Positions 1-64,000 of a stretch of 64,000 bases of DNA are shown here, one piece after another. Below the pieces are notes generated by a model, which worked only from the letters and a program-made list of their open reading frames with translations, did not search any database and was not told the origin of the DNA. Origin of the DNA: a virus. Where the stretch lies: IMG/VR virus record IMGVR_UViG_3300021964_000016. One strand, 5' to 3'. Each line of letters starts with the position of its first letter. Positions within the stretch are counted from its first letter, which is position 1. A program made the position numbers and the translations under genes.

Positions 1-1740
1 GTGATTGATTGCAGTATCAAGAGGAGTACCGCCAAGTCTGAATACTTCAGCAGGGTTACAACGAAGACGGTTTCCATAGAAGCACAAATCAGGATGAGAA
101 CCAAACTCTTTAACCGCTGTCCTGCTGTGGTTAGAAGCACCAGAAACGAGCAGTGCACCTGCGATTTCAGCAAGGTCAGACTTGGACATTTTCTCGTTGA
201 AGATCTCGATCAGTCGGCAATCTTGGTTGAATTGAAGAGAGTTATCCTCAGTTTCTTCGCCATTTCGCCGACCATTATAGGACAAAGAATCGGAGAAACC
301 ATACACGCGGAAAGGCACGTTGATCTGACGACAGAACATGGTCATCAGTAGAGTCTGCTTGACCACGTCATAGAACACATCGTTCATGGAACCAGACATG
401 TCGAGTAACATCAGGAAACCGTGATTCTTCCCTTCAGGTACAACGGTGACTTTCTTGAAGATATCTTCTGAAGTCTTGTAGTTGTTCATCTTGATGGTGT
501 CGATGACACCAGACTTGGAAATGGTTGCTCGCTGGAACTCAGCAGCAGACTTTCGCATCTCGAATTCTTTGACCATCAGGTTGATTGCTTTCTTGTTCTT
601 GCTGTACCAACCACTGAACAATATATTGCCGAAGTTTTTACCATATACGCTGTAATCTTTTGCACGAGACTCTAATGTGGAAAATCGCCATGAAGAAGTA
701 TCATCTTCCCCAGCGATCAACTCACATCGGATGTCGGCGAGCACAGTCTTGTAGTCTACGACGATATCGCCTGATGCTTTGGGAAGTATCCAATTTCTTA
801 CAGTACCGTCGAAGTTCTGAAACACTTCACGGTCGATGTTGTCGCGCAGGTTCTTGTCTGTCTGAGACTCGATTGCCTGTTCGGTTGAAGTGTCAGATCG
901 CCCACCCTGCTCGCCACCAGTTTCAGTGCCTGTCTTTTCATCCTGCTCGGGGGCAGTTTCTTCGCCAGTGCCAGTGGTGGCAGACTCAGGCGCATCAGCG
1001 TCGTCGTCTTCATCAGACTCTTCGCCCTGCTCTTCCTGCTGGGGTTTGTCGCTGAAGAGTTCGTCAAACTCATCCATCTCTTCGTCGTCGAAGTCATCAA
1101 CACCAGACATGCCAGCACCATCCTCGTCACCTTCTTCATCTTCGTCGGTGTCGGGGTCATTCGCCATTTCCTGTTCTTTCTGCTCCTGCTGCTCTTTGGC
1201 GAACTGGAACAATTCTTCAGTGAGGGCAACAACTTCTTCCCACGTCTCGAGTTTCTCGATGCGCGGCAACCAGTGTTTCTCGTCTGCTGCGAACTGAACG
1301 CCAGCAGACATACCGCACTTGAAGTAGGTGTTGATTCGGTCGATCAGACCCATCTTGTTGATGGTATCAAGGTCAGCACCGAAGAAACCGTCAGCGAACA
1401 GTTTGCGGTATGACTTGATGAAAGAACCACGAAGTCCAGGATACTTGCGCTGAATCAGTTTCTCGATTCGGGCATCCTCGACCACGTTGAGATATGACTT
1501 GAAAGAAGGACCACGATCGCACACAGCGTCATGCCAACCTTCAAGGGGAGTGAAGAGCGCGTGACCGACTTCGTGTCCAATCAGGTGGTCTTCGGTGTGC
1601 TTGGAAACGTCCGCCCACATGGGGAGAGTGAGTACACGATTCTTGACATCGAATGAAGCAGTAGAAACCTTGTCCTGAACCACTGATATATTCTCGGTGG
1701 CAAGCAGTTTTGCTAGGGTAGATTTGTTTGCTTCATTCAT
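1..1740 (-). CDS. Metallopeptidase-like + VWA (CobT-like) protein, 3' end runs off the window
   Basis: Not in the ORF track because there is no stop in the window. Hand translation from ATG 1740 (SD GAGGAG) gives MNEANKSTLAKLLATENISVVQDKVSTASFDVKNRVLTLPMW..., an HExxH motif (LIGHEVGHALFTP), an acidic linker and a MIDAS-like motif (KNHGFLMLLDMSGSM, ~385-430). Typical partner of CobS/MoxR ATPases in marine T4-like phages. Confidence 0.8.
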   Translation of the reverse strand, partial: MNEANKSTLAKLLATENISVVQDKVSTASFDVKNRVLTLPMWADVSKHTEDHLIGHEVGHALFTPLEGWHDAVCDRGPSFKSYLNVVEDARIEKLIQRKYPGLRGSFIKSYRKLFADGFFGADLDTINKMGLIDRINTYFKCGMSAGVQFAADEKHWLPRIEKLETWEEVVALTEELFQFAKEQQEQKEQEMANDPDTDEDEEGDEDGAGMSGVDDFDDEEMDEFDELFSDKPQQEEQGEESDEDDDADAPESATTGTGEETAPEQDEKTGTETGGEQGGRSDTSTEQAIESQTDKNLRDNIDREVFQNFDGTVRNWILPKASGDIVVDYKTVLADIRCELIAGEDDTSSWRFSTLESRAKDYSVYGKNFGNILFSGWYSKNKKAINLMVKEFEMRKSAAEFQRATISKSGVIDTIKMNNYKTSEDIFKKVTVVPEGKNHGFLMLLDMSGSMNDVFYDVVKQTLLMTMFCRQINVPFRVYGFSDSLSYNGRRNGEETEDNSLQFNQDCRLIEIFNEKMSKSDLAEIAGALLVSGASNHSRTAVKEFGSHPDLCFYGNRLRCNPAEVFRLGGTPLDTAINH

Positions 1741-1767
1741 GCTCGTGTCTCCTCAACCAATACAGAT

Positions 1768-1828
1768 ATTATCGCTCAAACCGTGTACAAATACAAGTTT
1801 GAAAAAGTCGTGTAAAAACAACAACTTA
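1768..1828 (-). promoter_or_regulatory. Sigma70-type early promoter with upstream IHF-like box (copy 1)
   Basis: Minus strand: TAAGTTGTTGTTT ... TTGTAT-N17-GATAAT, followed by SD and ATG 1740. Confidence 0.7.
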
Positions 1829-1993
1829 GAGCAACACATCTTCTTCAAGGATTTCGTCGATCTCAGTGTCGTCGAGACCCACCTGCTTGCAGCGGGCAAC
1901 GAACTGGTCGAGGGTGATGTACCCGTCGAGGAGCGACTCTACTTGGTCCAACAGGTACTCGCCTGTCCGACCACGATCATACCACTTTGACAT
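1826..1993 (-). CDS. Small acidic hypothetical early protein (55 aa)
   Basis: Hand-translated MSKWYDRGRTGEYLLDQVESLLDGYITLDQFVARCKQVGLDDTEIDEILEEDVLL*, with SD AAGGAG and its own promoter. Below the ORF-track length cutoff. Confidence 0.75.
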   Translation of the reverse strand: MSKWYDRGRTGEYLLDQVESLLDGYITLDQFVARCKQVGLDDTEIDEILEEDVLL

Positions 1994-2022
1994 AACTATC
2001 TCCTTTATTTCAGTATAGAGAT

Positions 2023-2083
2023 ATTATCGCTGAAAATCAGTACAAAGTAAAGTAATAAAAAGTTCTTAAAAATCAACAACTTA
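2023..2083 (-). promoter_or_regulatory. Sigma70-type early promoter with upstream IHF-like box (copy 2)
   Basis: Minus strand: TAAGTTGTTGATT ... TTTACT-N17-GATAAT. Confidence 0.75.
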
Positions 2084-2618
2084 GAATGAAGTTGACTATC
2101 TCCTGTGTGTCAGAGGGAGTTTCATGACGCATCTCAATGACGCATCCTTTCTCCTCCCCGAACAGGGTCTGCTGGTCGCCGAAACGCTCAAGGATGTTGG
2201 CGCATTTGGTGCGGCAAGTCTGGATGAATTTCTCAGACTGGTCGGATCCTCGCTCTTTATATCGGCGTTCACGTTCAGCGGTCGATACAGTTAGGTGGAT
2301 AATGGTGAGGTTGTCGCCGCATGCTTCGAAGAAACCTGCGTTGTTCAAACGATCACCTTCGCCGACGATGAGTTCGTCGGGTTGAGTGGAGATCCACTCG
2401 ATTGCTTTGGGGGCAACTGCCATGCTCAGACGATCAGTACCACTGAAAGTCTCGCCTTCCTCATACTTGCCAAGGATACGGACAGTACCATTCACGTGAG
2501 TGTCAAGAAGGTCAATAGGTCGATCTTGCTTCCACTCACCACATTGAGTCTTCATAAACTCTTTCATGATGGTGGACTTGCCAGTTCCAGGAATGCCAAT
2601 AAGGTAGATCACTTTCAT
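2073..2618 (-). CDS. P-loop nucleotide/DNA-base kinase (5-hmU DNA kinase-like)
   Basis: N-terminal Walker A GIPGTGKST, GTDRLSM, GEGDRL and a lid-like RERRYKERGS. Lies two genes from the amino-acid:DNA transferase. Confidence 0.75.
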   Translation of the reverse strand: MKVIYLIGIPGTGKSTIMKEFMKTQCGEWKQDRPIDLLDTHVNGTVRILGKYEEGETFSGTDRLSMAVAPKAIEWISTQPDELIVGEGDRLNNAGFFEACGDNLTIIHLTVSTAERERRYKERGSDQSEKFIQTCRTKCANILERFGDQQTLFGEEKGCVIEMRHETPSDTQEIVNFILSC

Positions 2619-2845
2619 TGGTTGGTGAATCTCCCGAATTCCATAATAAAGTTCTGTGCCATGATCTCTTTTTCAAAGTAAAAGGAATGTTGGTATATGT
2701 TGGTAAAAGATTTAAAATGCCAAGACTCTTTGCCCATTAATCTCTTGCACCAATCCTTTCCTTCTCGCTCAAGGTCGCTGTGCAAGGTGACTTCAAATCC
2801 AGGCATCCAACTATTCTTGTAATCGAATATCTGTTGTGGGGTCAT
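2615..2845 (-). CDS. Hypothetical protein (76 aa)
   Basis: Translationally coupled (ATGA overlaps) to both neighbours. Confidence 0.7.
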   Translation of the reverse strand: MTPQQIFDYKNSWMPGFEVTLHSDLEREGKDWCKRLMGKESWHFKSFTNIYQHSFYFEKEIMAQNFIMEFGRFTNQ

Positions 2846-3813
2846 ACAAAAAAATCCTCTAACGCATTCGTTCTGTCCTTTGGGTGAAAGTCTCCCGTAT
2901 CAAGGAACAAATTGAATAGTTCTTTGTCTATTCTGCCCTTTAACCACTCTCGATCAATCGTTTCGTTTCTAGCATCCCACATAGGTGTCCAGTCAATCCC
3001 GTCCCAACCATCTCTCTCAACCTTTCGTATTTCTTCTGATTGTCGATCAAGGTAGTATCCAAGATATCGACCATGTTTTCTACGGAATAGTTTTTTGAAG
3101 GAGCAGAGGCAGGTTTCCATGGCAAAGAAGTCTGCCTTATCAGCAACGTGAGGATATTTTAGTTTGGTTTCTTCTAACATTTCCTTTGCTTCACTTTCCA
3201 GAAATGCTATTTGATCTTTGTCCAACTTTTGATCTACCCAATCTTCTTTTCCTAGTGCGTAACATAGTCCGTTACGATGCGAACGAGAACCGCTATAGTC
3301 GTGCAACCAAAGACTATCAACATCAACTGGAATATCACAGCACTGTTTGAGCGTTTGGATATAAAACCAAGAAGAGTATCTACCAAATTTGTGAAACGCA
3401 TTAACTGTCTCCCAAACAGTATAGAAATCCTTTACGGGGTCTCCGACAAATCCTTGTGTGAGTGCATCGTGTTGTGTTCGTTCTCCAACATATCGCTGGT
3501 ACGAAACGAACTGATCTGCAAGATGTCCTTTATTCCATTTCGTGTCGGTTTGATAACGCAAGCGGCGATAATTGGTGTTATTCCAATCGCGAAGGCGATC
3601 AACGCCAACCAACTCCATGTCGGGGAATTCGTTCCAAACCACATAGGCAGTTGGCCAATAATAAGTTGTTCCATAAATCCAAGTTATCCAGAGTCTTTGT
3701 TCTTTGTTGTATTCAAAACGATCAAAGAAGTATTTAGTCATGTACAATGCAGGGTCGCAGTCTTCTATTTCAAGACTGCGACCGAACCACTCTACAAATT
3801 TTTCTTTATACAC
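2842..3813 (-). CDS. Amino acid:DNA transferase (aGPT-Pplase/AADT family, HhH-glycosylase fold)
   Basis: Motifs KFGRYSSWFYIQTL, GSRSHRNGLC, FAMETCLCSFKK and GRYLGYYLDR resemble the alpha-glutamyl/putrescinyl-thymine pyrophosphorylase family. Kinase adjacent. Confidence 0.75.
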   Translation of the reverse strand: MYKEKFVEWFGRSLEIEDCDPALYMTKYFFDRFEYNKEQRLWITWIYGTTYYWPTAYVVWNEFPDMELVGVDRLRDWNNTNYRRLRYQTDTKWNKGHLADQFVSYQRYVGERTQHDALTQGFVGDPVKDFYTVWETVNAFHKFGRYSSWFYIQTLKQCCDIPVDVDSLWLHDYSGSRSHRNGLCYALGKEDWVDQKLDKDQIAFLESEAKEMLEETKLKYPHVADKADFFAMETCLCSFKKLFRRKHGRYLGYYLDRQSEEIRKVERDGWDGIDWTPMWDARNETIDREWLKGRIDKELFNLFLDTGDFHPKDRTNALEDFFV

Positions 3814-5263
3814 TAATATCTCTCGCGTTGATATAAAATAGTTCTGAACCTTCTCCTTTGGTTAAATAAGGCAGCACATATATATGAATATCTGGGCAAA
3901 CTTGTCTTTCAACCATAAGATCTTTTTTGAAGATTGATAAGATATGATCTCTGTCTTCAGTTATCTTTTCTCTTGGCACGTGACAAACTAAAACGCCAAC
4001 TTCTCCATTTTCTCTGTAGTTTCTTATTGCCGCACTATGGCAGTTACCAATCTGTGCGACACTAAATTCACCTTTACCAACAGATTTCACTTTGTATTTT
4101 CTCTTCAAATCTTTTATGAAAGATTCTCGACTTTGCCCCATGAGTCGGTTCACACTTTGCACACCCACATACTTTGCGTCTAACGCAGAGAGAGTTTTCT
4201 CAGAAACAAGTTGTTTCTCAATTGAACTAAATGCCGACTTAATCTTCGGGTCTGAATAATAGGAATCTCGTAAAATACTTCTCAGTTTTTTCTTTGAAAC
4301 GTTGTCGTTTAGCAAGTTGAGTTTTCTTTCCCAACTAACCTCAACCCCTTGTTTTTTGATCATATCCTCTAAATGGAAATGTAAACTCTGTTTGGCATCA
4401 TGCCCATCATTGACTTTATTTGTTTGGGTGTTATTATTGACTCGGTCTAGGAACTGTCTTACTAATCCGATATCACTATTGAAGTGAATTTTATAGTCCA
4501 TTCTGACAACGTACATAGAGTCTATGCCTATCTTGTGACAAACCTCAGTGCTATGATGTCCGTTACCTATGACCTCTTCTGGCATTGAGGGATAATCGTT
4601 TACCAATAAGACTGGTTTACAGTTTGCCGTTGGATCAATACCTCTAGAACGCTCGTCTTGGAATTTTTCCGTGAGTGTTTTTATATGAGAATCATCGTGA
4701 ACCTGGTTTCTAACTTGAATATTGTATCCATTTTTGATTTTTAAATACAAAGTTGAAACCATCTCTTTTTCTTTATTACTCTCATCATAATAAAAATTTT
4801 CTAATCTGGAAAGTATTTCTTCTGCGCTTTGCTGCTTTCCGACTTTGTAGTTCTCGACATCTTCTACGATTGACGCGACTGTGTCACGAACTTGTTTAGT
4901 GTCATAAGAAGTCAAGTCATACTCGCCCAAATCTAATCCGCTACCGTTTGATTCGTTATAAAAAGTTTCACGTCGTTTTGCATTCAGAGCTTGCAATACC
5001 CTTGTCTCAACTAACAGTGCGTGACCCGTGAGCATAGGAGATCCGTCTGATAATTGGTTCCAGTCTAAAACCCTGTCGAGGTCAGGTGAATCGTTCAAAA
5101 AATTGCTAGTTTTACAAGAACCCACATAAGCAGAATTTATTTCTTTAGTGTCTAACCCAAAATACTTGTGCCCAAACCTTGTTGAGATAGGGTTTGTGTT
5201 ACAGGTCAAATAAACGCCGGAGGGTTTTGACAAAAAGGGATTACTGTTTTGTTGATACGTCAT
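3806..5263 (-). CDS. Seg-type GIY-YIG-like N-terminal domain fused to a ParB/Srx-like domain (putative free-standing endonuclease)
   Basis: GVYLTCN...KYFG...AYVGS...ETRVLQALNA...FYNESNG follows the Seg GIY-YIG pattern, then IQVR...KPVLLV...IGNGHHS (ParB-like). Start reassigned to ATG 5263 (SD AAGGA). Has its own promoter. Confidence 0.55.
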   Translation of the reverse strand: MTYQQNSNPFLSKPSGVYLTCNTNPISTRFGHKYFGLDTKEINSAYVGSCKTSNFLNDSPDLDRVLDWNQLSDGSPMLTGHALLVETRVLQALNAKRRETFYNESNGSGLDLGEYDLTSYDTKQVRDTVASIVEDVENYKVGKQQSAEEILSRLENFYYDESNKEKEMVSTLYLKIKNGYNIQVRNQVHDDSHIKTLTEKFQDERSRGIDPTANCKPVLLVNDYPSMPEEVIGNGHHSTEVCHKIGIDSMYVVRMDYKIHFNSDIGLVRQFLDRVNNNTQTNKVNDGHDAKQSLHFHLEDMIKKQGVEVSWERKLNLLNDNVSKKKLRSILRDSYYSDPKIKSAFSSIEKQLVSEKTLSALDAKYVGVQSVNRLMGQSRESFIKDLKRKYKVKSVGKGEFSVAQIGNCHSAAIRNYRENGEVGVLVCHVPREKITEDRDHILSIFKKDLMVERQVCPDIHIYVLPYLTKGEGSELFYINARDISV

Positions 5264-5302
5264 AATAACTATCCTTACAATTAAGTTACACAATACAGAT
5301 GT

Positions 5303-5363
5303 ATTATGCTATAACCGTTAATCAAAGTAAAATATCGAAAACCCCTGTAGAATCAACAACTTA
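5303..5363 (-). promoter_or_regulatory. Sigma70-type early promoter with upstream IHF-like box (copy 3)
   Basis: Minus strand: TAAGTTGTTGATT ... TTTACT-N17-CATAAT. Confidence 0.7.
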
Positions 5364-5903
5364 CAGAAACCCTTCCAGTCCAAGGGGTTCGTCAGCGAAT
5401 ACTTCAACACATCCTCCCTTGCCTTTTTTGTGTACTGCTTCATAGATCGGTTTATTTTCTAGACTATAATCGCCGTCAAAGAAGGTGTCACCAGTAATCC
5501 GAAACATAGATAATTGACACCCACTCTTTTGCTTCCCGAGCATAGTGAACCCAATTCGCTCGTAGAACTTTACAGCGTCAGGTTCAGCGGATACTCTAAA
5601 ATACAAAGCAGCGTTCTGTCTCGCAAAGCGGAGAGAGTCCTCGCAAAGAATACGACCAACCCCCTTACCTCTATGTTTAGCAAAGGTGTGAAGAAGTTGT
5701 AGGTTTGCTACTTTTGGGGAACGTTTGCTTATTGTTGTAATGATTGCACCTAGAAGAGAATCATCCTCATCCCAAGCACCTATACAAAAACTCCATTGCT
5801 CCTGCATATTTGCCTTGGCGACAAAAGTTTTTGCAAACTTGTCAGCAGGATCATCGGTTATTGCGTTTTTAAATTGTTCAGCAGAACATTCACGCAACTT
5901 CAT
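5361..5903 (-). CDS. GNAT acetyltransferase
   Basis: Acetyl-CoA motif A HRGKGVGRIL and motif B AVKFYERIGF. Confidence 0.9.
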   Translation of the reverse strand: MKLRECSAEQFKNAITDDPADKFAKTFVAKANMQEQWSFCIGAWDEDDSLLGAIITTISKRSPKVANLQLLHTFAKHRGKGVGRILCEDSLRFARQNAALYFRVSAEPDAVKFYERIGFTMLGKQKSGCQLSMFRITGDTFFDGDYSLENKPIYEAVHKKGKGGCVEVFADEPLGLEGFL

Positions 5904-6765
5904 GAAATTCTCTTTTCTTCTCTCCGCGAGACTTATCGTACTTTGTATTCATCCAACCTTTATACTCTCCTGGATTCCAAACGAAAGGAGGGAAGTTGAA
6001 GTTTCTAGAATCTAGGATCTCTTCAACACTAGGTCCGTCATTCAGAGCAGCATCAATAAATGCTTCAGCAAATATAAACTGATCTTCAATCTGTTTGCGA
6101 TCAGTTGTAGACCTGAAGCAACGGAACTCGATAGTACCAGTGTGCTTCATACAATAGGTGTTGATTGCATGGCGGAAAGGGCGACCCATTGAAACACCGT
6201 CCTTACCTGCTGCATGAAGTTTGATGAAGTGATCAAAATCTTCTGCAAGGTTTATGATGTTGTCACACATATAATCTGGCATTAGTCGACCGCCATCATA
6301 CTTCAAGTAAGTCTTTGAACCTTTGAGTATTTTCATCTCTGGTCTCTGACCAAATTGGTAACAAGACTCAACGGTTAGTTCTTGATTCTCTTTTATGTAT
6401 GCAATCAGTCGCTTTAAACCGTCAACATCTTCTTTCAGTCCAGGGACATAAACATGAAGGTGTCCATGATTGACGCAAGAGGCAGATGGTTTGTCTCCAT
6501 TCGCAACAAACAAATCATGTATCTCCATGATTCGATCTACTTGTTGTTGCCAAGTGCTTGTAGGTTTTGTATTGACTTCTCCACCGACAGGTGGTTCTAA
6601 TCCAAGAGGGTCGCAAGCAACAAACCTGTATGGTTCGTGAATGTTCACAATATCCGTTTCTGCATGTTCCCACGATCCAAGGTGCTCTGGAATTTCCAAA
6701 GTTCGGTCAATGTCACCCCATTCAATCTCATATCCATAAGTAAAGTCTTTTGGATTATAATTCAT
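5890..6765 (-). CDS. Putative amidoligase (glutamine synthetase/COOH-NH2 ligase fold)
   Basis: TYGYEIEW, GEVNTKP, HGHLHV and GTIEFRCF motifs. Coupled to a class II GATase. Confidence 0.8.
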   Translation of the reverse strand: MNYNPKDFTYGYEIEWGDIDRTLEIPEHLGSWEHAETDIVNIHEPYRFVACDPLGLEPPVGGEVNTKPTSTWQQQVDRIMEIHDLFVANGDKPSASCVNHGHLHVYVPGLKEDVDGLKRLIAYIKENQELTVESCYQFGQRPEMKILKGSKTYLKYDGGRLMPDYMCDNIINLAEDFDHFIKLHAAGKDGVSMGRPFRHAINTYCMKHTGTIEFRCFRSTTDRKQIEDQFIFAEAFIDAALNDGPSVEEILDSRNFNFPPFVWNPGEYKGWMNTKYDKSRGEKKREFHEVA

Positions 6766-7433
6766 TGCAAGTCCTCCAGGTCAGGGTCGAAGAATCTCCT
6801 ATCTTCGTATAACCCACCATAATTACTGTAAGTGTATTTCACAAGAGGTTCGCATTTTTCTACATGACCTTCGATGCGAGACCTTCTAATTATATCTTCT
6901 GTTGAAGCAAAGATAAGACCGTTATCTCTTGGTGCCATCCAAAGAGGACGTTCATGATTTCTCCAACCATGTAGAACTCCATCTTCTATAGCGACGCATG
7001 CCATACTTCGGTGTTTGTAAACCTCAAGAGGAGTATCACCTGCCTCAATACATCGAAGTATCAATTCAGAATCATTTAAAGTCTCTGTTTCGTATTCCCA
7101 AATGTCTGGGTCTTGAGAGATAACTCCGTTGTGTGCGATAGAAATTTCTTTGCCTTGAAACGGTTGATTGTAACGTAGATCCGAAGTAGAGTATCGAGTA
7201 TGCCCTATACACAATAGAGTATCTCCGTCAACCCAATCTTCAACCGTGGTATGTCTGCCAAGGAAAAGGTAAGAGGAAGTTGGTTCTTTAATTGTATTGA
7301 ATTTACCGTCTTTGAAAAAGGTGACGCCAGTGGCATGTTTCCCGCGAATCATTGATTCTAAGAAAAGGTTACTAACTAATCCGCAATCAGCAGGAGTAAC
7401 ATCAGTGAGGTATACACCAATCACTCCGCACAT
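6762..7433 (-). CDS. Class II glutamine amidotransferase (Ntn hydrolase)
   Basis: N-terminal MCGVIG (catalytic Cys2), RGKHATG, IGHTRYST, AHNGVI, NDSE. Confidence 0.9.
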   Translation of the reverse strand: MCGVIGVYLTDVTPADCGLVSNLFLESMIRGKHATGVTFFKDGKFNTIKEPTSSYLFLGRHTTVEDWVDGDTLLCIGHTRYSTSDLRYNQPFQGKEISIAHNGVISQDPDIWEYETETLNDSELILRCIEAGDTPLEVYKHRSMACVAIEDGVLHGWRNHERPLWMAPRDNGLIFASTEDIIRRSRIEGHVEKCEPLVKYTYSNYGGLYEDRRFFDPDLEDLQ

Positions 7434-8833
7434 TAAAAGAAATCCTCTAATGAACCAGCAACTTCAAATGCTTTAGGATGATACTGACGAACCATCGACT
7501 CGCCGCCTTCAACAGTCAACCAATCATACCACTCTTGTTCGTCCCACATGGAAGGCGATACACCATTCCAATATGGACGCCACAGTGGGTGTTCTTCATT
7601 CTTGCGGCGAGCGTCAACATAGGCACGACGCAGGTGCTCATACTCCCAACTACCCAACTTCGCCATATCCTCACGGAAATAAAATACGAGAGACATGCGC
7701 ATCAGGTCATCTTCACCAGTATCAGGTGCTTCGATTGGAGTGTTACCGTGGATAACTCGCATGTTGTCGACGAGCAACAGGTCACCAGGTCGGACATTAA
7801 TAGCAGCACGAACTTCAGGGCAAACGAGGTATCCGCCTTTCCAGTTTTTCTTGCCATCACTGATTACCGTCAAGTTAGAATAACCTTCGTTCAAAGAACC
7901 AGCATCGCGATGGCATGCCATACGAGCATTGCGATCTTTGGTGGTAGTATTGACAGTGATTGTGGTGAAAGTAGTATCTTCGCCAATCAGAAACTTTGGG
8001 TCAACTTTATCCGCCCATTTCTTTTGACGAGAATGACGAACAGGGAGTAATTCTGCGAAAGTTTTTTCTAGTTTCCTTGCGAACGGATAGCACTTTTCAA
8101 ACGTTTCTCTATGGTGATCAGTATACGCTGTAGCGCGACCATAAGGTATGCGAGGATAACGACCATAGAACCCAGCGATACCACTCCAAATAGCAGTGGC
8201 ATAAGAAGTATCTGAAATAAAATCTGTTTTAATTTTTTTAGCATATGCTTTTGCCTCTTCAAGAGGCATGGACTTCAATTTCTCCTCTAGTTTAGGGAAG
8301 AAATTTTTGTAGTCTCCGAACTCTGGTTCCACTTTGGTGCGTAACCAAACACCACCGCGAATCTCATCCTTATTTATATTTGCAAATTCAACGAGTGGAT
8401 CTGAACCATCGATACTCGGTGGTTGTCCTTTTGCATACCAATCAAGTACATTAGATTGGTAAATAGTCACCCAATCTCTCCCGCCCTGAGTTTCTTCTCT
8501 TGGACCTGCTGCTAGACCACGGTTATTTGATTCTACTGCTGCACCATACAAACCCTCAAAAGCACCGTCTTGTTCTTCTTGAGTGAAAACATTCTTACGA
8601 AACTTAAAAGCAATAAGATCTTCATCATGTGTTTCTTCAGTTATATCGCTAGAAGGAAGATAAAAGTCTGTATCCTCTTCTATTAACAAGTCGTAAGAAG
8701 TTTCGTCCGCATAAGTACCAAGAACAGCATCATCCGATTCAAGAAACTGTGCGACGTAAACATCTTGACCTTGATCGCCTTTGTATTTCTTCCATTGGCG
8801 ACCTGAAATATTAATCAATTCCATGAAGAACAC
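7433..8833 (-). CDS. TET/JBP-family 2OG-Fe(II) dioxygenase
   Basis: HxD (ACHRDAG), distal His (IHGNTPI) and RMSLVFYFRE match the phage TET/JBP signature. The start may be ATG 8824. Confidence 0.8.
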   Translation of the reverse strand: MFFMELINISGRQWKKYKGDQGQDVYVAQFLESDDAVLGTYADETSYDLLIEEDTDFYLPSSDITEETHDEDLIAFKFRKNVFTQEEQDGAFEGLYGAAVESNNRGLAAGPREETQGGRDWVTIYQSNVLDWYAKGQPPSIDGSDPLVEFANINKDEIRGGVWLRTKVEPEFGDYKNFFPKLEEKLKSMPLEEAKAYAKKIKTDFISDTSYATAIWSGIAGFYGRYPRIPYGRATAYTDHHRETFEKCYPFARKLEKTFAELLPVRHSRQKKWADKVDPKFLIGEDTTFTTITVNTTTKDRNARMACHRDAGSLNEGYSNLTVISDGKKNWKGGYLVCPEVRAAINVRPGDLLLVDNMRVIHGNTPIEAPDTGEDDLMRMSLVFYFREDMAKLGSWEYEHLRRAYVDARRKNEEHPLWRPYWNGVSPSMWDEQEWYDWLTVEGGESMVRQYHPKAFEVAGSLEDFF

Positions 8834-8993
8834 CGTTCACATATATCATACTATCTACCATCGTGTATTTGTTCTTGTTAGTTACCAATGAATAACCGTT
8901 AAAATCAAGAACCTTTTCTTTTCCTTTATCTTGTATTTCTTTCTTCAACTCTACAAGAGAGTTATACCTTTTTCTTTTTAACTTGTGCACCAA
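8811..8993 (-). CDS. Small basic hypothetical protein
   Basis: 60-aa ORF filling the gap in the operon. Confidence 0.6.
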   Translation of the reverse strand: MVHKLKRKRYNSLVELKKEIQDKGKEKVLDFNGYSLVTNKNKYTMVDSMIYVNGVLHGID

Positions 8994-9000
8994 TTATAAC

Positions 9001-9510
9001 CTATTTTCTTTTTTTAGTCAAGTATTCGTTCCCGTGTGAGGCATGTGGACCATTGGCATCAACATAGTGGAGGAAAGACTGATATACAAAGTCAGCAGGG
9101 TTCTCTTCTCTCCAATGCTCAACATCACAACCACGATAAATCACTGCGTCTCCTTGTTTCATCAAAACAGAACCTCCCTCCCAGAAAAACTCCCAAGGAA
9201 CTTGCACGTTTTTTAGGTTTATGGTAACTGAAACTTCGCAAGAAGGTCTATCGGCATGACGGCGAAGGATATTATCTTTTTTATATATCCTACAATAATC
9301 ATATGTGGGTACCAATTCTATGCCAGTTATTTCAGACATCTTATCACAACAGTCTTCGAGTAAGTCCCAGTGTAACCCATACCATGCCCAAGAATTAGGA
9401 ACTTGAGTATCGTCTGTCCTAGAAATCACCTTATTATCGTCCATACGAGAAGCGTGCTTCTCAGCGACTTCTTTCTCTATAAAATTCGGAACATAAGTTG
9501 CTAATTTCAT
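9001..9510 (-). CDS. Small 2OG-Fe(II) oxygenase
   Basis: RHADRPSCEVSVTINL, GDAVIYRG, HWRE, FLHYVD. A family common in marine T4-like phages. Confidence 0.8.
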   Translation of the reverse strand: MKLATYVPNFIEKEVAEKHASRMDDNKVISRTDDTQVPNSWAWYGLHWDLLEDCCDKMSEITGIELVPTYDYCRIYKKDNILRRHADRPSCEVSVTINLKNVQVPWEFFWEGGSVLMKQGDAVIYRGCDVEHWREENPADFVYQSFLHYVDANGPHASHGNEYLTKKRK

Positions 9511-11225
9511 TTCTTGATCTTAGAGAAGTTTTTATCTTTGACGAATTCTATTTTAGCGTCAAACTTGCCATCTAGAATATCACCCTTATGAGAAATAATA
9601 AAGACGTTTGTATCATCTCCAAGGGTATGTATTATCTTCATTAGGTTTTCAATACCTGCTTCGTCAAGTGAAGAGTCGAAGGTCTCGTCCAGTATCAAAA
9701 GATTTGTGCTGATCGAGTTCTTCATCTTGGCAACTTGACGCCAAGTAAAGAGAAGTGCTAAGTCTATTCTCTGTTTCTCGCCTTCAGAGAAAGAATCGTA
9801 AGAAAATGAATCACGGTGGCGAGAACGTATTGTTTCTGAAAAAGATTCGTCTAGGTCAAAGTGAACATAGAAGTCAAGAATAGACAAATACTGGTTGACC
9901 AATTTGTTGATCACTGGAAGGTATTGTTTAATGATCTTGGTTTTGATACCAGTATCTTTTAGCATCTCTGATATGACAGTATTGTATGCTGCCTGATCAT
10001 TCTGTTTATTTTTCGTTTGCATCAATTCATGATATTCTTTCACCAGAACATCGTAGTCGTCGTTTGCTTTTGCAAGATCTGACTTCTCGTCACTAAGATC
10101 TTTTATGTCCCATTCAAGTTCTTCAATATCATATTTTATCCTTTCGATGTTTTCATCGTTATCAAACATCTTTCGACTAACTTCAACCAGTTCTTGTGAC
10201 TTTTCTACCCAATGATCTAATTCTTTTGTTGCTTCTGCTTGTTTCTCTGTGATTTCAGTAAGAGATGATTGAAACTCTGACGCTGAGACTTTTGCTTGCT
10301 CGAGTTTACTCTTCTTGAGTTGTTCGTCGATGTCTTGCTCGCAGGTCGGGCACGTTTCGTTTTTCTCATAGAATTTGGTCTCTTTTACCAATGCTTTTAT
10401 TTTAGTGAGGATTTCAGTATTAGAATTCTGTAATTCTGAAACCAAAGAGTATGCATTTTTGCGCTTTTCAGCAGTATTATCAGAAAACTCTTGAAGATAC
10501 TTTCTTTTCTCGTTATTGTCCTTTTGAAGATCGTCAATCAAATCCTGCTTCTGCTTGATCTGTTCTTCAATCTTTTTCTTTTCATCATGTTTTATTTTAG
10601 ATATATCACGGATGTACTTTTTTTGTGCTTCCGTTTTGGTTTCGTTTATTTCAATGTCGTGTAACGTTTGATTTATTTTCTCTCGTAACGTAGCATTCTT
10701 TTCTTTTAGAAGAGAATTCATTTTAGAAAAAACGTTAATGTCTAGCAAATCTTCGATAACTTCTCTTCGATTGAATGCAGACAATTGCATGAAGGGTATG
10801 AACGAAGAAGAACCAAGAACAACAACTTGATGGAAAGTTTTATGATTTAGTTTAAGTATGTTCTGTTCAAGAATCTTCTGATACTCTTTGTTGTGTGAGT
10901 TTTGGTTCATAAGAACCCCATCAGCATAGATCTCAAACTTTACTGGTTTTAATCCTCTAACAACTTTATATTTTTTATTACCAATAGAGAAATCTACTTC
11001 AACTCTCATTGCCTTTTGGTTTACAGAATTAACCAGTTGCCCTTTGTTTATTCCTCTATGCGGTTTTCCAAATAATGCGTATGACACGGCGTCTAGCATT
11101 GTAGACTTACCAGAACCATTCTGCCCCACAATCAACGTGTGGTTAGCATTATTCAATTGTATTTCTGTCCAATTGTCGCCAGTAGAAAGAAAGTTTTTGT
11201 AACGTATAGATTTAAAAATTATCAA
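9507..11225 (-). CDS. gp46: Recombination endonuclease ATPase subunit (Rad50/SbcC-like)
   Basis: GQNGSGKST, coiled coils with CPTC zinc hook, FSEGEKQRID, LILDE. Confidence 0.97.
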   Translation of the reverse strand: MIIFKSIRYKNFLSTGDNWTEIQLNNANHTLIVGQNGSGKSTMLDAVSYALFGKPHRGINKGQLVNSVNQKAMRVEVDFSIGNKKYKVVRGLKPVKFEIYADGVLMNQNSHNKEYQKILEQNILKLNHKTFHQVVVLGSSSFIPFMQLSAFNRREVIEDLLDINVFSKMNSLLKEKNATLREKINQTLHDIEINETKTEAQKKYIRDISKIKHDEKKKIEEQIKQKQDLIDDLQKDNNEKRKYLQEFSDNTAEKRKNAYSLVSELQNSNTEILTKIKALVKETKFYEKNETCPTCEQDIDEQLKKSKLEQAKVSASEFQSSLTEITEKQAEATKELDHWVEKSQELVEVSRKMFDNDENIERIKYDIEELEWDIKDLSDEKSDLAKANDDYDVLVKEYHELMQTKNKQNDQAAYNTVISEMLKDTGIKTKIIKQYLPVINKLVNQYLSILDFYVHFDLDESFSETIRSRHRDSFSYDSFSEGEKQRIDLALLFTWRQVAKMKNSISTNLLILDETFDSSLDEAGIENLMKIIHTLGDDTNVFIISHKGDILDGKFDAKIEFVKDKNFSKIKK

Positions 11226-11446
11226 AGTGGAAATCTCTCTCTCAATTCTTCGAATCCGCCAATATACTCACCGTCAACATAAACCTGAGGAATTTTTAAA
11301 TTCGGTTTATATTTTTCGTCTTTCTGAAACTTTGTTTTGCTTAGATCTATAAAGAAAGTCTTAAATCCAAGTGCCTCAAAATGCAGTAGGCACCTTAAAG
11401 TGTGTCCACACCATGCATACCCAACAACATGGATCACAAATCTCAC
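11222..11446 (-). CDS. Glutaredoxin-like protein
   Basis: WCGHT active-site position and IPQVYVDGEYIGGFEEL. Confidence 0.8.
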   Translation of the reverse strand: MRFVIHVVGYAWCGHTLRCLLHFEALGFKTFFIDLSKTKFQKDEKYKPNLKIPQVYVDGEYIGGFEELRERFPL

Positions 11447-12504
11447 GCAATCTCCATTGATTGTGCTTCTGTCATTAAGTCCGAAACCTCTTTTTTAATC
11501 CGTTCTTTATCTAAAAGAGTTTCAACGTTATCGATGTAAGATCCAAGTAAGACACTAGTATCTTCTACATCCAAACCTTCATCAGAAACGTTTTCTCCCA
11601 GAAACTCTGAGAAGTCTTCCTGTACTTTTAGATCATAAATTTCTCTTTGTTGTATACGATCCAAAAATCTATCAAATGTGAAAGGGTCGTTTTTATTAAT
11701 AACAACGACTTTAACAAATTTTTGATCGAGGTGATCAATTTCAAGTTTGTTATAGTCAGCAACTTCATCATCGTAATAAATTTTTTCATGAAGAGTTAAT
11801 GGGTTTTGTACAGGGATCAGTTCTCTTGTCTCTGTATCGAGTATGTGGAAATACTTTGGGTCGTTTGCATCGTTCCAAAAGAATTCCATCTGGGAACCAA
11901 GATAGTGAATATTGTCTTGACTAGACTTACAATGATAGTGTCCTGAAAGCACCAACTCAAATCTACGAAGGTTGTCAGCAGACATACCATGAGTACAAGG
12001 AACTCCGCGAATCATATCAAACCCGTTTAATTCAAAGTGTCCTCCGATAACATCTGCTTTACAGTTTACAAGGAAATCATTTATCTCTTTTTCATTATCT
12101 TGACAAATCCAAGGAACTAGACCAACCTTCAACCCATCATAATCAAGGACGCTTGGGTCCATCACAATATTAACTTCGTTCATGTAATGACCCAACAACT
12201 CTTTTAAAGAATTTAGGTCATTCGTATTTTTGTAATAAGTGTCATGATTACCTGGGATTATATCCATAGTAATTCCATCAGAACGAAGTCTCTCAAGAAA
12301 AACCTTCCGATTGCTATTCAGTGCTTTAAAATTGATGAAACGACGATGTTCATAGTAATCACCAAGATGGATGATATGCTTGATGTGGTTTTCTTTTAGA
12401 TAAGGGAAGAACACTTCAGTATAGAAGCGTTCTTGATAATCAATAAAGATGTCTGACGAATTACGAATACCACAATGAGTATCGTTTAAAATTGCTATGC
12501 GCAT
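11443..12504 (-). CDS. gp47: Recombination endonuclease nuclease subunit (Mre11/SbcD-like)
   Basis: DTH, HLGD, GNHD and SGHYH phosphoesterase motifs. Confidence 0.97.
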   Translation of the reverse strand: MRIAILNDTHCGIRNSSDIFIDYQERFYTEVFFPYLKENHIKHIIHLGDYYEHRRFINFKALNSNRKVFLERLRSDGITMDIIPGNHDTYYKNTNDLNSLKELLGHYMNEVNIVMDPSVLDYDGLKVGLVPWICQDNEKEINDFLVNCKADVIGGHFELNGFDMIRGVPCTHGMSADNLRRFELVLSGHYHCKSSQDNIHYLGSQMEFFWNDANDPKYFHILDTETRELIPVQNPLTLHEKIYYDDEVADYNKLEIDHLDQKFVKVVVINKNDPFTFDRFLDRIQQREIYDLKVQEDFSEFLGENVSDEGLDVEDTSVLLGSYIDNVETLLDKERIKKEVSDLMTEAQSMEIA

Positions 12505-13092
12505 TTATTCCTCGAGAAAATCTGAAAGGTCTGAATCTATAGAAACTTTTCTTTTGTTCGAAAGGGTCTTTTTATATTGCTTTATTTTTTCGTCTTTTTC
12601 TTTTACGTCGTCAATCCTTCTACGAAGATTGTCAACAAAGGATTGAACTGCTTTTGCAACTTGAGGATCTTCATCTGGGTCGACCATAAATTCCTCTATT
12701 GCGGATTCTGATAAGAACTTCAATTTAACATCCTGCTGCTTCTTTTCTTTCTGAATACGGCGAAGGAAAGCATACCAAGAGATCTGAGTGAAATATCCAA
12801 ACGCATTTGGTTTACCTTTTCGAGTCGCCGCATCGATATCGTAGTTCTTTACAGCACGAAGGCAGTTCTCTACAGCATCCATTACCATCTCTTCACGATA
12901 GGTGTAGCGAACAAAGTTAGACTTGTGAGAAAGACCCTCTGCGATCTTAAGGAAACACTCTGCAACATAGTTCGGCATAACTGGTTCAGGGTTGTTTTTC
13001 GTTTCTGCTTCCCGTACAGATTTTACATAGTCAACCACTGCTTGCGAGAAATCAGCATTATTAACATAATGCGGGCGTTCATTAGGTTTCAT
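12505..13092 (-). CDS. gp55: Late transcription sigma factor
   Basis: HYVNNADF, NFVRYTYREEMVMDAVENC, NAFGYFTQISWYAFLRRIQKEKKQ. Upstream of gp47. Confidence 0.96.
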   Translation of the reverse strand: MKPNERPHYVNNADFSQAVVDYVKSVREAETKNNPEPVMPNYVAECFLKIAEGLSHKSNFVRYTYREEMVMDAVENCLRAVKNYDIDAATRKGKPNAFGYFTQISWYAFLRRIQKEKKQQDVKLKFLSESAIEEFMVDPDEDPQVAKAVQSFVDNLRRRIDDVKEKDEKIKQYKKTLSNKRKVSIDSDLSDFLEE

Positions 13093-13121
13093 AACAACTC
13101 CAATTAAATAAGTAAAGAACT

Positions 13122-13150
13122 ATTATACAACAAGTAGATTGAAAAGTCAA
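13122..13150 (-). promoter_or_regulatory. Sigma70-type promoter upstream of gp55
   Basis: TTGACT-N17-TATAAT on the minus strand. Confidence 0.85.
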
Positions 13151-13539
13151 TCTTCTGTAAGAAGTCCTTTCTTGGAAGGAAATGACAAAACATTGCTGGT
13201 CTTACACTCAACCTCAGATCCGCCCTTTCCTAAGTGCTCTTGTATGGAGACTACAGAGTTTGAGTACTGCTCGACGACTGTGTCAGAGGGGGTATGAATT
13301 GAGATAACAGAGAAAGGATTGATCGAAACCGTCCTTTCCAAATCTTCAGTATATTGAATATAAGGACGAAGTATATAATATGACTTACCATTATTATCAT
13401 ATTCATCTTCTATATTCTCAATAGGAACCATATCTAAAGCGAAGTTAACAATGAAACTGTCTTCAGATTGTTCAATAACGCAGGCAATAACATCTTGCCC
13501 ATTACAAAGTTTAAATTGTACTATATCTTCTTTTTTCAT
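13147..13539 (-). CDS. Conserved hypothetical protein downstream of uvsW (Sm-like fold suspected)
   Basis: QFKLCNGQDVIA N-terminus. Position between uvsW and gp55 is usual for marine T4-like phages. Confidence 0.7.
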   Translation of the reverse strand: MKKEDIVQFKLCNGQDVIACVIEQSEDSFIVNFALDMVPIENIEDEYDNNGKSYYILRPYIQYTEDLERTVSINPFSVISIHTPSDTVVEQYSNSVVSIQEHLGKGGSEVECKTSNVLSFPSKKGLLTED

Positions 13540-15002
13540 AAAACCACCTTATGTAGTTCGAAGTCAAACTTTTCTTTGGTATACATTTTGATCCTTTCCC
13601 CAGCATGCTTCAGGGTGAAGTTTTGCCTAGAATGATACTGCATATCATCGGAAAGATCGTATAGTTTTGTGTCCTGTCCGTTATCTGCTTTCCTCAATCC
13701 TCTTCCGATTGATTGGAGGACTTTGACTTGGGATTTTGAAGGACTAGCAAAAATAATGTTATGCAGATTCCTAATGTTAATCCCAGTACTAAATGTACCA
13801 AGAGAGGCGACGATAATTGCTCCGTCTTGTTTCTCCACGATACCTCGTATTGCTTCGCGGTCTGAGGTATCAGTCCCACCGTGAACATAATAGACTTTAT
13901 CGCTTTGTACTTCTTTAATCATTTTGTGAAGTATTTCTCCGTGTTTCTCCACGAACTGAAAAAGCACGAGAGTATTCCCCTTTTGAGTTACTGCCAAATT
14001 TCGTATAAACTTATTCCTAGGTTCATATGTCACAAGAAAATCTACTTCTTCTTGATATGTCAACTCTTTATTCATTATACGGGTTTCTTCTGAATAGTCA
14101 AGTAATAACATGTCTATCTTGAGTTTAGCGAGGGTTCCTTTGTCCTGTAGGTCTCTAGTAAAAGTAACCCTTTTAGTGGGACCAAATAAACCTTCAAGAA
14201 CAAGTTTGTGTACCTGAGACCCGTCTAGCGTTCCTGTAGTTCCGAATCTATACTCTGCTTCCGTACACTTATTCATTAAGGTGGTGAGGGACTTTGCTTT
14301 AAATAGATGACACTCGTCGCCAAACACACAACCAAACACATCAAACCAATCTTTGCCTAGTCTGTAAACCGATTGCCAAGTTGTGATCACTATTCTTTTG
14401 TCTGTTTTCTTGTCTTTGCCTGAGTAGATTATGTGACATTCATTCTCTGCATCAAACCCATAATCTTTAAAATCTTTGTACATCTGTTCAACCAAAGAGG
14501 TCGTGGGCACTACAATCAACACAGACTTATCGTTGTTCTCCAGATACCAACGCATAAGATTGTATATTATGAAAGATTTGCCAGAGCCAGTAGGAGAGAG
14601 CAGCACTGCTCTCTTTCTCTGTATTCCATGCGTGATAGCATCGTACTGATAATCACGAGGAGGAAATGGCATTTTCCAAAGTGCTTGCGAGGATACTAGT
14701 TTCTGGTGATCAACTTTATTAGTCGCATTCGGTAGTCCATAAGGCGAATGCTCCATTTGCATATGGTAGTGACGGTCTGCTGCAAAACGACAAAGTTTAG
14801 CATACAACCCAACATTAAGTTCGCAGGTTATGGGATTAAACAAACGAATCTTACCGTCCCACTGTTTGCGACGATAAGAAGGAATAAATTTATATCCAGG
14901 AACATAGAAAGAAAAGTATTCTTTGAGTTCTGCGCGAACAGAAGGATCACAGACTACTGCCATCATAGAATGATTTTGCATTTGAATGGTTATATTAGAC
15001 AT
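13536..15002 (-). CDS. uvsW: RNA-DNA/DNA-DNA helicase UvsW
   Basis: PRDYQ, SPTGSGKS, GDECH, FGTTGT, QSIGRGLR. Start reassigned to ATG 15002 (MSNITI), because the longer ORF overlaps the upstream gene. Confidence 0.96.
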   Translation of the reverse strand: MSNITIQMQNHSMMAVVCDPSVRAELKEYFSFYVPGYKFIPSYRRKQWDGKIRLFNPITCELNVGLYAKLCRFAADRHYHMQMEHSPYGLPNATNKVDHQKLVSSQALWKMPFPPRDYQYDAITHGIQRKRAVLLSPTGSGKSFIIYNLMRWYLENNDKSVLIVVPTTSLVEQMYKDFKDYGFDAENECHIIYSGKDKKTDKRIVITTWQSVYRLGKDWFDVFGCVFGDECHLFKAKSLTTLMNKCTEAEYRFGTTGTLDGSQVHKLVLEGLFGPTKRVTFTRDLQDKGTLAKLKIDMLLLDYSEETRIMNKELTYQEEVDFLVTYEPRNKFIRNLAVTQKGNTLVLFQFVEKHGEILHKMIKEVQSDKVYYVHGGTDTSDREAIRGIVEKQDGAIIVASLGTFSTGINIRNLHNIIFASPSKSQVKVLQSIGRGLRKADNGQDTKLYDLSDDMQYHSRQNFTLKHAGERIKMYTKEKFDFELHKVVL

Positions 15003-15348
15003 TTTCCCAAACAGCATCAGCGGTAAACCGATAACTTCCAATAAATTCGTATTTATCCCATTCCGAAGGAGAGATAATACTAAGGAAATGTCCACCTTCT
15101 TTTCTGTATAGGTGATATGTCTTACCAACTTTTGGTTCAAATCCATATGTGGACTTGTAAACAATGTCGGTTTCGTTAGCGAGTTTGACTAAACTTTCGT
15201 ACTGCTTCTGTAGTTCTTGAAACTTTCCTTCAAAGAAGTTTGCTGCTTGCGCACCTCTTTCGCTTTTGAAAAGATCTACATCAGGTAATACTATTGCTGG
15301 TGCTGAGGAAGTTATTCCATAAGGAAGTAAACTAGAACTATCAACCAT
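14995..15348 (-). CDS. DUF2452-like protein
   Basis: LPYG...APAI and FEPKVGKTYHLY...FLSIISPSEW pattern. Confidence 0.7.
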   Translation of the reverse strand: MVDSSSLLPYGITSSAPAIVLPDVDLFKSERGAQAANFFEGKFQELQKQYESLVKLANETDIVYKSTYGFEPKVGKTYHLYRKEGGHFLSIISPSEWDKYEFIGSYRFTADAVWENV

Positions 15349-15547
15349 CGCCTGGAAAGTGCTTATAGATGGTGTCTATCTTTTCTTCTGCTTCGGCGAT
15401 CTTAGTTACTTGAGTTTCGATTGCCTCAACTATATCAGGATGTTCTCCGATACCAACAGAACTCTTTAGATAAACTTCTACGTTTGCCTGAGCGACTGCT
15501 ATCTCGCCCTCGAGTTTCTTGACTAATGCTTTTAGTAAGTGGTTCAT
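15341..15547 (-). CDS. Small coiled-coil hypothetical protein
   Basis: VGIGEHPDIVEAIE motif. Start ATG 15547 has SD CAGGAG and overlaps the uvsY stop. Confidence 0.75.
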   Translation of the reverse strand: MNHLLKALVKKLEGEIAVAQANVEVYLKSSVGIGEHPDIVEAIETQVTKIAEAEEKIDTIYKHFPGDG

Positions 15548-15984
15548 ACTCCTGCCTCGAATTGTTTCCATTTGATCATATTACCGATTGTTTGGTGCCT
15601 CCACTTCAACGTGTCGATAATTTCCTTTAACGTATCTACCATTGTTTTATAGTAGGTTATCTTTGCTTCGCTTTCTTGTATCTCTGGATCGCTATTATAA
15701 TAGTGATCGAGATCGCCTTTCATTATCTTCAACCCGTTAAATGGATCTGGTTCCCAACCTAACTCGTTGACTTCCTCTTGGCAGAGTTTACCGTTGTACC
15801 AAAGGAATTTATTTTTTAGGAGGATTTGTTGTTTGTCCTCTGCTCTCTTTAAAAGCAGTTTTGCTTGTACCAAGTATCCAAGGTATTTAGCATGCAGTTT
15901 TGGGGTCTCTCTGGAACTATCATCTAGTCTATGACCAATCTCACAATCTTGCGACCACTGCGCAAGAATATCATCTAAATTCAT
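15544..15984 (-). CDS. uvsY: Recombination mediator UvsY
   Basis: PKLHAKYL, WYNGK, RHQTIGNMIKW. Located between gp3 and uvsW. Confidence 0.9.
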   Translation of the reverse strand: MNLDDILAQWSQDCEIGHRLDDSSRETPKLHAKYLGYLVQAKLLLKRAEDKQQILLKNKFLWYNGKLCQEEVNELGWEPDPFNGLKIMKGDLDHYYNSDPEIQESEAKITYYKTMVDTLKEIIDTLKWRHQTIGNMIKWKQFEAGV

Positions 15985-15987
15985 ATA

Positions 15988-16500
15988 TTACTCTATTTCA
16001 AAATAAGAAAACCTAAAAGAAACGGGGAAGATTACATATTCAACCGATTGGTTTTGTGCCTCAAACCTTATATCGCCTACAGCAACAGGGATACAATCAA
16101 CATACTTGAATTTTTTATTATTGTTGTTGTGACTAGTCAAGGCAGTAACAATGATGTCTGCATATGTTGGTTGGTCGGAAGTGCTTCCTCCAAAATTATC
16201 CCTTTTCTGTATTTGTTCGTTATTGACCAAACGCAACAACCAGTTATAGATTTCAGTATAGGAGTTTAAATCCTCGTCCAACAAAACATCCATAGTCAAC
16301 TCTCCATATTCTACCTGACCTCCAGGCATTGGAATACTTTGAATTTTCTTGAAAGCAGTTTCAATCGCTGGGTTGGACACACCAGGGTGGTTTACAGATT
16401 GAACGAAGAACTGTAGATTGCCATAGTTCTTTCTATCAATTATAACTTGGAATCCAGTAGGTTGAAAAAGGTTTATGTTGCTCGTTAGATTGCTGCTCAT
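15988..16500 (-). CDS. gp3: Tail completion / tube terminator protein
   Basis: PTGFQ, FFVQSVNHPG, YGELTMDVLLDEDLNSYTEIYNWL. Directly after gp23. Confidence 0.9.
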   Translation of the reverse strand: MSSNLTSNINLFQPTGFQVIIDRKNYGNLQFFVQSVNHPGVSNPAIETAFKKIQSIPMPGGQVEYGELTMDVLLDEDLNSYTEIYNWLLRLVNNEQIQKRDNFGGSTSDQPTYADIIVTALTSHNNNNKKFKYVDCIPVAVGDIRFEAQNQSVEYVIFPVSFRFSYFEIE

Positions 16501-16524
16501 TATAGTTTCCCGTGTAAGGTCTAT

Positions 16525-16553
16525 ATTATACTCTATTTAGTCTCAAAAGACAA
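16525..16553 (-). promoter_or_regulatory. Composite promoter: sigma70 (TTGTCT-N17-TATAAT) with a late-type CTAAATA box (16534-16540) in its spacer
   Basis: Read directly. Lies just downstream of the gp23 terminator and upstream of gp3-uvsY-uvsW. Confidence 0.7.
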
Positions 16554-16558
16554 TAGGC

Positions 16559-16584
16559 AAAAAAAAGGAGGTCCGAAGACCTCC
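16559..16584 (-). terminator. Rho-independent terminator after gp23
   Basis: GGAGGTC-TTCG-GACCTCC followed by T8. The cUUCGg tetraloop is typical of T4-like phages. Confidence 0.93.
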
Positions 16585-16628
16585 AAAAACCCATTTGTTC
16601 TTATGTGTTTTTTGGGTATTACCTAATC

Positions 16629-17984
16629 TTATGCAGAAACCATCAGGTTGTCTACACGGAAGATGCGGTAGTACTGGTTGCTCTTAGCAGCAGCAAGACC
16701 ATCAGAAGGAGTAGAACCTACGAATGGGTTAGACGCCATGCCATAACGAGTCTTGAACCCGATACGTGGCTGGAAGTCATTCTCGCCTACAGCGCGAACC
16801 ATTTGCAGTGGTACATATGGGCAGTAGAATACACCTGCGTCATATGGGTTAGTGCCCTTGTAACCAACAGTTACATAGTCAGCAACCGCATATGGGTCGA
16901 TGTAGACGCGCATACGTCCGTTCAGTACACCAGCAAAAGTGTTACCAGTGTCGTCAACCTGCAAGTTAGTGCTCAGAGCAGGAGCGTAGTCAAGCATACC
17001 TGAAGCAACAAGAGCAGTAGCAACGTCAGAAGAGACGATTGCAACGTTACCCTTACCGCGACGAGTTTCTTTAGCAATGGTGTTCGCTTCGCGATCGAGT
17101 TGAACAAGGAGACCCTTGAACTTCTCAACAGACCAACGACCATCAGCGTCCGTAGACAGGTCAAAGATACCGTTTACAGCAGTGTTAGCAGTGCTAGCAC
17201 CAGTCTTTGCTTGGCTGTTGATAGTACGGATTACTTCACGGTTGATTTCCGCGAGGATTTCCGTAGACAGAATGTTCGCCAACTCAGACTCAGCGTCAAG
17301 ACCATGAATTGCTTTCAAGTCTTGAGCGAGTTCGATGGTGTATTCTGCCTTCAGCGCACGGCTCTTAGCAGTTACAGTTGACTTCTCGATGGTGAAACCC
17401 ATTTCAGCGAAGTCAGTGTGAGTTCCGTCACCCAGTGCTTCTGCTTGAGCAGTAGTCATGCCACCGCCAAGAGTAGGACCAGAACGGTCGTCATTGATAG
17501 TGCTGTCGCCGTTTGAGTCAGTTACACCAGACAGACCAGATGGACCGCCAGACTGAGTTACAGAAGAGTCGCCAGAGAATGGCACAACTGCTTCGTTGAA
17601 CAGTGCTTCATCGCCAGAAGTAGCACCACCACGAGTGGTCTTGTAACGAGACTTCATCGCGAAGATGAGACCAGTAGGACCAGACATTGGCTGAACACCA
17701 CATACGTCGTATGCCATCAGGTTAGGCATTGCGCGACGGACGAGAGAGATCAGTACTGGATCCCAGTTTGCTTGACCTGGACCACCAGTTACAGCGGAAT
17801 TGGTGTTGGTTGGAGTTTCAGTAAGGAAAGCAGACTGTGCGCCTTCAGCGATCATTGCCTTCTCTTGGTTCTCCAAAACAGCAGCAGTAACATTGCGGCG
17901 GTGACGATCAGAAATCGTACCTGCTGTTTCTTCGTTGAGTACTGGTGACCACTTGGCAACCAGAGATTCGTAGTTAAGTTCCAT
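16629..17984 (-). CDS. gp23: Major capsid protein
   Basis: LISLVRRAMPNLMAYDVCGVQPMSGPTGLIFAM, KSRALKAEYTIELAQDLKAIHGLDAE, FQPRIGFKTRYG. Confidence 0.99.
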   Translation of the reverse strand: MELNYESLVAKWSPVLNEETAGTISDRHRRNVTAAVLENQEKAMIAEGAQSAFLTETPTNTNSAVTGGPGQANWDPVLISLVRRAMPNLMAYDVCGVQPMSGPTGLIFAMKSRYKTTRGGATSGDEALFNEAVVPFSGDSSVTQSGGPSGLSGVTDSNGDSTINDDRSGPTLGGGMTTAQAEALGDGTHTDFAEMGFTIEKSTVTAKSRALKAEYTIELAQDLKAIHGLDAESELANILSTEILAEINREVIRTINSQAKTGASTANTAVNGIFDLSTDADGRWSVEKFKGLLVQLDREANTIAKETRRGKGNVAIVSSDVATALVASGMLDYAPALSTNLQVDDTGNTFAGVLNGRMRVYIDPYAVADYVTVGYKGTNPYDAGVFYCPYVPLQMVRAVGENDFQPRIGFKTRYGMASNPFVGSTPSDGLAAAKSNQYYRIFRVDNLMVSA

Positions 17985-18008
17985 TGTTATTCTCCTAGAG
18001 TAAATGGA

Positions 18009-19061
18009 TTATTTAAGAGTAGTTTTACGAATAGCATTAAGATATCGTTCCATAGAAGGTGCTACTTCAGCGTCTGCTTCTGGAGCAGTCTCTTCAGCAA
18101 TCACTTCTTCTTCAGCAACGTTGGTTTGCTTAGCAAAGAAAGATTCCTTGACAGTGGCAACTTTAGATGCAAACGTTTCCGCATCTTCGAAGTCAACACC
18201 TTCAACGAGTTTCTTAAACTTTTCTGCTTGAGTTTCAGCAAGATCAGAAACTGCTTCTGAGACAATCGCCTCACGAGTCAGTTCTTCAACCTGCTCGCTC
18301 AGAGCAATTGCGTCAGCAGTAGTCTTGTTAAGTGCCTCTTCGAGTTCCTCAACTTGATCTGCTAGATCGTCAACGAGGTCAACCTTAGAATCTGGTACTT
18401 CGATGTAAGATTCTGCAAAAAGAACCTTGAGGTTCTCCATGAAGTTCTCAGCAATCTCAGCACGCAGACCATTCTGGACAGCGACTTTGTTGTCTTCCAT
18501 CCACTGCTCAACCACGTAGTTTAGGTAGGAATCAACCTTCTCGACCAACTCGCTCTTCTGCGCAGCAGTTTCTTCAGCAAGTTTTTCTTCGTAGGATGAC
18601 TCAATTCGCTCGACTTCTTCAGCGAGCTTCGACTTCAATGCTGCTTCAAAGATGATAGCAGTTTTTTGCTTGAACTCTTCGGAAAGAGTTGCTTCAGACT
18701 CGACCAACGCGTCCAGATCTTCTGAGTAAGAAGAAACGTCTGCTTCAGCAACCATATCTTCTTCTTCGATCTCGACTTCCTCGCCCATCATATTACCGTA
18801 TGCTGATTGAAGGTCAACCTTCTTCATAGCATTCAGTTTTCCATACATGGCGTTGATCATACCTGCCTTAGTCTTTGGCATTGGGTCTTTTTTGGTGTTA
18901 TGCTTGGCATCGCCTTGAGACGGTAATGGTGCTTGACCAGTGCCATCTGCTGCTTTATCCACAGACGCAACAGATTGCGCCTCAGCATTTTTCATATCAT
19001 GCCCCTTTGCTTCCGCAACTTCCGTCTCATCGCGGAGTTCTACATTTTGCTCTTGATCCAT
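18009..19061 (-). CDS. gp22: Prohead core scaffold protein
   Basis: LSEEFKQKTAIIFEAA, KVDSYLNYVVEQW. Acidic coiled coil upstream of gp23. Confidence 0.95.
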   Translation of the reverse strand: MDQEQNVELRDETEVAEAKGHDMKNAEAQSVASVDKAADGTGQAPLPSQGDAKHNTKKDPMPKTKAGMINAMYGKLNAMKKVDLQSAYGNMMGEEVEIEEEDMVAEADVSSYSEDLDALVESEATLSEEFKQKTAIIFEAALKSKLAEEVERIESSYEEKLAEETAAQKSELVEKVDSYLNYVVEQWMEDNKVAVQNGLRAEIAENFMENLKVLFAESYIEVPDSKVDLVDDLADQVEELEEALNKTTADAIALSEQVEELTREAIVSEAVSDLAETQAEKFKKLVEGVDFEDAETFASKVATVKESFFAKQTNVAEEEVIAEETAPEADAEVAPSMERYLNAIRKTTLK

Positions 19062-19074
19062 AATGGACTCCTTG

Positions 19075-19743
19075 TCAAAAGTTTTCTTTTAAAGATGAGA
19101 GGAAATTTTTGTACTCACGGATCTGTTCTGTAGATAAAAATCTAACAGGTCCAGAAGGAGCAACGATTTCAGTCTCTTTATCTTCACATATTTCTTGAGC
19201 GACAAGCACGCCATTGTTCCAAATCCAATCTACACCTTCCATGATACCATTAACAAAAGCATTCGGTGCTGATGGATCTTGCACGATGTCAACCGTGCTG
19301 AGAACAAAGTCGTCTTTGACATACGTGGCATTATCACGCTGCTCAAGACTACCCATTCCACGAGTTGAGACACCAAGATTGACACCGCCCTCAAGCAAAC
19401 CTTGAACGATTTTACCCATAGGAGTGTCTAGTATTGATGCCTTTCCTACCACATCATTGCCTTCGAAACGAAGATCAGTGATGAGGTGAGAAACTTTGTC
19501 GAGGTTTACGGTTGGACCGTCAGGGTGATTCAATTCACCAACTGCTCGACTTTTAGATACTTGTTCATCAACATACTTCTCAACTGCCCTTTCCATAATT
19601 GCCTTTGGATAAATCCGACCATTACGGTTCTTTGTTTCTGCCTGGGCAAAAACACCTTCAATGACATACTTCTTACCACCGTCTTTTTTCTCTTCAACGA
19701 GGCATTGCAAAGAATTCTCGTTGTATTCAGCAATAAGTTTCAT
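19075..19743 (-). CDS. gp21: Prohead protease
   Basis: NRNGRIYP, GELNHP, GVSTRGMGS, DIVQDPSAPNAFV. Confidence 0.97.
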   Translation of the reverse strand: MKLIAEYNENSLQCLVEEKKDGGKKYVIEGVFAQAETKNRNGRIYPKAIMERAVEKYVDEQVSKSRAVGELNHPDGPTVNLDKVSHLITDLRFEGNDVVGKASILDTPMGKIVQGLLEGGVNLGVSTRGMGSLEQRDNATYVKDDFVLSTVDIVQDPSAPNAFVNGIMEGVDWIWNNGVLVAQEICEDKETEIVAPSGPVRFLSTEQIREYKNFLSSLKENF

Positions 19744-19940
19744 GTCAGTTCCTTGATAGCAGTTTCGATAGATTTGACAGCATCTTTTTCAGATCTGAAG
19801 TTGTCTAGCAAATCTCCGTCGACATAAGCAGAATACCCCTTCCTAGTCTTATAAACTTGGGTGGTAATACGCTTATGCTTCTTGTTGTATACAAGATCGC
19901 CTTTAACTTTACTATTTCTTACTTCAGAAAAAGTTTTCAT
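19740..19940 (-). CDS. Small prohead core protein (gp68 position)
   Basis: MKTF N-terminus. Syntenic between the gp67-like gene and gp21. Confidence 0.65.
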   Translation of the reverse strand: MKTFSEVRNSKVKGDLVYNKKHKRITTQVYKTRKGYSAYVDGDLLDNFRSEKDAVKSIETAIKELT

Positions 19941-19946
19941 AGAGTA

Positions 19947-19954
19947 TATTTATA
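19947..19954 (-). promoter_or_regulatory. T4-type late promoter TATAAATA
   Basis: Exact consensus, intergenic, 6 nt upstream of ATG 19940. Confidence 0.85.
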
Positions 19955-19960
19955 CTAATA

Positions 19961-20431
19961 TTACTCTTCAGTTACTTCTGTTTCTGAATTATTTTCATCT
20001 TCTTGAGAAAGAATTTCTTCTACATCTGCCTCTGCTTGTTCGTCAGAGTACAGACCGAGGTCATCTTCTGTTTCTTGGTGTTCTTCTTCAGCACCAATAT
20101 CAGCGACTGGTTCTTCAACCTCTACTTCAGCGACTGGTTCTTCAACTTCAGGAGCATCTTCAGATTCTATTTCAGAAACAGCGTCTTCGATTTCTTCATC
20201 GGAAATCTCTTGTTCTTCTTCGCCGTTAAAGATCTGCCCTGCAAGTCTGACCTTCTCTGCTTCCAGGGCATCATTAACTCTAGATGCCATTAAGTCGCTA
20301 AAAATTTTAGAAGCATCTAATGCTTTCTCTGCTGAGATTGCATTTAGTAGGTCTTCAGATGAAACCTCGGGAGTTTCTACTTCTTCAGATTCGTTTTCTT
20401 GTTCTAACACTTCACTCATTTCATTCTCCAT
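19961..20431 (-). CDS. Acidic prohead core protein (gp67-like)
   Basis: Very Glu/Asp-rich. Immediately downstream of the portal gene. Confidence 0.7.
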   Translation of the reverse strand: MENEMSEVLEQENESEEVETPEVSSEDLLNAISAEKALDASKIFSDLMASRVNDALEAEKVRLAGQIFNGEEEQEISDEEIEDAVSEIESEDAPEVEEPVAEVEVEEPVADIGAEEEHQETEDDLGLYSDEQAEADVEEILSQEDENNSETEVTEE

Positions 20432-20435
20432 TTAA

Positions 20436-22004
20436 TCATGAGGGTTGTTCTTCGCCACCTTCGTCTGGCACTATTTCGCCATCTTGTACTTCGGTGTCGA
20501 TTTGCTTCATCATTTCTTCTGCTTCTTCTTCAGTGAAACGGAAGATATTCTTCATTACCCATTGTTTAGATAGGTATTCTCCAACATATTGAGATGCTTG
20601 GTCCATAGTTTGTAGACGTTGCGCCATTACTTCTGCATCTTTTAGTTCGGTGTAATGATTGTCTTTGTAAAAATCTACAGAGATTCTATTATGGAACAAC
20701 TCAATCCAATCGCTGTCAGTTATTATTCCCTTCAGCACCAACTGTTGTCGAAGGATTTGCGTGAACAGTTTAGAGAACCGAGAACGCAAACGGGTGACAA
20801 ATTTCTGGAACTTAATTTCCTCACGATTGATTTCAGTAGCACGACCGAGGGAGTACGCCTGTTCTTGTTCAAGACGTGATACTGGTACATTGAGTGCTTG
20901 ATAGACCTTTCTCTGGAAATAACGAACGTCATCAATCTCGCCAAGGTTCTGTCCACCTGGAAGGGTGGTCACTTCAGTACCACGACCACCTTCACGACGA
21001 GGCAACCAGAAGTCGTCGAGCATAGACATATGCTTACGAGAGTCCTTCAGTTCTCCAGTTGCTTGATCGTAAACAAGTTTGTTACGGTAACGAGTCATCA
21101 AGGAGTTTAGATATTCTTCTGCTTTACCCTTTGGCAAGTTACCAGTGTCAACGTAAAAGATACGACGCTCGGGGGCACGTGCTAGACGGTAGATAATCAG
21201 AGAGTCCTCCATCATACGCAACTGGTTAATTGGACGCAGTGCTTTGTGGAGGTGAGAAACTACCTTTGCTTTGGTTTCATCTAGCAGACCAGAAGTAACA
21301 TAAACAACAGAATCGTTGCTCAAACGCACAGCACTATTCTTTGGGTCTATATTATGAGAGGTCGCTCCTTTCTTATCAGAAACACTTTTTTCTGAATAAA
21401 TGTAAAACTCTTCAACTTTGTCAACCAGAGAAACGCCAGTTGCTGGATCAGTTTTCTTCTTTACATTTTTAACTTTGCGAATTTTGGTTGAGTCGACGTA
21501 ACGGATTTCTTGAATACCTTGCTTCAAATTATTCTTGTCAACAACCAAGTGATGGTACAGTCGACCGTCGACGTACCAAGATTTAAATATGTCATGAGCA
21601 CGTTCGTTAAACGTGAGCATATTCAAAACATTTTGAAATTCTTCATGAACCTTATTCTTGATCCCCTTTGACAACTCTACAGCATCGAGGTTCAATTCTA
21701 CGATATTCTCATCGTCTTGAGGGTTTACTATTGCTTCGTTGACGATTTCTTCAATCGCCATATCTACTTCGGCATGAGTAGCAGCGGTGCGGTACTTACG
21801 AATCAAATCTGCTTGATCTTTTACTTGAAGGTCAGCATAAATGTCCATATGTGTACCAAAGTGGTACGAAGGAGAAGTCACATAACTTGCACCATCATCA
21901 TCAGTAGGAGCAACTACTGAGGCAACAGGAATTGGTGTTACTGCCTCTTCGTCTTTCTTTGCTCGCTTTATCTCAAAACCAAAAAGTTTAATGCCTTCTG
22001 CCAT
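20436..22004 (-). CDS. gp20: Portal protein
   Basis: WYVDGRLY, NQLRMMEDSLIIYRLARAPERRIFYVDTGNLPK, DFWLPRREGGRGTE. Confidence 0.99.
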   Translation of the reverse strand: MAEGIKLFGFEIKRAKKDEEAVTPIPVASVVAPTDDDGASYVTSPSYHFGTHMDIYADLQVKDQADLIRKYRTAATHAEVDMAIEEIVNEAIVNPQDDENIVELNLDAVELSKGIKNKVHEEFQNVLNMLTFNERAHDIFKSWYVDGRLYHHLVVDKNNLKQGIQEIRYVDSTKIRKVKNVKKKTDPATGVSLVDKVEEFYIYSEKSVSDKKGATSHNIDPKNSAVRLSNDSVVYVTSGLLDETKAKVVSHLHKALRPINQLRMMEDSLIIYRLARAPERRIFYVDTGNLPKGKAEEYLNSLMTRYRNKLVYDQATGELKDSRKHMSMLDDFWLPRREGGRGTEVTTLPGGQNLGEIDDVRYFQRKVYQALNVPVSRLEQEQAYSLGRATEINREEIKFQKFVTRLRSRFSKLFTQILRQQLVLKGIITDSDWIELFHNRISVDFYKDNHYTELKDAEVMAQRLQTMDQASQYVGEYLSKQWVMKNIFRFTEEEAEEMMKQIDTEVQDGEIVPDEGGEEQPS

Positions 22005-22025
22005 TATTCGGTCCTTTATTTACAG

Positions 22026-22054
22026 GAAAAGGAGGGGAGCAGAACTCCCCTCCT
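22026..22054 (-). terminator. Hairpin / probable terminator after gp19
   Basis: AGGAGGGGAG-TTCTG-CTCCCCTCCT followed by a short T run. Confidence 0.7.
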
Positions 22055-22081
22055 GTTACTACTTATACGACAATTTCAACC

Positions 22082-22621
22082 TTAGTTGGTGTTGTCGTTT
22101 GTCCAGTAGTCGTACTCGATAGTTACAGTGAACTGCTCGATTTCCCCTACCTGAGAGTAGTCGAGATCGATCGCTGAAACGTTTGATGGGAAACAGTTTT
22201 TCAAGTAGTAAGTCTTGATACCGAAACCCGTCTGATCGAGTTGAATGACTTCCATATTAGTAGCATAGGATCCAAAACCAGCGTTGTTGGATTGAATACC
22301 TTGGTTGCCTTCATGAGAATTAATCCCGTCCATCCATGATTCGAAGGCATCTCGAATACTAAAATTGGTGTCATTATAGACAGTAATTGTCCATGGTTCA
22401 AAGGTGCGATCACCTGCTAACTTAACGATACGTCCACGGAATGGGACCTCGACAGTAGCAACAGTGGACGCTGGAAGTTGTGCAGCACGGCACATGAAGT
22501 TGGTCAATTCTTTGTTACCACCAGCATAACCTGGGAAGTTAACATTGACCTCGAACATATTGGCACGTGCACCGCCACCAGTAAGTTTACCTTTGAAGTC
22601 ATCTACGCGCAAAATTGCCAT
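22082..22621 (-). CDS. gp19: Tail tube protein
   Basis: GGGARANMF, VPFRGRIVKLAGDRTFEPWTITVYND, IEQFTVT. Confidence 0.97.
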   Translation of the reverse strand: MAILRVDDFKGKLTGGGARANMFEVNVNFPGYAGGNKELTNFMCRAAQLPASTVATVEVPFRGRIVKLAGDRTFEPWTITVYNDTNFSIRDAFESWMDGINSHEGNQGIQSNNAGFGSYATNMEVIQLDQTGFGIKTYYLKNCFPSNVSAIDLDYSQVGEIEQFTVTIEYDYWTNDNTN

Positions 22622-22647
22622 TTTTCTTTCTCCTTAGATGTCTTCGA

Positions 22648-24423
22648 TTATACCGTACCAACCACTTCTTCAAAATCAAGTCCGCCACGAACAGCGACGA
22701 AGTTGAGAGTGATGAAGTTGATAGAGTAGGCAGGTTTGATGAATACTGAAGCGACCAGTTCGTTTCGAGCAATTACTTCTGGAGTATTGTTTCTCTCGTC
22801 ACATTGAACAAAGAATGCGTCAATACCGCGTCGAGCTTGAATCTCTCGCAAAAGAGGTTCAACGATGGCAACAAACTCTGAGCGAGTAAATTCATCGTTA
22901 AACTCGAACATAAAGTTACGAGCAGCGATAGCGATTGATTTCTCGATCGCGAGGAACAAACGTCGCACGTTAATCCTATCAAAGGCAGATGGACGAGATT
23001 GCTTAGTCTTGTCGCCGAACAACAAGATTCCTCGACCTGCGAACTGTACGATTGGGTTTACACCCGCTTTGTACAGAGAATCGCGGTTTGCTTTTGTAGG
23101 AGAATATGCGAGATTGGTTACTCCCTGATATAGTCCTCTTCGCTCACCAGCAGGTGAGTACCATGGTCCAAAGTTTGCGTCAGTAGCAGCCAATAGACCA
23201 GCAGTAGTAGAAGCAGCAGGGATGTAAATATAATTATCATTATACTTATCGTAAACTCGAAGATAGTTATTATCTACAATCAAGTAGTTAGAACCAGTGA
23301 ACCTATCTGTTGTAGCAAGAGTATCGGTTACTGGGGTGATGTTATTAACAACTGCTGCGCGGTTTGGAGAAGTTACGACAACACAATCCTTACGGGTTGT
23401 TTGTGCAATTCCAACAAGGTCGTTTACAATAGTTACTTGATCATCAGCAGTAGACAATCCAGGGGAGACCAAGATTTGTACATCAATCTCGTCCTTGTCT
23501 TCGAAGTTATCGAAACCCAGTAGGTAATCTCCAACAAGAAGAGTTCCAGGGTCAGAACCACCACCAAGAGCAGCACTAGCAGAATCTTCAGACCAAGAAG
23601 AGTTGTCAGCATAGTTGGTGCTTGATCCACTAGGTGCGTTGCCCCAGTTATCCCCTTTGGCGAAGTAGGTTTTATCTGAGTCGAAATCGCCGAACCACAA
23701 GTATCTAGAACCGTTGTTGATAACAGTCTTGATGTAGTTATCGCCACCATCTTCGGTCTTTGCACCAAGTGCAAGGGAAACATACGGGAAAACTTCCAAT
23801 ACGGTTCCTTTCGTTCCGGAGATGAGTCCGTCTGAGTCGATTACAGCAATATGGATTTCGTCATTAGTTACGGTTCCAGGTTGCTTGGTTGCCCAGTCAG
23901 AAGTTCCTGGGATCCCATCAAATTGGCCGGCATACGTCCAATTTTCCCAATAAGTTGCAGTATTAGAAGAACCTGCAGATTCACCGCCCTCAATAAAGAA
24001 GGCAGAAACTTTCAGAGAATTTCCAAGATCTCCTGGATATTTTGCTATCCACATATCCGCTGTTGGGGCAGTTCTATCAAAATGATCCTCGTTCTCAATG
24101 AGAATACCATTGGTTGTGGAGTTAGCATTTGAAGCTGAATCTGATCCAGATGCGCGAGTTATTTGTCGGTTTACGATAAGGTTTCCAGAATAACGTAGAT
24201 ACTGAGCAGCAGAGAAGTAGTCAACTGCACGAGACGTATCTGGGGTACCAAATACTTCTGCGAGTTGTGCTTCGTTCTCAATGCGAGTAGGAACGTCTAC
24301 TGGACCCCACTTAAATGACCCAACCATACCACTAAGTGAAGTCTCGACATTAGGTGCAACACCAGTAAGGTCGATTTCCTTCACAACAATAGCAGGTGAG
24401 ACTGAAGGTGTAGTCAGTGCCAT
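22648..24423 (-). CDS. gp18: Tail sheath protein
   Basis: SPAIVVKEIDLT, PWYSPAG, GDKT, SAFDRINVRRLF, FEFNDEFTR. Confidence 0.98.
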   Translation of the reverse strand: MALTTPSVSPAIVVKEIDLTGVAPNVETSLSGMVGSFKWGPVDVPTRIENEAQLAEVFGTPDTSRAVDYFSAAQYLRYSGNLIVNRQITRASGSDSASNANSTTNGILIENEDHFDRTAPTADMWIAKYPGDLGNSLKVSAFFIEGGESAGSSNTATYWENWTYAGQFDGIPGTSDWATKQPGTVTNDEIHIAVIDSDGLISGTKGTVLEVFPYVSLALGAKTEDGGDNYIKTVINNGSRYLWFGDFDSDKTYFAKGDNWGNAPSGSSTNYADNSSWSEDSASAALGGGSDPGTLLVGDYLLGFDNFEDKDEIDVQILVSPGLSTADDQVTIVNDLVGIAQTTRKDCVVVTSPNRAAVVNNITPVTDTLATTDRFTGSNYLIVDNNYLRVYDKYNDNYIYIPAASTTAGLLAATDANFGPWYSPAGERRGLYQGVTNLAYSPTKANRDSLYKAGVNPIVQFAGRGILLFGDKTKQSRPSAFDRINVRRLFLAIEKSIAIAARNFMFEFNDEFTRSEFVAIVEPLLREIQARRGIDAFFVQCDERNNTPEVIARNELVASVFIKPAYSINFITLNFVAVRGGLDFEEVVGTV

Positions 24424-24495
24424 GTTTGTTTCCTCTTTCGATCGAAAAATTATATGCTAGCATTATAAGGTCGACGCTTAGGCGTTCAATGTATT

Positions 24496-24503
24496 TATTT
24501 ATA
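24496..24503 (-). promoter_or_regulatory. T4-type late promoter TATAAATA upstream of gp18
   Basis: Exact consensus, intergenic. Confidence 0.85.
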
Positions 24504-24519
24504 ATAATCCGGATCTACG

Positions 24520-26133
24520 CTAAATTTCCATCAAACTCCAAGGATTTAGTTTCTCTTCGTATGTTATTTCTTCTTCAGGTTGTGATTTAAACCCGAAAGG
24601 AGGAACATCTTCTTCGATCTCTTTCATCCTCTGATCAAACATCATTTTGCGGACGTCTATGTCTGTCATTTCAGCAAAGAATGTGGTTTGAACGAAAAAC
24701 CCAAACATAACTAAATTCATAACCAAATCATCATGATTTCCGTCTGATGCTTCATAAGAAGCACCCTTTGCTTCAAAAGTGCTTATCTCAAGAATGGTGT
24801 TTTCATCAACCACCTCAAGTTTGTTTTCTTCCATCAAATCTTTAAATCCAGAGCAACCTATTCTTTTGGTTCTTCTGGTCATCTCAACACCGATACCGCT
24901 GGACTTAACAGTAGAAGACATATGCACGTTTTCGTATTCTAATTCGTGGTATAATCCGTTACAAACAACAGCACCAGCATCGTTTGATTCAATCACAACG
25001 TATGCTTCGTTGAAACTTTTTGCCCACTTGTAAATTATATTCGGATATAGAAGGGGAGATATCAAATTGTTTCGATAAGTTGCCACCTGTTTGAAGGGAC
25101 GACTGCTTATATCAATGACAGTAAATGTACTGTAATCCTGCCCTCGACCCTTACTCACGTCAACGCACATAACATATTGAGAACCCTTTCTTGGTTCGTC
25201 ATATATTAAAAGGTCTCCACCCTCTAATATTCTTTTTGGTCTCGCCGCCTTTAGGTTTAATAGGCATTCAGCGTTTACGAGAGTGTTCCCTGTTCCGAAG
25301 AAGGTGTTGCCAAATTCCTGATCAAACTGTATCTGTGAGGTGTTGTTTATTGTTTCTTCTTTCCATGCCTCGTCTCTTCCAGGAACGTCCCACCAATCAA
25401 CACGGAAAGGTTTATATTCATTTACACCCTGCACAGCACCTTCCCATATTTTATGAAAAGGATTGCCAATACCATTTGCAGTAGAAGTAATAATTACTTT
25501 TGTCTCTTTTCCAGAGGTAACTACAGGATAAGTTGAAGTGTAGAACTCTGCTGCTCTTTCTACAAAAGCAAATTCGTCAAGAAATAGCAAGTTTACAGAC
25601 TGACCACGAATAGATGATCCCGAAGTAGCAGCAGCGAATATTTTTGAGTTGTTACTAAATTCTATGCTGCCTTTATTGAGAACTTTGCATCCAGGTTGAA
25701 GATAAAATGGCAAGTTCTCGAGCATAAGAGTTACACGAGACAACATTTCGCGAGCAGTAGCACCTTTGTTGGCAAGTACTGCTACATTTTTTTCTGGATG
25801 AAAGATAGCATACCAAAGAAGATATGCTACTGAAGAGATAGACTTACCAGACTGTCGGCATGCTAGTACGACCGAAAACCTGTTAGAATTGAAGTGAGTA
25901 AACATCTCATCTTGATATGGATATAACTCAAAGGGGACTAGTCCGTCGTTCAGGTTTATGATTTTTATATGAGTTCTAGCGAAATAAGCAGGATCCGCCA
26001 TACACTTGGCATATTCTGCTACCTTTTCTTGGGTCCATTCCTCTTCTACCCCATCTCTTTTTACATGAGGGTTGCCAAGATAATGGGTGTCCGACCTAAA
26101 TTTAGTCGTGTCCTGAATCTTCAATTCTGTCAT
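24520..26133 (-). CDS. gp17: Terminase large subunit
   Basis: YLGNP, RQSGKS, LFLDEFAFV, ITSTANG, VDVSKGRGQDYS, HDDLVM. Confidence 0.98.
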   Translation of the reverse strand: MTELKIQDTTKFRSDTHYLGNPHVKRDGVEEEWTQEKVAEYAKCMADPAYFARTHIKIINLNDGLVPFELYPYQDEMFTHFNSNRFSVVLACRQSGKSISSVAYLLWYAIFHPEKNVAVLANKGATAREMLSRVTLMLENLPFYLQPGCKVLNKGSIEFSNNSKIFAAATSGSSIRGQSVNLLFLDEFAFVERAAEFYTSTYPVVTSGKETKVIITSTANGIGNPFHKIWEGAVQGVNEYKPFRVDWWDVPGRDEAWKEETINNTSQIQFDQEFGNTFFGTGNTLVNAECLLNLKAARPKRILEGGDLLIYDEPRKGSQYVMCVDVSKGRGQDYSTFTVIDISSRPFKQVATYRNNLISPLLYPNIIYKWAKSFNEAYVVIESNDAGAVVCNGLYHELEYENVHMSSTVKSSGIGVEMTRRTKRIGCSGFKDLMEENKLEVVDENTILEISTFEAKGASYEASDGNHDDLVMNLVMFGFFVQTTFFAEMTDIDVRKMMFDQRMKEIEEDVPPFGFKSQPEEEITYEEKLNPWSLMEI

Positions 26134-26467
26134 AGTCTGGTGTAACGTCCTTCTCGTTCATGTCTTTCAACATGCGCTGAAGGTCTGTGGTTGAACCGAT
26201 AAAGACGTTATTGGTAGTCTGCCCCTGAGGAAGAGCAGGTTTGTCTTTCTTTTCTATATCCTTCATTTTCTTGTGAAGGTCTAAAAGTTGAGAGGAGGTG
26301 TCTGCTGTATCTTTTATCAACTTGGAAAGGACTTCATAGGCGCGAGGGTGTTCGCTGCTCTTAGCGACCTCGATCATTTCCTCTACACCTTCTCTACCCT
26401 TACATATCAGGTCGTAAAGAGTCTCGCGAGTAAACTCAAAGTCGTTGTCTTTTTCTTCGTCGCTCAT
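26102..26467 (-). CDS. gp16: Terminase small subunit
   Basis: SEHPRAYEV and TTNNVFIGSTTDLQRML. Confidence 0.93.
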   Translation of the reverse strand: MSDEEKDNDFEFTRETLYDLICKGREGVEEMIEVAKSSEHPRAYEVLSKLIKDTADTSSQLLDLHKKMKDIEKKDKPALPQGQTTNNVFIGSTTDLQRMLKDMNEKDVTPDYDRIEDSGHD

Positions 26468-27147
26468 TTGAACAACCTGTTTTCTGTGTGCAACTTATAT
26501 AGCACTTCCATTGGTTGCAGAAAAGCAACCTGTAAGTGATACCTATAATGTTCATTATTTTCATAACCATGAACTGCTTCTGTGTTACCAGCATAACAGT
26601 GATAGAAATTAATGGGCAGAGTTTCCCCTTCTGTAGTATAATATGTCAAAGGTGCCCAATCCTTTTCGTTATATGGTTCAAGGGGAAAGAATATAACAGA
26701 TTCTCTGTGTTTGCCAAAGGTGCGTTGATCCATGTGAGGAGACATATATCCGTATGGTTCTGTGCTACTCACAATAAAATAAAAGAGATATTTTTTTGCT
26801 TCTTCGGTGAACATATTGTAGATAGAATCTACAACAGGGTCATAATCAGGAACAACATCTTTTAATCCATGTAGTCCATACATACCAACCCAATTATATC
26901 TTAGTCCTTCATTCGCTACAGAAGAACTAACGTTATGAGCGGTTGTTTGCGCGCCTGAAATAGTACCAAACATCAATTCAGAAGCAATAGAATCATATCC
27001 CGATAACTTAACCTTTTTAAACTTCTCTAAAGGAATATCTTTGTTCTGCTTTGCCCTTTCTATAAGATGTTTTCTTGTTTCTTTGGGCAACTCTACATTT
27101 GGAATTTTAAAAAAATAATGATGTTCAGGTGTAGTCATGTGGTACAT
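26464..27147 (-). CDS. Putative 2OG-Fe(II)/cupin oxygenase (Asp/Asn beta-hydroxylase-like), inserted between gp15 and gp16
   Basis: SPHMD (HxD) ... NTEAVHGYEN ... RYHLQVAF. Start uncertain (27138 or 27147). Confidence 0.55.
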   Translation of the reverse strand: MYHMTTPEHHYFFKIPNVELPKETRKHLIERAKQNKDIPLEKFKKVKLSGYDSIASELMFGTISGAQTTAHNVSSSVANEGLRYNWVGMYGLHGLKDVVPDYDPVVDSIYNMFTEEAKKYLFYFIVSSTEPYGYMSPHMDQRTFGKHRESVIFFPLEPYNEKDWAPLTYYTTEGETLPINFYHCYAGNTEAVHGYENNEHYRYHLQVAFLQPMEVLYKLHTENRLFK

Positions 27148-27928
27148 ATGTATCGCTGTCTAGAACTGAAGTGACCAAAGAATAATCCGAATCTTGAGAA
27201 ACTGGTCTTGGGTTAGTTTCTACGCGCACGGTTTCTAAGTACAAATCAGTTCCAGCAGAGTCTACATCCATATTAAAAAGGTCAAAGTCGACGCGGGTGA
27301 TAACTTCACTTTCTGATGGTTTTGGTCCATAGAAAGCAACTTTCATGTCAAAGGTCAATGTATATATTATAGTTCTACGGTTTTCCATAGAACCTTCGAA
27401 GTCGTCAGTAAAGACAACAGATTGGAGAATAACAGGAACGTCTTCGACAATGCTGTTATAGTCTGCTACTGGTTTTACAGAAACAGTATACTGTGGTGCA
27501 AAGTATGGTAAGATTTGTTCAACCACTTGTAATGCATCGTCGTGTTGCTTTGCATAAACACTCAACTCAAAAGTTATGATATAAGGAGTTGCAGCATAAA
27601 ACTTGGTTGCTTTTTGGTTGTCTTCAGCACCAGTTTTAGAAAAATAATTCATCTTGGGTAATTGACGCTGCGGGTCATAAGAAATAGCAGATATTTCAAA
27701 CGACATCCGAGGCAACTTGATAGCAAGTTGCCTTTCGTTATCTTCCCCATCATTCATCTCGTTTATACGCTCAAGAAATTTCCTTTGCGGAGCATATGCC
27801 AGAGGAACTTTCATTTGATCATAAACCGTACTACCAGATTTTCTGATCATATAAATGTTATTAAACAGAGAACCAAAAATGGCAACCGATTTTCGGACAC
27901 GTTCATTATAGAAGTGAGTTCCAAACAT
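27125..27928 (-). CDS. gp15: Tail sheath stabiliser / completion protein
   Basis: HFYNERVRKSVAIFGSLFNNI, KVPLAYAP, LPRMSFE, QVVEQILPYFAP. Confidence 0.95.
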   Translation of the reverse strand: MFGTHFYNERVRKSVAIFGSLFNNIYMIRKSGSTVYDQMKVPLAYAPQRKFLERINEMNDGEDNERQLAIKLPRMSFEISAISYDPQRQLPKMNYFSKTGAEDNQKATKFYAATPYIITFELSVYAKQHDDALQVVEQILPYFAPQYTVSVKPVADYNSIVEDVPVILQSVVFTDDFEGSMENRRTIIYTLTFDMKVAFYGPKPSESEVITRVDFDLFNMDVDSAGTDLYLETVRVETNPRPVSQDSDYSLVTSVLDSDTYVPHDYT

Positions 27929-28827
27929 TATTGTGGGTCTCCAAACGGATTAGATTCGCTGAAGTCTAAGAACTCAAAAGCAGAGATATCAAAACTGCTT
28001 ACATTTCCGTCTGCTCCACCAGGACTCCCTGGTTGTATCTCTTGTAGTTCTAGGACGGAAGTTGGTGTTGCAACAGCACTAGAGTTGTCTCCTATTACTT
28101 GAGCAGTTGTGGTGAAAACCTTATACTCGCCAGAAGTGTTGCCCACATGAGCAAGACTCATCCTATTATCAGAATCGCTCCAGTTTACAACCTCTCCGGT
28201 GATTACATAATCATCAAACGTTTGTGTTACTATCTCTCCAACTTCATATCCAGTTGAAGCAGAGTCCATAACCAATTGATACTGATATGCCGCAAAAGAT
28301 TCAATATCGTCTATTTGTGCAATACCAGTATCAAAGTCTTCTGCACTATACTCAAACAACTCGCAACGAAGATTGAAAGTTGGCAATTGCCCTAGTTGAT
28401 AGAAAGGACTTTCGTCCTGTACGCTCATTATCTCAAAAGTTGACCCAGAAAGAGGAAGATGAATCAGGTCGCCTTCTCTTGGTCTATAATATTTGTTCTG
28501 TGGAGTTTCTTCATAGGCACGTATTTCTGTGTTCCATCTACGGCGAGACATAACAAAGTTTACTGAGTTTCTTATCTCAACCCCAAATTTTTGAAATAGG
28601 TCTCCTTCTCCGTCAAATCCTTCAGTGTTTTCGATATAGACTTCTAGTTTGTATGCATATTCAAACCGAGAAAGTTCAGCATCATTGAAGATCATATCAC
28701 GAGAAACTACTTCGCGTGGTATATAATAGATGTCATTGCCGTAAAACTTCAAGGATTCAACGATCAAATCCTCGTATAAGTTTTGTTCTGAGCGAACGTT
28801 TTGACGAAAATAAGGAGAGGTCGCCAT
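27928..28827 (-). CDS. gp14: Neck protein
   Basis: EQNLYEDLIVESLKFYG, KFGVEIR, RPREGDLI, PFYQLG, CELFEYS, DFSESNPFG. Confidence 0.95.
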   Translation of the reverse strand: MATSPYFRQNVRSEQNLYEDLIVESLKFYGNDIYYIPREVVSRDMIFNDAELSRFEYAYKLEVYIENTEGFDGEGDLFQKFGVEIRNSVNFVMSRRRWNTEIRAYEETPQNKYYRPREGDLIHLPLSGSTFEIMSVQDESPFYQLGQLPTFNLRCELFEYSAEDFDTGIAQIDDIESFAAYQYQLVMDSASTGYEVGEIVTQTFDDYVITGEVVNWSDSDNRMSLAHVGNTSGEYKVFTTTAQVIGDNSSAVATPTSVLELQEIQPGSPGGADGNVSSFDISAFEFLDFSESNPFGDPQ

Positions 28828-28831
28828 GATA

Positions 28832-29590
28832 TCAACCTACAAAAAAGTCTGGGGGAACTTCTTGCTCAAGACGCATACGTTCTCGCAAACTATTAATTTC
28901 TTCTTTTGCTTCCTCAAGCATAGTTCTTCCGCTAATCGTTACTCCTCCAGGGAGTTGCATGCCTTCAAACTTTGACATGTTTTGCCCCCACTGCTCTTTA
29001 ATTAGGGCAGTGGTATAGTCTTTCATGAACATATCATTGAATACTGAAGTGTGTGCTGTCGGGTCTACGGTTTGATAAACTTCTAAGGCAACGTAACTAC
29101 CAGAAACCAAGACACCGTCTTCAATATCGCTATGAATATACAAACGGTTTTGCTTTCTAGAAAAGGTTATCAAAGGCAGTCCGTTTACTTTCATATCAAT
29201 CAATTCCATGTACTGTCGCATTTGCTCATAGTACGACAAACCACTAGCACCAACATCAGACAAATGATGATAGTCGCTCATGGCGAATTGATAATTGAAA
29301 GAAAAGAAATTAGAACTGTTTATGATGGTGCTAGAGATAGGAAACATCTTAGTGACATATAAGATGTTTGTAGGCAGAGTGATATACTTGTTTGTTATGT
29401 CATCAGCGGTTAGTTGATGCTCATAGTAAACTCGAATAGTGGCATCATGATGAAACTCTTGATACACTTGTAGTGCGTCGTCGACTTTATCTTCAATTTG
29501 ATCTTCATCGACATTTATCTCTATAACTGGGTCACCAAGGCGACGGAGACAGTAGTCGATTAGTCCTTGTCTTGTGGTAATGACTGCCAT
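28832..29590 (-). CDS. gp13: Neck protein
   Basis: LIDYCLRRLGDPVIEINVD and QWGQNMSKFEGMQLPGGVT. Confidence 0.95.
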   Translation of the reverse strand: MAVITTRQGLIDYCLRRLGDPVIEINVDEDQIEDKVDDALQVYQEFHHDATIRVYYEHQLTADDITNKYITLPTNILYVTKMFPISSTIINSSNFFSFNYQFAMSDYHHLSDVGASGLSYYEQMRQYMELIDMKVNGLPLITFSRKQNRLYIHSDIEDGVLVSGSYVALEVYQTVDPTAHTSVFNDMFMKDYTTALIKEQWGQNMSKFEGMQLPGGVTISGRTMLEEAKEEINSLRERMRLEQEVPPDFFVG

Positions 29591-29617
29591 TGTTTTTTCC
29601 CTAAAAGCATTTACATC

Positions 29618-29625
29618 TATTTATA
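29618..29625 (-). promoter_or_regulatory. T4-type late promoter TATAAATA upstream of gp13
   Basis: Exact consensus, intergenic. Confidence 0.85.
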
Positions 29626-29628
29626 CTT

Positions 29629-30147
29629 TTAAATATCCAAAGCAGCTGTCAATGCTCTATTTTGTAAAACTTGGGTTTCCCAATCAGAACGAGGCATTTG
29701 CCAATGGTAAAGTTGAACCCCGCCGGAAGTTTTTCTATCAATAGCAACCTTTTTTATGCCATTTATCCTGTCAGTTATCCTATGAACAGTTCCGTTATCT
29801 TCTTCTATAATTCCATATATTCCATCGCAGCGATAAGTTTCAAACAGATATAAAGCTGCTTTGTATATCCCAAAGTCTCGAATCATTTTTCTTTGAGAAG
29901 CATTTAAAGAGTTAAATGCTCCATATTTCAAATGAGAATAGTCGGAAATAGTGCTTACCTCTATCCACTTTTCCCCCTCAACATATTCAAAGTCGTCTTT
30001 ATTGTGAATCAAAAGAAACAAAATATGATTGTTCCATCTCATAGCAGAATACCGTATTCCTTTCCAGTGACCCCACCCTTGTTTTTTACACCAATGTTGT
30101 ATTTCTTCGTTCCAGTCACCTTGATCAAAGGTTAGATCACCCATCAT
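29629..30147 (-). CDS. Hypothetical protein, divergent RimJ/RimL-type GNAT-like fold suspected
   Basis: YLFE...IYGIIEEDN...HWQMPRSDWE. Start likely ATG 30147 (TGATG overlap). Appears paralogous to the upstream ORF. Confidence 0.45.
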   Translation of the reverse strand: MMGDLTFDQGDWNEEIQHWCKKQGWGHWKGIRYSAMRWNNHILFLLIHNKDDFEYVEGEKWIEVSTISDYSHLKYGAFNSLNASQRKMIRDFGIYKAALYLFETYRCDGIYGIIEEDNGTVHRITDRINGIKKVAIDRKTSGGVQLYHWQMPRSDWETQVLQNRALTAALDI

Positions 30148-30674
30148 CACAACACCTCTATTGCTTCTTTTGCTTGCTTTTGCAATATACCAGATTCCCA
30201 GTCCTGTCTGGAAAAATACCAACGCAATAAATCAGCACCCTCGTTGTTTTTATGCCCTGTTTCTTTTATTCTGTTATAAGGATCTAGCCAATCTTTCATA
30301 TGTTTCAATGCTATTGTATTATCCGAAGGGGTTATGGTAAAGGCACCACCAGATATATTTTCTATCTCAAATAATTGATAACCTATTTTGTATGTACTTA
30401 TTATCCTGCTGCTATGAATTACTTTTTTAGAATATTTGCGAAGAATTTCTTTTCTAAAAACTTTAGTGTCTACAATCATACAGAGAGGAACCCAATCCTG
30501 TCCCCTATACAACACTCTCTCGTACTCTATTGTTGCAACTCCGAGTTGTTCGTCATATTCTATTCCATGATATCGAACAGGTTTATCCTTAGAGAACCAC
30601 TTTTTTTGTTTGGTGGTTTCTATAAAATCGTATAAAGCGTCGTCCCTCTCTCTAAGTGTAAATTTTATGCTCAT
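30147..30674 (-). CDS. Hypothetical protein, divergent GNAT-like paralog
   Basis: YQLFE...ITPSDN...RWYFSRQDWE mirrors the downstream ORF. Confidence 0.4.
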   Translation of the reverse strand: MSIKFTLRERDDALYDFIETTKQKKWFSKDKPVRYHGIEYDEQLGVATIEYERVLYRGQDWVPLCMIVDTKVFRKEILRKYSKKVIHSSRIISTYKIGYQLFEIENISGGAFTITPSDNTIALKHMKDWLDPYNRIKETGHKNNEGADLLRWYFSRQDWESGILQKQAKEAIEVL

Positions 30675-31209
30675 TATAAGATTGTTGCCACATGTTATAT
30701 TTTTGAAAACTAATATATTGAATAGAAGTATTTAACTTCTTCTCAAGCATGGTTTTATGGTGATTGGGGTTATATTCTTGGTCAAGTAATTCATGAAGAA
30801 TCGGTAACTTTTCGTCTAGTTCTTCATATTGAATAACATATTCTACTTGTTCTTTATACACCTCTTGCATATCTTCATACCAAGTATAAAGATATTTAAA
30901 CCCTTTTTGGTGTACCCAATGATCTTTTGGAAATATTTCTAAAGTAGATTCTACGCAACGAGAGATATCTTTTTCTATAAAGACTACATTTGCCTTCGAT
31001 ATAACATCGAAGGGAAAGGAAAGGAAAGAAAATGCGTCGACGTTTATGAACTGTTTTTCTTGGGAATACATCGCAGAAAAATAATCTTCTACGCGATCTA
31101 CCTTTGCAGTATACTCGTGTTCACAACGAATGTTATCATACAGCGAAAAGTATTTGTATAACCAAAAGGTTCTTGATCTAGGAAGAGCACATATTATAAG
31201 GGGTTTCAT
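30652..31209 (-). CDS. Sulfotransferase-like protein
   Basis: N-terminal IICALPRSRTFWL resembles the 5'-PSB loop (xPRSGT), followed by CEHE and IQYEEL. Confidence 0.55.
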   Translation of the reverse strand: MKPLIICALPRSRTFWLYKYFSLYDNIRCEHEYTAKVDRVEDYFSAMYSQEKQFINVDAFSFLSFPFDVISKANVVFIEKDISRCVESTLEIFPKDHWVHQKGFKYLYTWYEDMQEVYKEQVEYVIQYEELDEKLPILHELLDQEYNPNHHKTMLEKKLNTSIQYISFQKYNMWQQSYNEHKIYT

Positions 31210-31224
31210 AATATAATATGTATA

Positions 31225-32034
31225 TTAATTCAAAAGAGTCCCGTTTCTGTCGTATACATCAATCCTGTAGTATGTACCATTTTGACTATCTAACTGGTCT
31301 GCGTTAGAAGCAGTTCCAGTCAGGTTGGCAGTGATCGTCCCAGCAGAGAAATTACCAGAACCATCTTTGCTCACCAATGTACCAGAGGTTGGGAAAGTTA
31401 CGTCGGTTGCACCAGATGTGGTCAGAGTCAAACTGTTGCCGCCTACAGTCAGCAAGTTGCCAGTAAGACTAAGTGTTCTATTGGCGTTATTGACGTCAAG
31501 AGTAAGGGTTCTATCTGCTGTTAAAACAGGGGAAGCATTTGTCGAAACTACCCTAGTCTCAAAACCAGTGGTTATGGTATCTCTTAGTCCAAAGGTTGTG
31601 ATGTCTGTTAAAGAACCACCAGAAACTGAAGGTGTGTTTATGGTTGGGGTTGTTAGTGTCTTGTTTGTTAAAGTCTCTGTTCCCGTCAAAGAAGCAACAG
31701 ATTGTCCACCACTGATAGCAGCGTTCAACTGATTCAGCGTCATTGTCAAAGTGTTACTGGTAAGATTTATTGTTTTATTAGTTAGGGTCTGTGCAGTATT
31801 GACAGTCGCGATCTTATCAGAATCAATACCAATGGTCAAAGAGGCAGCATGTGCGGCAATACCAGAAATAGAAATTCCACTATCTGCTGATATGTCTTTT
31901 ACATAGTTTCCACTAGTTCCAGAATCGAGTGGCATGGTTGCCACTGCTGATTCTATAATTCCTATGACACCAGCAGAGTCTAGAGCACTTGGTGTAAAAG
32001 AAGTACTGAGGAATGAACTTAATTTTACTGCCAT
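31225..32034 (-). CDS. Short tail-fibre-like structural protein
   Basis: QTLTNKT/ETLTNKT repeats, GNFSAGTITANLTGTASNADQLD, and C-terminal IDVYDRNGTLLN. Confidence 0.7.
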   Translation of the reverse strand: MAVKLSSFLSTSFTPSALDSAGVIGIIESAVATMPLDSGTSGNYVKDISADSGISISGIAAHAASLTIGIDSDKIATVNTAQTLTNKTINLTSNTLTMTLNQLNAAISGGQSVASLTGTETLTNKTLTTPTINTPSVSGGSLTDITTFGLRDTITTGFETRVVSTNASPVLTADRTLTLDVNNANRTLSLTGNLLTVGGNSLTLTTSGATDVTFPTSGTLVSKDGSGNFSAGTITANLTGTASNADQLDSQNGTYYRIDVYDRNGTLLN

Positions 32035-32046
32035 CTTTGTTTCCTA

Positions 32047-34989
32047 TTATGCCTGTGCCTCTGACCAACGCAGAAGAACAGACGCTTCAGAAGTTCCTTT
32101 AGTCAGGAACACGTTTATAACAAGAACGTCTGACCCGTCTGGATACTTGAAGTCTCCTCCTAGTGGAGCACCAGTCAATTCTTTTAACTTACTCAAATCT
32201 AGAGAAGAAGTAACACCGTCTGCCTTACTGGTATCAGCGGTAAAAGCGAATACCTGTTCGCCTGGAATTGCATAAGCAGCTGCGCCAGTCCAAGTAATAT
32301 TTGGACCGTCCACCACCTGAGCAAACGATGGTTGTCCTCCTTGAGATTCAAGGTTGAGTCCTTGCCAAGTAGCATCCACAAAATTCTTGGGGTTCAAAAT
32401 ACCTTGTACAATACACTCACCCTGAAGAGCACCAGAAGAAACTGTAATTTGAACCTGTTCCAAAAGTAGTTGTGATCGATTTAAGAGTTCTTTTGCACCT
32501 AGACGACCCGTCAAAGAGTTTGCCACACTTGGTGCGAGACGAATAGCAAATGCAGCAACTGGAGTTGTCCCAAGGTTAAAGTTTTGTCTTGCATAGTTAA
32601 ACAAATAACCACGATCTAAGTCAAACCCACCGTCCATCACAAGAGCACTACCCCAGTGAGAGAGTGTTGGCGAACACGTGTTTGAAATCTCAATGATTCC
32701 AACGTTGTTGTCATGGGAAGCAGCAGGGCCAGCAGTTAAGTTATTGGTGGAACCCTGTTGATACTGCACCAATGTCGCAGATCTTGTACAACCTGTAAAG
32801 TTACCCGCACCTTGAGTGACACTCTTACCTGTATAGGTAATGATTTCGTTGTCAATAAGGAGAGTTCCCGTGTCAGAGAATTCTAATAGTTCTGCTACAG
32901 GAATCGTTGTGTCACTATCAGTAATTGCAGCGGTCAAGTGTGTTACTGGCGTGTCGTTTTCAATACTATAACGAACAGGCAAGTTACCAGAACGCATATA
33001 TGCTTCGTTGTTAATATTGTTATTCTTCATTCGATGGACATATACCCACTTACCATCACTACCACGAATCATGAAGTGAATAAATCCAGCACCATACCAA
33101 GAGTATTCAATACCAATCATCTGCATCTTGCCAGCGTCAAGGGTTGATCCAGAAGGACCATTACCGTCCATTGTGTCAAGATTCCAACGTGATTGTGGAA
33201 CACGTTTTTCTGTGATCTTAGTCATCCTAACACCACTCGCTGTAATACCACGATAATCTGGCGTTACATACATCGAGGTGTCGTTTACAACTTGTGTGAC
33301 AAAATGCGTCATACCACGAATAATAACCCTATCACCTGCTCTTAACTGTTCGGTGAACCGAGTAGAACTACCAGTAACCGCAGTGCTATTATTGGTGACG
33401 GCAATAGTTCCTGTAATTTGTCGAGCAGAAGATCTTTGAACACAATAAACGTCTTGTCCATTAAACTCAAAGAAGATTCCATTCTGATCGTCAAACATAC
33501 CAGCACGAACAGCAGAACCAGTCCAAGACTCAACATACACCTTTGTTACTTCATCCAGTGCTGCTGTAGTATCGCCAAGGACAGATTTAGAATTAACTCT
33601 AAAGGTATAGTCGTCAACAATGCTCTGCACTGTATAGGTGTCTTCGTAACCTGAAGTTGCAATGCCCTCAAGTTTTACTTCTGCTTCTGGTTGAAGACCA
33701 TGATCGATGTCATCTGTTTTGACAGTAATAGTCGAACCAATACCTGTGCTATCAGCGGTTATACTCTGTACGTCATAGTTTGGTTTAAACAGTGTACCAG
33801 AAGACCACAAGAATCCTTTACCAGATTGATATCGGAAATACTTTTTGGTTTGTCGAACCACTGTCGCTGCATAAGTTGGTGTCTTTGTCGAAAGAATAAC
33901 ACCACCATCATTCGGTCGGTGCAAAATAGTTGCGTTAGAAAACGCATACAATGTTGCAGAAGCAGGGTTTTCTACAGCAGCACCACCACGGGCAGTATAC
34001 TTTAAAGATGTCAGGGATGGAGTAGACTCAATAAAGAATGGGCCAGTGGCCAAAGTATTATTGGTTCCAGAATCCATAATAACATGAATGTTAGTGCCTG
34101 GAATAAGACCATGAGGGTTAGTGAAGTTTAACCGTATTGTTGTTGGATCTCCACTATCACCGCTTTCTATCTGAGCAGAAGAAACTGGGATAGAAGCACC
34201 AGCATAAAGTCCGCCACGTTTTGCTAGAGATTCTTCAGTATACAAAGATTGCCCACTGGAGGTTCCTACAAGTCCACGAGCAAAATATTGCACTGTTTGA
34301 GTGTCAGGAACAGAATCAATTAAGAAATTTCCGTCTGCTCGACTGAATCCGCTAATCCCTGAATTCAAAGAAGAAACATTGACAACATCGCCTTTAGACA
34401 AACTATGATCGGAGTCTACGAAAGAAACGGTAATTAAACTATTGGTCGAACTGGTTGTAGTGTAGTCTGTTGTAATATCATCAACAGAAAGGTCTACACC
34501 CGCTTCTTCATAAGCAGATGGATATCCTTTAACTGTTCCATAACCTGCCCATTTAGTAGGTTGAAGTCCGTATTCAAAGTCAGCATCGATTTGAGAAAGA
34601 GGATTAGACACACGCATACGTTCAATAGCGTCTGTACCGAACTGATAAGGACGAATAATCGCTCCGTCACCCTTGAAGTCCTCTACATAAATTTGCAACT
34701 TATCTGTTGCAGACATAGCACTAGTGTCTGCTTGCAGAGTAAACGTAGTGTATCCATCGTATGCTTGATCGATGGTATACCAATCGGGGTCAGTAAGGTA
34801 TCCGCCTGCTGTAAAGGTAGCAGTTGTACCAGCAAAGGTTGGTCCTGCAAAGTTGTAGATAATGGTGTTGTCGGTTACGTTTGTGATTAAAAGCAACTTA
34901 TCAAGCGTAAAACATCCAGGAATAATCACTGTGCCTACTCCAGAAGCACCTGGAGTGAAGATGTATTTGTATGCTAATCGTTTACTCAT
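32047..34989 (-). CDS. Virion structural protein (980 aa)
   Basis: LLLITNVTDNTIIYNF, RVSNPLSQIDADFEYGLQPTKW, RQTKKYFRYQSGKG, YSWYGAG. A family common in marine T4-like fibre regions. Confidence 0.75.
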   Translation of the reverse strand: MSKRLAYKYIFTPGASGVGTVIIPGCFTLDKLLLITNVTDNTIIYNFAGPTFAGTTATFTAGGYLTDPDWYTIDQAYDGYTTFTLQADTSAMSATDKLQIYVEDFKGDGAIIRPYQFGTDAIERMRVSNPLSQIDADFEYGLQPTKWAGYGTVKGYPSAYEEAGVDLSVDDITTDYTTTSSTNSLITVSFVDSDHSLSKGDVVNVSSLNSGISGFSRADGNFLIDSVPDTQTVQYFARGLVGTSSGQSLYTEESLAKRGGLYAGASIPVSSAQIESGDSGDPTTIRLNFTNPHGLIPGTNIHVIMDSGTNNTLATGPFFIESTPSLTSLKYTARGGAAVENPASATLYAFSNATILHRPNDGGVILSTKTPTYAATVVRQTKKYFRYQSGKGFLWSSGTLFKPNYDVQSITADSTGIGSTITVKTDDIDHGLQPEAEVKLEGIATSGYEDTYTVQSIVDDYTFRVNSKSVLGDTTAALDEVTKVYVESWTGSAVRAGMFDDQNGIFFEFNGQDVYCVQRSSARQITGTIAVTNNSTAVTGSSTRFTEQLRAGDRVIIRGMTHFVTQVVNDTSMYVTPDYRGITASGVRMTKITEKRVPQSRWNLDTMDGNGPSGSTLDAGKMQMIGIEYSWYGAGFIHFMIRGSDGKWVYVHRMKNNNINNEAYMRSGNLPVRYSIENDTPVTHLTAAITDSDTTIPVAELLEFSDTGTLLIDNEIITYTGKSVTQGAGNFTGCTRSATLVQYQQGSTNNLTAGPAASHDNNVGIIEISNTCSPTLSHWGSALVMDGGFDLDRGYLFNYARQNFNLGTTPVAAFAIRLAPSVANSLTGRLGAKELLNRSQLLLEQVQITVSSGALQGECIVQGILNPKNFVDATWQGLNLESQGGQPSFAQVVDGPNITWTGAAAYAIPGEQVFAFTADTSKADGVTSSLDLSKLKELTGAPLGGDFKYPDGSDVLVINVFLTKGTSEASVLLRWSEAQA

Positions 34990-35009
34990 TATTAATAGTT
35001 CCCTTTAAT

Positions 35010-38000
35010 TTATCCTAGAGCAACCGCAAACGCAATTGCTTCGTTGGTTGACGCAAAACTTGCTGAGTCGGCATTGGCACCTGCTGGTCCAGTTTCTCCT
35101 CTTTGTCCTATGGAAGAATATACTTGCCACGTGCTATTTATATAAATGAACTCAATGATACTTTGTCCGAGATCAAGTTCAAAATCATCAGCATACCCCT
35201 CAATCGTGCTTCCGTTTCTTCCTATAATTAGGGAGTTTGTAGAGAAGTTACCAACATCTATGATCTTAACATAATCGCCTGTAGATGGCGATGCTGGGAG
35301 AGTAACAGTAAAACTTCCACCAGTGGTATCTGCTGCAATTCTTTGAGAAGAAGTTGCTGTTACGTTACTGGTTACTGCGGTATAGTTAGTAGAGAAAACA
35401 CGGAAGTCCGAATCAAATCCAAGATAACTACCGCGCAAGGCACCAAAGTTAAACGTACCCAATTCAAAAGAAGAATCGTCAAAGTTGATTGTTTGATCTG
35501 GTACAGAACTATCTAATCCATCTTGAATCAGATTTGTGAAAACATACCACTCACCGTTTGTCGCGTCTCTTACAAAACCGCTTCGGCGAATAGTAGAACC
35601 ACCATCTGTCGAATATCTACCGACGACACCCATATCAACAGTATCTTGAGAATTACTGTCGGCAACTTTGATGATCGCATTTGTAATACGAAGGTCGTTC
35701 TGAGACGTAATATTTTGTGTCCCTTGAACAGTAAAGTCTCCGGTAATGACCAAATCGCCGTTAATAGTGGCAGCACTAAATTCTACTGAATCTGATGTGC
35801 CAACACTTTGTCCGATAGAAATAACACCAGTGCCAGAACTATATGATACACCAGTTCCAGCAGAGAAATGCGCCCTTGTTTCAGATGCACTTGGTCCTTG
35901 GTAAGATATGATTCCAGTAGCAGGATTATAGGAGAGACTTCCGTCTCCTCCACCGTCATTTACATCGATAGCATTCTTAGCATCAGAGTCTGCACGAGCA
36001 GTTGTGTAATACAGATTAGAACCTTCGCTAAGGTTTGTTGTGCTAGAAGCACCCAAATCACTATCAAAGCGAGAAGTCGTGTAATATAGATTACTTCCTT
36101 CTATTAGATCGCCAGTATTGTGATTGCTAATGTCTGAAACAGTACCAGTTACATCACCAATGAAGTTGCCATTCGCTTGAACATTACCAGTAGCAAATAT
36201 ATCAGTACCACGAAGGTTTCCACCGATACCAAGACCACCAACAAGAACTAAAGAACCATTGGTTTTAGCAGTGGAGTTTGTGGAAGAAAATAGTTTTATA
36301 TCACCATTACTATCCATGGACACAAGTGCTGTGCCCCCAGATAAATCGTATGGAGATTCTCCAACATTTTTTCTTATTCTTAATCCGAAGTTATTAGAGG
36401 GATACCCAATAACCATCTGGTTTGAGTCAGCAGTTCCAGTAACACCAATATAATGCCTGAACTGATTTTTTATCCCAAGGGCAATTGCTGTAGAAGTATT
36501 CGCGCTATCGTTGGATGCAAATAAAAATGTGGTATTTTGAGAGTCTCCATAAAACGAGTTCTCGTTATAAGACAAACCACCGTAGTTTTGCTGGTATGCA
36601 ACGGTTGACCCAAGAGTTATACTAGTGCTAGCAGAAAGAGTACCAGAAGAAATGCTTGTTGAAGAAAGGGTATTAATCTTAGCAGAATCATAGGTCAAAT
36701 CCTGCCCAGATAATTTGGTTATATAACCACCTTGTACATCGACACTATCAGCAGTGATTAGCGCAAATACAACATTGTCAGTAGTTCCGACTGATTGACC
36801 AATCGCAACCTCACCATCGATAATTGTTACACCTGTACCACCAGAAAAATGTGCGCGTGCTTCAGAGGCAGAAGGACCAGTATAAGTAAAGACACCACTG
36901 GCGGCATCATAACCAAACGAACCATCGCCGCCTGCATCAGTAGCAGATACCGCATTCTTTGCATCAGAGTCTGCACGAGCGGTGGTGTAATAGAGGTTTG
37001 TTCCTTCTGCTACATTGGTTGTGGTTTTTGTAGCAAGTCTAACATCAAAGTCGCTATCTGACCTTGCGGTTGTGTAATAGAGGTTAGTTGAACCTTCTGA
37101 TAGTTGATCTGTATTATTGTCACCAAAGTCACTATCAAAGCGAGCAGTCGTGTAATATAGGTTAGTTCCTTCAGAAACATCGGTAGTGGATTTGGTCGCT
37201 AATCTAGTATCAAAATCTGTATTAGCGCGAGCAGTGGTGTAATAAAGATTAGAACCTTCCGTTAAATTTGATGTGGTTTTTGTAGCAAGTCTATCATCAA
37301 AAGCACTATCCGCTCTTGCAGTGGTGTAATAGAGGTTTGTTCCTTCGCTAAGATTTGTAGTTGACTTTGCAGCGAAGTCAGTATTAAAATCAGAACTGGT
37401 ATAGTGTTCACCTATGGTTACAGAAAACTGTCCTGTCGCTGAGTCATACGAGAGGTCTCCAGCAGCAGAAAAGAGTCCTTTAATTTGAGTAGCAGAACGA
37501 TCTGAGTCTGTGTAAGAAATAACGCCAGTGTTAGCATCATACGACAGGTCGCCAGTAGCAGAAATAAGCAACCTTACAGCAGAGTCTGTTCTTTGACTAT
37601 ATGAAAATTCGCCAGTAGAGGAATTGTAACTCAGATCGCCCGCAGCAGAAAACAGACCCTTGATTTGTGCAGCGGTTCTATCAGAATCAGTATAACTAAA
37701 TGTGCCAGTGGAAGAATTGTAACTCAAGTCTCCGCCAGCAGAGAAAAACCCTCTTATATCTGCTTGGGTTCTCTGTGTGAAACTGAAAACCCCGTTTACG
37801 GAATCATAAGTTAGGTCTCCACTCGCATCAAACAGACCCCTAATTTGTGCAACGGTTCTATCAGAATCTGTATAAGAGATGACACCAGTTGCAGAATTAT
37901 AACTTAGATCGCCATTAACAGAGATAGCATTTTTAGCGTCACTATCTGCTCTTGCAGTGGTGTAATAGAGGTTAGTGCCTTCTGTTAAGTCTGAAGTAGA

Positions 38001-38894
38001 CTTCGTTCCAAAGTCAGAGTCAAAGTCAGAGGTTGCATAATTTGTTGTTTCTGTAAAAGAAAAATCACCAGTGTTGGGGTCATAACTCAGATCTCCAGAA
38101 GCAGAAAATAAACCCCTAATTTGTGCGGGGGTTCTATCAGAATCAGTATAACTTATAACACCAGTGTCGGGGTCATAACCTATATCACCAGAACCTGATA
38201 AAGCATGTCTGGCATCACTGTCAACCCTTTCGAGGGTATAATATAGATTAGTTCCTTCAGTAAGATCTGATGTAGACTTCGTAGCAAAATCAGAATCAAA
38301 ATCTGCTTTTACATAGGACGTTACGCCAGATAAACCAGAACCGTCTCCAACAAACGAGTTGGCGGTTACTGTGCCAGAAAAGTTTGCGGAGTCGCCGCTC
38401 AACAAACCTTTTACTGTCATACCTGAAAGAGTTATATAAACTCTTGCGTTAGTGGATGCGCTTTGAGAAGCAGCGTCTGCTGCTCCGCCATCAGGAACGT
38501 CTAAGTAAAACCCAATTCTTCGAACACCAGTGCTATCAGCAGAATCAATAGAAGCGAGCCAGAGTTCGTCGCTTAGATGCCCCATACCAGATTGTATGGT
38601 GTTCGAAGTATACTCGGTGACAAACTTTAATTTGACAGTATCTTCTGGCCAGGAGACAAACTGAGAACCAGAACCACCGAGAGATAGAGTTTCTAATATG
38701 ACTACAGAATCAAAAGACGTACTGGTATTAAAATACTTGGATCCAGTTATAGTTTGACCAGTAGACTTTGTTACATATTCGTTTGAACCAGTTTTTATAT
38801 CTGTCAAGTCAGAGTCTAGGGCAAGGAAGTTGGAATCCATCTCATCAAATGTAAGAGCACTGCCCTTATTATTTCTTAATGTGAGATCTGCCAT
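35010..38894 (-). CDS. Long tail-fibre-like repeat protein (1294 aa)
   Basis: N-terminal LTLRNNKGSALTFDEMDSNF, nine EGxNLYYT-type repeats, eight GD[LI]xY repeats, and C-terminal FTVTLPASPSTGD...IIGRNGSTIEG and IAFAVALG. Confidence 0.8.
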   Translation of the reverse strand: MADLTLRNNKGSALTFDEMDSNFLALDSDLTDIKTGSNEYVTKSTGQTITGSKYFNTSTSFDSVVILETLSLGGSGSQFVSWPEDTVKLKFVTEYTSNTIQSGMGHLSDELWLASIDSADSTGVRRIGFYLDVPDGGAADAASQSASTNARVYITLSGMTVKGLLSGDSANFSGTVTANSFVGDGSGLSGVTSYVKADFDSDFATKSTSDLTEGTNLYYTLERVDSDARHALSGSGDIGYDPDTGVISYTDSDRTPAQIRGLFSASGDLSYDPNTGDFSFTETTNYATSDFDSDFGTKSTSDLTEGTNLYYTTARADSDAKNAISVNGDLSYNSATGVISYTDSDRTVAQIRGLFDASGDLTYDSVNGVFSFTQRTQADIRGFFSAGGDLSYNSSTGTFSYTDSDRTAAQIKGLFSAAGDLSYNSSTGEFSYSQRTDSAVRLLISATGDLSYDANTGVISYTDSDRSATQIKGLFSAAGDLSYDSATGQFSVTIGEHYTSSDFNTDFAAKSTTNLSEGTNLYYTTARADSAFDDRLATKTTSNLTEGSNLYYTTARANTDFDTRLATKSTTDVSEGTNLYYTTARFDSDFGDNNTDQLSEGSTNLYYTTARSDSDFDVRLATKTTTNVAEGTNLYYTTARADSDAKNAVSATDAGGDGSFGYDAASGVFTYTGPSASEARAHFSGGTGVTIIDGEVAIGQSVGTTDNVVFALITADSVDVQGGYITKLSGQDLTYDSAKINTLSSTSISSGTLSASTSITLGSTVAYQQNYGGLSYNENSFYGDSQNTTFLFASNDSANTSTAIALGIKNQFRHYIGVTGTADSNQMVIGYPSNNFGLRIRKNVGESPYDLSGGTALVSMDSNGDIKLFSSTNSTAKTNGSLVLVGGLGIGGNLRGTDIFATGNVQANGNFIGDVTGTVSDISNHNTGDLIEGSNLYYTTSRFDSDLGASSTTNLSEGSNLYYTTARADSDAKNAIDVNDGGGDGSLSYNPATGIISYQGPSASETRAHFSAGTGVSYSSGTGVISIGQSVGTSDSVEFSAATINGDLVITGDFTVQGTQNITSQNDLRITNAIIKVADSNSQDTVDMGVVGRYSTDGGSTIRRSGFVRDATNGEWYVFTNLIQDGLDSSVPDQTINFDDSSFELGTFNFGALRGSYLGFDSDFRVFSTNYTAVTSNVTATSSQRIAADTTGGSFTVTLPASPSTGDYVKIIDVGNFSTNSLIIGRNGSTIEGYADDFELDLGQSIIEFIYINSTWQVYSSIGQRGETGPAGANADSASFASTNEAIAFAVALG

Positions 38895-38940
38895 TATTAG
38901 TTTTCCTTGCTAAACTCAATATAAAGGTGCAATTAATGAG

Positions 38941-38960
38941 GGGGGCGATGAGTCGCCCCC
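38941..38960 (-). other. GC-rich intergenic hairpin (terminator or mRNA-stability element)
   Basis: GGGGGCGA-CTCA-TCGCCCCC with no clear U-tract. Confidence 0.5.
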
Positions 38961-38991
38961 AACTAAACTAGGTTCAAAACCAAACTTTGAA

Positions 38992-39372
38992 TCAGCTTGG
39001 TGCTTCGTAAGTCAAAGAAGAGATGGTGATCGTGTCGCCAGCACCGATAGCAGTAGACGACAAGACGATGTCACCACCACCACCAGTAGCAGTAACAGTG
39101 CCATTGAAGCAAGAATCGCCCGCACCGTCGAACACAGTAAACTTACTTACAGTTCCTGCATTACAGTCACTGTCGCCTTTAATAGCAGCAGCAGTAGCGA
39201 TACCATTAGATGCGGCACCGAATGCAGTAGCACTGAAAGTTAGAGTAGCGACAGCAGAGTCGTTCACCGAACCGTCTTGGAACACAATGGTTCCTGGTCC
39301 GCTGACGTCAATTTTGTCTACTACGAGATTAGCGATGTCATTGCGAACATCAGTTGGATGAGTAACAGCCAT
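38992..39372 (-). CDS. Small Gly/Ala/Thr-rich virion protein
   Basis: Strong SD (TAGGAG), beta-rich composition, late promoter upstream and hairpin downstream, suggesting high expression. Confidence 0.75.
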   Translation of the reverse strand: MAVTHPTDVRNDIANLVVDKIDVSGPGTIVFQDGSVNDSAVATLTFSATAFGAASNGIATAAAIKGDSDCNAGTVSKFTVFDGAGDSCFNGTVTATGGGGDIVLSSTAIGAGDTITISSLTYEAPS

Positions 39373-39384
39373 TTTTTATTTCTC

Positions 39385-39528
39385 CTAAAACGTTTTATTT
39401 TTTTGATCTTTAGATCGGTCTACAGTTTTTTCTAAATTATCACTAGGCGAAGTTTTTTTGGTTTCTTTTCTAATGATGTCTGCAACACCAGAAAGTTTTC
39501 CTGAATCGCCTTTTGCTCGTATACCCAT
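39385..39528 (-). CDS. Small basic hypothetical protein (47 aa)
   Basis: Hand-translated MGIRAKGDSGKLSGVADIIRKETKKTSPSDNLEKTVDRSKDQKNKTF*. Fills the intergenic gap. Confidence 0.45.
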   Translation of the reverse strand: MGIRAKGDSGKLSGVADIIRKETKKTSPSDNLEKTVDRSKDQKNKTF

Positions 39529-39536
39529 TATTTATA
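39529..39536 (-). promoter_or_regulatory. T4-type late promoter TATAAATA
   Basis: Exact consensus. Confidence 0.75.
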
Positions 39537-39554
39537 TCCCTTTTGCTTTACAAA

Positions 39555-39905
39555 TCACTTCGTTACACTTTTAGAAACCATAAGTTTGCCTTCTAAAACC
39601 CTTTCGACTAGAGTGTCTCCACCTTGTTCATATTCTATCTCGATATCATAGACATATCTGCGCCGAGTTAAAGTTTCTGTTTGAGTATTAGTCAAACTAA
39701 ATTCTATTATACCATCTGATCTGGGTGATAAGAAACTGACAGAAAAACTAACTGCCTCACTAGAGTCTGCATCATAACTTCTATTAAGTTTTCCTCTGGC
39801 AGTATAATCTGTCAGATCTCTTTTGGTGCCGTCAGATTCAAGTAGTTTCAATTTCCACTTGGCATCTGCACCCTGATCTACTTCTAAGTCTTCGTATTGC
39901 GCCAT
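39555..39905 (-). CDS. Small virion structural protein (BppU N-terminal-like Ig fold)
   Basis: LEVDQGAD, DLTDYTARG, LTNTQT, RYVYDIEI, RVLEG. Confidence 0.75.
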   Translation of the reverse strand: MAQYEDLEVDQGADAKWKLKLLESDGTKRDLTDYTARGKLNRSYDADSSEAVSFSVSFLSPRSDGIIEFSLTNTQTETLTRRRYVYDIEIEYEQGGDTLVERVLEGKLMVSKSVTK

Positions 39906-40060
39906 TATCGATTAACCTGCTTCTAACGATATTTATTTATATAAATTAGTTGGAGACAATCTTACTCAGAAGAATTATAATTTTTCGAATATTTTTGCGC
40001 CACTATCGATTACCCTGCTTCTAACGATATTTATTTATATATTTAGTTGGAGACAATCTT
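39897..40060. repeat. Imperfect ~66-bp direct repeat (39897-39963 and 39995-40060), each copy containing a TATAAATA late promoter
   Basis: TTGCGCCA[T/C]TATCGATTA[A/C]CCTGCTTCTAACGATATTTATTTATATA..TTAGTTGGAGACAATCTT occurs twice. Promoters at 39934-39941 and 40032-40039. Confidence 0.9.
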
Positions 40061-43000
40061 TTTCTTTTTTGATAAAATTGAGGAAACACCATAGGAACTA
40101 GTAGAATTAAACTCTATTGTACCAGTATCTTTCCTCGATTTAATTATAGTTGTTCTTGGTTTCTGTACCGTGAAACTTCCAGCAAGAGGAATAAGCGCAG
40201 AATTTCTGGTAATCGTTACAGTAGCAACCGTAGAAACATCCTGTGCTTCTAGTATGCCAACAGCATTTATACTCCTTCGGGCAACAGAGGTAACAGAAGA
40301 TTCTCCTGCCTCTAAAACAACAGAAGAAGAGATAACCCTTTCAGCAGCACAAACTACTTGAACATCGACGACTGAAAGTGAACCGGAAGCAACGAGAACA
40401 CGCTCAGAAACACCAGAGACAACTGAAGTTCCAGATATTACAGAATTTCCACCTTGGTCGTCAATTTCTCTTTCTGCATTACCAGCAACAGATTCTTCAC
40501 TCTGTATGTTACCAGAGGCGACCAGAACACGCTCGGCGATGCCAGATAAATTTGCTTCTTGTGACGTTAATGCGCCAGAAGAAACCAGAACACGTTCGGC
40601 AACACCAGAAACGGTTACATTTCCAGAGATAACAGAGTTGCCACCGTTATCGTCTATCTCACGTTCAGCGTTACCAGCAACAGACTCTTCGCTCTGGATG
40701 TTACCAGAAGCAACTAGGACACGTTCAGAAATACCAGAAACAGTTACATCACCAGAAACGACAGAGTTGCCTCCTTGGTCGTCAATTTCTCTTTCTGCAT
40801 TACCTGCTACCGACTCTTCACTCTGAATGTTGCCCGATCCAGTAATAATACGTTCAGATACACCTATTATTATCGAGTCAGAAGCAAATATCGAATTACC
40901 TTCGTTATCGTCTATCTCGCGTTCTGCATTACCTGCTACCGACTCTTCACTCTGAATGTTGCCCGATCCAGTAATAATACGTTCAGAAACACCTGTTATG
41001 AGAGAATCTGTGCTTACAAGACCGTTACCACCTTGGTCATCAACAACTCTCTCTGCATTACCTGCTACTGATTCTTCACTCTGAATGTTTCCAGAAGCAA
41101 CCAATACACGTTCGGCAATACCGGAAACTAAGGATGAATCAGAAACTAATGTTCCTCTACCAACTTTTGTGAGTTCTGCTTCGCCAGATACTACTGCCTC
41201 TTGAGACGCTACTGCGCCAGAAGCAACAATGGTGCGTTCAGCAACACCCAATATTGTTGAGACACCAACTGACAAGGCATTGCCACCTTGGTCATCAATT
41301 TCGCGTTCTGCATTACCTGCTACCGACTCTTCGCTTTGTATGTTTCCAGAAGCAACTAGGACACGTTCAGAGATACCAGAAACAACTTCTTCTTGAGATG
41401 CCAGCGAACCAGAGGCAACCAATATGCGTTCAGCAATACCAGAAACTGTTACGTCGCCCGAAGAAATAGAATTACCTTCATTATCGTCTATCTCACGTTC
41501 TGCATTACCTGCTACTGATTCTTCGCTCTGGATGTTACCAGAAGCAACTAGGACACGTTCAGAAATACCAGAAACAATAGAAGTTGTTACTGTTAGAGAA
41601 TTGCCACCTTGGTCATCTATCTCACGTTCTGCAATACCAGAAACCAGAGAAGCAGTAACTGTAAGGGAATTACCACCTTGGTCATCTATCTCACGTTCGG
41701 CATTACCTGCTACCGACTCTTCACTCTGAATGTTGCCCGATCCAGTAATAGTTCTTTCAGAGACACCTACTATTATCGAGTCAGAAGCAAATATCGAATT
41801 ACCTTCGTTATCGTCTATCTCGCGTTCTGCATTACCAGCGACAGATTCTTCGCTTTGGATGTTTCCAGAGGCGACAAGAACACGCTCGGAAATACCGAAG
41901 AAGACTTCTTCTTGGGATATTAATACACCAGAGGCGACCAATACCCGTTCAGCAACGCCAGAAACAGTTACATCACCAGAAACGACAGAGTTGCCTCCTT
42001 GGTCATCGATTTCTCTTTCTGCATTACCAGCAACAGATTCTTCACTCTGAATATTACCCGAAGCAACTAGGACACGTCCAGAGATACCAGAAACAAGGGA
42101 GTCAGTAACACCGAGAGAATTACCACCTTGGTCGTCTATCTCTCGTTCAGCATTACCAGAAACAAAAGAACTTGTTACTATTAGGGAATTGCCACCTTGG
42201 TCATCGATTTCTCTTTCTGCATTACCAGCGACAGATTCTTCACTCTGTATGTTACCAGAGGCAACGAGAACACGCTCAGAAACACCAGAGACAACTGAAG
42301 TTCCAGATACTAAGGAATTTCCACCTTGGTCATCAACAACTCTCTCTGCATTACCAGCAACAGATTCTTCGCCCTGTAAAGAACCTGAAGCAACCAACAC
42401 ACGTTCAGAAACACCAGAGACAACTGAAGTTCCAGATACTAAGGAATTGCCACCTTGATCATCAATTTCGCGTTCTGCATTACCTGCTACTGATTCTTCA
42501 CTCTGAAGAACACCTGAAGCAACCAACACACGCTCGGATACACCAGAAACAACTGCTTCTTGAGAAGTTAAAGTGCCAGAAGATACCAAAGACCTTTCAG
42601 CAATGGCGGAAACAGTGGAAGATCCGGAAACAAGAGAATTACCACCTTGATCGTCCACTTCACGTTCTGCATTACCTGCTACTGATTCTTCACCTTGTAG
42701 AGCACCAGAAGCAACCAACACACGTTCAGAGACGCCAGAGACAACTGAAGTTCCAGATACTAAGGAATTTCCACCTTGGTCGTCGATTTCTCTTTCTGCA
42801 TTACCAGCGACAGATTCTTCACTCTGTATGTTACCAGAAGCAACTAGCACACGCTCGGATACACCAGAGACAACTGCTTCTTGAGAAGTTAAAGTGCCAG
42901 AAGATACCAAAGACCTTTCAGCAATGGCGGAAATAGTGGAAGATCCGGAAACAAGAGCATTGCCGCCTTGGTCGTCCACAACTCTCTCAGCAACACCAGA

Positions 43001-44920
43001 TATGACAGAAACACCAGTTACTAGTGCGTTTCCACCTTGGTCATTGATTTCTCTTTCTGATGTGCCAGAGACAACCACTTCCTGAGTTGTTAAAGCACCA
43101 GAACTTGTGATTACACGTTCAGCGACACCAGATACAGTTTCTTCTTGAGATACTAATGTTCCGGAAGTAACCAGAACACGCTCTGCTATACCAGATACAG
43201 TTTCTTCTTGAGATACTAAAACCCCAGAACTTGTTACTATACGTTCAGAGACGCCAGAGATAACAGAAGATTGAGCAGACAAAGTTCCCGAAGGAACCAT
43301 AATTCTTTCACCAACGCCATCTACAATTACATTGTCGTCAGACTCAACGCCAGAAACAACAGAAACAATTGATCGTTCAGCGTCACCTGCGACTACGGCG
43401 ATACCAACTTCGTCAGCAGTTAGTTCTGCTTCTATTACAATCGTTTTTACAATAGATACAGATATATCTGAATTATCTGCTTTAGGTGAACCAGAAGAAT
43501 TTATGGTCCTTTCAGCAACTCCAGATACTATACTGTCTGAGGTTACTAACGAGACCGAAGAAGCGATAACACGCTCTGCTATACCAGATACGGTTACATC
43601 TTGCGATACTAAAACCCCAGAACTTGTTACTATACGTTCAGCGACACCAGATACAGTTTCTTCTTGAGATACTAATGCACCAGAACTTGTGATTACACGT
43701 TCAGCGACACCAGATACAGTTTCTTCTTGAGATACTAATGCACCAGAACTTGTGATTACACGTTCAGCGACACCAGATACAGTTTCTTCTTGAGATACTA
43801 ATGTTCCGGAAGCAACCAGAATACGCTCTGCTATACCAGATACGGTTACATTTTGAGACACTAATGTGCTAGTGCTGTTAATTACTCTTTCTGCAACACC
43901 AGATGCTATAGAATCTGTAACAACGAGAGAATTACCGCTTTGGTCGTCTATCTCTCGTTCACCAACGCCAGCAACGGATTCTTCACTCTGAAGAACACCT
44001 GAAGCAACCAACACACGTTCAGAGACACCAGAAACAACTGCTTCTTGAGAAGTTAAAGTGCCAGAAGATACCAAAGACCTTTCAGCAATGGCGGAAACAG
44101 TGGAAGATCCGGAAACAAGAGAATTGCCACCGTTATCGTCTATCTCGCGTTCTGCATTACCAGCGACAGATTCTTCACCTTGTAGGGCACCAGAAGCAAC
44201 CAATACACGTTCAGAAATACCATCTACTGTAGATGGCGAATCAACTAAAGTTCCAGTGCTATTAACGATCCGTTCGGCAACAGCAGATACAGTAGAAGAA
44301 CCAGAGGCAACAGAGTTTCCTCCTTGATCATCAATTTCTCTCTCACCAATTCCAGCAACAGATTCTTCACTTTGTATGTTACCAGAGGCAACGAGTACAC
44401 GTTCAGAAACGCCAGATACAGTTGAAGCACCTGTAGAGAGAGCATTACCACCTTGGTCGTCGATCTCTCGTTCTGCGTTACCAGCAACAGATTCTTCACC
44501 TTGAAGAGCACCAGAACCAGTAATAACACGTTCAGAAACGCCAGAAAGGTCGGAAGTTTGAGATACTAGAATACCAGTACTGACAATTATTCGTTCAGCA
44601 ACAGCAGATACAGAAGAGGAACCAGAGGCAACGTTGTTGCCGCCTTGGTCGTCGATCTCTCGTTCTGCATTACCAGCAATAGATTCTTCGCCTTGAAGAG
44701 CACCAGAAGCAACTAGGACACGTTCAGAGATACCAGAAACAGAAGAATTTTGAGACTGTAAAGAGCCAGAAGCAATTGATGCGACCAATAATGTAGCAAC
44801 ACCAGAAACGCTAGAAGATTGCGACTGTAGTTCTACGGTGAGGGTGTTTATGTCACCGATATATCCATCAGCAACATACCCGTCTACTACATATTTGTCT
44901 AGGGTGGCAGAGGAGGCCAA
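40043..44920 (-). CDS. Giant acidic S/V/G/E-rich tandem-repeat protein (1625 aa), probable virion appendage
   Basis: Dozens of 20-23 aa units of two types (VSGVSERVLVASGxxxSxE and SVAGNAEREIDDQGGNS). TTG start, with a CTAAATA late-type box at 44952-44958. Confidence 0.75.
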   Translation of the reverse strand: MASSATLDKYVVDGYVADGYIGDINTLTVELQSQSSSVSGVATLLVASIASGSLQSQNSSVSGISERVLVASGALQGEESIAGNAEREIDDQGGNNVASGSSSVSAVAERIIVSTGILVSQTSDLSGVSERVITGSGALQGEESVAGNAEREIDDQGGNALSTGASTVSGVSERVLVASGNIQSEESVAGIGEREIDDQGGNSVASGSSTVSAVAERIVNSTGTLVDSPSTVDGISERVLVASGALQGEESVAGNAEREIDDNGGNSLVSGSSTVSAIAERSLVSSGTLTSQEAVVSGVSERVLVASGVLQSEESVAGVGEREIDDQSGNSLVVTDSIASGVAERVINSTSTLVSQNVTVSGIAERILVASGTLVSQEETVSGVAERVITSSGALVSQEETVSGVAERVITSSGALVSQEETVSGVAERIVTSSGVLVSQDVTVSGIAERVIASSVSLVTSDSIVSGVAERTINSSGSPKADNSDISVSIVKTIVIEAELTADEVGIAVVAGDAERSIVSVVSGVESDDNVIVDGVGERIMVPSGTLSAQSSVISGVSERIVTSSGVLVSQEETVSGIAERVLVTSGTLVSQEETVSGVAERVITSSGALTTQEVVVSGTSEREINDQGGNALVTGVSVISGVAERVVDDQGGNALVSGSSTISAIAERSLVSSGTLTSQEAVVSGVSERVLVASGNIQSEESVAGNAEREIDDQGGNSLVSGTSVVSGVSERVLVASGALQGEESVAGNAEREVDDQGGNSLVSGSSTVSAIAERSLVSSGTLTSQEAVVSGVSERVLVASGVLQSEESVAGNAEREIDDQGGNSLVSGTSVVSGVSERVLVASGSLQGEESVAGNAERVVDDQGGNSLVSGTSVVSGVSERVLVASGNIQSEESVAGNAEREIDDQGGNSLIVTSSFVSGNAEREIDDQGGNSLGVTDSLVSGISGRVLVASGNIQSEESVAGNAEREIDDQGGNSVVSGDVTVSGVAERVLVASGVLISQEEVFFGISERVLVASGNIQSEESVAGNAEREIDDNEGNSIFASDSIIVGVSERTITGSGNIQSEESVAGNAEREIDDQGGNSLTVTASLVSGIAEREIDDQGGNSLTVTTSIVSGISERVLVASGNIQSEESVAGNAEREIDDNEGNSISSGDVTVSGIAERILVASGSLASQEEVVSGISERVLVASGNIQSEESVAGNAEREIDDQGGNALSVGVSTILGVAERTIVASGAVASQEAVVSGEAELTKVGRGTLVSDSSLVSGIAERVLVASGNIQSEESVAGNAERVVDDQGGNGLVSTDSLITGVSERIITGSGNIQSEESVAGNAEREIDDNEGNSIFASDSIIIGVSERIITGSGNIQSEESVAGNAEREIDDQGGNSVVSGDVTVSGISERVLVASGNIQSEESVAGNAEREIDDNGGNSVISGNVTVSGVAERVLVSSGALTSQEANLSGIAERVLVASGNIQSEESVAGNAEREIDDQGGNSVISGTSVVSGVSERVLVASGSLSVVDVQVVCAAERVISSSVVLEAGESSVTSVARRSINAVGILEAQDVSTVATVTITRNSALIPLAGSFTVQKPRTTIIKSRKDTGTIEFNSTSSYGVSSILSKKKKIVSN

Positions 44921-44954
44921 GGCGAATCCCTATTTTTTTATTATTATCCTCTAT

Positions 44955-45626
44955 TTAGGGGGTTTCAATTTCCTCGATTAGCATTTCTGACATTTTTCTA
45001 CCAGTTTCATCACAATTAAACATGAATGCCATTGTACATCTCAAAGAATTAGTACGAGCGGCATGGTACAGTAACTTATCAGGTTCATCATATGTACCAT
45101 AATATCCATACTTACATTGCCAACCTTGCACGTCTGGTATTATAATGTGTTCTTTTGTCAATGGATCTATATGCTCCCATTGCCCGTCGCCAGTTTCGGA
45201 CCAAGTAAAGATAATATTGTATCCAGGAGCATTAGCATTATTATGCCAACCTATAAACCCACCAGGAGGATAAATGGCACTCAAAGCGCGATTTCTTGCT
45301 CCAGACCAAGAACAAAGAGCAGAAACAGAATTTTCAATCTCTTCTAATATTCGGATCTTTTCTGACGCGTCATTGTATTCAAACTTTCCTACTTGAATAT
45401 CAACTCCTCTTAGCATCTCAGGATACCCATCATGCTCTCTACCTTTCCAAACAATGTGATCAAGATAATCTTTGTTCAACCAATCTTCTGCGTTTTCTTC
45501 TCTAGGAATGTTCCTAAGTTTATCCAGATCTATAGACTGTACCGTATTTGATATTGAATGTAAGATACCTTGCAAAGTTTCATTAGCGATATTTACTGGG
45601 TTCATTCCAGGTTTTAAAAAACTCAT
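44955..45626 (-). CDS. Double-stranded beta-helix (2OG-Fe(II) oxygenase-like) protein
   Basis: YPPGGFIGWHNN (HxN rather than HxD) ... LYHAART ... RCTMAF. Confidence 0.55.
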   Translation of the reverse strand: MSFLKPGMNPVNIANETLQGILHSISNTVQSIDLDKLRNIPREENAEDWLNKDYLDHIVWKGREHDGYPEMLRGVDIQVGKFEYNDASEKIRILEEIENSVSALCSWSGARNRALSAIYPPGGFIGWHNNANAPGYNIIFTWSETGDGQWEHIDPLTKEHIIIPDVQGWQCKYGYYGTYDEPDKLLYHAARTNSLRCTMAFMFNCDETGRKMSEMLIEEIETP

Positions 45627-45627
45627 A

Positions 45628-46380
45628 TCAAATGATCTCTATGTCAGATATTTTTCTAGATGCTTTGGCGGATAAATGTATCAACGAAGTTCCCTCTGGC
45701 ATTGGGTGGGTGTGTCTGTTAAGGGAAGTCCAATAGTTCCACCTTAAATCTTCCTCAAAAATGCCAACCTTTAGTTCTTTGTACTTAGGTTCTTTCTCAA
45801 CCAACCACCAAAGAGTGAACTGATCCCAGCATGCTAGTTCTCTGGGGTAATTTTCGGTGTCCCAAGTAACCCCATCTTCTTTGGTCGGCCACCATTTATT
45901 AGCATGTTGTTTGACGTATAATTCGTACCAATCTTTCATAAACTCCATGATAATGTCAGTTTTTTTATACAAACAAACAGCACCGCAAAGAGTGAAAGTT
46001 CCTCCAGGAAATTCCGTGTCCATAAATATATGCCATCTATCTCTAGGCAACCCTGTGAACACCATATCATTATCACCAAGTTCTTCAAAAACATTGGCAA
46101 TATTTTCACTGATACATGTCATATCGGCGTCGATATAAAAAGTGTTATCATAGGGGGTTTGTGACATACCCCAGAGTTTTGCCCTGTAGTGGTTATCGCA
46201 AATAATTAAATGATCTGCTTCCTCTGCCCTAGAGTCTAAGAACCTCTCTTCGGTAACAAGACAAATGTTTGCTTCTGGGTAATAATCTTTTATATCAGAA
46301 ATAAGATTGGTTGCCCAAGAATAATATATTGGTTCGTTTGACGCAACGATCAGATATCCATTATTTTGATTCGGTTTCAT
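45628..46380 (-). CDS. GT-A fold glycosyltransferase (GT8-like)
   Basis: AKLWGMSQTPYDNTFYIDADM (DxD), CGAVCLY, WDQFTLW, RWNY, IHLS. Confidence 0.8.
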   Translation of the reverse strand: MKPNQNNGYLIVASNEPIYYSWATNLISDIKDYYPEANICLVTEERFLDSRAEEADHLIICDNHYRAKLWGMSQTPYDNTFYIDADMTCISENIANVFEELGDNDMVFTGLPRDRWHIFMDTEFPGGTFTLCGAVCLYKKTDIIMEFMKDWYELYVKQHANKWWPTKEDGVTWDTENYPRELACWDQFTLWWLVEKEPKYKELKVGIFEEDLRWNYWTSLNRHTHPMPEGTSLIHLSAKASRKISDIEII

Positions 46381-46840
46381 TCAAAGCAAATCCAATACCA
46401 AGTTCTTCCATCATAATAAGTTGAGCATATATGTTCAACTCTACTATATTTTTAGATCTGCGCATTTTACTTTTCAGATCTTTATTTTTGGTATTTTTTA
46501 TTTCGTCAATTTCGAGCATTTTTATTTTAGCATCGAAGAGTTTTTCAAGTTCTCTTGCTTGATCTTCTGCCTTTCTACGATGATGCTCTTCGTCTTTCTC
46601 TTGCGCTTTGCGCTCTCTTCGCTCTTTTGTGTTTTGATCGATCTTTTCTTCGCCGACCTGATCAAGAAGTTCTTCGTAATCTGGATTTGGGTCTCCATCT
46701 ACATCAAACTTCCTCACAGTCAAGACCTGAGAAATTTCTCTACCTTGCGTATCTGTGATCACGAGAATTGCTTCAGCTCGATCTTTACTCTCATCGTGCC
46801 AAAAAGCATTGTCTAACCATTTTCTACTGCTATATGCCAT
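46361..46840 (-). CDS. Hypothetical charged helical protein (possible fibre chaperone)
   Basis: Start likely ATG 46840 (SD GGAG). K/E-rich coiled coil. Confidence 0.7.
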   Translation of the reverse strand: MAYSSRKWLDNAFWHDESKDRAEAILVITDTQGREISQVLTVRKFDVDGDPNPDYEELLDQVGEEKIDQNTKERRERKAQEKDEEHHRRKAEDQARELEKLFDAKIKMLEIDEIKNTKNKDLKSKMRRSKNIVELNIYAQLIMMEELGIGFALNETESK

Positions 46841-46886
46841 AATATTCTCCAAGTGTTGACATAATTTATTTCGATTTTATATATAG

Positions 46887-49322
46887 TTAAGTTTCAGACA
46901 CCCTACAATATAGAGTGTATGTTTCTATCGTCTCAGTTGCAGCAACAAGGGTCTGTCCTGCAAACTGAGAAGAATAAGTATCTGAATAGTTTCTAGAACC
47001 AGAATATCCGATTGCCGAGATAAAAGTCCTTTGTCCAGTATATTGAGCAGAATAGTTACGGGAACCATCATATTGCCCAACTACTGATGCATAGTTTCTA
47101 GAACCACCGTATTGATCAACCACAGATGCATAGGTTCTAGAACCACTATAGGCACCAGAATACGTTCTTGAACCAGAATAAGCAGAAGAATAGTTTCTAG
47201 AACCAGCAAAATCTTGTGCAACTACTCTGGTTCCAGCATATTGGGCAGAATAGTTTCTAGAACCAGCAAAATCTTGTGCAACTACTCTGGTTCCAGCATA
47301 TTGGGCAGAGTAGTTTCTAGTTCCATCATACTGCCCTGTTACAGAAGCATAGTTTCTAGAACCAGAATAAGCAGCAGCATAGTTTCTAGAACCACCATAT
47401 TGACCAACTACTGATGCATAATTTCTAGAACCGTCAAAGTTCGCTGGGTTATTTCCAGTAAAGTTTCCTGGAGTCACCACAACCAGAGGACCCAAACGTT
47501 CGCCTGCGTAGGTACCAGCATAGTTGCGAGAACCAGCAAAATTATTAGGTCTGACGCCCTGAAAGGATCTTCCGCCCAAGAAATTTTCTACTCTAACCAC
47601 CGTTGCGTCGAAAGTGCCTGGTTCTGCGGGTCCCGCTACTGGCACGACTCTCGTACCAGCGAAGTTCGCAGGACCAGAAAAGTTTGCTGGGCCAACTCCG
47701 TCGTATTTTCTTACACCAGAAAAGTTATCTACGCTGACAGATGGGTTCTTGCCACCACTATCAAATGTCACTGAAAAGTTTGCGTTATATCCTCTGGTAA
47801 AAGATCTAGATCCAAGATAATTTGTAACACCAGCGAAATTTTGCGGAACTACTCTTGTTCCCGCGAAGTTCCTAACACCCGCATAGCTTCCTGTATAAGA
47901 AACGCTGTATTGGACGTTTGGTGATATAAAATTTTGTACAATTGTGCCTGCAAAGTTGGCAGTATAATTTCTGCTTCCGCCAAAGTTATTTGCATAATAG
48001 GTAAGTACGACATTTTCTCTTGTCCCAGCATACACCGCAGGACGGGTACCAGCATATGAAGCAGCATAGTTACGGGAACCACCGTAAACTCCAGCATAGT
48101 TTCTGGAACCACCATATTGTCCAACTACTGATGCATAGTTTCTTGAACCAGAATAAGCAGCAGGTCCGTAATTACGAGAACCAGCAAAATCTTGTGCAAC
48201 TGTTCTGTCTCCAGCATATTGAGCAGAATAGTTTCTAGAACCAGCGAAATCTTGTGCAACTGTTCTGTCTCCAGCATATTGAGCAGAATAGTTACGAGAA
48301 CCATCATATTGTCCAACTACTGATGCATAGTTTCTGGAACCGCCATATTGTCCAACTACTGACGAATAGGTTCTTGAACCAGAATAAGCACCAGAATAGG
48401 TTCTGGAACCAGAATAAGCAGAAGAGTAGTTTCTAGAACCAGCAAAATCTTGTTCAACTACTCTGCTTCCAGCATATGAAGCAGCATAGTTTCTTGAACC
48501 AGCGAAGTCCCCAGTATACTGTTGTTCTGATAAAGTGTTTCTTGTATCAAGTGCTGTACCGCGAGCGACCCAAGTACCAGTCTCTCCATTACCAGTAGGA
48601 GTTTGAGAGGAAGGTAGTAATAAATAATCGCCAACACCAGAATGTTTTCTGGCATACAAAACAGATTGCCTTAGAGAAATCTTTTGATCCGAGTCAGTAA
48701 ACTCTTGAACTGCCATCGGAGAAGTAGATTTAATTTCTATAATATTATATGTTGGTGAAGAAGGTTCAACCGCTGTTTCCCTTCTCCAAATACTATAGGT
48801 ATTTGCTGTTCCGTTTGTTAATGTATCAGAAAATACATCAGAGTCCCATTTTTTCCAGTCTCCACTAGGCGCAGAAGTTGCAACTCTGAAAGAAAGTCCT
48901 GGATATTCGTTAGAGTGTAGTTCCTCTGCTACTCTGGTTGACCATCGTAGGAAAGCAACATTGCTCATTTGGTGTAAGTTACCAGAACTGTCTGCTGCTA
49001 TTGGAAGGTCGTTATAAGGAATGGCAGCAGAGTCATCTAACTGATATATTGTAGTTGTGGTAGAACCAGTAGACAAAGCACTAGCAGGATGAGTCCCTAT
49101 TGCTTCGTTATAAAATGTATCAGTGAAACTACCAATGCTGGTAGAGGAAGTTGCATTAGCAGCAACAGAACCATTATATCGACTTGACTTATTGGCGAAA
49201 GATTCAACTACCTTTATACCTGCCTGATACCCAAACCATTCTTCAGAAGCAACAGAAATCCCCTGAAAGTCTCCAGAGTCGTTTTTCAGAGCCAATGGTA
49301 TGGATTTGAAAAAGGCAGACAT
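46887..49322 (-). CDS. YSGSRNY-repeat fibre-like protein, paralog A (811 aa)
   Basis: N-terminal domain shared with paralog B (TDTFYNEAxGTHP, TGTWVARGxALDTRNT), 10/13-aa [YF]xGSRNY repeats, C-terminal TYTLYCRVSET. Confidence 0.75.
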   Translation of the reverse strand: MSAFFKSIPLALKNDSGDFQGISVASEEWFGYQAGIKVVESFANKSSRYNGSVAANATSSTSIGSFTDTFYNEAIGTHPASALSTGSTTTTIYQLDDSAAIPYNDLPIAADSSGNLHQMSNVAFLRWSTRVAEELHSNEYPGLSFRVATSAPSGDWKKWDSDVFSDTLTNGTANTYSIWRRETAVEPSSPTYNIIEIKSTSPMAVQEFTDSDQKISLRQSVLYARKHSGVGDYLLLPSSQTPTGNGETGTWVARGTALDTRNTLSEQQYTGDFAGSRNYAASYAGSRVVEQDFAGSRNYSSAYSGSRTYSGAYSGSRTYSSVVGQYGGSRNYASVVGQYDGSRNYSAQYAGDRTVAQDFAGSRNYSAQYAGDRTVAQDFAGSRNYGPAAYSGSRNYASVVGQYGGSRNYAGVYGGSRNYAASYAGTRPAVYAGTRENVVLTYYANNFGGSRNYTANFAGTIVQNFISPNVQYSVSYTGSYAGVRNFAGTRVVPQNFAGVTNYLGSRSFTRGYNANFSVTFDSGGKNPSVSVDNFSGVRKYDGVGPANFSGPANFAGTRVVPVAGPAEPGTFDATVVRVENFLGGRSFQGVRPNNFAGSRNYAGTYAGERLGPLVVVTPGNFTGNNPANFDGSRNYASVVGQYGGSRNYAAAYSGSRNYASVTGQYDGTRNYSAQYAGTRVVAQDFAGSRNYSAQYAGTRVVAQDFAGSRNYSSAYSGSRTYSGAYSGSRTYASVVDQYGGSRNYASVVGQYDGSRNYSAQYTGQRTFISAIGYSGSRNYSDTYSSQFAGQTLVAATETIETYTLYCRVSET

Positions 49323-49324
49323 GA

Positions 49325-51568
49325 TTAAGTTTCAGAAACTCGGCAATATAGTGTATATGTATGTATAGTTTCTGCGGTAGAGGTTAAAGTTTCGCCCGCA
49401 AATTGACTAGAAAAAGAACCTGTATATTGCCCTGTGAATTGAGTGTTATATACTCCAGAATATTGTCCTGTAAAGTTTTTTATCCTTACGCCAGCAAAGT
49501 TTCCAGGCAGAGGTCCCAAGAATTCTCCTTCATAATTTCTGACCCCAGCATAAGAACCAGAATAGGTTCTGGAACCAGAATAAGCAGCAGAATAGTTTCT
49601 AGAACCAGAGAATTGTTGTACAGCAGGTCTTTGTCCGGAAAAGGTTTGGTCTTTTTGTCTTGAACCAGCATAATTCGCAGAATAGTTTCTTGCTCCACCG
49701 TATTGTCCAACTACTGATGCATAATTTCTAGAACCGCCATATTGCGCAGAATAAGTTCTTGAACCAGAATAATCAGCAGAAAAGTTTCTAGAACCAGCGA
49801 AAGTTCCAGGAATCGTGACCAGTTCCTGTCGAGAACCTGCAAACTGGAATGGCCCGCCAGTGAACTGTGCAGATCTTGTTCCTGTGTACTGTAATACTCG
49901 GACTCCAGCAAACTGTTGGGGGTAGGCAGGGTTTGTTCTTTGTCCTGAAAATACACCAGGAACTGGTTCTAGATCAAAAACATCAACCGTTCTTTGCCCT
50001 GCGTATTGTTTGGGAGCAACACCATCATATTTAACAATGGACGAGCTGTAGTTTACAACTCTTTCTGGTTCAACTGGTGGTCCAACTACATCAACACCAA
50101 CAAAGTAATCTGTATATCCTCTGGTAAAAGAATCTTCACCAGTAAAGTTCGTAGGTCCTACAGTCCTTGTCCCAGCAAAGGGGAATTGACGACTTCCTGC
50201 GAATTGTCCTGTGAACTGTATAGATCTAGTTCCTTCAAACTGAGCAGAAATAAATTGAGTATTGGTGACCTCCCTAGTTCCTGTAAACTGTCGATCACCA
50301 TTAAAGTTTCCTGGATTGGCCACCCAAGTCTGTCTACCACCAGTATATTGGAAGGTGTAATTTCTGGAACCGCCATACTGTCCAACTACTGATGCATAGT
50401 TTCTGGAACCGCCATATTGCGCAGCATAGTTTCTTGAACCACTGTAAGCACCAGAATAGTTTCTGGAACCAGAATATCCGATTGCCGAGATAAAAGTCCT
50501 TTGTCCAATAAATTGCGCAGGAATTTGCCTAACCCCTTCGTATTGAGAAGCATAGTTCCTTGATCCATCGTATTGTCCAACTACGGATGCGTAGTTTCTG
50601 GAACCGCCAAAAGAACTACTATAACCCCTCACTCCTGTGAAATTTACTGTCCTAACCCCAGAATAATCCGCAGAGAACGGGGCAACAGAAAATCCTGTAT
50701 ACTGCCCAGTAAAATTACCAGTATACTGCCCTGTGAATTGAGTTGTAAATGTGCCCAAATACTGTAGAATTTGTGTGGTGTTTCTAGTATCCAACGCAAC
50801 ACCACGAGCAACCCAAGTACCAGTGTATCCTTGATCTGCTGGAGTTCCGTCAGAATCAGAAAGTAAAAGGTAATCGCCAAGACCAGAATTTTGCTCAGCA
50901 TGACGCATAGCAAAATATGCAGAACGAATAGCATTGGTGTCAGACATTTCCTTAATGTGGTGTTGGTCAGAATCCTTTAACTGTAATGTATAAAAGGTTG
51001 GAGGAGAGAACGGACCAGTAGTAGATCTTTTTCTGTATAGATTATACGCTGTCGAACCGTTAGTTAAAGTGTCTTCAAACACCGAGGACTTATAAGTTTC
51101 ATAAGTTCCACCAGGACTACTCCCACTCAACCTAAAGCAACCTCCATCTTCGTTAGACAGAGCATTACTCAGTAGTCTCTTCCCCCAGCGTAAAAACGAG
51201 TCCGAATCCATCTCATAAATGTCGCCGCTAGAGTCAGCAGCAACTGTTCGATGCCATTCAGCAAAAGCATCTACAGAATCACCTTTATTTTGATAAAGAG
51301 TAGTTGTGGTAGAACCTGTAGAGAGAGAACTTCCAGGGTGAGTGCCAACTGCTTCGTTATAAAACGTATCAGTATAAGTGCCTATGGAGGAATTAGTTGC
51401 ATCTGTAGAAAGGGCACCATAATATGCAGAATCTCCAACCGGAAATTCTGTTGGTATTAATAGAGAACCTTGTTGCCCATAATAACTTTCTTGCGAAGAA
51501 GGGATGGCATTCATGGCACCACCGCCTAATGAAGAAAGTGTTAGCGGTATAGATTTTACTAACGACAT
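49325..51568 (-). CDS. YSGSRNY-repeat fibre-like protein, paralog B (747 aa)
   Basis: Same architecture as paralog A and an identical C-terminus TYTLYCRVSET. Confidence 0.75.
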   Translation of the reverse strand: MSLVKSIPLTLSSLGGGAMNAIPSSQESYYGQQGSLLIPTEFPVGDSAYYGALSTDATNSSIGTYTDTFYNEAVGTHPGSSLSTGSTTTTLYQNKGDSVDAFAEWHRTVAADSSGDIYEMDSDSFLRWGKRLLSNALSNEDGGCFRLSGSSPGGTYETYKSSVFEDTLTNGSTAYNLYRKRSTTGPFSPPTFYTLQLKDSDQHHIKEMSDTNAIRSAYFAMRHAEQNSGLGDYLLLSDSDGTPADQGYTGTWVARGVALDTRNTTQILQYLGTFTTQFTGQYTGNFTGQYTGFSVAPFSADYSGVRTVNFTGVRGYSSSFGGSRNYASVVGQYDGSRNYASQYEGVRQIPAQFIGQRTFISAIGYSGSRNYSGAYSGSRNYAAQYGGSRNYASVVGQYGGSRNYTFQYTGGRQTWVANPGNFNGDRQFTGTREVTNTQFISAQFEGTRSIQFTGQFAGSRQFPFAGTRTVGPTNFTGEDSFTRGYTDYFVGVDVVGPPVEPERVVNYSSSIVKYDGVAPKQYAGQRTVDVFDLEPVPGVFSGQRTNPAYPQQFAGVRVLQYTGTRSAQFTGGPFQFAGSRQELVTIPGTFAGSRNFSADYSGSRTYSAQYGGSRNYASVVGQYGGARNYSANYAGSRQKDQTFSGQRPAVQQFSGSRNYSAAYSGSRTYSGSYAGVRNYEGEFLGPLPGNFAGVRIKNFTGQYSGVYNTQFTGQYTGSFSSQFAGETLTSTAETIHTYTLYCRVSET

Positions 51569-51581
51569 TATGAAACCTTAA

Positions 51582-52256
51582 TTATGGGTTTAGCAACACA
51601 GAACTTCTATTGTATACGTTTGGTATCCTAGCATTTACCTCGTCAATAGCACCATGAACAGTATTGGCAGAAATCTCGCTGGCGGTTATGCTTCCTGTGC
51701 CACTAGATGGAAGGGTGATGCTACCACCGACTGTCACATTACCACTATCAAATGTCATCGCAGTAACAATGCCCGATTTAATTAAAACGTTGCCTGAGTT
51801 GTTAGTCAGAGAACCCCATTCCACAGCGTTGTCTTTAAGGACAATACTGCCTCCATTAGCATCAAGATTTACATTACCTTCAGCATTCAGTATAATTTCA
51901 TTAGCAATGACCTCAAAGTCATCTGAACCTGCAGTAATATTTTTTGCAGATGCATCGAATACTGCTTCAATCTCGTTGATTGCGCCAACAACCGTCTTTG
52001 CTTGTGTGGTTAGATCAGCACCAGAACCACCACCAGATCCGTGTAAGTCTGAATCGAGTTCGTTTAATGCATCTACCAGAGTTCCAGCAGTAAAATCGTC
52101 AAGACCACGAAGAGTTTTATTGCCTCCTGGACCTATTGCTGAATCGAGATAACTTAGATCTGAATCGACATTATCGCCATAGTAATTCAGGTCTTGAATT
52201 AACTGCTGGAAAGTGTCAGTAGTTTGAAAAAGTGGGTGTGCGCTATCAAATGCCAT
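51582..52256 (-). CDS. Short fibre/whisker-like structural protein
   Basis: TLVDALNEL, TVVGAINEI and TVHGAIDEV repeats. C-terminal PNVYNRSSVLLN resembles the end of ORF 31225-32034. Confidence 0.65.
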   Translation of the reverse strand: MAFDSAHPLFQTTDTFQQLIQDLNYYGDNVDSDLSYLDSAIGPGGNKTLRGLDDFTAGTLVDALNELDSDLHGSGGGSGADLTTQAKTVVGAINEIEAVFDASAKNITAGSDDFEVIANEIILNAEGNVNLDANGGSIVLKDNAVEWGSLTNNSGNVLIKSGIVTAMTFDSGNVTVGGSITLPSSGTGSITASEISANTVHGAIDEVNARIPNVYNRSSVLLNP

Positions 52257-52488
52257 TTTGCTTTCCTACCAATCCTTTTATAAGATCTTTGAGTTCTGAG
52301 ATCTCGTCTTTAAGAGAAGCGAATTCGCTTTCTAGTTTCAATTTATTTTCTTTTTGTTCGATTGAAATCGCCTTGCGCCGTCGCGCAAGACGGATCTCCT
52401 CTTCATTGGTATTTATAACAGTTCCAGTAGCAAGGTTCTTGTATAAACTACTAGAACCTTCTACCTTTTTAAAATGCGCTTCAGACAT
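52246..52488 (-). CDS. Small coiled-coil protein
   Basis: KVEG...TGTVINTN...LKDEISELKDLI. A conserved small gene after the VrlC-like gene in marine T4-like phages. Confidence 0.75.
   Translation of the reverse strand: MSEAHFKKVEGSSSLYKNLATGTVINTNEEEIRLARRRKAISIEQKENKLKLESEFASLKDEISELKDLIKGLVGKQNGI
52410..52417 (-). promoter_or_regulatory. Possible intragenic late promoter TATAAATA
   Basis: Exact consensus ~150 nt upstream of ORF 51582-52256. Confidence 0.5.
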
Positions 52489-55400
52489 TATATCAGAGCA
52501 ATAGCGCGAATGTTACCTAACACTGGTGCTTGACAAGTATTTGTCGATTTAAGCACAACCTTCAGTTGGAAAGAGGTGAAATCGGGAAGAGTACCTGTTT
52601 CCCCTCCGATAAGATATCGATATTCCGTAAAGGTAATATTTTCGTCATTATTCACCCAAGGTGAAGGCGCAGGATCGTTTTGAGCAGTTGCTAAAATCCA
52701 AGAATTCTCGTACATATTCTCGTCCGCTTCAGCACTTGTCCTATAGTATAGATCAAAACTTGATTGTGGAGGTCTATACATGTCCAAAAGAACTTTAATT
52801 CCGTTTGCTGCTTGTCCTAACTGCACGATCTTAGTTATGTGCTTGGAAGGAGTTGTTCCCAGCGTTGGGTGAGACTCACGGATATAACCTTCAGGACGAT
52901 TCTCAGCTACTCCTGCTGCGTCTGAATCGATCGGTTGATTGTCAATAACGTTATTCATAACGACCATACCGATACTTTGCGTATCAATTATAGGCGAAAC
53001 GTCAGAAACATACCCAGAACTCACACCTCCTCGGAAAAGGTCTCCACCAAAAGTCGACTTTTGATTAGTGGTCAACGTTGCGCTAACCACAATAGAAGGT
53101 GCTGAAAGAACAGAATCTTCTTGATTTTGATTGGCAACATATTTTGGTGTTTTAAAGAAATATGGCAAAGTATTTGGCATAGTTGTATTGGTATTGTCTA
53201 TATTAAACCGTACATCAACACCTTGTGTTTGCGAGATTTTAGAATGAGAAGTTCCGCTAACAAAACTTGCGTTGTACACAATACCAGTGTTTTCAAATTC
53301 GTGATCTTGGAAATTCAACAATGCGCGGTCAATGAAAAATCCTCTATTACTTGCAACAGAATCGCTTCCAAAAGTTCCCACTGAGGTGAAGGCACTATCG
53401 AGAGAAATATAATATCCTGCTATATCTGGATTTATGACTTTGTTCGCGGAATCCATTATACTAGAACCAAACACACCGTTATACTTGGCCGCAGAATCCA
53501 GTCCTGTTATTGCTGCTAGGTCTCCCCAGCCAAGTCCATGCCCAAGGTGGTCTACTCGCAATCTGTTAAGATTATCTGAGTCTACACGCAAACTCGAAGC
53601 ATAGTTATGGATATGCCTTTCGAGCGGTTCATTATAAAAGTTTGCTCCACCTGTTTCTTTAAACTTCGCGGTGTAAATCCGATATGGCATGTCTTGATTT
53701 TGTTTTGGCGTCCAAGTAGAACCATTCTGAGAAAGGAATAATGAACCTTTCGATGGTTGTTTTGAAACCCTTTTAGAAGTAGAACCCAACACAAGATCAT
53801 AGGTTGTCGCAACATATGCTTCGTACTTATCGCACTCTGCTAAAAGAACAAAGGCATATTCTTCTCCTGAGCGCAAAAATACTGGTTCTTCAAACTCAAA
53901 GGTTACTGGATGAGCAAGAACAGAAGCCAAAGTTTCAGTCTGTCCTGATATAGCAGTCCTAACAGCAGCAGCAGTTTTATACACTCTGTGTTGTTCGCTG
54001 ATCACGTCTCTATCAGGAACACCACTACTTACTGTCCTTAGTTGCAATTGTAGTGGAACCTGAGTATCTGATACGCTAGGTGCGCTTCGAATAAACGTGT
54101 CAATTTTGGTTACAAAAACTCCAGGAACACCAGCACCACCGTCGACGGTGAATGTTTGTGCAAGGGGATCCCTTGGTCTCCAATCTTCGCTAACTCCAAT
54201 AAGTTCTTCACTCTCAGTAACATACTCATCTTGAACAGTAACCACCCGAGTATGCGCAAAGGTTCTTTCTCTTAATGAAATTCTTCCCCATGCGCTATAA
54301 GAAGTTGATGCACGGGACAACGCCCCATCAGGGTTATACGTTGATATGTCTAAAAGTTTAACCTGATGCGTTCCACAACGGAACTTCCAACCCATTTCAT
54401 TCAACGCATTAACAGATTTTACCGAACCATATTGTTTTGCATACTTGCGAGAATTTGCAATCCACTGATTCCATTCTTGCTGAGTGTTGAATTGCGTAGA
54501 AAGGGGAATAGGAATCACAGAATTATTAGGAATCCAGAGTTCAAAGAACAATTCTCCGTCGTTATCAGATATCAAAGTTCTTTCAGCATCGCTACCGAAT
54601 GGGTGACTTTTCAAACTTACGTTTGTTTGCGCAACTCCTCTTCTGTGATCGCCAGCAGAAATAGAAGAGTTATACTCAGTTTCTGTTCTACTTCGAACCC
54701 ACTGATTCATTTGTATTCCATTCATGTAACACCAGTAACGAGTGTTCGGGCGCATTCCTTGTGCCTTAGCAAAAATTCTTCTCTGCCTCATGAAAGGTAC
54801 TGAAAGAATAGCAACAGTTCTGTCACCAAGATCGCGAGTGAACGTTTGATCGCTGACAACCTTAGTTCTGACGCTCTGCGTGACTCGATATGTCTCTGTT
54901 CTAGTTCCACCTTGTAAGTCTACCAAATCAAACCAGTTGTCTTCAGTTTGTTGGTTATCACGACCAAGGGCAGTATTGCTAGAACCAAGGAGCGCACCAA
55001 AAAGTCCAGCAGGTCCAGTAGGTTCTGTTCTAGGGCGAGGAACCCAGCGAATAATAACAGAAGTTCTGGAATAAGTAAAAGTTCTTGGTACTAAAGGTTC
55101 ACCAATTCGACGGATTATAGTACCGCCATTAATATGCTTGTCTGGCAACCTTCGAGTATCGAACCAAATATCTCTTGATGGGTTCAAACGAAGAATACCT
55201 TCTCCCATGAAGACGTTAAATGGGTTTACATTATAATATCCAAATTCTTCATAGTTTCCAGTAGATTTCCAAGAAATCATCTCATTTTTCATACTCGTGT
55301 CTAAAACGTCTATGTAGTCTAACATAAGGTTTTCACCTTTCTTGATTATGTTAGATTTTGTTACACCACGAGAAGAATATAGATTGGCAGAGTCATAATT

Positions 55401-58178
55401 AAACCCAATATTCTCTGCTTCTAACTTACAATGCATAGTGAAGTTACCCTCATCTAAAGATGAGGTAGCAAAAGACGCATCGTCTATAAAGCTGTTGTTA
55501 ATAATTGAGGCAGTGAACGCATAACCTTTAGTGAAATCGTCTACAAAGAAACCAGTCTTGGAGCGGATATTACCGTCAGCATCAAGTTCTACGAGGTTAG
55601 ATGCTTCCTGTTCAAGAGCAGTCAAAGAAACAGTTTCTTCAAGACGAGCAACTCTTCTCTCAATATCGTGTATGTCGTTCATTTTAAACCCACGATATTG
55701 TCGACGGTTCCAGGACAGGTCAGAAGAACTCTTAGTGTTTCCTCCAAGAGCAACATCAAACAGAACCATTTCTCCCTTTTTCTCTCCTGGAGGTACTGGT
55801 TGTAAAGATTCTTCTCCTTGGTTTACTGCAACCACTGGGCGAAAATCGCCGTCATATTTCAAAACCACATGGTCTAGTCGGTGATTATAAAATTGAACAC
55901 CGTAGTTTATTTGATCGTCGTTTCTTGGCAACCTAAAACGATCTCCAGAAGTCATTGCACTAGAATCAGGATCTAGTTTTGATCGGAAGTCTAGGTAGTT
56001 GTGTAATGGATATATTCGACCGCTTTTATTAGAAACATAATTCGGAATATCGCCGTAGTCAAACCAAGTAGAATCTTCTATGTCATAAGAATTAACAGAG
56101 AAAAAGTCTCCGCCCGATCCCCAAGTAAAGTATGCGACCTTGGCTCTTATATCTGTAACGGCAGCAGCAACCCCGTCTGGGATTAATTTTACAGGTCCGT
56201 AATAATTGTCTCTTTGCCCTGGATCAAAAGCGACTTGGTGCAGAACATTTGAACCAGCACTATCACTATCGTATGCTGCAATCAAAGAAATACCATCATA
56301 CAATTCATTAGCAGTAATAGAAAGAGGATCAATAGTAAAGTCACTATCTGGCGAAGTACGAGAAAAATCGAACCAATTTTCTGAATATGTTTTAGACTTT
56401 GGTGATGGGTCATCAACGCTCACATAATAGAAAATTTCATATCGAGAAGTTGTCCCACTTAGAGTACTAATAGTAGCTGTGTTTCCAACTACTGATATTT
56501 TACCGTCAATATTCTCTACGGTATTGTTATCCTTTCTAATCGCGATCCATTGCGCCTCATCTGTAAAAGATTCGTCAGCAGCAATTGTGATAGTCACTAC
56601 ACCACCACTTGCCGTTTTACTCGTCTGTTCTTGAACAGTGAAATTATCCACACTGACTTGTTTGACCCTTCCTCCAGGGACTTCAAAAAGACTGGTATTC
56701 GTTTCTGGAGAAGTTACATAAGTCTGATTATCTTCCCTCAATGGTTTTACTGCTTTTGCAAAATCGGTAGAATCTCCGATAGCAAATACGTCTCTAAAAT
56801 TATTCGCGCCAGACATTTGTATGTCGAAAAGGTGCATTCTGTATCGAGCACTGTCTATAGCAGAACCTCTGTCGACAAGAGATTTCACTCTGGTATAACC
56901 AATAACAGCCGAATCCGCATCAAATAGAGCAATTTTCTTTTGATTTGTTATTGCGTTCTCAAAATCACTATCTAAGTTGCCCAGAGAACTATCGCCTGAA
57001 CTTAGGTTGTCAAAGGCAACGTAGTTTTTGTAAGAAACATTAATGTTTTGATCTGAGTCGGTAACAAAAGAAGTTGGTTTCGGTACAACTAAACTTTTTC
57101 CGACTTTATGCTCTAGGCGGAATCCATCTAAAAATGCTAGTGGACGCACCCCTAACTGTTCAGCAGGAATGTCATAAATCATTTGAGCACTGTCATCGCC
57201 TTCTCTAAATTGTATCTCAAAGTCGTTGACAATAAAGTTTCCATGAGTATCATGGTGGCGATGTGCTAGTCGTTTCTCAAATTGATTAAAATTGTCAGTT
57301 CCTTCTTTTATTTGTACGATTTTAGAAGCACGAACAGTTGCAAAGGAAACAAAATCTTCTGCTACTGCAACCGCGTCTCTCGTAGACAAAGTCATCTGGA
57401 TTCTATATCGATCGGCACCAGGAGCAGACAGATTAGGTCGAGTTCCTTGATTGTCGTACAAAGCATCGTCATCAGCGGTAGTTACCACATCTTGCGTTAC
57501 TTCAAACCCTACTTCTGCATCAACATAAGAACTGTATTTTGATATTGCTAGAGTTTGTTTAGGAACGTATACAAAGTGTCCTTGAACGTAAAATTCTGCT
57601 CTTTGTACAGAAAAGAGGACACCCTTTCCAGTAGAGTTTATCGCCGAACCGCTATGTTTTGTTCGAACAGTAAGACTATTACTACCGTTTACTAACGTTT
57701 CTGCATCATCAAACGTTAAAGATTCGGTTTGAACGTCTGTGGAAACACTTTGTTGATTAGCAGAGACATACCTTCCATACAAGATATGAATCGTACTCTC
57801 ACCCGCGTTATCGTCTTTCGCTTCTTGAATATAACTTATTTGAAACTTTAGTCCGCTCGTTCCTGTTTTTGATTCGCCTGTAAACTCTAACCCAATATAG
57901 TCGGCGGCATCAAGGGCAAAAGATGCGTCTGTGACGATAACATAATCAACGATGTCAGTTCCAGCACCAGATGATTTCGGAGATATAGCAGCACCATCCA
58001 TGAAGATGTTGTTTGCCATTCTGGTGATTTGAGTTTGTAAAATAGTCTGTAACTGATTGAGTTCCCTCGCTTGGAGAGCACGTCCAGAATTGAATAGAAC
58101 CTTATGGTATCCAGCACTATCTTTAAAATCGTCCCTATATGTATCAGAGAACGTTGTTGATGTAAACTGATTAGGCAT
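52488..58178 (-). CDS. Large baseplate-associated structural protein (VrlC/DUF4815-like)
   Basis: YRDDF...YHKVLFNSGRALQARELNQLQTILQ, APGADRY, KTGFFVDDF, DPLAQTF, GSLFLSQNGSTWT. Confidence 0.85.
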   Translation of the reverse strand: MPNQFTSTTFSDTYRDDFKDSAGYHKVLFNSGRALQARELNQLQTILQTQITRMANNIFMDGAAISPKSSGAGTDIVDYVIVTDASFALDAADYIGLEFTGESKTGTSGLKFQISYIQEAKDDNAGESTIHILYGRYVSANQQSVSTDVQTESLTFDDAETLVNGSNSLTVRTKHSGSAINSTGKGVLFSVQRAEFYVQGHFVYVPKQTLAISKYSSYVDAEVGFEVTQDVVTTADDDALYDNQGTRPNLSAPGADRYRIQMTLSTRDAVAVAEDFVSFATVRASKIVQIKEGTDNFNQFEKRLAHRHHDTHGNFIVNDFEIQFREGDDSAQMIYDIPAEQLGVRPLAFLDGFRLEHKVGKSLVVPKPTSFVTDSDQNINVSYKNYVAFDNLSSGDSSLGNLDSDFENAITNQKKIALFDADSAVIGYTRVKSLVDRGSAIDSARYRMHLFDIQMSGANNFRDVFAIGDSTDFAKAVKPLREDNQTYVTSPETNTSLFEVPGGRVKQVSVDNFTVQEQTSKTASGGVVTITIAADESFTDEAQWIAIRKDNNTVENIDGKISVVGNTATISTLSGTTSRYEIFYYVSVDDPSPKSKTYSENWFDFSRTSPDSDFTIDPLSITANELYDGISLIAAYDSDSAGSNVLHQVAFDPGQRDNYYGPVKLIPDGVAAAVTDIRAKVAYFTWGSGGDFFSVNSYDIEDSTWFDYGDIPNYVSNKSGRIYPLHNYLDFRSKLDPDSSAMTSGDRFRLPRNDDQINYGVQFYNHRLDHVVLKYDGDFRPVVAVNQGEESLQPVPPGEKKGEMVLFDVALGGNTKSSSDLSWNRRQYRGFKMNDIHDIERRVARLEETVSLTALEQEASNLVELDADGNIRSKTGFFVDDFTKGYAFTASIINNSFIDDASFATSSLDEGNFTMHCKLEAENIGFNYDSANLYSSRGVTKSNIIKKGENLMLDYIDVLDTSMKNEMISWKSTGNYEEFGYYNVNPFNVFMGEGILRLNPSRDIWFDTRRLPDKHINGGTIIRRIGEPLVPRTFTYSRTSVIIRWVPRPRTEPTGPAGLFGALLGSSNTALGRDNQQTEDNWFDLVDLQGGTRTETYRVTQSVRTKVVSDQTFTRDLGDRTVAILSVPFMRQRRIFAKAQGMRPNTRYWCYMNGIQMNQWVRSRTETEYNSSISAGDHRRGVAQTNVSLKSHPFGSDAERTLISDNDGELFFELWIPNNSVIPIPLSTQFNTQQEWNQWIANSRKYAKQYGSVKSVNALNEMGWKFRCGTHQVKLLDISTYNPDGALSRASTSYSAWGRISLRERTFAHTRVVTVQDEYVTESEELIGVSEDWRPRDPLAQTFTVDGGAGVPGVFVTKIDTFIRSAPSVSDTQVPLQLQLRTVSSGVPDRDVISEQHRVYKTAAAVRTAISGQTETLASVLAHPVTFEFEEPVFLRSGEEYAFVLLAECDKYEAYVATTYDLVLGSTSKRVSKQPSKGSLFLSQNGSTWTPKQNQDMPYRIYTAKFKETGGANFYNEPLERHIHNYASSLRVDSDNLNRLRVDHLGHGLGWGDLAAITGLDSAAKYNGVFGSSIMDSANKVINPDIAGYYISLDSAFTSVGTFGSDSVASNRGFFIDRALLNFQDHEFENTGIVYNASFVSGTSHSKISQTQGVDVRFNIDNTNTTMPNTLPYFFKTPKYVANQNQEDSVLSAPSIVVSATLTTNQKSTFGGDLFRGGVSSGYVSDVSPIIDTQSIGMVVMNNVIDNQPIDSDAAGVAENRPEGYIRESHPTLGTTPSKHITKIVQLGQAANGIKVLLDMYRPPQSSFDLYYRTSAEADENMYENSWILATAQNDPAPSPWVNNDENITFTEYRYLIGGETGTLPDFTSFQLKVVLKSTNTCQAPVLGNIRAIALI

Positions 58179-58189
58179 TTCTTATTTCC

Positions 58190-59719
58190 TTAAAGGTCTA
58201 TTACAATCTTAATGTCTTCTGTCTGTTCATTATCTCTGGTAACTGGTGACCTGTTGTCTATATAGATCACTTCTCCAGAGAAGTTGTTTACCTCAGCAGG
58301 GCGAAGAACGGGTTGCCCTCCAGCTGGGTTGGGGATAACAGAAATACCACTACCTCCAGCACCAACAGAAACAGTGTCAGAATCTGTGAAAGGTTTAAAT
58401 CCCGTTTCTCTTGTTTGATGAACATACAAAATATCGTTCGTCTCGTCAAAATAATCTAGGACTGCTCTTGCGTTAGAAACACTACCTATAACAGTTTCAT
58501 CACCAAGAATATTGGAATAATTCAACCCGCCCGCAACATACAATTTTTTAAGCGCATTAAGTGTAACATCGCTTGCAGCAGAATCTCCAGAAAACCCAGG
58601 ATATTGTGCAGAATCTTTTAGTGGGTTTTTAATAATCCCTATTTGACGGAAATCGTTAGTTACTTGGAAATCGTTATTTTCTGTTCCGTCTAAAGTTGCG
58701 TTAAACATTATAGCAGAAGAGTTTAAATCTTTTATGGGGTTTCCTCCCATACCAGAATCATTAGCAATAATTGCGCGCAGTTTTGCCCCAGTTCCGCCAC
58801 CTCCAGATACAGTAATAGAAGCATCAAAATAATTTTTGCCGAAAGTAAACGTGCCTACACTGTCCCCGTCAGTAGAGTCTGCCTTCATAATTACTTCATA
58901 TATTGATCCATTATGAATACGAGCAAATGCTTGCGCTGGAGTAACATCAGAATCTAATTGAGCAGAATCGAACTTTGTTAACGTATTTCTAGAAATTGGT
59001 GTAATGGTTATTGTCGGTTTAGAAGTAAAACCAGAACCACCGCTGTCTACTGCTATTCCGATGATTTGTCCTGGAATCGCATTGTTTTGTAATCCAAATT
59101 GTTGTCTACGAGAAACTGATAAATTATCGAAAGGAATATTTGTTTGAGAAGAGTCTAACACCTTTTCAACAGGCATGTAAGCAGAAGTAATATATTTTCT
59201 GGATTCCGCTGCGCCAATATTGTACATGAACTTCCAGATATATCCATCGTCACCAGCAGAAAAGGGGTTTCCTGAGGTGTCTATTGGTTTATACAGAGAT
59301 TGTCTAGGAATTGCTTGAGAGGTATACCCTTTTTGAAGGCAAACATAAACATTATCGTCGTCAGTAAGAACGTAATACGGGTTTTGAATATCGCCAGAAG
59401 CAGAAATCGTTGTATTAGAATTATACTCATCGTCCCATGCTTCATAAAAGTTACCAGCAGTCCAACTGTGCCTTGGTACAACATAGGAAACGTCCGGAAC
59501 CAATTTCATTGACTGGATAGATGCTTGAAAATCTTTAACGGAGCGATTGCTTGGAGTTGGTGCAGGTGGTTCTACGTCAGAATCCCATTCCTCTGATCTT
59601 CCAATCGCCAAATAAAATCTATCCGAGTCTTGCCCTGAATCTAATCCAACGTTTTGGGTGCTGTTATAGAGATCAGTTAATATATCTCTTTTTAGACTTT
59701 CAGTTATAGTAGCGGCCAT
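58190..59719 (-). CDS. gp8: Baseplate wedge subunit
   Basis: YLAIGR, VVPRHSW, YYVLTDDDNVYVCL, DGYIWKFMY, DFRQIGIIKNP, SGEVIYIDNR...QTEDIKIVI. Confidence 0.9.
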   Translation of the reverse strand: MAATITESLKRDILTDLYNSTQNVGLDSGQDSDRFYLAIGRSEEWDSDVEPPAPTPSNRSVKDFQASIQSMKLVPDVSYVVPRHSWTAGNFYEAWDDEYNSNTTISASGDIQNPYYVLTDDDNVYVCLQKGYTSQAIPRQSLYKPIDTSGNPFSAGDDGYIWKFMYNIGAAESRKYITSAYMPVEKVLDSSQTNIPFDNLSVSRRQQFGLQNNAIPGQIIGIAVDSGGSGFTSKPTITITPISRNTLTKFDSAQLDSDVTPAQAFARIHNGSIYEVIMKADSTDGDSVGTFTFGKNYFDASITVSGGGGTGAKLRAIIANDSGMGGNPIKDLNSSAIMFNATLDGTENNDFQVTNDFRQIGIIKNPLKDSAQYPGFSGDSAASDVTLNALKKLYVAGGLNYSNILGDETVIGSVSNARAVLDYFDETNDILYVHQTRETGFKPFTDSDTVSVGAGGSGISVIPNPAGGQPVLRPAEVNNFSGEVIYIDNRSPVTRDNEQTEDIKIVIDL

Positions 59720-59731
59720 TTCCTTTACCTA

Positions 59732-60535
59732 TTATGCTAATGTGATGCCAGTATCTGTAATCAGATGCCAAGCAGAGTCTGACCAGATTAAAGAACAAGC
59801 AGCGTGTTGAGCGACTTGTATTGTTGTTCCACCCGCCAAATTTGCTGGGGTGATCGTAGCAGTACCAGTATTGATATTTACAAACTTTTTCTCATCTCCT
59901 ATCGTTACACCGTCTGGTAGGGCAACCGCAAAAGGTGTAGATGATTTGTTAAGAAAAGAAGTTGGAAGTTTGACGCTGGCAGTAGATCCTGTAGTTGTAA
60001 TTGTTTCAGTAGTAAACACAAGTCTGCTGTCTACATGAACTACGCCGTTGTTAAGTGGATGAAGATGAAGATCTACATCGCCTGAATCCCCCGTAACCCC
60101 AATGACAACTCCATAAGAAGAATCGCCGTTTTTAACTTCAAAATGATTAACTGCGTTTGGAGTACCATTAAAAGAAATAATTGGGTTATCGTTGCTATCG
60201 TGAATGTCATCGGTAATGACGTCAACCAACGTTTTGTTGGTCAGGATATCTGTCGTGTCCTTTAATACAACGGTGCCAGTAGCATTAGGGAGAGTGATAG
60301 TTTTATTACTACCTGAAGTAGTTGCTGCAACTAATTTTGTATCGTATGTCCCATTTTCAAAAATAATTGAACCGTCAGAATCAAAACTGATGTTTGTGGT
60401 CGAAGAGACAGAATCCCCAAACAGCAGAAATAAAGACCGAAAATTTGTATTGATCTTATCTGCTGCCTGACGTAAAGTATCGCCAGTACCATCATTGGCA
60501 GTAGTACCGTTGTTTAAAATTTCTCTGGTTGCCAT
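59732..60535 (-). CDS. Baseplate tail-fibre connector (gp9/gp10 N-terminal domain)
   Basis: GTTANDGTGDTLRQAADKINTNF. Start likely ATG 60535. Confidence 0.8.
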   Translation of the reverse strand: MATREILNNGTTANDGTGDTLRQAADKINTNFRSLFLLFGDSVSSTTNISFDSDGSIIFENGTYDTKLVAATTSGSNKTITLPNATGTVVLKDTTDILTNKTLVDVITDDIHDSNDNPIISFNGTPNAVNHFEVKNGDSSYGVVIGVTGDSGDVDLHLHPLNNGVVHVDSRLVFTTETITTTGSTASVKLPTSFLNKSSTPFAVALPDGVTIGDEKKFVNINTGTATITPANLAGGTTIQVAQHAACSLIWSDSAWHLITDTGITLA

Positions 60536-60564
60536 TTCCAAAATTTCCGTTTATTTGTATTGAC

Positions 60565-60572
60565 TATTTATA
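60565..60572 (-). promoter_or_regulatory. T4-type late promoter TATAAATA
   Basis: Exact consensus, intergenic. Confidence 0.85.
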
Positions 60573-60592
60573 AGGGTTTTATTCAAAATCAA

Positions 60593-61918
60593 CTATATGT
60601 CGCCATTATATCCCAAAATAGGAGCAGAGTCGCCGTTACCGAGTCCGTCACTATCAACAGAATGCAAATAACTGAAATGCCAAACATCTTCGTCTATCAA
60701 ATTGATTATATTAGATAGGTCAGCATAACTATCATCAAGAGTTCTAGCATTTATATCATCCGCGTCAGCGAGAGAACCATATTGCGTGTCCCAATTTGCA
60801 ATTGTTCTTGGGTGGAACATATCGTTTGGTCTGGTTCTAATTCTATATCCATCCGGACCAGGAGCAATCTCAGTAACAGAAGAGGTTAGAAGTCCCTTTG
60901 TTTCTTGTTTTGTTGTTATATTAGTTGTTTGCACAATTAATACTGGTGGAGGCGGTTGGATAAGAGCAGGTGGAACCAACCCCAACCCCAAATCAAATAC
61001 TGAAGTTATGTCTACCTTTCCTGCAAGGTACATACCTGCTGGGTGAATGAAAGACTTATATGCTCTTTGCCAAACATTAACGGAAAGTGGTGTAGATATC
61101 AGCAATCCATATAACTGGAAAAACCTATTGTCAGTTATTCTTTTATCCGTAACATCAGAACCAATTGCTGTGTTAGAAGTTTTTTCAGATTCAATTCTAA
61201 GTTTTTTTCCTTGATATAGCAAAGCGTTACTAGCAGCATAATTAAGAGAAACATCAGATGCATATGAAGTTGGGTTGCCTTCTGCATTAACTGCCCAAGA
61301 AGGAGTAGAGGTAGTTTTTAAAGAAACCTTTTTTTCAAAATAATTTAATTCGTAGTCTACACCTTCAACAATTTCTATGAATTCTCCGTCATCTTTTTGC
61401 AGAAAGACTGTAACTACTGCGTCCGGAAATGTAAAAGAAAAGTTATTACCTGTTGTAACCCCACCACCAATATACTCTAGCGTTTCTAATCTGGGGTCGC
61501 CCACATTAAATACTCTATCTCTCCCATATTCTACTTCAATATCTACTCCATAAAATATCCTAAAAAACTGTTTTATAGAATATTCTGTTCCTTTAGATCT
61601 ATAGAGTATGTTTGAGTATTGTATTGCTGATCTTTTATCGTTGAACGTTTCAAAATAAGGTTCGCCGAGTAAAAGTTCGCTTGCGATAAATGTCAAAAAT
61701 TCAGTTTTTGTTTGTACTACATCACGGGATATTAGGAGATCTTGAATATTTGAAACAGGGTTATCCCCTGCTTCAAGACTTTTATAATACTCTTCCAAGA
61801 ACTTTACTAAATTTGGGTACTTATCGTCGAAATGAGACGGCAAAGCATTAAAAACTTCATACCGATCAAAGTCTAGGTCGTATCGATAGATATCGGATGT
61901 TGTCTTGTCAATTGACAT
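60593..61918 (-). CDS. Baseplate wedge initiator (gp7-like)
   Basis: YPNLVKFLEEYY, YRSKGTEYSIKQFFRIFYG, FIHPAGM. Follows gp6. Confidence 0.75.
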   Translation of the reverse strand: MSIDKTTSDIYRYDLDFDRYEVFNALPSHFDDKYPNLVKFLEEYYKSLEAGDNPVSNIQDLLISRDVVQTKTEFLTFIASELLLGEPYFETFNDKRSAIQYSNILYRSKGTEYSIKQFFRIFYGVDIEVEYGRDRVFNVGDPRLETLEYIGGGVTTGNNFSFTFPDAVVTVFLQKDDGEFIEIVEGVDYELNYFEKKVSLKTTSTPSWAVNAEGNPTSYASDVSLNYAASNALLYQGKKLRIESEKTSNTAIGSDVTDKRITDNRFFQLYGLLISTPLSVNVWQRAYKSFIHPAGMYLAGKVDITSVFDLGLGLVPPALIQPPPPVLIVQTTNITTKQETKGLLTSSVTEIAPGPDGYRIRTRPNDMFHPRTIANWDTQYGSLADADDINARTLDDSYADLSNIINLIDEDVWHFSYLHSVDSDGLGNGDSAPILGYNGDI

Positions 61919-61923
61919 GCTTG

Positions 61924-63834
61924 TTACTCGGTGTCAGTGATAACTGCTTTGGAATACGATTCTTCTGCATCAAACTTTACAATACTGTTTCGGACTGAAG
62001 TCACAACAGATTTATTTGCAGGAATAGCATAAAGTTTTATGTAAGATCTTCCCCCTGGAATAGATTGAACATTTAATCCAGTTATAGTAACTGTTCCAGT
62101 AGTTCTATCGTAGGAACCTATATTGTCTACTACGACGTCACCAAAAGAATCGACTATTTCTAAAACGTTAGAAGGTCTAACTTCAAATACTGCGTCTTGT
62201 CCTTCGCCAGAAACACGAACTCTTTCGTTCAATTTGTTTCTTATAAACACTGTTTTATTTTTGTAGGTAAACTCGCTGGTATAGACAGTTTTTGCTTGTT
62301 GTACAACAGGGTCTCTTATTGCGACTGGGAATTTTACAACATAATCTTTTATCTGTGTCAATTGAGGAAATACCCTTCTATTAAGAACAATTTCCGCGCG
62401 AGAAGAGAGCACAGAAGGATCAGTAGCGTCAATATCGGTTAACAGGTTTGACAAACGAAATACTTTACCAAAACTTCCAGTATTTTCTGCAAAATATTCT
62501 TCTACAGAAGTGTTCACAGCTGCTCGTATGTTGGATTGAGTCAATCCTGTCAAAGCAGGATTAAACTGGAAAAACACTTCAGTCGCAATATAAGTTTCTA
62601 CTGGATCTTGGAACCTTAACTGAAAAGATGTTATAGAATATTGTTCTGCTAACTCTAGAATCTTTTGCCTAGTATTAGAAATTGTTTGCGAACTTAGTCC
62701 TGCTTTCCAGACTATAGAAACATATACTGCTCCAAAATCTGGGTCAAGTTCGTCTTGTCCTCCCCAAGATTGTATGTCACTAATAAAAGAAGAATATTTC
62801 TTTAGTATGAGTGCGGTGTAATCGTTAGCAGTTACCATTCTGTTTTGTGAAGAAAATTGATATGGGGCATTTTTTCTTATAGATTCAATAGACTCAACAG
62901 CAGTACCGCCAGAGGAACTTGTCACCGTTTCGAGATTAACTGTATCTAAATTGGGGTCTACGAGATAACTTCCAATGTAGATGTCAGAAGCAAGAACAAG
63001 ACTTTGTATTCCATTTGCTGTTTCTCCGCTATTTCGAAGATAATTAACAGCAACGACGTTTCCTGCCTTTGGTGAAACACCGAGAGTTGTTCCGTTACCA
63101 AAAGACAACTCATAAAATCCATTAGGGGATTCTCTAAGAACATACAACCTAGATTCTTCATCAATCGTTGTAGCGTCAACTAGGTTTTGATAAACAGAAA
63201 ATTCTGAACCTCCGTCTACCTCAGAGGATGCCTGATCTTCAAACACCCTGACAATGGCAGTGCTTATGTCAACTTCTTTGTCGGGGATAACATAAACAGT
63301 ATCTAATGAAGACCCAACCAAAAAGTCTTGTTGTCTCTCTTCTCCTTCGTAGACGAAAATTGTCCCATCAGGGTCGCCCGCAGGATAAAATTTATACGTC
63401 CCATTTTCTAAAAATGCTTCAACAGTTACCCTATTACTAAATGTATAGTCTACCTCGTCTTTTGTTCCACGAAGGACCAACTCACCAGGAAGTAATTTGA
63501 CCTGAGTCGCTAAATTGCTAACCGAGTTTGGAGTTATTGAAAAATTAATAGTGCACTCAGAAGATTTTTTAGAGTCCGGAATATATCCCAAAGATTCCGC
63601 TAAAGAGACAACAGAAGGTCTTAATTGTGCTGTGACTAAAAACGACTCGTTTAATGCAAAATTGGTCAAAAGTGCATTATAATGAGTGTTATATGCAAGA
63701 ACGTCTAAAATATTGTTTATACCAGAACCGTCGAAATCATAATCATTAAATTGCCCACCATCTTTTAAAAAGTTCTTTAAACTTTCTTTAATGGCATTGA
63801 AGTCTAATTCTGTTGATTTTATTGTGGTTGCCAT
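61924..63834 (-). CDS. gp6: Baseplate wedge subunit
   Basis: ELDFNAIKESLK, FNDYDFDGSG..LDVLAYNTHY, ESIESIRKNAP, QNRMVTANDY. Confidence 0.95.
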   Translation of the reverse strand: MATTIKSTELDFNAIKESLKNFLKDGGQFNDYDFDGSGINNILDVLAYNTHYNALLTNFALNESFLVTAQLRPSVVSLAESLGYIPDSKKSSECTINFSITPNSVSNLATQVKLLPGELVLRGTKDEVDYTFSNRVTVEAFLENGTYKFYPAGDPDGTIFVYEGEERQQDFLVGSSLDTVYVIPDKEVDISTAIVRVFEDQASSEVDGGSEFSVYQNLVDATTIDEESRLYVLRESPNGFYELSFGNGTTLGVSPKAGNVVAVNYLRNSGETANGIQSLVLASDIYIGSYLVDPNLDTVNLETVTSSSGGTAVESIESIRKNAPYQFSSQNRMVTANDYTALILKKYSSFISDIQSWGGQDELDPDFGAVYVSIVWKAGLSSQTISNTRQKILELAEQYSITSFQLRFQDPVETYIATEVFFQFNPALTGLTQSNIRAAVNTSVEEYFAENTGSFGKVFRLSNLLTDIDATDPSVLSSRAEIVLNRRVFPQLTQIKDYVVKFPVAIRDPVVQQAKTVYTSEFTYKNKTVFIRNKLNERVRVSGEGQDAVFEVRPSNVLEIVDSFGDVVVDNIGSYDRTTGTVTITGLNVQSIPGGRSYIKLYAIPANKSVVTSVRNSIVKFDAEESYSKAVITDTE

Positions 63835-64000
63835 TATCGTAACCTATTCAAATTTATGGTTGTTGTGACAGTTTCTTCGAAACTTATGTTTTTGATGTTC
63901 AAGTCCAGTTTTATCCTCAAATCATTAGAAGAATACCTAAGAAGATCAGAAGAACCGCTCTCAATAATTTTTTCTCCTTGAAGATAAGTAATATTTTTTA
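63834..64000 (-). CDS. gp25: Baseplate wedge subunit gp25-like, 5' part outside the window
   Basis: Reading frame ends ...ISFEETVTTTINLNRLR* with a TAATG overlap onto the gp6 start. The terminal RLR and position are typical of gp25. Confidence 0.65.
   Translation of the reverse strand, partial: KNITYLQGEKIIESGSSDLLRYSSNDLRIKLDLNIKNISFEETVTTTINLNRLR

Follow-up and report, generated by a model that had tools for sequence, protein, structure and literature searches.

A putative post-replicative thymine hypermodification operon in an uncultured T4-like phage

Two published studies describe phage gene clusters of the class considered here. In metavirome contigs, genes for a TET_JBP dioxygenase, a 5-HMUDK and an aGPT-Pplase2 accompany an amidoligase and a glutaminotransferase, and the TET was inferred to replace the dUMP hydroxymethylase, so that 5hmU arises in situ as the substrate of the kinase and the amino-acid:DNA transferase (AADT) (Lee et al., NAR 2022, PMC8989533, Fig. 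2 sequences 22-25). Clade C1 phage 5mYOX enzymes, acting with a cognate ParB, were subsequently demonstrated to make 5hmU on DNA; for these T-dioxygenases, linkage to a GATase, a P-loop kinase and an AADT is described as consistent (O'Toole et al., PNAS 2026, PMC13229309; bioRxiv 10.1101/2025.08.14.668559). The pathway class is thus already published, and the novelty that an earlier, sequence-only reading of the present locus had proposed for it falls away; that reading was right to call the base made by this gene combination uncharacterized.

The present locus belongs to an uncultured T4-like myovirus, of which a 64-kb stretch of DNA (hereafter the window) was analyzed. Between positions 2073 and 8833, eight genes share the minus-strand orientation in the order TET/JBP dioxygenase, GATase, amidoligase, GNAT, 485-aa protein, AADT, 76-aa ORF and P-loop kinase (Table 1); every ORF that the sequence-only reading had placed here is present, with strand and coordinates as it described. 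Junctions within the operon overlap by 1, 4, 14, 8, 4 and 4 nt, the sole spacer being the 97 nt that lie 5' of the 485-aa gene. The TET probably starts at ATG 8824, with GTG 8833 as an alternative. Catalytic motifs of the operon enzymes are intact and conserved in relatives, and dozens of independent viral contigs carry the gene set in the same order, far more than chance would give. The interpretation of the locus as a DNA hypermodification operon is supported. Where at least 6.5 kb of sequence follows the TET gene, the loci show three main architectures: full clusters (13, of which 11 carry a ParB-like gene), a short GATase-GNAT2-AADT-kinase form (4) and TET alone (15). In relatives, the kinase is always the final gene of the cluster. 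The 76-aa ORF occurs in the closest relatives only; its position is gene-free in most related clusters, and on one contig the public call there is a 63-aa gene instead. Promoter-like sites are found upstream of the operon and in the spacer, their count in the region being not above shuffled expectation.

Table 1. Features of the operon and its surroundings, with Pfam scores judged against the gathering cut-off of each family.
Feature	Position	Strand	Basis
P-loop 5-hmdU DNA kinase-type protein, 181 aa, Walker A GIPGTGKST	2073..2618	-	Pfam Ploopntkinase3 (63.6 bits, cut-off 27, 2.3e-17)
76-aa ORF, lineage-specific	2615..2845	-	No Pfam/PHROG match
AADT / aGPT-Pplase (amino-acid:DNA transferase), 323 aa, ends ...ALEDFFV	2842..3813	-	Pfam ADDT (75.7 bits, cut-off 26.2, 5.9e-21); PHROG 3271 (2e-52)
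Cassette-swap segment, exactly the 485-aa gene and upstream spacer	3800..5351		blastn against L005
485-aa protein, GIY-YIG-like + ParB/sulfiredoxin fold	3806..5263	-	Profile against PDB, AF2, Foldseek, VIA
Weak promoter-like site, TTTACT-17-CATAAT, 9/12	5303..5331	-	Consensus match only; in 97-nt spacer before 485-aa gene
GNAT N-acetyltransferase, 180 aa, ends ...GLEGFL	5361..5903	-	Pfam Acetyltransf_10 (50.4 bits, cut-off 23.6, 2.9e-13), Acetyltransf_1 (4.7e-10)
Amidoligase (glutamine-synthetase-like COOH-NH2 ligase), 291 aa	5890..6765	-	Pfam Amidoligase_2, just below cut-off (20.1 bits, cut-off 22); ESM Atlas
Class-II (Ntn) glutamine amidotransferase domain (GATase), stand-alone, 223 aa, ends ...LEDLQ	6762..7433	-	Pfam GATase_6 (32.8 bits, cut-off 27, 7.9e-8), PHROG 4736
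TET/JBP-family 5-methylpyrimidine dioxygenase, 463 aa, ends ...SLEDFF	7433..8824	-	Pfam Tet_JBP (56.5 bits, cut-off 34.9, 2.5e-15)
Sigma-70-like promoter, TTGACT-17-TATAAT, 11/12	8993..9021	-	Consensus match only; just upstream of operon
gp55-like late sigma factor, ends ...DLSDFLEE	12505..13092	-	41% identity, E 6e-36, to annotated DLP6 late sigma factor

The explanation that we favor, with a probability of about 0.8, is post-replicative thymine hypermodification in four steps by enzymes docked on the sliding clamp. The operon would be transcribed from an early promoter and would encode the pathway in fully post-replicative form. In the first step, the TET/JBP dioxygenase would hydroxylate thymine in phage DNA to 5-hydroxymethyluracil, as its family membership, fold and catalytic residues and the published activity of related phage enzymes suggest, and the ParB-fold protein that adjoins would help or target it. 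The P-loop kinase, by homology to characterized 5-HMUDKs, would then phosphorylate 5hmU, and the AADT would use a conserved Glu/Cys pair to swap the phosphate for a nitrogen nucleophile; the comparative data favor ammonia, freed from glutamine by the stand-alone GATase, which would yield 5-aminomethyl-dU. More speculatively, the amidoligase might use ATP to couple a carboxylate, such as that of an amino acid, to the AADT-installed amine, and the GNAT might then acetylate the free amine that remains; where relatives have no amidoligase, 5-aminomethyl-dU itself would be the substrate of the GNAT. As judged from sequence, the cluster most likely builds a nitrogen-containing, acetylated side chain on thymine oxidized in already-copied DNA, a modification that likely protects the phage DNA from host nucleases.

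The residues expected of the nitrogen-transfer enzymes are in place. Within the 'METCLC' segment of the AADT, E233 and C237 are invariant across 13 homologs and probably correspond to the essential pair of M6 gp51 and ViI gp247, in which alanine mutation of the conserved Cys and neighboring Glu abolishes activity (PMC8989533). The GATase begins Met-Cys-Gly, and 45 of 47 homologs likewise have M-C-(G/A) at the N-terminus. It is also found in every cluster that carries an AADT of the window's clade, whether or not an amidoligase is present, and one contig encodes a 588-aa GATase-AADT fusion next to genes for an HMUDK kinase and a ThyA-like protein. Because the GATase travels with the AADT even where the amidoligase is missing, and because the fusion exists, we prefer ammonia transfer to 5-aminomethyl-dU over the step order of the sequence-only reading, in which the GATase was paired with the amidoligase; the comparison suggests that the GATase works with the AADT. 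For the amidoligase, a search of PDB sequences gave no match, and assignment draws on an ESM Atlas score of 0.98 to viral 'amidoligase' clusters (PF12224 in 30-51% of members) and on a highly conserved ten-sequence alignment in which E13, E15, E63, H100/102/104, R195, R198, E213 and R215 are invariant. The GNAT translation contains R-G-K-G-V-G, a motif of the acetyl-CoA-loop type.

That earlier step order is the best of the alternatives, if a doubtful one. It has the AADT add a free amino acid (Ser, Gly) to phosphorylated 5hmU, after which the amidoligase and GATase-derived ammonia amidate the carboxylate, much as asparagine synthetase does, and the GNAT acetylates the amine. Characterized AADTs do take glycine, serine or putrescine (PMC8989533), the GATase gene adjoins the amidoligase gene with a 4-nt overlap, and one contig holds a GATase-amidoligase fusion (P0153) followed by a GNAT. 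The GATase also forms the N-terminal part of fusions with AADT, amidoligase or GNAT, each in single contigs, and the latter two kinds are compatible with the amidation scheme. Some 20 related clusters, however, encode a GATase, a GNAT, an AADT and a kinase but lack the amidoligase, which would leave the GATase partnerless; the 8.2-kb contig whose cluster includes a GATase-AADT fusion yielded neither an amidoligase nor a GNAT; and the GATase-amidoligase fusion is a singleton joining two normally overlapping neighbors that may be an artifact. More generally, single-contig fusions of the GATase to amidoligase or GNAT may be assembly artifacts of overlapping genes.

The 485-aa protein had been taken for an apparent mobile insert that, with the 76-aa ORF, broke the operon; both extra ORFs exist, but profile, Foldseek and VIA comparisons identify the larger as a ParB-fold protein with a conserved slot in the cluster. 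Its ORF (3806-5293) truly begins at ATG 5263, which an AAGGA ribosome-binding site precedes, in agreement with public gene calls. A GIY-YIG-like N-domain (~14-105) precedes a ParB/sulfiredoxin fold (~150-280), followed by a helical region (284-363) and, at the C-terminus, an alpha/beta domain (368-485). Whereas a single-sequence search returns the protein alone, a profile search returns 1531 cluster representatives, and its profile matches Noc (1.7e-5), SbnI (8.7e-5) and ParB (6e-3) in the PDB. The AF2 model (pLDDT 86.8) has Noc, ParB, Srx and SerK as best Foldseek matches, with VIA Z scores of 9.0 for pNOB8 ParB-N, 7.8 for PadC and 7.5 for KorB. A point on the other side is that, in ParB box II, the family replaces 'GERR' with DGNHT (GNGHHS in the window protein).

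The fold matches, along with a slot that is constant between GNAT and AADT in sampled relatives, indicate that the protein is probably a partner or activator of the dioxygenase rather than a random insert. It is improbable that the gene is instead a selfish mobile element, a homing endonuclease of the Seg-like GIY-YIG kind with no part in the modification chemistry. Among 68 family members, Pfam ParB_N matches six, GIY-YIG two and SegE_GIY-YIG two; the latter two models, the GIY-YIG-like N-domain and the gene's own spacer and promoter-like site favor the endonuclease. The gene has also been replaced cleanly between near-identical phages: positions 1-3799 of the window are 98% identical to phage L005 and positions 5352-12000 are 93% identical, while the segment between finds no nucleotide match in the corresponding 1430 bp, where L005 encodes a 433-aa protein of this family, <20% identical to the 485-aa protein. 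The slot is empty in two relatives and holds other genes in two more, and family members lie off-cluster in a further two. Against this, the gene keeps its place between GNAT and AADT in 11 of the 13 full clusters for which enough sequence is available, and in every independently sampled family member whose neighborhood is informative, across TETs only 45-95% identical. GIY-YIG nucleases carry their catalytic Arg some ten residues past the Y-x-G motif; the family has no invariant arginine at that position, where a Tyr is invariant instead. Moreover, ParB homologs of equivalent clusters are experimentally required dioxygenase activators (PMC13229309). For the partner role that we prefer, how far the TET depends on the ParB-fold protein is uncertain, since the same TET family presumably works without a ParB-like neighbor in the short and TET-only loci.

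As for the dioxygenase itself, its AF2 model (pLDDT 80) has human TET2, NgTET1, CcTet and CMD1 as best Foldseek matches (E about 1e-8), and VIA comparison over residues 12-401 gives Z 19.5 for TET2 and 15.4 for NgTET1. The catalytic set HxD...H...R (H305, D307, H359, R376) is invariant across 28 homologs. Five relatives, among them the complete genomes C48C1 and DLP6, yielded no C5-methyltransferase (PF00145), and seven of eight relatives' records (C48C1, DLP6 and five partial relatives) no ThyA-type hydroxymethylase; ThyX is present in two relatives, and C5-methyltransferase, ThyA and ThyX are all missing from the 64-kb window, although a ThyA-like hydroxymethylase or a methyltransferase may lie in another part of the genome. 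The pathway therefore likely starts from thymine oxidized on DNA, in keeping with the sequence-only reading, and the enzyme is likely a thymine-to-5hmU oxidase acting on DNA, its preference for thymine over 5mC being inferred from context. A cytosine pathway, in which the enzyme would oxidize 5-methylcytosine as characterized clade A/B phage TETs do (PMC8256090), is very improbable, for although the fold cannot tell the two specificities apart, the methyltransferase is missing from the window and those five relatives, the 5-HMUDK-type kinase and AADT downstream belong to thymidine-pathway families, and phage 5mYOXs without a neighboring C5-MT have been shown to produce 5hmU (PMC13229309).

How these enzymes might reach copied DNA is suggested by their C-termini. 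TET, AADT, GNAT and GATase end in an acidic-hydrophobic tail common to the lineage's DNA polymerase (ATLEDFFG, ATLDSFFA, NTLEDFFND, NTLESFFDD and STLEEWFT in relatives) and gp55; the gp55-like protein, whose gene lies beside gp47 and gp46 as in phage DLP6, served as the in-window reference. The motif L[EDS][DEG][FL][FLQ], defined after the data had been seen, occurs six times in the window's 55 minus-strand ORFs (20,202 aa in total), and five of these occurrences are the C-termini of AADT, GNAT, GATase, TET and gp55. Nearly all homologs retain the TET tail ([ST]LE[DE]FF) and the AADT tail (GLExF); amidoligase, kinase and ParB-like protein have no such tail. Because the tails match those of the polymerase and gp55, the four enzymes probably attach to the gp45 sliding clamp that stays on freshly replicated DNA. 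In T4, the C-terminal clamp epitopes of gp43, gp55 and gp33 are interchangeable (PMC2988020), and those of T4/RB69 are likewise short, acidic-hydrophobic extreme C-termini. Known clients are, however, replication and late-transcription proteins, whereas those predicted here are modification enzymes, and the clamp literature surveyed contains no description of DNA base-modifying enzymes as gp45 clients.

Compared with the clade C1 neighborhoods (PMC13229309), the locus shares, by description, a TET/JBP enzyme without an adjacent C5-MT, a C-terminal extension past the catalytic core, and linked GATase, P-loop kinase, AADT and ParB-fold genes. It differs in that its ParB-fold protein is extended by a GIY-YIG-like N-domain and does not have the arginines of box II, and many relatives of its TET are without any ParB; clamp tails and amidoligase, both noted here, are not mentioned in that study. 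The contigs of Lee et al. (PMC8989533) contain the same gene families, for which no product, step order or partner analysis was given, whereas our comparative data suggest a GATase-AADT partnership. Pseudomonas phage PaMx11 makes 5-acetylaminomethyl-dU with a kinase (gp49), glycine:DNA transferase (gp46), FAD lyase (gp47) and acetyltransferase (gp48), and so resembles the window operon in using kinase, AADT and acetyltransferase on DNA and in N-acetylating 5-aminomethyl-dU, here a proposed intermediate. In PaMx11, however, 5hmU is supplied before replication and the amine comes via glycine and a flavin lyase, whereas the window operon has no FAD enzyme: TET would give 5hmU, the GATase is the proposed ammonia source and the amidoligase would add a further step. 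Trypanosome JBP1/2 likewise oxidize thymine in DNA to 5hmU after replication, ahead of further decoration, but the proteins are only distantly related, and base J is glucosylated, whereas phosphorylation and nitrogen transfer are predicted here.

The genes described here make up a real operon, intact and recurrent, of a kind already published and probably serving thymine hypermodification. The window comes from an uncultured T4-like myovirus and also encodes gp46/gp47, a gp55-like factor, UvsW, UvsY, gp23, gp22, gp21 and tail and baseplate proteins. Eight open reading frames (ORFs) run in one orientation on the minus strand from 8833 to 2073, and neighbouring genes share 1 to 14 nt except at one point, where a 97-nt spacer precedes the gene for a 485-aa protein. 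Pfam's curated cut-offs are passed by five of the six enzyme assignments, the amidoligase falling just short. The operon and the enzyme genes that the sequence-only reading had placed here are confirmed. At least 21 public contigs (JGI, ENA and Logan assemblies) carry the operon genes letter for letter. A megablast search of 50,697 phage records with the region as query gave no match.

Features of the operon and its upstream promoter-like site
Feature	Coordinates	Strand	Basis
Strong sigma-70-like promoter	9021-8993	-	11/12 consensus match
TET/JBP dioxygenase	7433-8824/8833	-	Pfam Tet_JBP
Class-II glutamine amidotransferase (GATase)	6762-7433	-	Pfam GATase_6
Amidoligase	5890-6765	-	Pfam Amidoligase_2, just under cut-off
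GNAT	5361-5903	-	Pfam Acetyltransf_10
485-aa protein	3806-5263	-	Profile and structure matches
Amino-acid:DNA transferase (AADT)	2842-3813	-	PF18724
76-aa ORF	2615-2845	-	ORF call
P-loop kinase	2073-2618	-	PF18751

A weak promoter-like site also lies inside the spacer ahead of the 485-aa gene; because the promoter and terminator scans as a whole showed no enrichment over shuffled sequences, the promoter sites are weak evidence. Directly upstream of the operon promoter is a 169-aa ORF (9001-9510, minus strand) that matches PHROG 2954 (1.8e-43), labelled 'ferrochelatase', and no Pfam family. Its translation contains H-x-D...H, suggestive of a small oxygenase of the 2OG-Fe(II) type, and it adjoins the TET gene in the closest relatives only (L004, L005, L009 and L014). 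Past the 3' end of the kinase come an acidic protein of 772 aa and a MoxR/CobS-like AAA_5 ATPase (window 1-1740, minus strand; 13524-17095 in locus L077), then gp45, whose gene lies a few kb outside the window on the side of its start (17142-17816 in L077). Marine T4-like phages typically carry this acidic protein and ATPase pair, which lies outside the modification finding.

The dioxygenase scores 56.5 bits against the TET/JBP family (PF12851; cut-off 34.9). Foldseek searches with its AF2 model (pLDDT 80) return human TET2, NgTET1, CcTet and CMD1 as best matches (E about 1e-8), and VIA aligns 266 residues with TET2 (Z 19.5, rmsd 3.9), against just Z 12-13 for the AlkB family. Since the TET2 alignment spans residues 12-401, the apparent N-terminal extension belongs to the TET fold, which carries an inserted variable region. 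The Fe(II) triad (HxD...H; H305, D307 and H359) and the 2-oxoglutarate-binding R376 are invariant across 28 homologues. A TauD/clavaminate-synthase reading, which came from PDB sequence matches to the distal-His segment, was overruled by the fold searches. In cultured T4-like phages, GenBank labels this TET family 'SNF2 DNA repair protein'.

Gene context in the window and in relatives agrees with the earlier view that the operon has no methyltransferase or dU hydroxymethylase. Neither ThyA, ThyX nor a C5-methyltransferase is encoded within the 64-kb window; no C5-methyltransferase turned up in five relatives with this TET family, including the complete C48C1 and DLP6; and no ThyA homologue was found in the records of seven relatives, Caulobacter phage Cr30 being the relative that does have one. 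ThyX is present in two relatives. From these negative results in the window and the relatives, thymine in DNA is the likely substrate, as predicted from gene context. Among cultured T4-like phages, sugar-pathway genes precede or follow TET: a UDP-galactopyranose mutase in C48C1 (L001, 10419-12451), a TET-associated glycosyltransferase in S-CBWM1 (L095, 5207-7921) and a nucleotidyl transferase in DLP6 (L002, 7235-8926). This dioxygenase family seems to serve as a modular first stage on which varied decorations follow. Cr30 itself (L003, 12021-17888) encodes a TET, a strong AADT (PF18724, 1.3e-52), a kinase, a TAGT-like 308-aa protein ending DLSKLF and a canonical-looking ThyA, and the DNA of this cultured phage may carry an uncharacterised thymine modification.

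The remaining enzymes were assigned by a combination of profile scores and conserved residues. The AADT (PF18724, aGPT-Pplase clade 2) scores 75.7 bits against a cut-off of 26.2, and its E233 and C237 are invariant; the probably equivalent Glu/Cys pair is essential in M6 gp51 and ViI gp247 (PMC8989533). For the P-loop kinase (PF18751; 63.6 bits versus 27) the translation shows the Walker A motif GIPGTGKST, and the GNAT reaches 50.4 bits versus 23.6 with Acetyltransf_10. The GATase (GATase_6; 32.8 bits versus 27) starts Met-Cys-Gly, and M-C-(G/A) begins 45 of 47 homologues and all four GATase fusion proteins, putting the catalytic Cys directly after Met. The amidoligase scores 20.1 bits against Amidoligase_2 (PF12224; cut-off 22) through its C-terminal 40 residues alone, and its profile matched no PDB sequence. 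The ESM Atlas sets it beside viral amidoligase clusters (score 0.98), where PF12224 is present on 30-51% of the proteins; a GATase-fused homologue carries PF12224 too, and ten aligned sequences are strongly conserved, acidic, His and Arg residues being among the invariant positions. From conserved residues and fold, the dioxygenase, AADT, GATase and amidoligase all look active.

The sequence-only reading had put this forward as a candidate new DNA hypermodification pathway, which overstates its novelty. Lee et al. (2022; PMC8989533) described metavirome contigs lacking a dUMP hydroxymethylase in which TET_JBP lies beside a kinase and an AADT, with amidoligase and glutaminotransferase genes whose function was left unassigned there, and drew the same inference as the sequence-only reading. 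O'Toole et al. (2026; PMC13229309) reported that phage clade C1/C2 5mYOX enzymes make 5hmU on DNA, and that one subclass, 'consistently linked' with GATases, P-loop kinases and AADTs, requires a cognate ParB homologue. The base made by the GATase, amidoligase and GNAT combination was identified neither in these two studies nor in a third, from 2026, that dealt with a different thymine modification.

Comparison of related loci bears on the order of the steps. Three modules are seen: TET alone or with sugar-pathway genes; a short form, TET-GATase-GNAT2-AADT-(146 aa)-kinase; and the full form found in the window. The GATase goes with this AADT clade whether the amidoligase is present or absent. 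A search for longer relatives recovered a 588-aa GATase-AADT fusion on an 8228-bp contig (L091, ENA ERZ27248471; 250-4680), with an HMUDK_HMUD1 kinase next in line and then a ThyA-like protein of 369 aa that is probably a dUMP hydroxymethylase; neither amidoligase nor GNAT was detected on this 8.2-kb contig. A ThyA-like protein and an HMUDK-type kinase beside the fusion indicate a pre-replicative 5hmU route, by which the same chemistry would start before replication and do without TET, amidoligase and GNAT. Singleton GATase-amidoligase and GATase-GNAT fusions occur as well.

In the most economical reading of these arrangements, we infer that the GATase would supply ammonia to the AADT to give 5-aminomethyl-dU and that acetylation would come last: the GNAT would act directly on 5-aminomethyl-dU in the short form, and in the full form the amidoligase would first add a carboxylate-bearing group. 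The proposed short-form product, 5-acetylaminomethyl-dU, is the base of PaMx11, reached by a different route. The earlier scheme, in which the amidoligase and GATase amidate an amino acid added by the AADT, is possible. Its broader logic, a thymine hypermodification operon entered through TET, is largely right; its order of steps fits less well, in that the GATase follows the AADT into loci that have no amidoligase.

The 485-aa protein was resolved by profiles and structure only. As a single sequence it matched nothing in Pfam, PHROGs or the PDB, and a word-indexed set of 5.8 billion proteins returned the self match alone. Most related full clusters have similar-sized proteins between GNAT and AADT, and a profile built from ten of these slot proteins found 1531 cluster representatives among 1.8 billion proteins. 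Searched against the PDB, a 68-member profile of the family matched Noc (1.7e-5), SbnI (8.7e-5) and ParB (6e-3). Its invariant Q-x-R (Q183, R185) aligns with ParB box I; the GERR of ParB box II is not conserved, its arginines being replaced. Pfam ParB_N is reached by 6 of the 68 members, and a few reach GIY-YIG (2 of 68) or SegE. The AF2 model (pLDDT 86.8) matches Noc, ParB, sulfiredoxin and serine kinase in Foldseek, and pNOB8 ParB-N (Z 9.0), PadC (7.8) and KorB (7.5) by VIA. The protein therefore reads as a GIY-YIG-like domain followed by ParB/Srx, helical and C-terminal domains. The hallmarks of GIY-YIG nucleases are the two motifs GIY and YIG and a catalytic set of Arg, Glu and Asn; the N-domain has a beta-beta-alpha-beta-alpha topology in the model, and Y18, Y34, G36 and E86 are conserved across the family, N103 nearly so, but the expected conserved Arg was not found.

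What had been taken for an apparent mobile insert is thus a ParB-fold protein with a fixed position: of the 13 full clusters with sufficient sequence, 11 have a family member in the GNAT-AADT slot. Wherever the context of an independently sampled member was informative, that member lay in this slot, and the family is absent from every short cluster. Elsewhere the slot holds an unrelated 494-aa protein with no Pfam match (L045, 3658-5142) or a 184-aa protein with a weak match to T5orf172, of the GIY-YIG clan (L042, 13389-13943), and it is empty in loci L032 and L076. The cluster encodes a ParB homologue with a ParB/Srx domain and a C-terminal domain, as in the ParB-dependent subclass of T-dioxygenases. 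About 40 loci have this TET family but no ParB neighbour, so ParB dependence is doubtful for the family overall.

Alignment of the window with L005, a contig of a near-identical phage, revealed a clean allele swap at this position. Between flanks of 98% and 93% nucleotide identity, window 3800-5351 has zero similarity to the matching 1430 bp of L005, which encode a member of the same family that is <20% identical. The two TETs differ at 22 residues, 21 of them within residues 7-200, including the variable region, and one in the C-terminal half that bears the Fe(II)/2-oxoglutarate ligands. This pattern is suggestive of co-variation between the TET variable region and the ParB-fold allele, in a single phage pair with other mosaic patches nearby. 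One such patch (window 10800-11700; 69-86% identity) reaches across the 5' portion of gp46 and the 3' terminus of gp47, in surroundings otherwise 98-100% identical to L005, and a second (about 8420-8720; 80%) lies within the 5' portion of the TET gene. The swap offers a natural experiment on dioxygenase activation or targeting.

Examination of C-termini revealed a further shared feature. Among the window's 55 minus-strand ORFs, 20,202 residues in all, there are six matches to L[EDS][DEG][FL][FLQ], and five of these lie at the extreme C-termini of AADT, GNAT, GATase, TET and gp55 (binomial P about 8e-9, for a motif defined after the data were seen). Nearly all of about 40 distinct homologue tails keep the TET ending [ST]LE[DE]FF, and nearly all of about 24 keep the AADT ending GLExF. 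DNA polymerases of relatives end similarly (ATLEDFFG, ATLDSFFA, NTLEDFFND, NTLESFFDD, STLEEWFT), and in Cr30 the polymerase ends DLSSLFD and the glycosyltransferase-like gene beside the AADT ends DLSKLF. Four of the modification enzymes thus end, like T4-type clamp clients, in acidic-hydrophobic peptides resembling those of the window's gp55 and of the relatives' polymerases; in T4, the C-terminal peptides of gp43, gp55 and gp33 are interchangeable sliding-clamp epitopes (PMC2988020). These comparisons give good support to a putative docking of the enzymes on gp45; O'Toole et al. (2026; PMC13229309) make no mention of clamp docking.

Environmental T4-like phages commonly carry clusters that begin with a T-dioxygenase and include GATase, amidoligase and GNAT, and this locus is a compact, intact example recurring across many metagenomes. 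Thymidine hypermodifications shield phage DNA against host nucleases, restriction enzymes among them, and they are a source of new DNA chemistry for biotechnology. The testable additions made here are the GATase-AADT partnership, in which glutamine-derived ammonia would be the DNA transferase's nucleophile and the amidoligase an optional extension step; the clamp tails, by which four enzymes would ride the sliding clamp; and the swapped ParB-fold cassette. In a further reading, the modification enzymes could form a clamp-tethered assembly line working on newly replicated DNA, with the GIY-YIG-like/ParB-fold protein as its exchangeable specificity or activation cassette, a reading to which we give roughly one chance in five. 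If it is true, swapping the cassette together with the dioxygenase patch would alter which thymines are modified, and the system would be a phage counterpart of the specificity-subunit shuffling of restriction-modification systems.

Follow-up and report, generated by a model that had tools for sequence, protein, structure and literature searches.

The C-terminal clamp-binding epitopes of phage T4 gp43, gp55 and gp33 are interchangeable, and the RB69 clamp has been crystallised with an 11-mer of the polymerase (PMC2988020; structure 1B8H). The T4 proteins end in ASLDFLFG (gp43), SLDFLYEAND (gp55) and NTLDFLL (gp33), the epitopes published as clamp-binding (PMC2988020); an earlier sequence-only reading of the present locus gave their form as [S/T]LDFL[F/Y/L]. 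T4 α-glucosyltransferase offers a precedent for a modification enzyme at the clamp: it binds gp45 according to Sommer et al. 2004, as cited in PMC13216743, and its co-purification with gp45 has been confirmed (PMC13216743). This enzyme ends in FKEQFDIITK and T4 β-glucosyltransferase in FKKAIDL; neither has a polymerase-type tail, so the gp45 contact of the α-enzyme is of another kind. The share of α-glucosylation in T4 is determined mostly by promoter and translation strength rather than by gp45 binding (PMC13216743), which suggests that how much DNA is modified in the end may depend little on clamp contact. ParB-dependent phage thymine dioxygenases of 5mYOX clade C1 have glutamine amidotransferase (GATase), P-loop kinase and amino acid:DNA transferase (AADT) genes as neighbours (PMC13229309), and published 5mYOX pathways pair Ploopntkinase3-type kinases with AADTs.

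The window analysed here is a 64,000-nt stretch of IMG/VR record IMGVR_UViG_3300021964_000016, from a marine T4-like phage. It contains a probable thymine-modification operon (Table 1) in which it is likely, judging from the sequences, that the last 6–7 residues of a TET/JBP-type dioxygenase (TET), an AADT and a GNAT acetyltransferase are gp45 clamp-docking peptides like the T4-type gp43, gp55 and gp33 epitopes. As in T4 and RB69, the motif has the form [S/T]-L-[D/E]-x-Phi-F and comes after a variable stretch at the extreme C-terminus, where it either closes the protein or leaves room for a single residue or, in gp55, a run of acidic ones; a clamp of the gp45 family is encoded by the phage's genome, whose gp43 and gp55 both bear the motif. 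The carriers here, however, are base-modifying enzymes instead of replication or transcription proteins (with TAGT, GT1 and Dam methylase as carriers in relatives), and the local consensus is LE[DE]FF as opposed to LDFL[FY] in T4. The likeness to T4 α-glucosyltransferase would be that of post-replicative DNA-modifying enzymes contacting a T4-type sliding clamp, but in the present operon more than one enzyme of a single pathway bears the tail, which is portable. PIP-box proteins such as DNMT1 are tethered to PCNA by a short linear motif, which ties a DNA-modifying enzyme to a trimeric clamp and so lets new DNA be marked, as proposed here; motif, clamp family member and chemistry all differ, so this is an analogy without motif homology. 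The locus shares with clade C1 the gene set around the TET/JBP enzyme, a putatively ParB-like gene in the operon and the absence of a C5-methyltransferase next to the TET/JBP enzyme; it differs in that its ParB-like protein is 430–495 aa long and very divergent and that the island lies in a T4-like genome beside gp45. Although the α-glucosyltransferase–gp45 precedent is published, a shared portable tail on modification enzymes is not described in the literature searched, which includes PMC13229309 and makes no mention of clamp tails on such enzymes.

C-terminal tails in the modification operon

Table 1. Features of the locus; positions refer to the window, except for gp45, which is given on its own contig.
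Feature	Position	Strand	Evidence
P-loop nucleotide kinase (Ploopntkinase3), no tail; QQTLF at 2160-2174	2073..2618	(-)	Pfam PF18751, E 2.3e-17
Amino acid:DNA transferase (AADT), 323 aa	2842..3813	(-)	Pfam PF18724, 75.7 bits (cut-off 26.2)
AADT tail ALEDFFV (protein ends NALEDFFV)	2845..2865	(-)	
Divergent, putatively ParB/Srx-like protein, 495 aa, no tail	3806..5293	(-)	positional homologs; weak fold match
GNAT acetyltransferase, 180 aa	5361..5903	(-)	Pfam PF13673, E 2.9e-13
GNAT tail GLEGFL (protein ends PLGLEGFL), after conserved ..GGCVEVF	5364..5381	(-)	
Amidoligase-like protein, conserved end ..EKKREFHEVA	5890..6765	(-)	PF12224 weak, E 6e-4, below cut-off
Class II glutamine amidotransferase (GATase), ends PDLEDLQ, no clamp tail	6762..7433	(-)	Pfam PF13522
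TET/JBP-type 5-methylpyrimidine dioxygenase (TET), 466 aa	7433..8833	(-)	Pfam PF12851, E 2.5e-15, 56.5 bits (cut-off 34.9)
TET C-terminal tail SLEDFF (protein ends AGSLEDFF)	7436..7453	(-)	
gp55 late sigma factor; tail DLSDFLEE at 12508-12531 (ends SDLSDFLEE)	12505..13092	(-)	
gp45 of the window's phage	L136:4851-5525		

The C-termini quoted in the sequence-only reading for TET, AADT, GNAT, GATase and gp55 are all present on the minus strand, and the motifs of TET, AADT and GNAT lie 0–1 residue from the stop codon. The AlphaFold model of TET (pLDDT 82) has NgTET1 (E 3.6e-9), CcTet and TET2 as its top Foldseek matches, and the enzyme is probably a thymine dioxygenase. A megablast comparison with GenBank phages returned no match for the operon; the phage's own gp43 was located by contig walking through public contigs identical to the window, among them Ga0222715_10000225 (99.96–100% identity across the overlap). 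This gp43, of 839 aa, has the C-terminus ISLEDFFG and TET has GSLEDFF, so that the TET tail equals the first six residues of the polymerase tail SLEDFFG. The sequence-only reading had named the end of gp43 beforehand as a point on which the docking idea could fail, and the same motif was found there. A search for DNA-level copying of a tail cassette found that the gp43 and TET tail codons differ; the TET and AADT tails share 15 bases, too few to judge a cassette copy.

The clamp pattern scored, L-[EDSGT]-x-Phi-Phi within the last 8 residues, was written post hoc, with the tails already seen, and describes a short motif of 5–6 residues; it matches 3 of the 58 window proteins against 0.07 expected from internal 10-mers and shuffled tails, and all three matches lie inside the operon. 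In an independent check on phage C48C1 it picks four of 184 proteins against 0.15 expected, namely gp43, a Dam-type methylase (ending STLDAFFG), TET and a gp26-like baseplate protein (PF12322). The pattern is not fully specific, because the baseplate protein ends in GIDDFF within its Pfam domain. A second such check, on another 52 genes from the phage of the window, singles out gp43 alone. When 1117 genes were scanned, the matches were, besides TET, AADT, GNAT and gp43, only gp55, TAGT (PF20691), GT1 (PF00534), a second GNAT family and a 117-aa protein; with the exception of gp55, the tailed proteins of these additional families all adjoin TET. The proteins gp46, gp47, UvsW, gp45, gp44, gp62, gp41 and UvsX gave no pattern match, nor did the amidoligase or GATase; kinase C-termini fit in one case out of 21.

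Tail conservation and co-occurrence with gp45

The sequences show that the tails are present and conserved, that the phage's polymerase ends in the same way and that the tails go together with a gp45 gene. Among TETs, 43 of 44 distinct C-termini have the motif. Across these 43 enzymes (45–95% identity) the L and the last F are invariant, the motif is flush with the C-terminus in 18 and followed by one extra residue in 25, and entropy stays at 0–1.8 bits within the motif but is 2.1–3.1 bits in the residues that precede it, at positions -2 to -8. Of the 20 cluster representatives from an independent library that reach the C-terminal end of the profile, 19 carry the motif and the remaining one ends in TVDDFFA; short TETs (~300 aa) in this library are without the tail. 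The C-terminal ending G-L-[ED]-x-Phi occurs in 27/29 distinct AADT homologs, the remaining two being broken genes. The GNAT tail is a 10–11 residue add-on past the fold. It occurs only in nearer marine relatives (69–99% identity), as GLEDFF, GLTSFFN or SLSSWF, and orthologs from other clades end at ..GGCVEVF with the tail missing. Such an add-on fits an enzyme working on DNA, as had been argued for GNAT. In L001–L006 and in C48C1, where the annotation reads late sigma factor, the gp55 homologs retain D-L-S-x-[FW]-[LFM] together with acidic residues.

Polymerases of relatives end similarly: TLEDFFG in C48C1, SIEDFFG in L009 and L012, TLEDFFA in L043, SLDEFFA in L046, TLESFFDD in L051, SLEDFFG in L047, L050 and L058, TLDSFFA in Stenotrophomonas phage DLP_6 and DLSSLFD in Caulobacter phage Cr30. 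Co-variation between enzyme tails and gp43 tails of the same genome is not significant (P 0.13; 0.58 without Cr30). In Cr30, gp43 ends in DLSSLFD and TAGT in DLSKLF, which we record as an anecdote. In C48C1 the gp33 homolog has the ending NTLDV, which matches only in part, so that gp33 lends no support in this clade. The phage's own contig carries a gp45-family gene (PF09116, L132:14497-15171), a gp44-like AAA protein and Phage_clamp_A, and the gp45 gene sits beside the modification island. The clamp of the relative L002 matches RB69/T4 gp45 structures (1b77/1b8h) with E 2.7e-22. The TETs of HTVC112P, P12024L, S-CBWM1 and 35 HTVC112P-like podovirus-type contigs have no tail, and gp45 and gp43 were not found there; several contigs without gp43 carry no weight because the records are fragmentary (24–59% complete).

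Operon members without a tail

The sequence-only reading described three sets of genes as tail-free, namely the amidoligase, the 495-aa ORF and those for structural proteins, which is borne out in the window; for the amidoligase-like protein the motif occurs in 0/12 distinct C-termini. Two tails that had been proposed did not survive comparison with homologs. The GATase ending ..DLEDLQ, regarded as the weakest clamp tail, was rejected since 0/30 distinct GATase C-termini match the pattern and homologs keep only a separate conserved ..DLQ or ..DYQ near the end. The kinase QQTLF, compared with the bacterial beta-clamp motif QL[SD]LF, was likewise rejected: it lies within an 8-residue insert that is missing from most of 27 homologs, is confined to the nearest relatives and varies even there (RQTIF, AATLW, PTIL). 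It is also 30 residues from the end and hence not really subterminal, as it had been called. This kinase belongs to a family linked to DNA hypermodification pathways, which means that some steps can do without tethering; absence of a tail says nothing about substrate, as the tail-less Ploopntkinase3 family exemplifies.

The 495-aa gene had been called the inserted gene; an origin as foreign DNA was rejected because divergent homologs hold the same position in relatives: counterparts lie between GNAT and AADT in L002, L006, L010 and L012, and blastp against the L012 protein gives E 6.5e-10. The ORF itself has zero Pfam or PHROG matches, and its positional homologs match PF02195 weakly, below the cut-off (E 1e-4 to 2e-3). 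Residues 166–289 match PadC, KorB, sulfiredoxin and pNOB8 ParB-N with Z 6.4–6.8 in a low-confidence model (pLDDT 40), so that only this middle domain can be compared. On positional homology and the modelled fold, the gene is probably a fast-evolving ParB/Srx-like operon member.

Proposed clamp docking and rival explanations

Three unrelated enzymes share the C-terminal peptide of the phage's own polymerase, so modification is probably clamp-borne and carried out on newly copied phage DNA. The docking proposal of the sequence-only reading stands in part, through gp43, tail conservation, the gp45 gene, the tail-less TETs where gp45 and gp43 were not found and the GNAT add-on, and falls for GATase, the kinase and the supposed insertion. 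We infer gp45 binding, the order and chemistry of the steps and their coupling to the fork as follows. The phage clamp loader would load gp45 as a trimeric ring onto phage DNA that is replicating or nicked, and the tailed enzymes would grip the hydrophobic site of the clamp and ride along the duplex. The dioxygenase would most likely convert thymine to 5-hydroxymethyluracil, which the tail-less kinase could activate before AADT adds an amino acid to the base; GNAT would act last and tailor the attached group. As phage DNA alone carries loaded clamps, it would also be the only DNA to be modified.

The tails could instead bind another shared partner, such as the ParB/Srx-like protein, gp32, the clamp loader or one another, and build a modification complex that is not clamp-borne. 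The ParB/Srx-like gene in the operon, the activation of related dioxygenases on double-stranded DNA by ParB partners (PMC13229309) and gp32 homologs with a similar subterminal SLDFF or TLSYF fit this explanation, but we consider it unlikely: the tail is the same as in gp43, a protein known in T4 and RB69 to bind the clamp by its C-terminal peptide, islands that lack a ParB-like gene (e.g., L034–L038, L051 and C48C1) also have tailed TET and TAGT, and the ParB-associated podovirus-type TETs have no tail. It is quite improbable that the tail does something other than docking, for instance by signalling stability or degradation, by plugging the enzyme in autoinhibition or by forming part of the fold. 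The TET model ends, after other helices, in a short helix (pLDDT 64) without a long disordered linker, and the GIDDFF end of the baseplate protein belongs to a domain; yet the same hexapeptide is found on at least seven unrelated folds and the polymerase, always at the very end, it tracks with the gp45 gene, and GNAT orthologs function with or without the clean add-on. Chance, or the composition of acidic and aromatic C-termini, is a highly implausible source of the resemblance. A motif so short, defined after the fact, invites such a reading, but the counts in the window and C48C1 exceed expectation, two TET positions are invariant over wide divergence, and the families listed above as lacking the tail give a single match, from a kinase.

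Within the clamp-docking explanation, gp45 may, more tentatively, be a required loader or activator that marks DNA for modification, with enzymes efficient only on duplex carrying a phage-loaded ring; we regard this as possible, though doubtful. Some clade C1 phage dioxygenases showed no activity when expressed alone in E. coli, and the purified enzymes were C-terminally His-tagged (PMC13229309); a clamp requirement would explain that inactivity, and gp45 and ParB-type clamps would then be alternative or cooperating loaders.

If the tails dock, the sliding clamp would be a hub for chemical masking of DNA besides replication and late transcription. Docking would also explain in a simple way how hypermodification after replication gets to each new phage genome and to no other DNA, and would offer a specific cause for the inactivity of some phage TET-type enzymes in heterologous assays. 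The tail could serve as a cheap sequence marker for DNA-acting enzymes among T4-like phage transferases. Phages that rely on the host beta clamp may follow the same principle; in Nonlabens phage P12024L, the TAGT and methylase adjoining TET end in NQLEIF and QQTLF.

C-terminal tails in the modification operon

Every gene in positions 1-64000 lies on the minus strand, and marine myophages of the T4-like group show the same order: gp46, gp47, gp55, UvsW, then a module of head and tail genes; phage C48C1 (Kyanoviridae) is the nearest complete genome, ranked by TET similarity. The operon occupies the stretch between gp46 and the window's left end, and its gene set matches the one published as surrounding phage thymine dioxygenases of clade C1 (PMC13229309). 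The C-termini quoted in the sequence-only reading, which took them for clamp-docking peptides, were all found exactly so. The pattern L-[EDSGT]-x-Phi-Phi, sought inside the final 8 residues, matches 3 of 58 window proteins, namely TET (SLEDFF), the amino acid:DNA transferase AADT (ALEDFFV) and GNAT (GLEGFL), against 0.07 matches expected from internal windows and likewise from shuffled tails. Because the pattern was composed after the tails had been seen, independent data were needed. Nor is the pattern proof by itself, because GIDDFF is also the end of a gp26-like baseplate protein in C48C1, where it falls inside the Pfam domain. This clamp-tail likeness of gp26-like hub proteins (PF12322) persists at 30% identity and is probably part of the fold.

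Two further peptides proposed as clamp motifs did not hold up. The GATase end PDLEDLQ belongs to another conserved end, ..DLQ/..DYQ, and homologs do not keep a leucine at the corresponding position; the kinase QQTLF lies within an 8-residue insert that is missing from most homologs and variable in others.

Coordinates of features in the window, in retrieved loci (L-numbers) and in C48C1
Feature	Position	Strand	Remark
Ploopntkinase3 kinase	2073-2618	minus	Pfam
76-aa ORF			operon, listed between AADT and kinase
AADT	2842-3813	minus	Pfam
495-aa ORF	3806-5293	minus	
GNAT	5361-5903	minus	Pfam
Amidoligase-like protein	5890-6765	minus	Pfam, weak
Class II GATase	6762-7433	minus	Pfam
TET/JBP	7433-8833	minus	Pfam
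169-aa protein	9001-9510	minus	between TET and gp46
gp46	9507-11225	minus	
gp47	11443-12504	minus	
gp55	12505-13092	minus	
UvsW	13536-15164	minus	
495-aa ORF homologs	L002:8425-9726, L006:10330-11634, L010:13431-14747, L012:14413-15720		between GNAT and AADT
gp26-like hub, C48C1	L076:17098-17805	minus	ends ..AGIDDFF
gp26-like hub	L037:19554-20255	minus	ends ..STLSDFFTLG
gp32 homologs	L037:15676-16608; C48C1 112190-113137		
Ketoacyl synthase, GT2	L136:11959-13886		own phage, outside window
TAGT, N6/N4 methylase, P12024L	L083:3667-4425, 4427-5062		adjoin TET
TAGT, L089	frame from 3998	plus	
TAGT, S-CBWM1	L084:5207-6061		beside tail-less TET

Conservation of the tails and the polymerase of the same phage

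With TET as query, 73 IMG/VR loci were retrieved. The motif is present in 43 of 44 distinct TET C-termini with L and the last F invariant, whereas positions -2 to -8 are variable (2.1-3.1 bits, versus 0-1.8 bits within the motif). AADT homologs have a terminal G-L-[ED]-x-Phi (27/29 distinct proteins; the two exceptions are broken genes). The GNAT tail is a 10-11 residue extension beyond ..GGCVEVF, present in marine relatives with 69-99% identity and absent from other clades; the expectation that homologs keep the tails is borne out for TET and AADT and, for GNAT, within marine relatives. Profile search of an independent library of 1.84 billion cluster representatives gave 583 proteins with E no higher than 1e-30; of the 150 top-ranked ones, 20 reach the profile's C-terminal end, 19 of them with the motif and one ending TVDDFFA, and short TETs (~300 aa, catalytic core only) have no tail.

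Public contigs carry the window's kinase with no residue changed; one of these, JGI Ga0222715_10000225 (59.6 kb), shares 99.96-100% identity with the window across a 12.6 kb overlap. Walking along this contig we reached the phage's own gp43, whose C-terminus had been set as a check: this family B polymerase (839 aa) ends ISLEDFFG, six residues being identical to TET GSLEDFF, and LEDFF is common to the AADT tail. The gp43 and TET tail codons differ, so recent DNA copying did not give rise to them, and the motif was found in none of the other 52 genes of that stretch. The own-phage contig also encodes a gp45-family clamp (PF09116) and clamp-loader genes; the L002 clamp, from a near-identical contig, matches the structures of the RB69 and T4 clamps (E 2.7e-22). 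Wherever gp43 shares a contig or genome with a locus it ends likewise (C48C1, TLEDFFG; L009/L012, SIEDFFG; L043, TLEDFFA; L046, SLDEFFA; L051, TLESFFDD; L047/L050/L058, SLEDFFG; contig of L039, TLEDFFND; contigs of L029/L045, SLDCFFE; DLP_6, TLDSFFA; Cr30, DLSSLFD). In fine detail, enzyme tails do not co-vary significantly with the gp43 tail of their own genome. The gp41 replicative helicase homologs (L047-L060, L065) keep a conserved terminal motif separate from the clamp tail, ..F-x-G-F-K-[FV] (own phage ISIEGFKL).

Distribution of the tail and its proposed function

An unbiased motif scan over the 1117 called genes of the loci found the tail, besides TET, AADT, GNAT and gp43, only on gp55 and four further families, these four all adjoining TET: TET-associated glycosyltransferases (TAGT; PF20691), GT1 glycosyltransferases (PF00534), a second GNAT family and a 117-aa protein. 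Ten families (amidoligase, GATase, gp46, gp47, UvsW, gp45, gp44, gp62, gp41 and UvsX) gave no match, and the pattern occurs in 1/21 distinct kinase C-termini. A D12-class adenine methylase beside gp43 in C48C1 ends STLDAFFG. The gp32 homologs have a subterminal clamp-like peptide within their acidic tail (DDDSLDFFKKLADE, DDTLSYFAQMAAED), as does the T4 gene 32 product (TDLDDLLNDL).

TET is tail-less in Pelagibacter podophage HTVC112P, Nonlabens siphophage P12024L and Synechococcus phage S-CBWM1, and neither a gp43 homolog nor a PF09116 clamp was found in their complete genomes; DLP_6 and Cr30 have both. Among 35 HTVC112P-like contigs none has a tailed TET and none has gp45 or gp43; a ParB gene adjoins TET in 29. 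In P12024L the TAGT ends SNQLEIF and the methylase QSQQTLF, and an 80% identical TAGT in L089 ends SNQTQLF; this terminal Q-x-x-Phi-F, with three examples only, resembles the bacterial beta-clamp motif, and HTVC112P-like islands hold nothing similar. The TAGT of S-CBWM1, whose genome yielded neither gp45 nor a T4-type gp43, ends HELEDLLP; this end may be a relic or a ligand of another partner.

Several unrelated DNA-modifying enzymes of gp45-encoding phages end in a peptide that is conserved, portable and identical to the polymerase tail. In T4, the C-termini of gp43 (ASLDFLFG), gp55 (SLDFLYEAND) and gp33 (NTLDFLL) are freely exchangeable clamp-binding epitopes, and the last 11 residues of the polymerase were co-crystallised with the RB69 clamp (PMC2988020). 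The tail peptide would dock on gp45, and the enzymes would for that reason travel with clamps loaded on replicating or nicked phage DNA; they may act at the fork, on clamps that stay behind, or jointly with the ParB-like protein. TET would convert thymine to 5-hydroxymethyluracil, phosphorylation by the kinase and amino-acid transfer by AADT would follow, and GNAT, perhaps with the amidoligase and GATase, would provide final tailoring. The concept of clamp-linked DNA modification has precedents in DNMT1 with PCNA and in T4 alpha-gt with gp45. The T4 enzymes alpha-gt, beta-gt and Dam lack a polymerase-type tail, yet alpha-gt co-purifies with gp45 (PMC13216743). In the papers searched on phage TET pathways, clamp genes are mentioned as neighbours only, and clamp tails are not described.

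The 495-aa ORF and neighbouring genes

Between the operon and gp45 lie a 772-aa protein, whose start covers window positions 1-1740, and a MoxR-type ATPase (AAA_3/AAA_5). Ketoacyl synthase (PF00109/PF02801) and GT2 glycosyltransferase genes, unusual cargo for a T4-like phage, lie between the clamp and clamp-loader genes. The 169-aa protein has no Pfam match and matches PHROG 2954 (label 'ferrochelatase', E 1.8e-43); it occurs in the nearest relatives only. The C-termini of GATase (..[ED]DLQ) and the amidoligase-like protein (..GEKKRE[FY]H[ED]VA) are strongly conserved, each in its own form, and the two proteins may use them to contact one another or a different partner.

The 495-aa ORF had been described as an inserted gene; it is not an insertion, as same-position homologs of 433-438 aa in four relatives align over full length, with 17-21% identity versus 50-98% for neighbouring genes. 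The family is very fast-evolving, ParB/Srx-like and fixed between GNAT and AADT. Its members have in common the motif I-x-D/N-G-N/H-H (ILDGNHT in homologs, VIGNGHHS in the window protein), the homologs give weak ParB_N matches, and the middle of a low-confidence model of the ORF matches ParB/Srx folds only, among the top seven rows (Z 5.2-6.8). These features would fit the published ParB-associated dioxygenase subclass (PMC13229309). At the N-terminus of the ORF, VYGW..x10..YVG has the look of a GIY-YIG motif.

Follow-up and report, generated by a model that had tools for sequence, protein, structure and literature searches.

Mycobacteriophage virions are reportedly glycosylated by phage-encoded glycosyltransferases, a finding credited to Freeman et al. 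2023 (cited in PMC12801897). In staphylococci, SdgB and SdgA O-GlcNAcylate Ser-Asp repeat adhesins; DSD is the minimal motif of SdgB, which sets a precedent for cytoplasmic Ser O-glycosylation at DSD (PMC8561734). The Maf and GT42 (CstII-type) nonulosonate transferases are described as O-glycosylating flagellin in the cytoplasm at surface-exposed Ser/Thr (PMC4065374, PMC11339370, PMC3426422), a precedent for Ser O-glycosylation ahead of export (PMC4065374). Bacteroidota share a general O-glycosylation sequon, D-(S/T)-(A/I/L/V/M/T) (PMC8550257). Here we analyse a 64,000-nucleotide stretch of phage DNA (the window) in which the tripeptide D-S-[A/D], written DS[AD], lies ~6x above chance in tail, neck, baseplate and fibre proteins. 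Judged from the sequences, its behaviour is that of a site recognised by an enzyme, which would probably serve to coat the virion with sugar. We found no published account of a DS[AD] motif. The clade that carries it consists of uncultured marine T4-like phages, and this phage falls in clade B.

A preliminary description had counted DS dipeptides by hand and held that they are enriched in outward-facing virion proteins. Every count was reproduced, including the five in the portal and the zeros in the UvsW-like protein, gp47, gp17 and gp19, and the excess was upheld. Pooled over the region 22648-60535, DS occurs 132 times against 86.9 expected, while the reverse order, SD, occurs 92 times against the same 86.9 (a ratio of ~1) and DT is depleted (53 versus 72.2). 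DS enrichment ranges from 1.5-3.6x where SD stays at ~1, and in shuffle tests gp8 and the 1294-aa fibre reach p<=2e-4, the gp9-like protein p=0.002. Composition alone is therefore insufficient. Ser codons within DS are used as they are overall, so neither nucleotide bias nor GANTC accounts for the excess. The surplus of Asp-Ser is genuine, depends on direction and arises at the level of amino acids.

What is actually enriched is a tripeptide, DS[AD], rather than the DS dipeptide as such. DS[AD] occurs 73 times in 22648-60535 against 12.9 expected (5.7x, Poisson p ~1e-30), and the remainder of the window has 4 where 5.3 are expected (0.76x). DSD is the most enriched tripeptide (42 versus 6.2, 6.8x) and DSA reaches 31 versus 6.7; the remaining DSx tripeptides lie at ~1-1.5x, with no enrichment of DSV, DSI, DSL or DST. 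Near-cognates are depleted: DT[AD] (1 versus 10.9, 0.09x), ES[AD] (4 versus 10.0, 0.4x) and NS[AD] (3 versus 11.0, 0.27x). The third-position class first proposed, [DAGST], was right for D and A and otherwise too broad for the window; in relatives, S, G and N are enriched there too. A ~3x third-position preference for A and D recurs in five unrelated protein families, and is not seen in gp6.

The idea that amino-acid composition, expanded repeats or biased nucleotides created the excess is hardly credible, and is already refuted by the shuffle tests and the SD and codon controls. The carrier proteins are indeed rich in D and S, and once the fibre, gp8 and the gp9-like protein are set aside, the dipeptide excess is marginal (77 versus 63.5 in the window). 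Repeats, dismissed as a cause in the preliminary description, do hold part of the fibre signal: 17 of the 35 DS sites of the 1294-aa fibre lie inside four internal repeats (LYYTxxRxDS, SYTDSDR, DL[ST]YDS and DFDSDF). The dismissal stands for gp8 and the gp9-like protein, which are non-repetitive and yet significant on shuffling, and the tripeptide excess replicates across hundreds of diverged homologues.

Three further readings raised earlier are disfavoured. The Bacteroidetes D-(S/T)-x sequon is a poor model: the phage motif does not admit Thr, its most frequent form is DSD, and none of DSV, DSI, DSL and DST is enriched. Ca2+-binding turns do not fit, as DxD overall is not enriched and DSD alone is. 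As for Asp beta-hydroxylation, the window encodes a single clear 2OG oxygenase, and this is a Tet/JBP enzyme of DNA bases. A 223-aa ORF of the fibre-module cassette is weakly oxygenase-like; its Atlas neighbours are a Phage_tail_APC cluster (TM 0.69) and a 2OG-Fe(II) oxygenase (TM 0.54), and its feature matches to hydroxylase clusters fall below 0.9.

Features of the window, with observed versus expected counts of DS and DS[AD]
Feature	Coordinates	Strand	Basis	DS	DS[AD]
gp18 tail sheath	22648..24423	-		5 vs 3.6	4 vs 0.61, p=0.004
gp15, neck/tail-terminator pair with gp14	27125-27928	-	PHROG 227 and 460, cited for the pair		3 vs 0.24
gp14, neck/tail-terminator pair with gp15	27928-28827	-	PHROG 227 and 460, cited for the pair		2 vs 0.25
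Fibre-related protein, 269 aa	31225..32034	-		5 vs 2.0, p=0.04	2 vs 0.28
Tail fibre, 1294 aa, largest motif carrier	35010..38894	-		35 vs 16.7, p<=2e-4	23 vs 2.95, p=1e-13
Virion protein, 126 aa	38992..39372	-	PHROG 3758	3 vs 1.2	2 vs 0.29
Ser-rich repeat protein, 1625 aa, exposed-looking, motif-free	40043..44920	-	17.6% Ser	8 vs 13.2	0 vs 1.7
Cassette ORF, 223 aa, double-stranded beta-helix / tail-assembly-chaperone-like model	44955..45626	-	Atlas structural neighbours		none
GT-A, glycogenin-like (GT8-like) glycosyltransferase in fibre module	45628..46380	-	AF2 pLDDT 93.3, Foldseek
Cassette ORF, 163 aa, conserved cassette member	46361..46852	-	Homologues in relatives
Fibre paralogue, 811 aa, weakly enriched	46887..49322	-		6 vs 4.4	3 vs 0.67
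Fibre paralogue, 747 aa	49325..51568	-		8 vs 3.6	4 vs 0.40, p=8e-4
Whisker-like protein, 224 aa	51582..52256	-	No match in family searches	5 vs 2.0	4 vs 0.36, p=5e-4
VrlC-like DUF4815 giant virion protein, 1896 aa	52488..58178	-	PF16075, PHROG 358	21 vs 13.9	15 vs 2.0, p=4e-9
gp8 baseplate wedge protein, 509 aa	58190..59719	-	PHROG 438, E 3e-73	13 vs 4.7	7 vs 0.75
gp9/gp10-like baseplate connector, 269 aa	59732..60541	-	PF07880, 35 bits	7 vs 2.0, p=0.002
Baseplate wedge subunit, 441 aa	60593..61918	-	PF23786		2 vs 0.43
gp6 inner baseplate protein, motif-free contrast	61924..63834	-		2 observed	0 vs 0.5

The carriers are sheath, neck, peripheral baseplate and fibre proteins. In gp15 the three sites (residues 223, 246 and 257 of 267) all lie within the final 45 residues, and the three-site excess is repeated in gp15 of the relatives G001, G002 and G003. 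DS[AD] is missing from capsid and replication proteins as well as from the tube, gp6, the terminase and the 1625-aa repeat protein, and non-virion proteins in 80 island neighbourhoods carry it at 0.55x. The label outward-facing is inexact: two exposed-looking proteins, the 1625-aa repeat protein and a 980-aa fibre-like protein (2 versus 0.8), are counted as not enriched. The contrast within the baseplate extends to clade-B relatives. There DS is the second most enriched of 328 dipeptides in the 441-aa wedge subunit (246 versus 112) and the second most depleted in gp6 (69 versus 148, rank 309/310), and the gp9-like family stands at 2.4-2.6x.

Structural proteins of clade B hold 815 DS[AD] against 135 expected in one count and 877 against 144 in another (~6x). 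The same folds are motif-poor in T4 (0.85x), cyanophage S-RIM2 (0.87x) and G006 (0.74x), and clade A gp8 has 25 against 33.7 expected. Where the gp9-like N-terminus aligns to T4 gp9 (1pdp), T4 has GDQ and ADG where the phage has GDS and DSDG. Since these folds manage without the motif, fold necessity is ruled out, and a lineage-specific reader fits best.

The distribution also bears on a rather unlikely though possible reading, in which the motif is an unmodified, lineage-specific structural element: a D-S-(small) turn or cap at the starts of repeat units and loops, spread by exchange of fibre and baseplate modules and kept by descent. In relatives, DS opens the tandem units DSSYLKSII and DSSYIQSQA and period-5 h-D-S-[AS]-x runs, and here about half of the fibre sites are repeat-borne. 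A lineage-specific gp8 insertion, LDSDVTPAQA, matches the fibre repeat TDSDRTPAQI, and eight gp8 sites are kept in 30-86% of homologues. However, the motif also sits on globular, unrelated folds (sheath, gp14, gp15, gp8), and a turn propensity would not usually bar Thr, Glu and Asn so strictly or leave near-cognates depleted. The gp8 sites (DS[AD] at residues 31, 46, 251, 256, 369, 379 and 446) speak to the same point. On an AF2 model (pLDDT 84), 11 of 13 DS lie in coil; 68-76% of sites are in coil, mostly loops, with no tie to strand ends or helix starts. Sites turn over among homologues while the count is maintained, and Asp and Ser within DS are conserved no better than Asp and Ser elsewhere.

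The reading that we prefer, for which the case is about evenly poised, is that DS[AD] is a tag in this clade's sheath, neck, peripheral baseplate and fibre proteins whose Ser is O-glycosylated by a phage enzyme. D-S-[A/D] would be a short recognition tag in loops and repeat units of virion tail proteins, extended in relatives to D-S-S and more weakly to D-S-G and D-S-N. Late in infection, a phage-encoded cytoplasmic enzyme would recognise the tag and modify its Ser, with O-glycosylation the most plausible chemistry. The glycan would then be lengthened by further transferases and tailoring enzymes, giving the assembled tail a glycan or charge coat. The analysis shows the motif's statistics and strictness, its spread over proteins and clades, the GT-A fold of 45628-46380 and the co-distribution with a gene island; we infer the Ser modification itself, its sugar nature and the identity of the reader.

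Which enzyme might read the tag was addressed by co-occurrence. The preliminary description had named the glycosyltransferase at 45628-46380. On its structural model this ORF is a genuine GT-A fold and a glycogenin-like transferase: Foldseek ranks glycogenin and the catalytic domain of UGGT highest (E 4e-9, TM 0.53-0.56), D84-x-D86 and H235 are invariant across 33 homologues, and Pfam, PHROG and NCBIfam searches gave no match. That it reads and glycosylates the DS sites itself is nevertheless very unlikely and is largely refuted by the co-occurrence test. The closest relatives of solved structure have proteins or glycoproteins as substrates, and the gene lies among fibre genes in a cassette syntenic in C48C1. 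But it is missing from the motif-richest genomes, G002 (4.6x) and G003 (2.8x), even in a family-profile search, and it is present (52% identity) in the L061 record, whose gp8 lacks any DS and whose structural proteins are only weakly raised in DS[AD] (5 versus 3.1). It may be an accessory or fibre-specific transferase. The adjoining 163-aa ORF has homologues in the G001, G002 and G003 fibre modules, whether or not the GT8-like gene lies next to them.

The best candidate for the reading enzyme is instead a small CstII/Maf-like family of ~200 aa, here called A3, found in relatives within a glycan-gene island that falls outside this window. Members occur in G001, G002, G003, G005 and C48C1, all with motif-rich virion proteins; the family was not found in G006 or in the complete S-RIM2 and T4 genomes, and no homologue lies within the 64-kb window. 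Against the PDB, an A3/A4 profile matched essentially only the CstII/CstI sialyltransferases, through two collinear motifs at marginal E values of 0.015-0.09. Nothing passed the Pfam threshold (PF01973 reached 12.4 bits in one member). In G001, A3 adjoins genes for a sulfotransferase, two GT25 enzymes, a GT-A, a HAD plus NTP-transferase and a methyltransferase, and the island in relatives is also described as containing a sugar-phosphate nucleotidyltransferase gene. A3 co-varies with the motif over eight genomes, confounded by phylogeny: the positive genomes all belong to a single gp8 clade, which in effect reduces the co-distribution to one evolutionary event and a weak reversion in L061. The support is further tempered by three observations: the fibre motif keeps step with structural repeats, as it would if its role were purely structural; DS sites in gp8 show no more than average conservation; and the 1625-aa and 980-aa proteins are not enriched.

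The same island bears on a reader other than a glycosyltransferase, which we consider improbable. It could be a Ser kinase of acidophilic type, a different enzyme that modifies Ser, or a decoration or assembly protein, or an ion, binding at the D-S-[A/D] loops. The statistics point to a trans-acting reader and are silent on its chemistry, Ser with acidic flanks is a classic kinase context, and the G001 island includes genes for a sulfotransferase and a methyltransferase. Yet Pfam scans of the window found no kinase, generic metal-binding DxD is not enriched, and sugar chemistry dominates the co-varying island. Of the original proposal, decoration of DS sites by a phage enzyme gains from the strict motif, its spread over many unrelated folds, its absence from T4, S-RIM2 and clade A homologues, and the island; the enzyme that it named does not survive.

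Set beside the described systems, the phage motif differs from the Bacteroidota sequon in shunning Thr and in having its commonest form, DSD, outside that sequon, although both are three-residue motifs with Asp before the modified Ser and DSA conforms. Substrates of the Bacteroidota system are exported and modified in the periplasm, whereas a virion is built in the cytoplasm. As with SdgB, the acceptor in the phage would be an Asp-flanked Ser and the glycans would coat a fibrous protein that is exposed; DSD, the minimal SdgB motif, is the most enriched tripeptide here. The staphylococcal acceptor is a long unbroken SD repeat, whereas the phage has isolated tripeptides in many unrelated proteins and favours DSA equally; the staphylococcal enzymes are GT-B (GT4) with a DUF1975 insert, whereas the phage candidates are GT-A or CstII-like. 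Maf enzymes are not known to have a strict sequon; the phage motif excludes Thr and demands a preceding Asp, and A3 is far smaller and below the Pfam membership threshold. Mycobacteriophages are another phage family with other hosts and target proteins; in both cases phage transferases lie near structural genes and are proposed to decorate the virion surface. The Maf parallel would lie in cytoplasmic modification of an exposed Ser on a protein later built into an external filament, and in the GNGPS...CN and SG...G-x-D motifs that A3 shares with these transferases.

A recount reproduced all of the per-protein counts of the Asp-Ser dipeptide (DS) given in the preliminary description, and DS is more frequent than composition predicts. 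gp8 carries 13 DS against 4.7 expected, the gp9-like protein 7 against 2.0, and the 1294-aa fibre 35 against 16.7 (shuffle p<=0.002). Pooled over the motif region, DS occurs 132 times and the reversed dipeptide SD 92 times, each against 86.9 expected, while DT is depleted (53 versus 72), as is ES. Because SD stays near 1 while DS is in excess, local richness in Asp and Ser is not the cause, and composition or D/S-rich loops are ruled out. A nucleotide-level cause, by which GAY-TCN codons would make GANTC, was also ruled out: Ser codons inside DS are used as in Ser overall, with AGY codons enriched too, so the effect lies at the protein level. Repeat expansion had been dismissed earlier as an explanation. 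This holds for gp8 and the gp9-like protein, which are non-repetitive, and for gp15, gp18 and the VrlC-like protein, but not for about half of the DS sites of the 1294-aa fibre, which lie in four internal repeat motifs.

The enriched unit is longer than the dipeptide. Within the motif region DSD is found 42 times where 6.2 are expected (6.8x) and DSA 31 times where 6.7 are expected. Every other DSx is at about 1-1.5x (DSV 1.5x, DSI 1.2x, DST 1.1x) save DSL, at 0.6x. Near-cognates are scarce in the window, with one DT[AD] against 10.9 expected, four ES[AD] against 10.0 and three NS[AD] against 11.0. The same strictness is repeated in relatives, DT[AD] being at 0.6x in clade B, the gp8 clade to which the window phage belongs. 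DSD in clade-B wedge proteins reaches 205 against 29, and Ala and Asp at the third position are enriched alike, about threefold, in five unrelated protein families. The observation is thus confirmed, and is stronger than first stated once the motif is read as DS[AD].

The window spans the late region of a myovirus that is T4-like but divergent, with a recombination and DNA-modification block upstream, and all of its long ORFs lie on the minus strand. Late products comprise gp6, a 441-aa wedge protein, a gp9/10-like protein, gp8, a VrlC-like giant protein and several fibre proteins, along with gp13, gp14, gp15, gp17, gp18, gp19, gp20 and gp23. The identity of gp8 to the nearest deposited phages, Phage C48C1 and cyanophages, is below 30%. 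A DNA base hypermodification cassette encodes a P-loop nucleotide kinase (PF18751), an amino-acid:DNA transferase (PF18724), a GNAT protein, a weak amidoligase, a GATase_6 protein and a Tet/JBP 2OG-Fe dioxygenase (PF12851). A 185-aa ORF between the neck and fibre genes, otherwise without annotation, shows a weak N-terminal match to PF13469 (sulfotransferase; residues 3-53, E 0.0096) that is below cutoff.

Coordinates of the features discussed and DS[AD] counts per protein
Feature	Position	Strand	DS[AD] observed / expected	Basis
DNA base hypermodification cassette	window 2073-8833	minus		Pfam scans
Motif region	window 22648-60535
185-aa ORF	window 30652-31209
1294-aa fibre with TDSDRTPAQI repeat	window 35010-38894
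223-aa cassette ORF	window 44955-45626
Glycosyltransferase ORF	window 45628-46380
gp8 private insertion (residues 251-265)	window ~58925-58969
gp6	window 61924-63834
1294-aa fibre			23 / 2.95
VrlC-like protein			15 / 2.0
gp8			7 / 0.75
gp18 sheath			4 / 0.61
224-aa protein			4 / 0.36
747-aa protein			4 / 0.40
gp15			3 / 0.24
gp14			2 / 0.25
Four-gene insert in relative G002	G002 38632-42102	opposite strand
Second GT8-like family member in relative G001	G001 76658-77497

DS[AD] is enriched in part of the late proteome. The motif region holds 73 DS[AD] against 12.9 expected, and the remaining window 4 against 5.3. Besides fibres, the carriers include globular proteins whose folds are unrelated. 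In the window no DS[AD] occurs in gp23, gp19, gp6, gp13, gp17, a 1625-aa Ser-rich protein or any replication protein. Nor is the motif enriched in non-virion proteins, with 0.76x in the remaining window and 0.55x in 80 enzyme-island neighbourhoods.

The enrichment follows lineage. The DS O/E of 120 gp8 homologues has a median of 2.4. DS is kept in 30-86% of homologues at the columns of 8 of the 13 DS sites of the window gp8, and Ser is almost never swapped for Thr at gp8 DS columns. A tree of 78 gp8 genes from 80 IMG/VR loci splits into two clades, that of the window phage rich in DS and that of cyanophage S-RIM2 (clade A) not. Among the enriched dipeptides of clade B, DS ranks first of 366 in gp8, and second in both the 441-aa wedge and gp9-like proteins. 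Across structural families clade B has 877 DS[AD] where 144 are expected, and clade A has 25 where 33.7 are. There is no DS[AD] excess in T4 virion proteins (6 versus 7.1), S-RIM2 (6 versus 6.9) or G006, a 131-kb clade-A genome (16 versus 21.6). Genome-wide values for the clade-B records G001, G003 and G002 are 3.3x, 2.8x and 4.6x, concentrated in fibre, baseplate, neck and sheath proteins. Individual sites drift and turn over among distant homologues while the number per protein is maintained, and no extra purifying selection on DS was seen, its Asp and Ser being conserved no better than others. At places where the window phage has GDS and DSDG, T4 gp9 has GDQ and ADG.

In gp6, the motif-free contrast (homologues in loci L002-L080), clade-B DS falls to 69 against 148 and ranks 309 of 310; clade-A gp6 is not DS-depleted (55 versus 47). 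Since SD in gp6 is about 0.6 in both clades, part of the depletion is composition segregation, and the rest may reflect avoidance of a tag in a buried ring protein. At the clade-B locus L061, gp8 has no DS where 2.9 are expected, its wedge neighbours are at about 1x, and gp6 has 6 against 4.2. These values, on small counts, resemble a concerted loss of the tag.

T4, cyanophages and clade A build the same folds without the DS[AD] enrichment, so a fold requirement cannot explain it. This weighs against a purely structural motif, a serious rival that we nevertheless consider unlikely and that has evidence of its own. In relatives' fibres DS heads tandem units of 9-10 residues and others of 5 residues, and an insertion in gp8 resembles a fibre repeat; a structural contribution of DS in fibres is still real. 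In an AF2-type model of gp8 (pLDDT 84), 68-76% of the family's DS sites are predicted to lie in coil. A helix N-cap or strand-end turn was rejected for gp8, as the sites show no positional preference relative to the modelled secondary-structure elements. Roughly 3% of homologues have the private gp8 insertion, FDSAQLDSDVTPAQAF. The core of this insertion, LDSDVTPAQA, agrees at 7 of 10 positions with the fibre repeat TDSDRTPAQI, at fibre residue 251, which suggests that short motif-bearing modules may be exchanged between fibre and baseplate genes.

A strict, directional tripeptide that a single lineage has in many unrelated virion proteins points to a reader specific to that lineage. The preliminary description proposed that exposed DS sites are decorated by a phage enzyme and named one ORF of the window as a glycosyltransferase. 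That gene call holds. Its model (pLDDT 93.3) has a GT-A fold and matches glycogenin in Foldseek (3qvb and others, E 4e-9, probability 1.0, TM 0.53-0.56) as well as the UGGT catalytic domain. The DxD and His residues (D84, D86 and H235), with a presumed role taken from the family, are invariant in 33 homologues. The ORF has no match in Pfam (including PF01501), PHROG or NCBIfam, and its GT8-like family profile has none among PDB sequences; the sole sequence-level link is to language-model neighbours carrying PF03407 or PF01501. The expected co-occurrence with DS enrichment fails. The gene is missing from the motif-richest genomes, G002 and G003, even by profile search, yet it is kept at 52% identity in the 34-kb record of L061 (G008), where gp8 lacks DS. 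This ORF is therefore probably not the enzyme reading the tag.

C48C1 shows synteny for the three-gene cassette in which the ORF sits. The adjoining 223-aa ORF is confidently modelled in the Atlas (pTM 0.89); among named structural neighbours it lies closest to a cluster of Phage_tail_APC (tail assembly chaperone) proteins, at TM 0.69, with 2OG oxygenases at 0.54. Going by such models, the cassette may be fibre-assembly machinery rather than a modification system. In G002, a four-gene insert within the fibre module (loci L112/L113) encodes a pair of GT8-like paralogues (PF01501, 24.4 bits) and an ORF that is radical-SAM-like (27.3 bits, below cutoff). Next to it lie a homologue of the 163-aa ORF of the window cassette and two proteins of extreme motif content, one with 29 DS in 393 aa, the other with 16 DS in 203 aa.

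Other fates of the motif had been raised. Asp beta-hydroxylation is disfavoured, as the window has a single clear 2OG oxygenase, the Tet/JBP DNA-base enzyme, and Ca2+-binding turns do not account for the pattern, since DSD alone is enriched and DxD in general is not. That the tag is read by a non-glycan reader of some kind seems to us improbable, more so than a structural motif.

A candidate reader emerged outside the window. A search with PF01973 gave 12.4 bits (cutoff 34.6) in one G002 ORF, which defines a conserved family of ~200 aa, here A3, with homologues in G001 and G003. A3 homologues occur in G001, G002, G003, G005 and C48C1; G006 and the complete genomes of S-RIM2 and T4 have none. 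As C48C1 is itself rich in DS[AD] (baseplate connector 15 versus 3.2, one fibre 5 versus 0.8), A3 occurs in 5 of 5 genomes with the motif excess against 0 of 3 without it. Every genome carrying A3 falls within a single gp8 clade, which reduces the association to little more than one evolutionary event. A second GT8-like family, shared by C48C1 and the three motif-rich genomes but lacking in G006 and S-RIM2, was uninformative as a discriminator, as its distribution on complete or near-complete genomes is that of A3.

A wider alignment of 26 sequences (A4) shows the motifs HILGNGPS, GCN, NSGH and VHLWGxDS, with GNGD in close clade-B members. In the PDB its profile finds essentially only CstII/CstI sialyltransferases, at marginal E 0.015-0.09 with two motifs collinear; the CstII matches came with the wider alignment only. 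Pfam gave no match for the G001 member or 10 distant members, and IMG/VR scans with two distant members found none. In the G001 island (60442-66925) the gene adjoins a sulfotransferase, a GT-A ORF, two GT25 genes, a HAD and sugar-phosphate nucleotidyltransferase fusion, a methyltransferase and a cupin. In the 80 IMG/VR loci around A3 (L125-L204), flanking non-structural genes hold 101 DS[AD] against 185 expected (0.55x). This is below the 0.74-0.87x of motif-less phages, in a count that is not independent because the ORFs are mutually homologous, and it may reflect avoidance of off-target tags.

The claim of a tag read by a phage enzyme thus survives in part: the named glycosyltransferase is probably not the reader, and a modification tag is the best reading of DS[AD], at about even chances of being right. 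More tentatively, and with somewhat less confidence, we propose that DS[AD] is a strict sequon for cytoplasmic O-glycosylation of the whole tail across a widespread clade of T4-like marine phages, with a mini CstII/Maf-like transferase starting the glycan. Sheath, neck, outer baseplate and fibres would be covered, and head and tube spared. GT25, GT-A, sulfo- and methyl-transferases could then extend and tailor the glycan, giving the virion an acidic, possibly sulfated, coat. Such a coat could affect host recognition, protease resistance and particle stickiness in seawater. Very few systems of virion glycosylation are known in tailed phages. If DS[AD] is a real sequon, the exposed tail surface of an abundant uncultured marine phage clade would be marked with residue precision. 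Glycosylated virions could then also be predicted from metagenomes by a simple signature in the sequence, and enzyme and tag would make a compact pair, maybe useful for site-specific protein glycosylation.

A literature search found no description of such a motif on phage virions and no defined sequon for any phage. The Bacteroidota O-glycosylation sequon, invoked in the preliminary description, is D-(S/T)-(A/I/L/V/M/T) (PMC8550257). It accepts both Ser and Thr, whereas the phage has 17 DT[AILVMT] sites against 55 DS[AILVMT], and 42% of phage sites fit its third-position class against 37% in the background. A sequon of this type therefore does not fit, either in its use of Thr or at the third position, where DSD is the leading form. 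Substrates of the Bacteroidota sequon are exported and modified in the periplasm, whereas the virions of tailed phages are put together in the cytoplasm.

The nearest sequence-level analogue is SdgB, a GT-B enzyme that O-GlcNAcylates a minimal DSD motif in a substrate of long SD repeats (PMC8561734). The strongly enriched DSD of the window phage is the same as the SdgB acceptor. Unlike the substrate of SdgB/SdgA, the phage sites are isolated, with two DS-DS pairs at spacing 2 and SD[AD] at 0.62x, and Pfam scans of the window proteins found no GT-B (GT4) enzyme with a DUF1975 insert. The nearest mechanistic analogue is Maf-type glycosylation of flagellin, which to our knowledge works without a strict sequon. 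It takes place in the cytoplasm, on exposed Ser/Thr, before assembly (PMC4065374, PMC11339370). The candidate A3 family shares with the Maf / GT42 (CstII-like) nonulosonate transferases the N-terminal GNGPS...CN nucleotide-sugar motif followed by SG...G-x-D.

Follow-up and report, generated by a model that had tools for sequence, protein, structure and literature searches.

Tandem repeat proteins of an uncultured T4-like myovirus probably run out to a distal tip and back to a common base

Two adjacent genes on the minus strand of a viral DNA of 64,000 nucleotides (IMG/VR record IMGVR_UViG_3300021964_000016; the whole stretch is referred to here as the window) encode the repeat proteins paralog A (P0001, 46887..49322, 811 residues) and paralog B (P0002, 49325..51568, 747 residues). 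They are probably tandem paralogues from a large family without annotation, whose fibre-like virion proteins belong to uncultured T4-like myoviruses of marine and estuarine waters, and in which a repeat excursion would lead out from a base domain to a distal tip and back again. The out-and-back topology had been put forward in the original prediction for this DNA, and it is well supported, by structure prediction and by comparison: the C-terminal tail is predicted with confidence, it docks onto the base domain with a score far above the controls (0.92, against 0.48 for the highest of them), the two arms are balanced in length, and the order of their repeat units is mirrored. Contact between the arms and a stalk of extended form are presumed, as are the oligomeric state, binding to a receptor and attachment to the virion.

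In the proposed architecture, a β-rich base domain of about 270 residues would be followed by a Tyr/Gly/Ser(/Arg)-rich repeat region (about 520 residues in A) that leaves the base and returns to it. The last 24 or so residues of the chain would insert into the base as an antiparallel strand, beside the strand from which the chain exits. Since the C-terminal tail is thereby placed next to the point where the chain left, the repeat region would form an out-and-back excursion. Its outgoing and returning halves would match in length and have the same blocks placed equally far from the base, and the segment formed by FTRGY, 25 variable residues and KYDGV would be the distal tip, likely the site of receptor contact. 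The length of the excursion would evolve through gain and loss of units in both arms.

The window corresponds to the structural gene module of a divergent T4-like myovirus: PHROG matches mark the terminase, portal, major head protein and sheath, and the gp6/gp8-like wedge proteins of the baseplate. Among phage genome records that of phage C48C1 (Kyanoviridae) comes closest, matching part of the capsid gene at no more than about 77% DNA identity. The genes for A and B are flanked by gp6/gp8-like baseplate wedge genes, a giant DUF4815 gene and other fibre-like genes, an order that is kept in relatives. Upstream in gene order lie the gp8-like gene and the genes for a DUF4815 protein of 1896 residues, a virion protein of 80 residues and a protein of 224 residues. 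Downstream are three small genes (44955..46852, minus strand), encoding proteins of 163 (coiled-coil-like), 250 and 223 residues, and then a repeat protein of 1625 residues. This trio accompanies the fibre gene, also in distant relatives: the order of gp8-like gene, DUF4815 giant, two small genes, fibre gene and trio is found in the window, in the relatives L002-L006 and in C48C1, and the trio of the window is 33-36% identical to that of L002. No Pfam family was found for the trio, even at E up to 10; a glycosyltransferase and a cupin identity considered for two of the downstream genes are unconfirmed, with zero Pfam matches for either at this same limit. DNA of paralog A is present in contigs of at least 20 metagenome studies, from estuary, marine, salt-marsh and freshwater sites. 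Literature searches on C48C1 and on DUF4815 returned nothing relevant.

Both A and B have a conserved N-terminal base domain and a C-terminal tail motif (...TYTLY.R / ...LW.RTA) in one chain. At 50% identity the family falls into 879 clusters with E<=0.001, of which 397 reach E<=1e-30; the lengths of the best 150 range from 331 to 2503 residues, and 175 relatives were obtained in one search. Base domain and tail motif are conserved together throughout the full-length members, whose lengths run from 331 to 3347 residues. There is no Pfam or PHROG match for A, B or their family, and comparison with PDB sequences (phmmer and a family profile) gave nothing relevant at E up to 1. A HisZ-like match was rejected, being below the cut-off and limited to 15 residues.

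The base domain of A (residues 1-270, 48513..49322; all features of A and B are on the minus strand) is conserved in all relatives. It is followed by the outbound repeat arm (residues 271-504, 47811..48512), the presumed distal tip (residues 505-545, 47688..47810), in which conserved FTRGY and KYDGV enclose the variable interior, and the return repeat arm (residues 546-787, 46962..47687). The C-terminal tail, ending in ETYTLYCRVSET, occupies residues 788-811 (46887..46961 with the stop codon), and its motif is conserved across the family. The two arms had been described as about equal in length, and they measure 249 residues (from DTR to FTRGY) and 250 residues (from KYDG to GQTL).

The units of A and B were parsed by cutting after each R-x-[YF]. 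The sequence of A is thereby divided into an N-terminal part (279 residues), the outbound units, an irregular stretch at 420-635, the return units, a D-like unit of 10+12 residues and a tail of 32 residues. With S for units of 10 or 11 residues (the third S has 11), L for those of 13 and D for those of 20, the outbound arm reads a 13-mer, D S S L L D D S L S, and then units of 34, 33 and 22 residues. The return arm reads units of 47, 14 and 34 residues, L S L D D S S L L, and a D-like unit. The two unit strings given in the original prediction are thus exact. When the arms are folded antiparallel, L faces S and D faces D at 10 of 10 positions, including the first D (residues 280-299) and the last D-like unit (residues 758-779), both of which had been omitted there. 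The chance of such a fit is 1 in 4200 (10!/(3!3!4!)) for a random order of the return arm, a figure to be read with the arms of A in mind as non-independent samples, because they are linked by a direct DNA repeat of 248 nt with 88% identity (family D4; outbound copy 48262..48509, residues 272-354; return copy 47026..47273, residues 684-766). Unit copy numbers from short reads, perhaps including those of the window itself, are uncertain, because k-mer contigs break in the repeats: contigs of four public runs (Logan) end inside both arms of A (~47025-47280 and 48142-48392), and the contig joints at these repeats have short sides or belong to other copies.

The organization of paralog B is the same. 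Its base domain (residues 1-271, 50756..51568) is 45% identical to that of A. The outbound arm (residues 272-477, 50138..50755; 221 residues in arm length) opens with FTGQYTG tracts, and the return arm (residues 520-723, 49400..50011; 212 residues in arm length) closes with them. The presumed tip, FTRGY...KYDGV, lies between the arms (residues 478-519, 50012..50137), and the C-terminal tail (residues 724-747, 49325..49399 with the stop codon) is 75% identical to that of A. The FTGQYTG tracts had been noted at both ends of the repeat region; they are seen there in the unit parse and also in the DNA, where a 72-nt repeat (family D8) connects both ends of B. The statement that B follows the same pairing rule as A holds loosely: all three of its L units face S, but there are two S-S pairs, and a 20+12 pair stands opposite a unit of 30 residues.

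An AlphaFold2 model of A was built on an alignment of 94 sequences. The pLDDT is about 90 for residues 1-270 and 92-98 for residues 785-811, with long strands at 250-270 and 786-809, and about 30 for residues 274-783. The model of a short relative (P0090), based on a shallow alignment, is poor (mean pLDDT 47.6), and the repeats are at about 30 there too. AlphaFold prediction had been suggested as a check on the fibre. It gives a confident base domain and C-terminal tail, but a pLDDT of about 30 for the repeat region, so that a β-hairpin fibre stands as a reasonable inference.

The docking of the tail was assessed by entering residues 1-280 and 775-811 of A as two chains. The docking score was 0.92 in three runs, compared to 0.48, 0.02 and 0.00 for the controls, in a prediction where, as in the AlphaFold2 model, docking within one chain is indistinguishable from docking between chains. 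At least 90% of the contacts agree among the runs, and the pLDDT of the partner is at least 74. The mark applied to docking is attained by 58 of 80 solved complexes and by 2 of 110 mismatched pairs. The predicted contacts are those of residues 233-236 with 805-803 and of 251-254 with 807-804, both antiparallel. The tail would therefore lie antiparallel between base strands 230-238 and 247-267, with residue ~267 opposite residue ~791.

The fold matches of the base domain are β-prism-like and weak. The best are the MABP domain (3tow) and the C-terminal domains of MACPF proteins (2qp2 and 8b6v), with Z scores of 5.5-6.4 and rms distances of 3.7-3.9 Å over 117-123 residues; Z scores below 8 fall in the chance range by the tool's own note, no sequence relation to these domains was found, and the resemblance carries no implication for function. 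The matches extend over residues 49-810, which suggests that the C-terminal tail belongs to the base domain. Viral proteins of 328-351 residues in the ESM Atlas resemble the base plus the tail (TM 0.58-0.70), and there are full-length family members with an excursion of only about 90 residues. Taken together, the docking of the tail, the span of the fold matches and the short full-length members suggest that the repeat region is inserted in a base-domain hairpin. A Foldseek comparison of the whole A model with the PDB and BFVD gave zero matches at E<=0.001, a result probably due to the low confidence of most of the model.

The closest known parallel is the needle of T4 gp37. The collar domain D10 of this protein is formed by residues 811-881 and 1010-1026, an outgoing and a returning segment, and seven iron ions are bound in the needle stem by His residues of the trimer (PMC6957217). 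In the needle (D10-D11) the chain extends to a tip that binds the receptor and then returns, and an out-and-back course is likewise predicted for A and B; the base domain here would be completed by the C-terminal tail as D10 is by the returning segment, and in both cases the gene belongs to the baseplate/fibre module, in a T4-like myovirus. On the other hand, neither by sequence nor by profile does the family of A and B resemble a chain of solved structure, and its far longer arms are made up of Tyr/Gly repeats and differ in length between members by matched units. The family also lacks the HxH motif. The absence of such iron sites had been stated for A and B, and it extends beyond them: there are no His residues in the repeat regions of either paralog, and no HxH among 37,797 repeat residues of 94 members.

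The repeats are composed of 14% Gly, 13% Ser, 11% Tyr, 8% Arg and 8% Asn. The description of the fibre as Tyr/Arg/Gly does not carry over to the family, as Arg is missing from the repeats of the short members; the common theme is Tyr/Gly. The units (10, 11, 13 and 20 residues and longer, with the pattern Y-x-G-x-R-x-Y) contain no collagen-like runs of Gly-X-Y triplets.

The correspondence between the two arms is found across the family. Forty relatives contain one Gly-rich, turn-like motif each ([YF][YF][GSA]G[YF]..), and the lengths of the arms on its two sides are correlated with r of 0.95-0.96 and a slope of 1.0, examples being 35/37, 39/41, 61/64, 65/68, 89/91, ~95/97, 113/120 and 118/119 residues. 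Homologs with unbalanced arms had been named as evidence against a hairpin. The arms of these 40 relatives track each other 1:1, but P0003 (249/230), P0004 (172/250), P0118 (97/76) and P0109 (99/121) are unbalanced by about one unit or more, and their imbalance may reflect collapses in the assembly. Estimating the extent of the stalk in each arm from the spacing of [YFW]-x-G gave r of 0.39, with 13% of proteins within 12 residues compared to 10.5% by chance, a motif that misfits some clades.

The order of the units is mirrored in 51 of 80 proteins and direct in 8. With a cleaner segmentation the numbers are 50 and 8 of 72 proteins, and against arm-shuffled controls the mirror order is significant (p<=0.05) in 13 proteins and the direct order in none. 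One protein reads D D D 26 26 26 10, a central segment of 90 residues, and then 18 10 26 26 26 D D D. Another reads D D D 38 22 27, a segment of 101 residues, and then 29 22 38 D D D, with the 38-residue units of both arms nearly identical. These relatives are phylogenetically linked, and counts of proteins therefore overstate the independent support; the mirror pattern recurs in clades with quite different units. For A alone, a test of like with like in mirror order gives p of about 0.2, as expected since S faces L in this protein.

The same blocks also tend to occur at the same height above the base. The best local alignment between the arms is located at equal base distance (within 10 residues) in 71% of 94 proteins, where the null is 47% and the highest of 2000 trials reached 63%. 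Among 90 further cluster representatives an equal-height block was found in 58%, with a null of 33% and a highest value of 49%. A window-by-window test of best-match heights was noisy, with the differences spread around zero by block copies in direct orientation.

The midpoint of the excursion is the most variable part of A and B. The 25-residue interior between FTRGY and KYDGV is 20% identical between the paralogs, compared to 45-54% for the arms and 75% for the C-terminal tail, and this segment of A is located at the middle of its excursion. In short members the midpoint is a Gly-rich turn-like motif, YYGGFVGG, and in other clades it is a bare turn, a domain of 100-135 residues or something far larger. 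The variability of the midpoint would fit a distal site of host contact.

The best-surviving alternative, although an unlikely one, is that the antiparallel arrangement is formed between chains. Each chain would be extended and its C-terminal tail would complete the base of another chain, producing a rod (a dimer or higher) with bases at both ends, in which the outbound half of one chain lies beside the return half of its partner. Such a rod predicts the identical mirror rule, blocks at equal height and docking of tail to base, and the split-chain test itself used two separate chains. It also accommodates more easily the only relative in the phage genome collection, a hypothetical protein of C48C1 (OQ984149) with 3347 residues. 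This giant is like A and B in its N-terminal base domain (29% identity), in the TETYTLYVRVA at its extreme C-terminus and in being followed by the same gene trio, but its excursion measures 3063 residues, five or six globular inserts interrupt it, for the most part in the second half, and beyond the base its halves are not mirror-like. What speaks against the rod is the midpoint. Exactly there lies either the segment that varies most or an inserted domain (100-135 residues), which is better understood as an exposed tip than as the middle of a rod, and in short members the same place is taken by YYGGFVGG, a Gly-rich turn. A fibre with attachment domains at both ends would moreover be unusual. 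An excursion that returns within its own chain is preferred here.

The facing of S and L in A had been taken as a pairing code between the repeats, to be checked in homologs of other lengths. In its strict form, the S and L units would be structurally complementary partners and selection would retain an L opposite every S. The agreement at all 10 positions of A and the S opposite each of the three L units of B are what such a code predicts, and one S-L pair of A (residues 410-419 with 636-648) lies outside the shared blocks. The code does not extend to the homologs, since L units are restricted to the clade of A and B and like faces like in the other clades; even B has S-S pairs.

The pattern in A is explained by the position of its DNA repeats. 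The SSLL block at residues 300-345 recurs at 712-757, inside the D4 copies, with 44 of 46 residues identical, and the centres of the two blocks are 55.5 and 56.5 residues from the pairing point at the base. An asymmetric block that is copied directly and placed at equal height in antiparallel arms meets its own copy head to tail, so that S comes to lie opposite L, and with the S-L pairs located inside direct DNA copies centred at the same height no code is needed. The outer S L / S L pair of A behaves in the same head-to-tail manner. In the C48C1 homologue, the first ~80 residues from the base contain two other block types, in direct order in both arms. Recombination would thus copy blocks between the arms, necessarily in direct orientation, and any internally asymmetric block would face itself in this way. 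The S-L pattern is probably a by-product of equal-height block copies, and a selected code between S and L is quite improbable.

It is less probable again that the repeat region is a flexible, low-complexity loop rich in Tyr, Arg and Gly, sticky or disordered, whose halves have no fixed pairing. The pLDDT of about 30 throughout the repeats would be expected of such a loop, and a composition rich in Gly, Ser, Tyr, Arg and Asn resembles that of prion-like low-complexity regions. However, unit lengths are conserved, their order is mirrored and the two arms match over a 3.4-fold range of length, and disorder needs neither mirroring nor matching. Least probable of all is a conventional trimeric fibre whose chains run parallel (N to C) and which has its knob at the centre, for although phage fibres are mostly parallel trimers and predictors can wrongly set chains side by side, so that the docking of tail to base would be an artefact, two different predictors concur on this docking with controls of at most 0.48, the tail motif is conserved together with the base domain over the entire length range, and the mirrored unit order would be left without a reason.

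The excursion may also represent a new fibre architecture, a reading advanced tentatively and held with less confidence than the out-and-back course itself. The stalk would be a self-paired Tyr/Gly structure with a local two-fold axis, free of metal sites and built from blocks that have to stand at the same height in both arms, and its tip could be as small as a bare turn or as large as a head of over 1500 residues. Its length would change only through matched changes in units and exchange between the arms.

Should the hairpin stalk prove real, it would offer a second, metal-free way to build an out-and-back receptor-binding fibre, found in widespread phages of marine and estuarine waters whose several hundred sequence clusters have neither a cultured member nor an annotation to date. 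It would also suggest a natural scaffold whose length is set by the number of units. The matching of the arms would be a structural constraint that can be read directly from a gene, and it would account for the co-evolving repeats in the two halves of these proteins. Moreover, the matched-arm rule would mark the midpoint of each excursion as the site of host recognition, and would in this way offer a handle on tip diversity and host range in uncultured phages.

The family to which the two fibre-like paralogues A (811 aa) and B (747 aa) belong has a large member in a complete phage genome. The C48C1 homologue (OQ984149, positions 11989-22032) has 3347 residues, with about 1500 residues of repeats, both of the arginine-rich TYSR.R.S type and of the NY.G type, and five or six globular inserts. 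The repeats and inserts are flanked by the base domain and the tail motif of the family. At the other end of the size range, the repeats of the short full-length relatives P0135-P0140 (362-424 aa) follow the pattern Y-[ST]-G-x-[YF]-T-G and lack arginine. The repeat arginine is therefore characteristic of a clade rather than of the family as a whole.

A 76-nt stretch is present in the return arm of A (46975-47050) and in the outbound arm of B (50445-50520), and the two copies, which code for QRTFISAIGYSGSRNY, are 91% identical. This suggests that the paralogues exchange modules. The copy number of the repeats in A is hard to assemble. The k-mer contigs from four public metagenome runs all end in its repeat stretches, at 47025-47280 and 48142-48392, and the center of A (47280-48142) and the stretch that codes for the base domain assemble cleanly in the contigs of the same runs.

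Immediately upstream of B, on the minus strand, is the gene for a 224-aa protein (51582-52256), with no match to any family. It contains three motifs of the type ..V.A(I/L)(N/D)E(L/I/V).. (TLVDALNELD, TVVGAINEIE and TVHGAIDEVN), which occurs in short phage fibres. In the relatives, this position upstream of the fibre gene is occupied by a gene for about 160 residues.

An acidic protein of 1625 residues (40043-44920, minus strand) has two repeat units, SGVSERV.. and AGNAEREIDDQGGN.., alternating along nearly its whole length, and a Pfam search gave no match for it.

Three small genes follow the fibre gene on the minus strand (44955-46852), encoding a coiled-coil-like protein of 163 residues and proteins of 250 and 223 residues. 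In Pfam searches, the latter two have no match at E values up to 10, and the first has only four weak matches (E of at least 0.09), all far below the cut-off. The trio is also found after the fibre gene in phage C48C1 and in distant relatives, with 33-36% identity to that in one of them (L002). These genes may be assembly or modification factors of the fibre.
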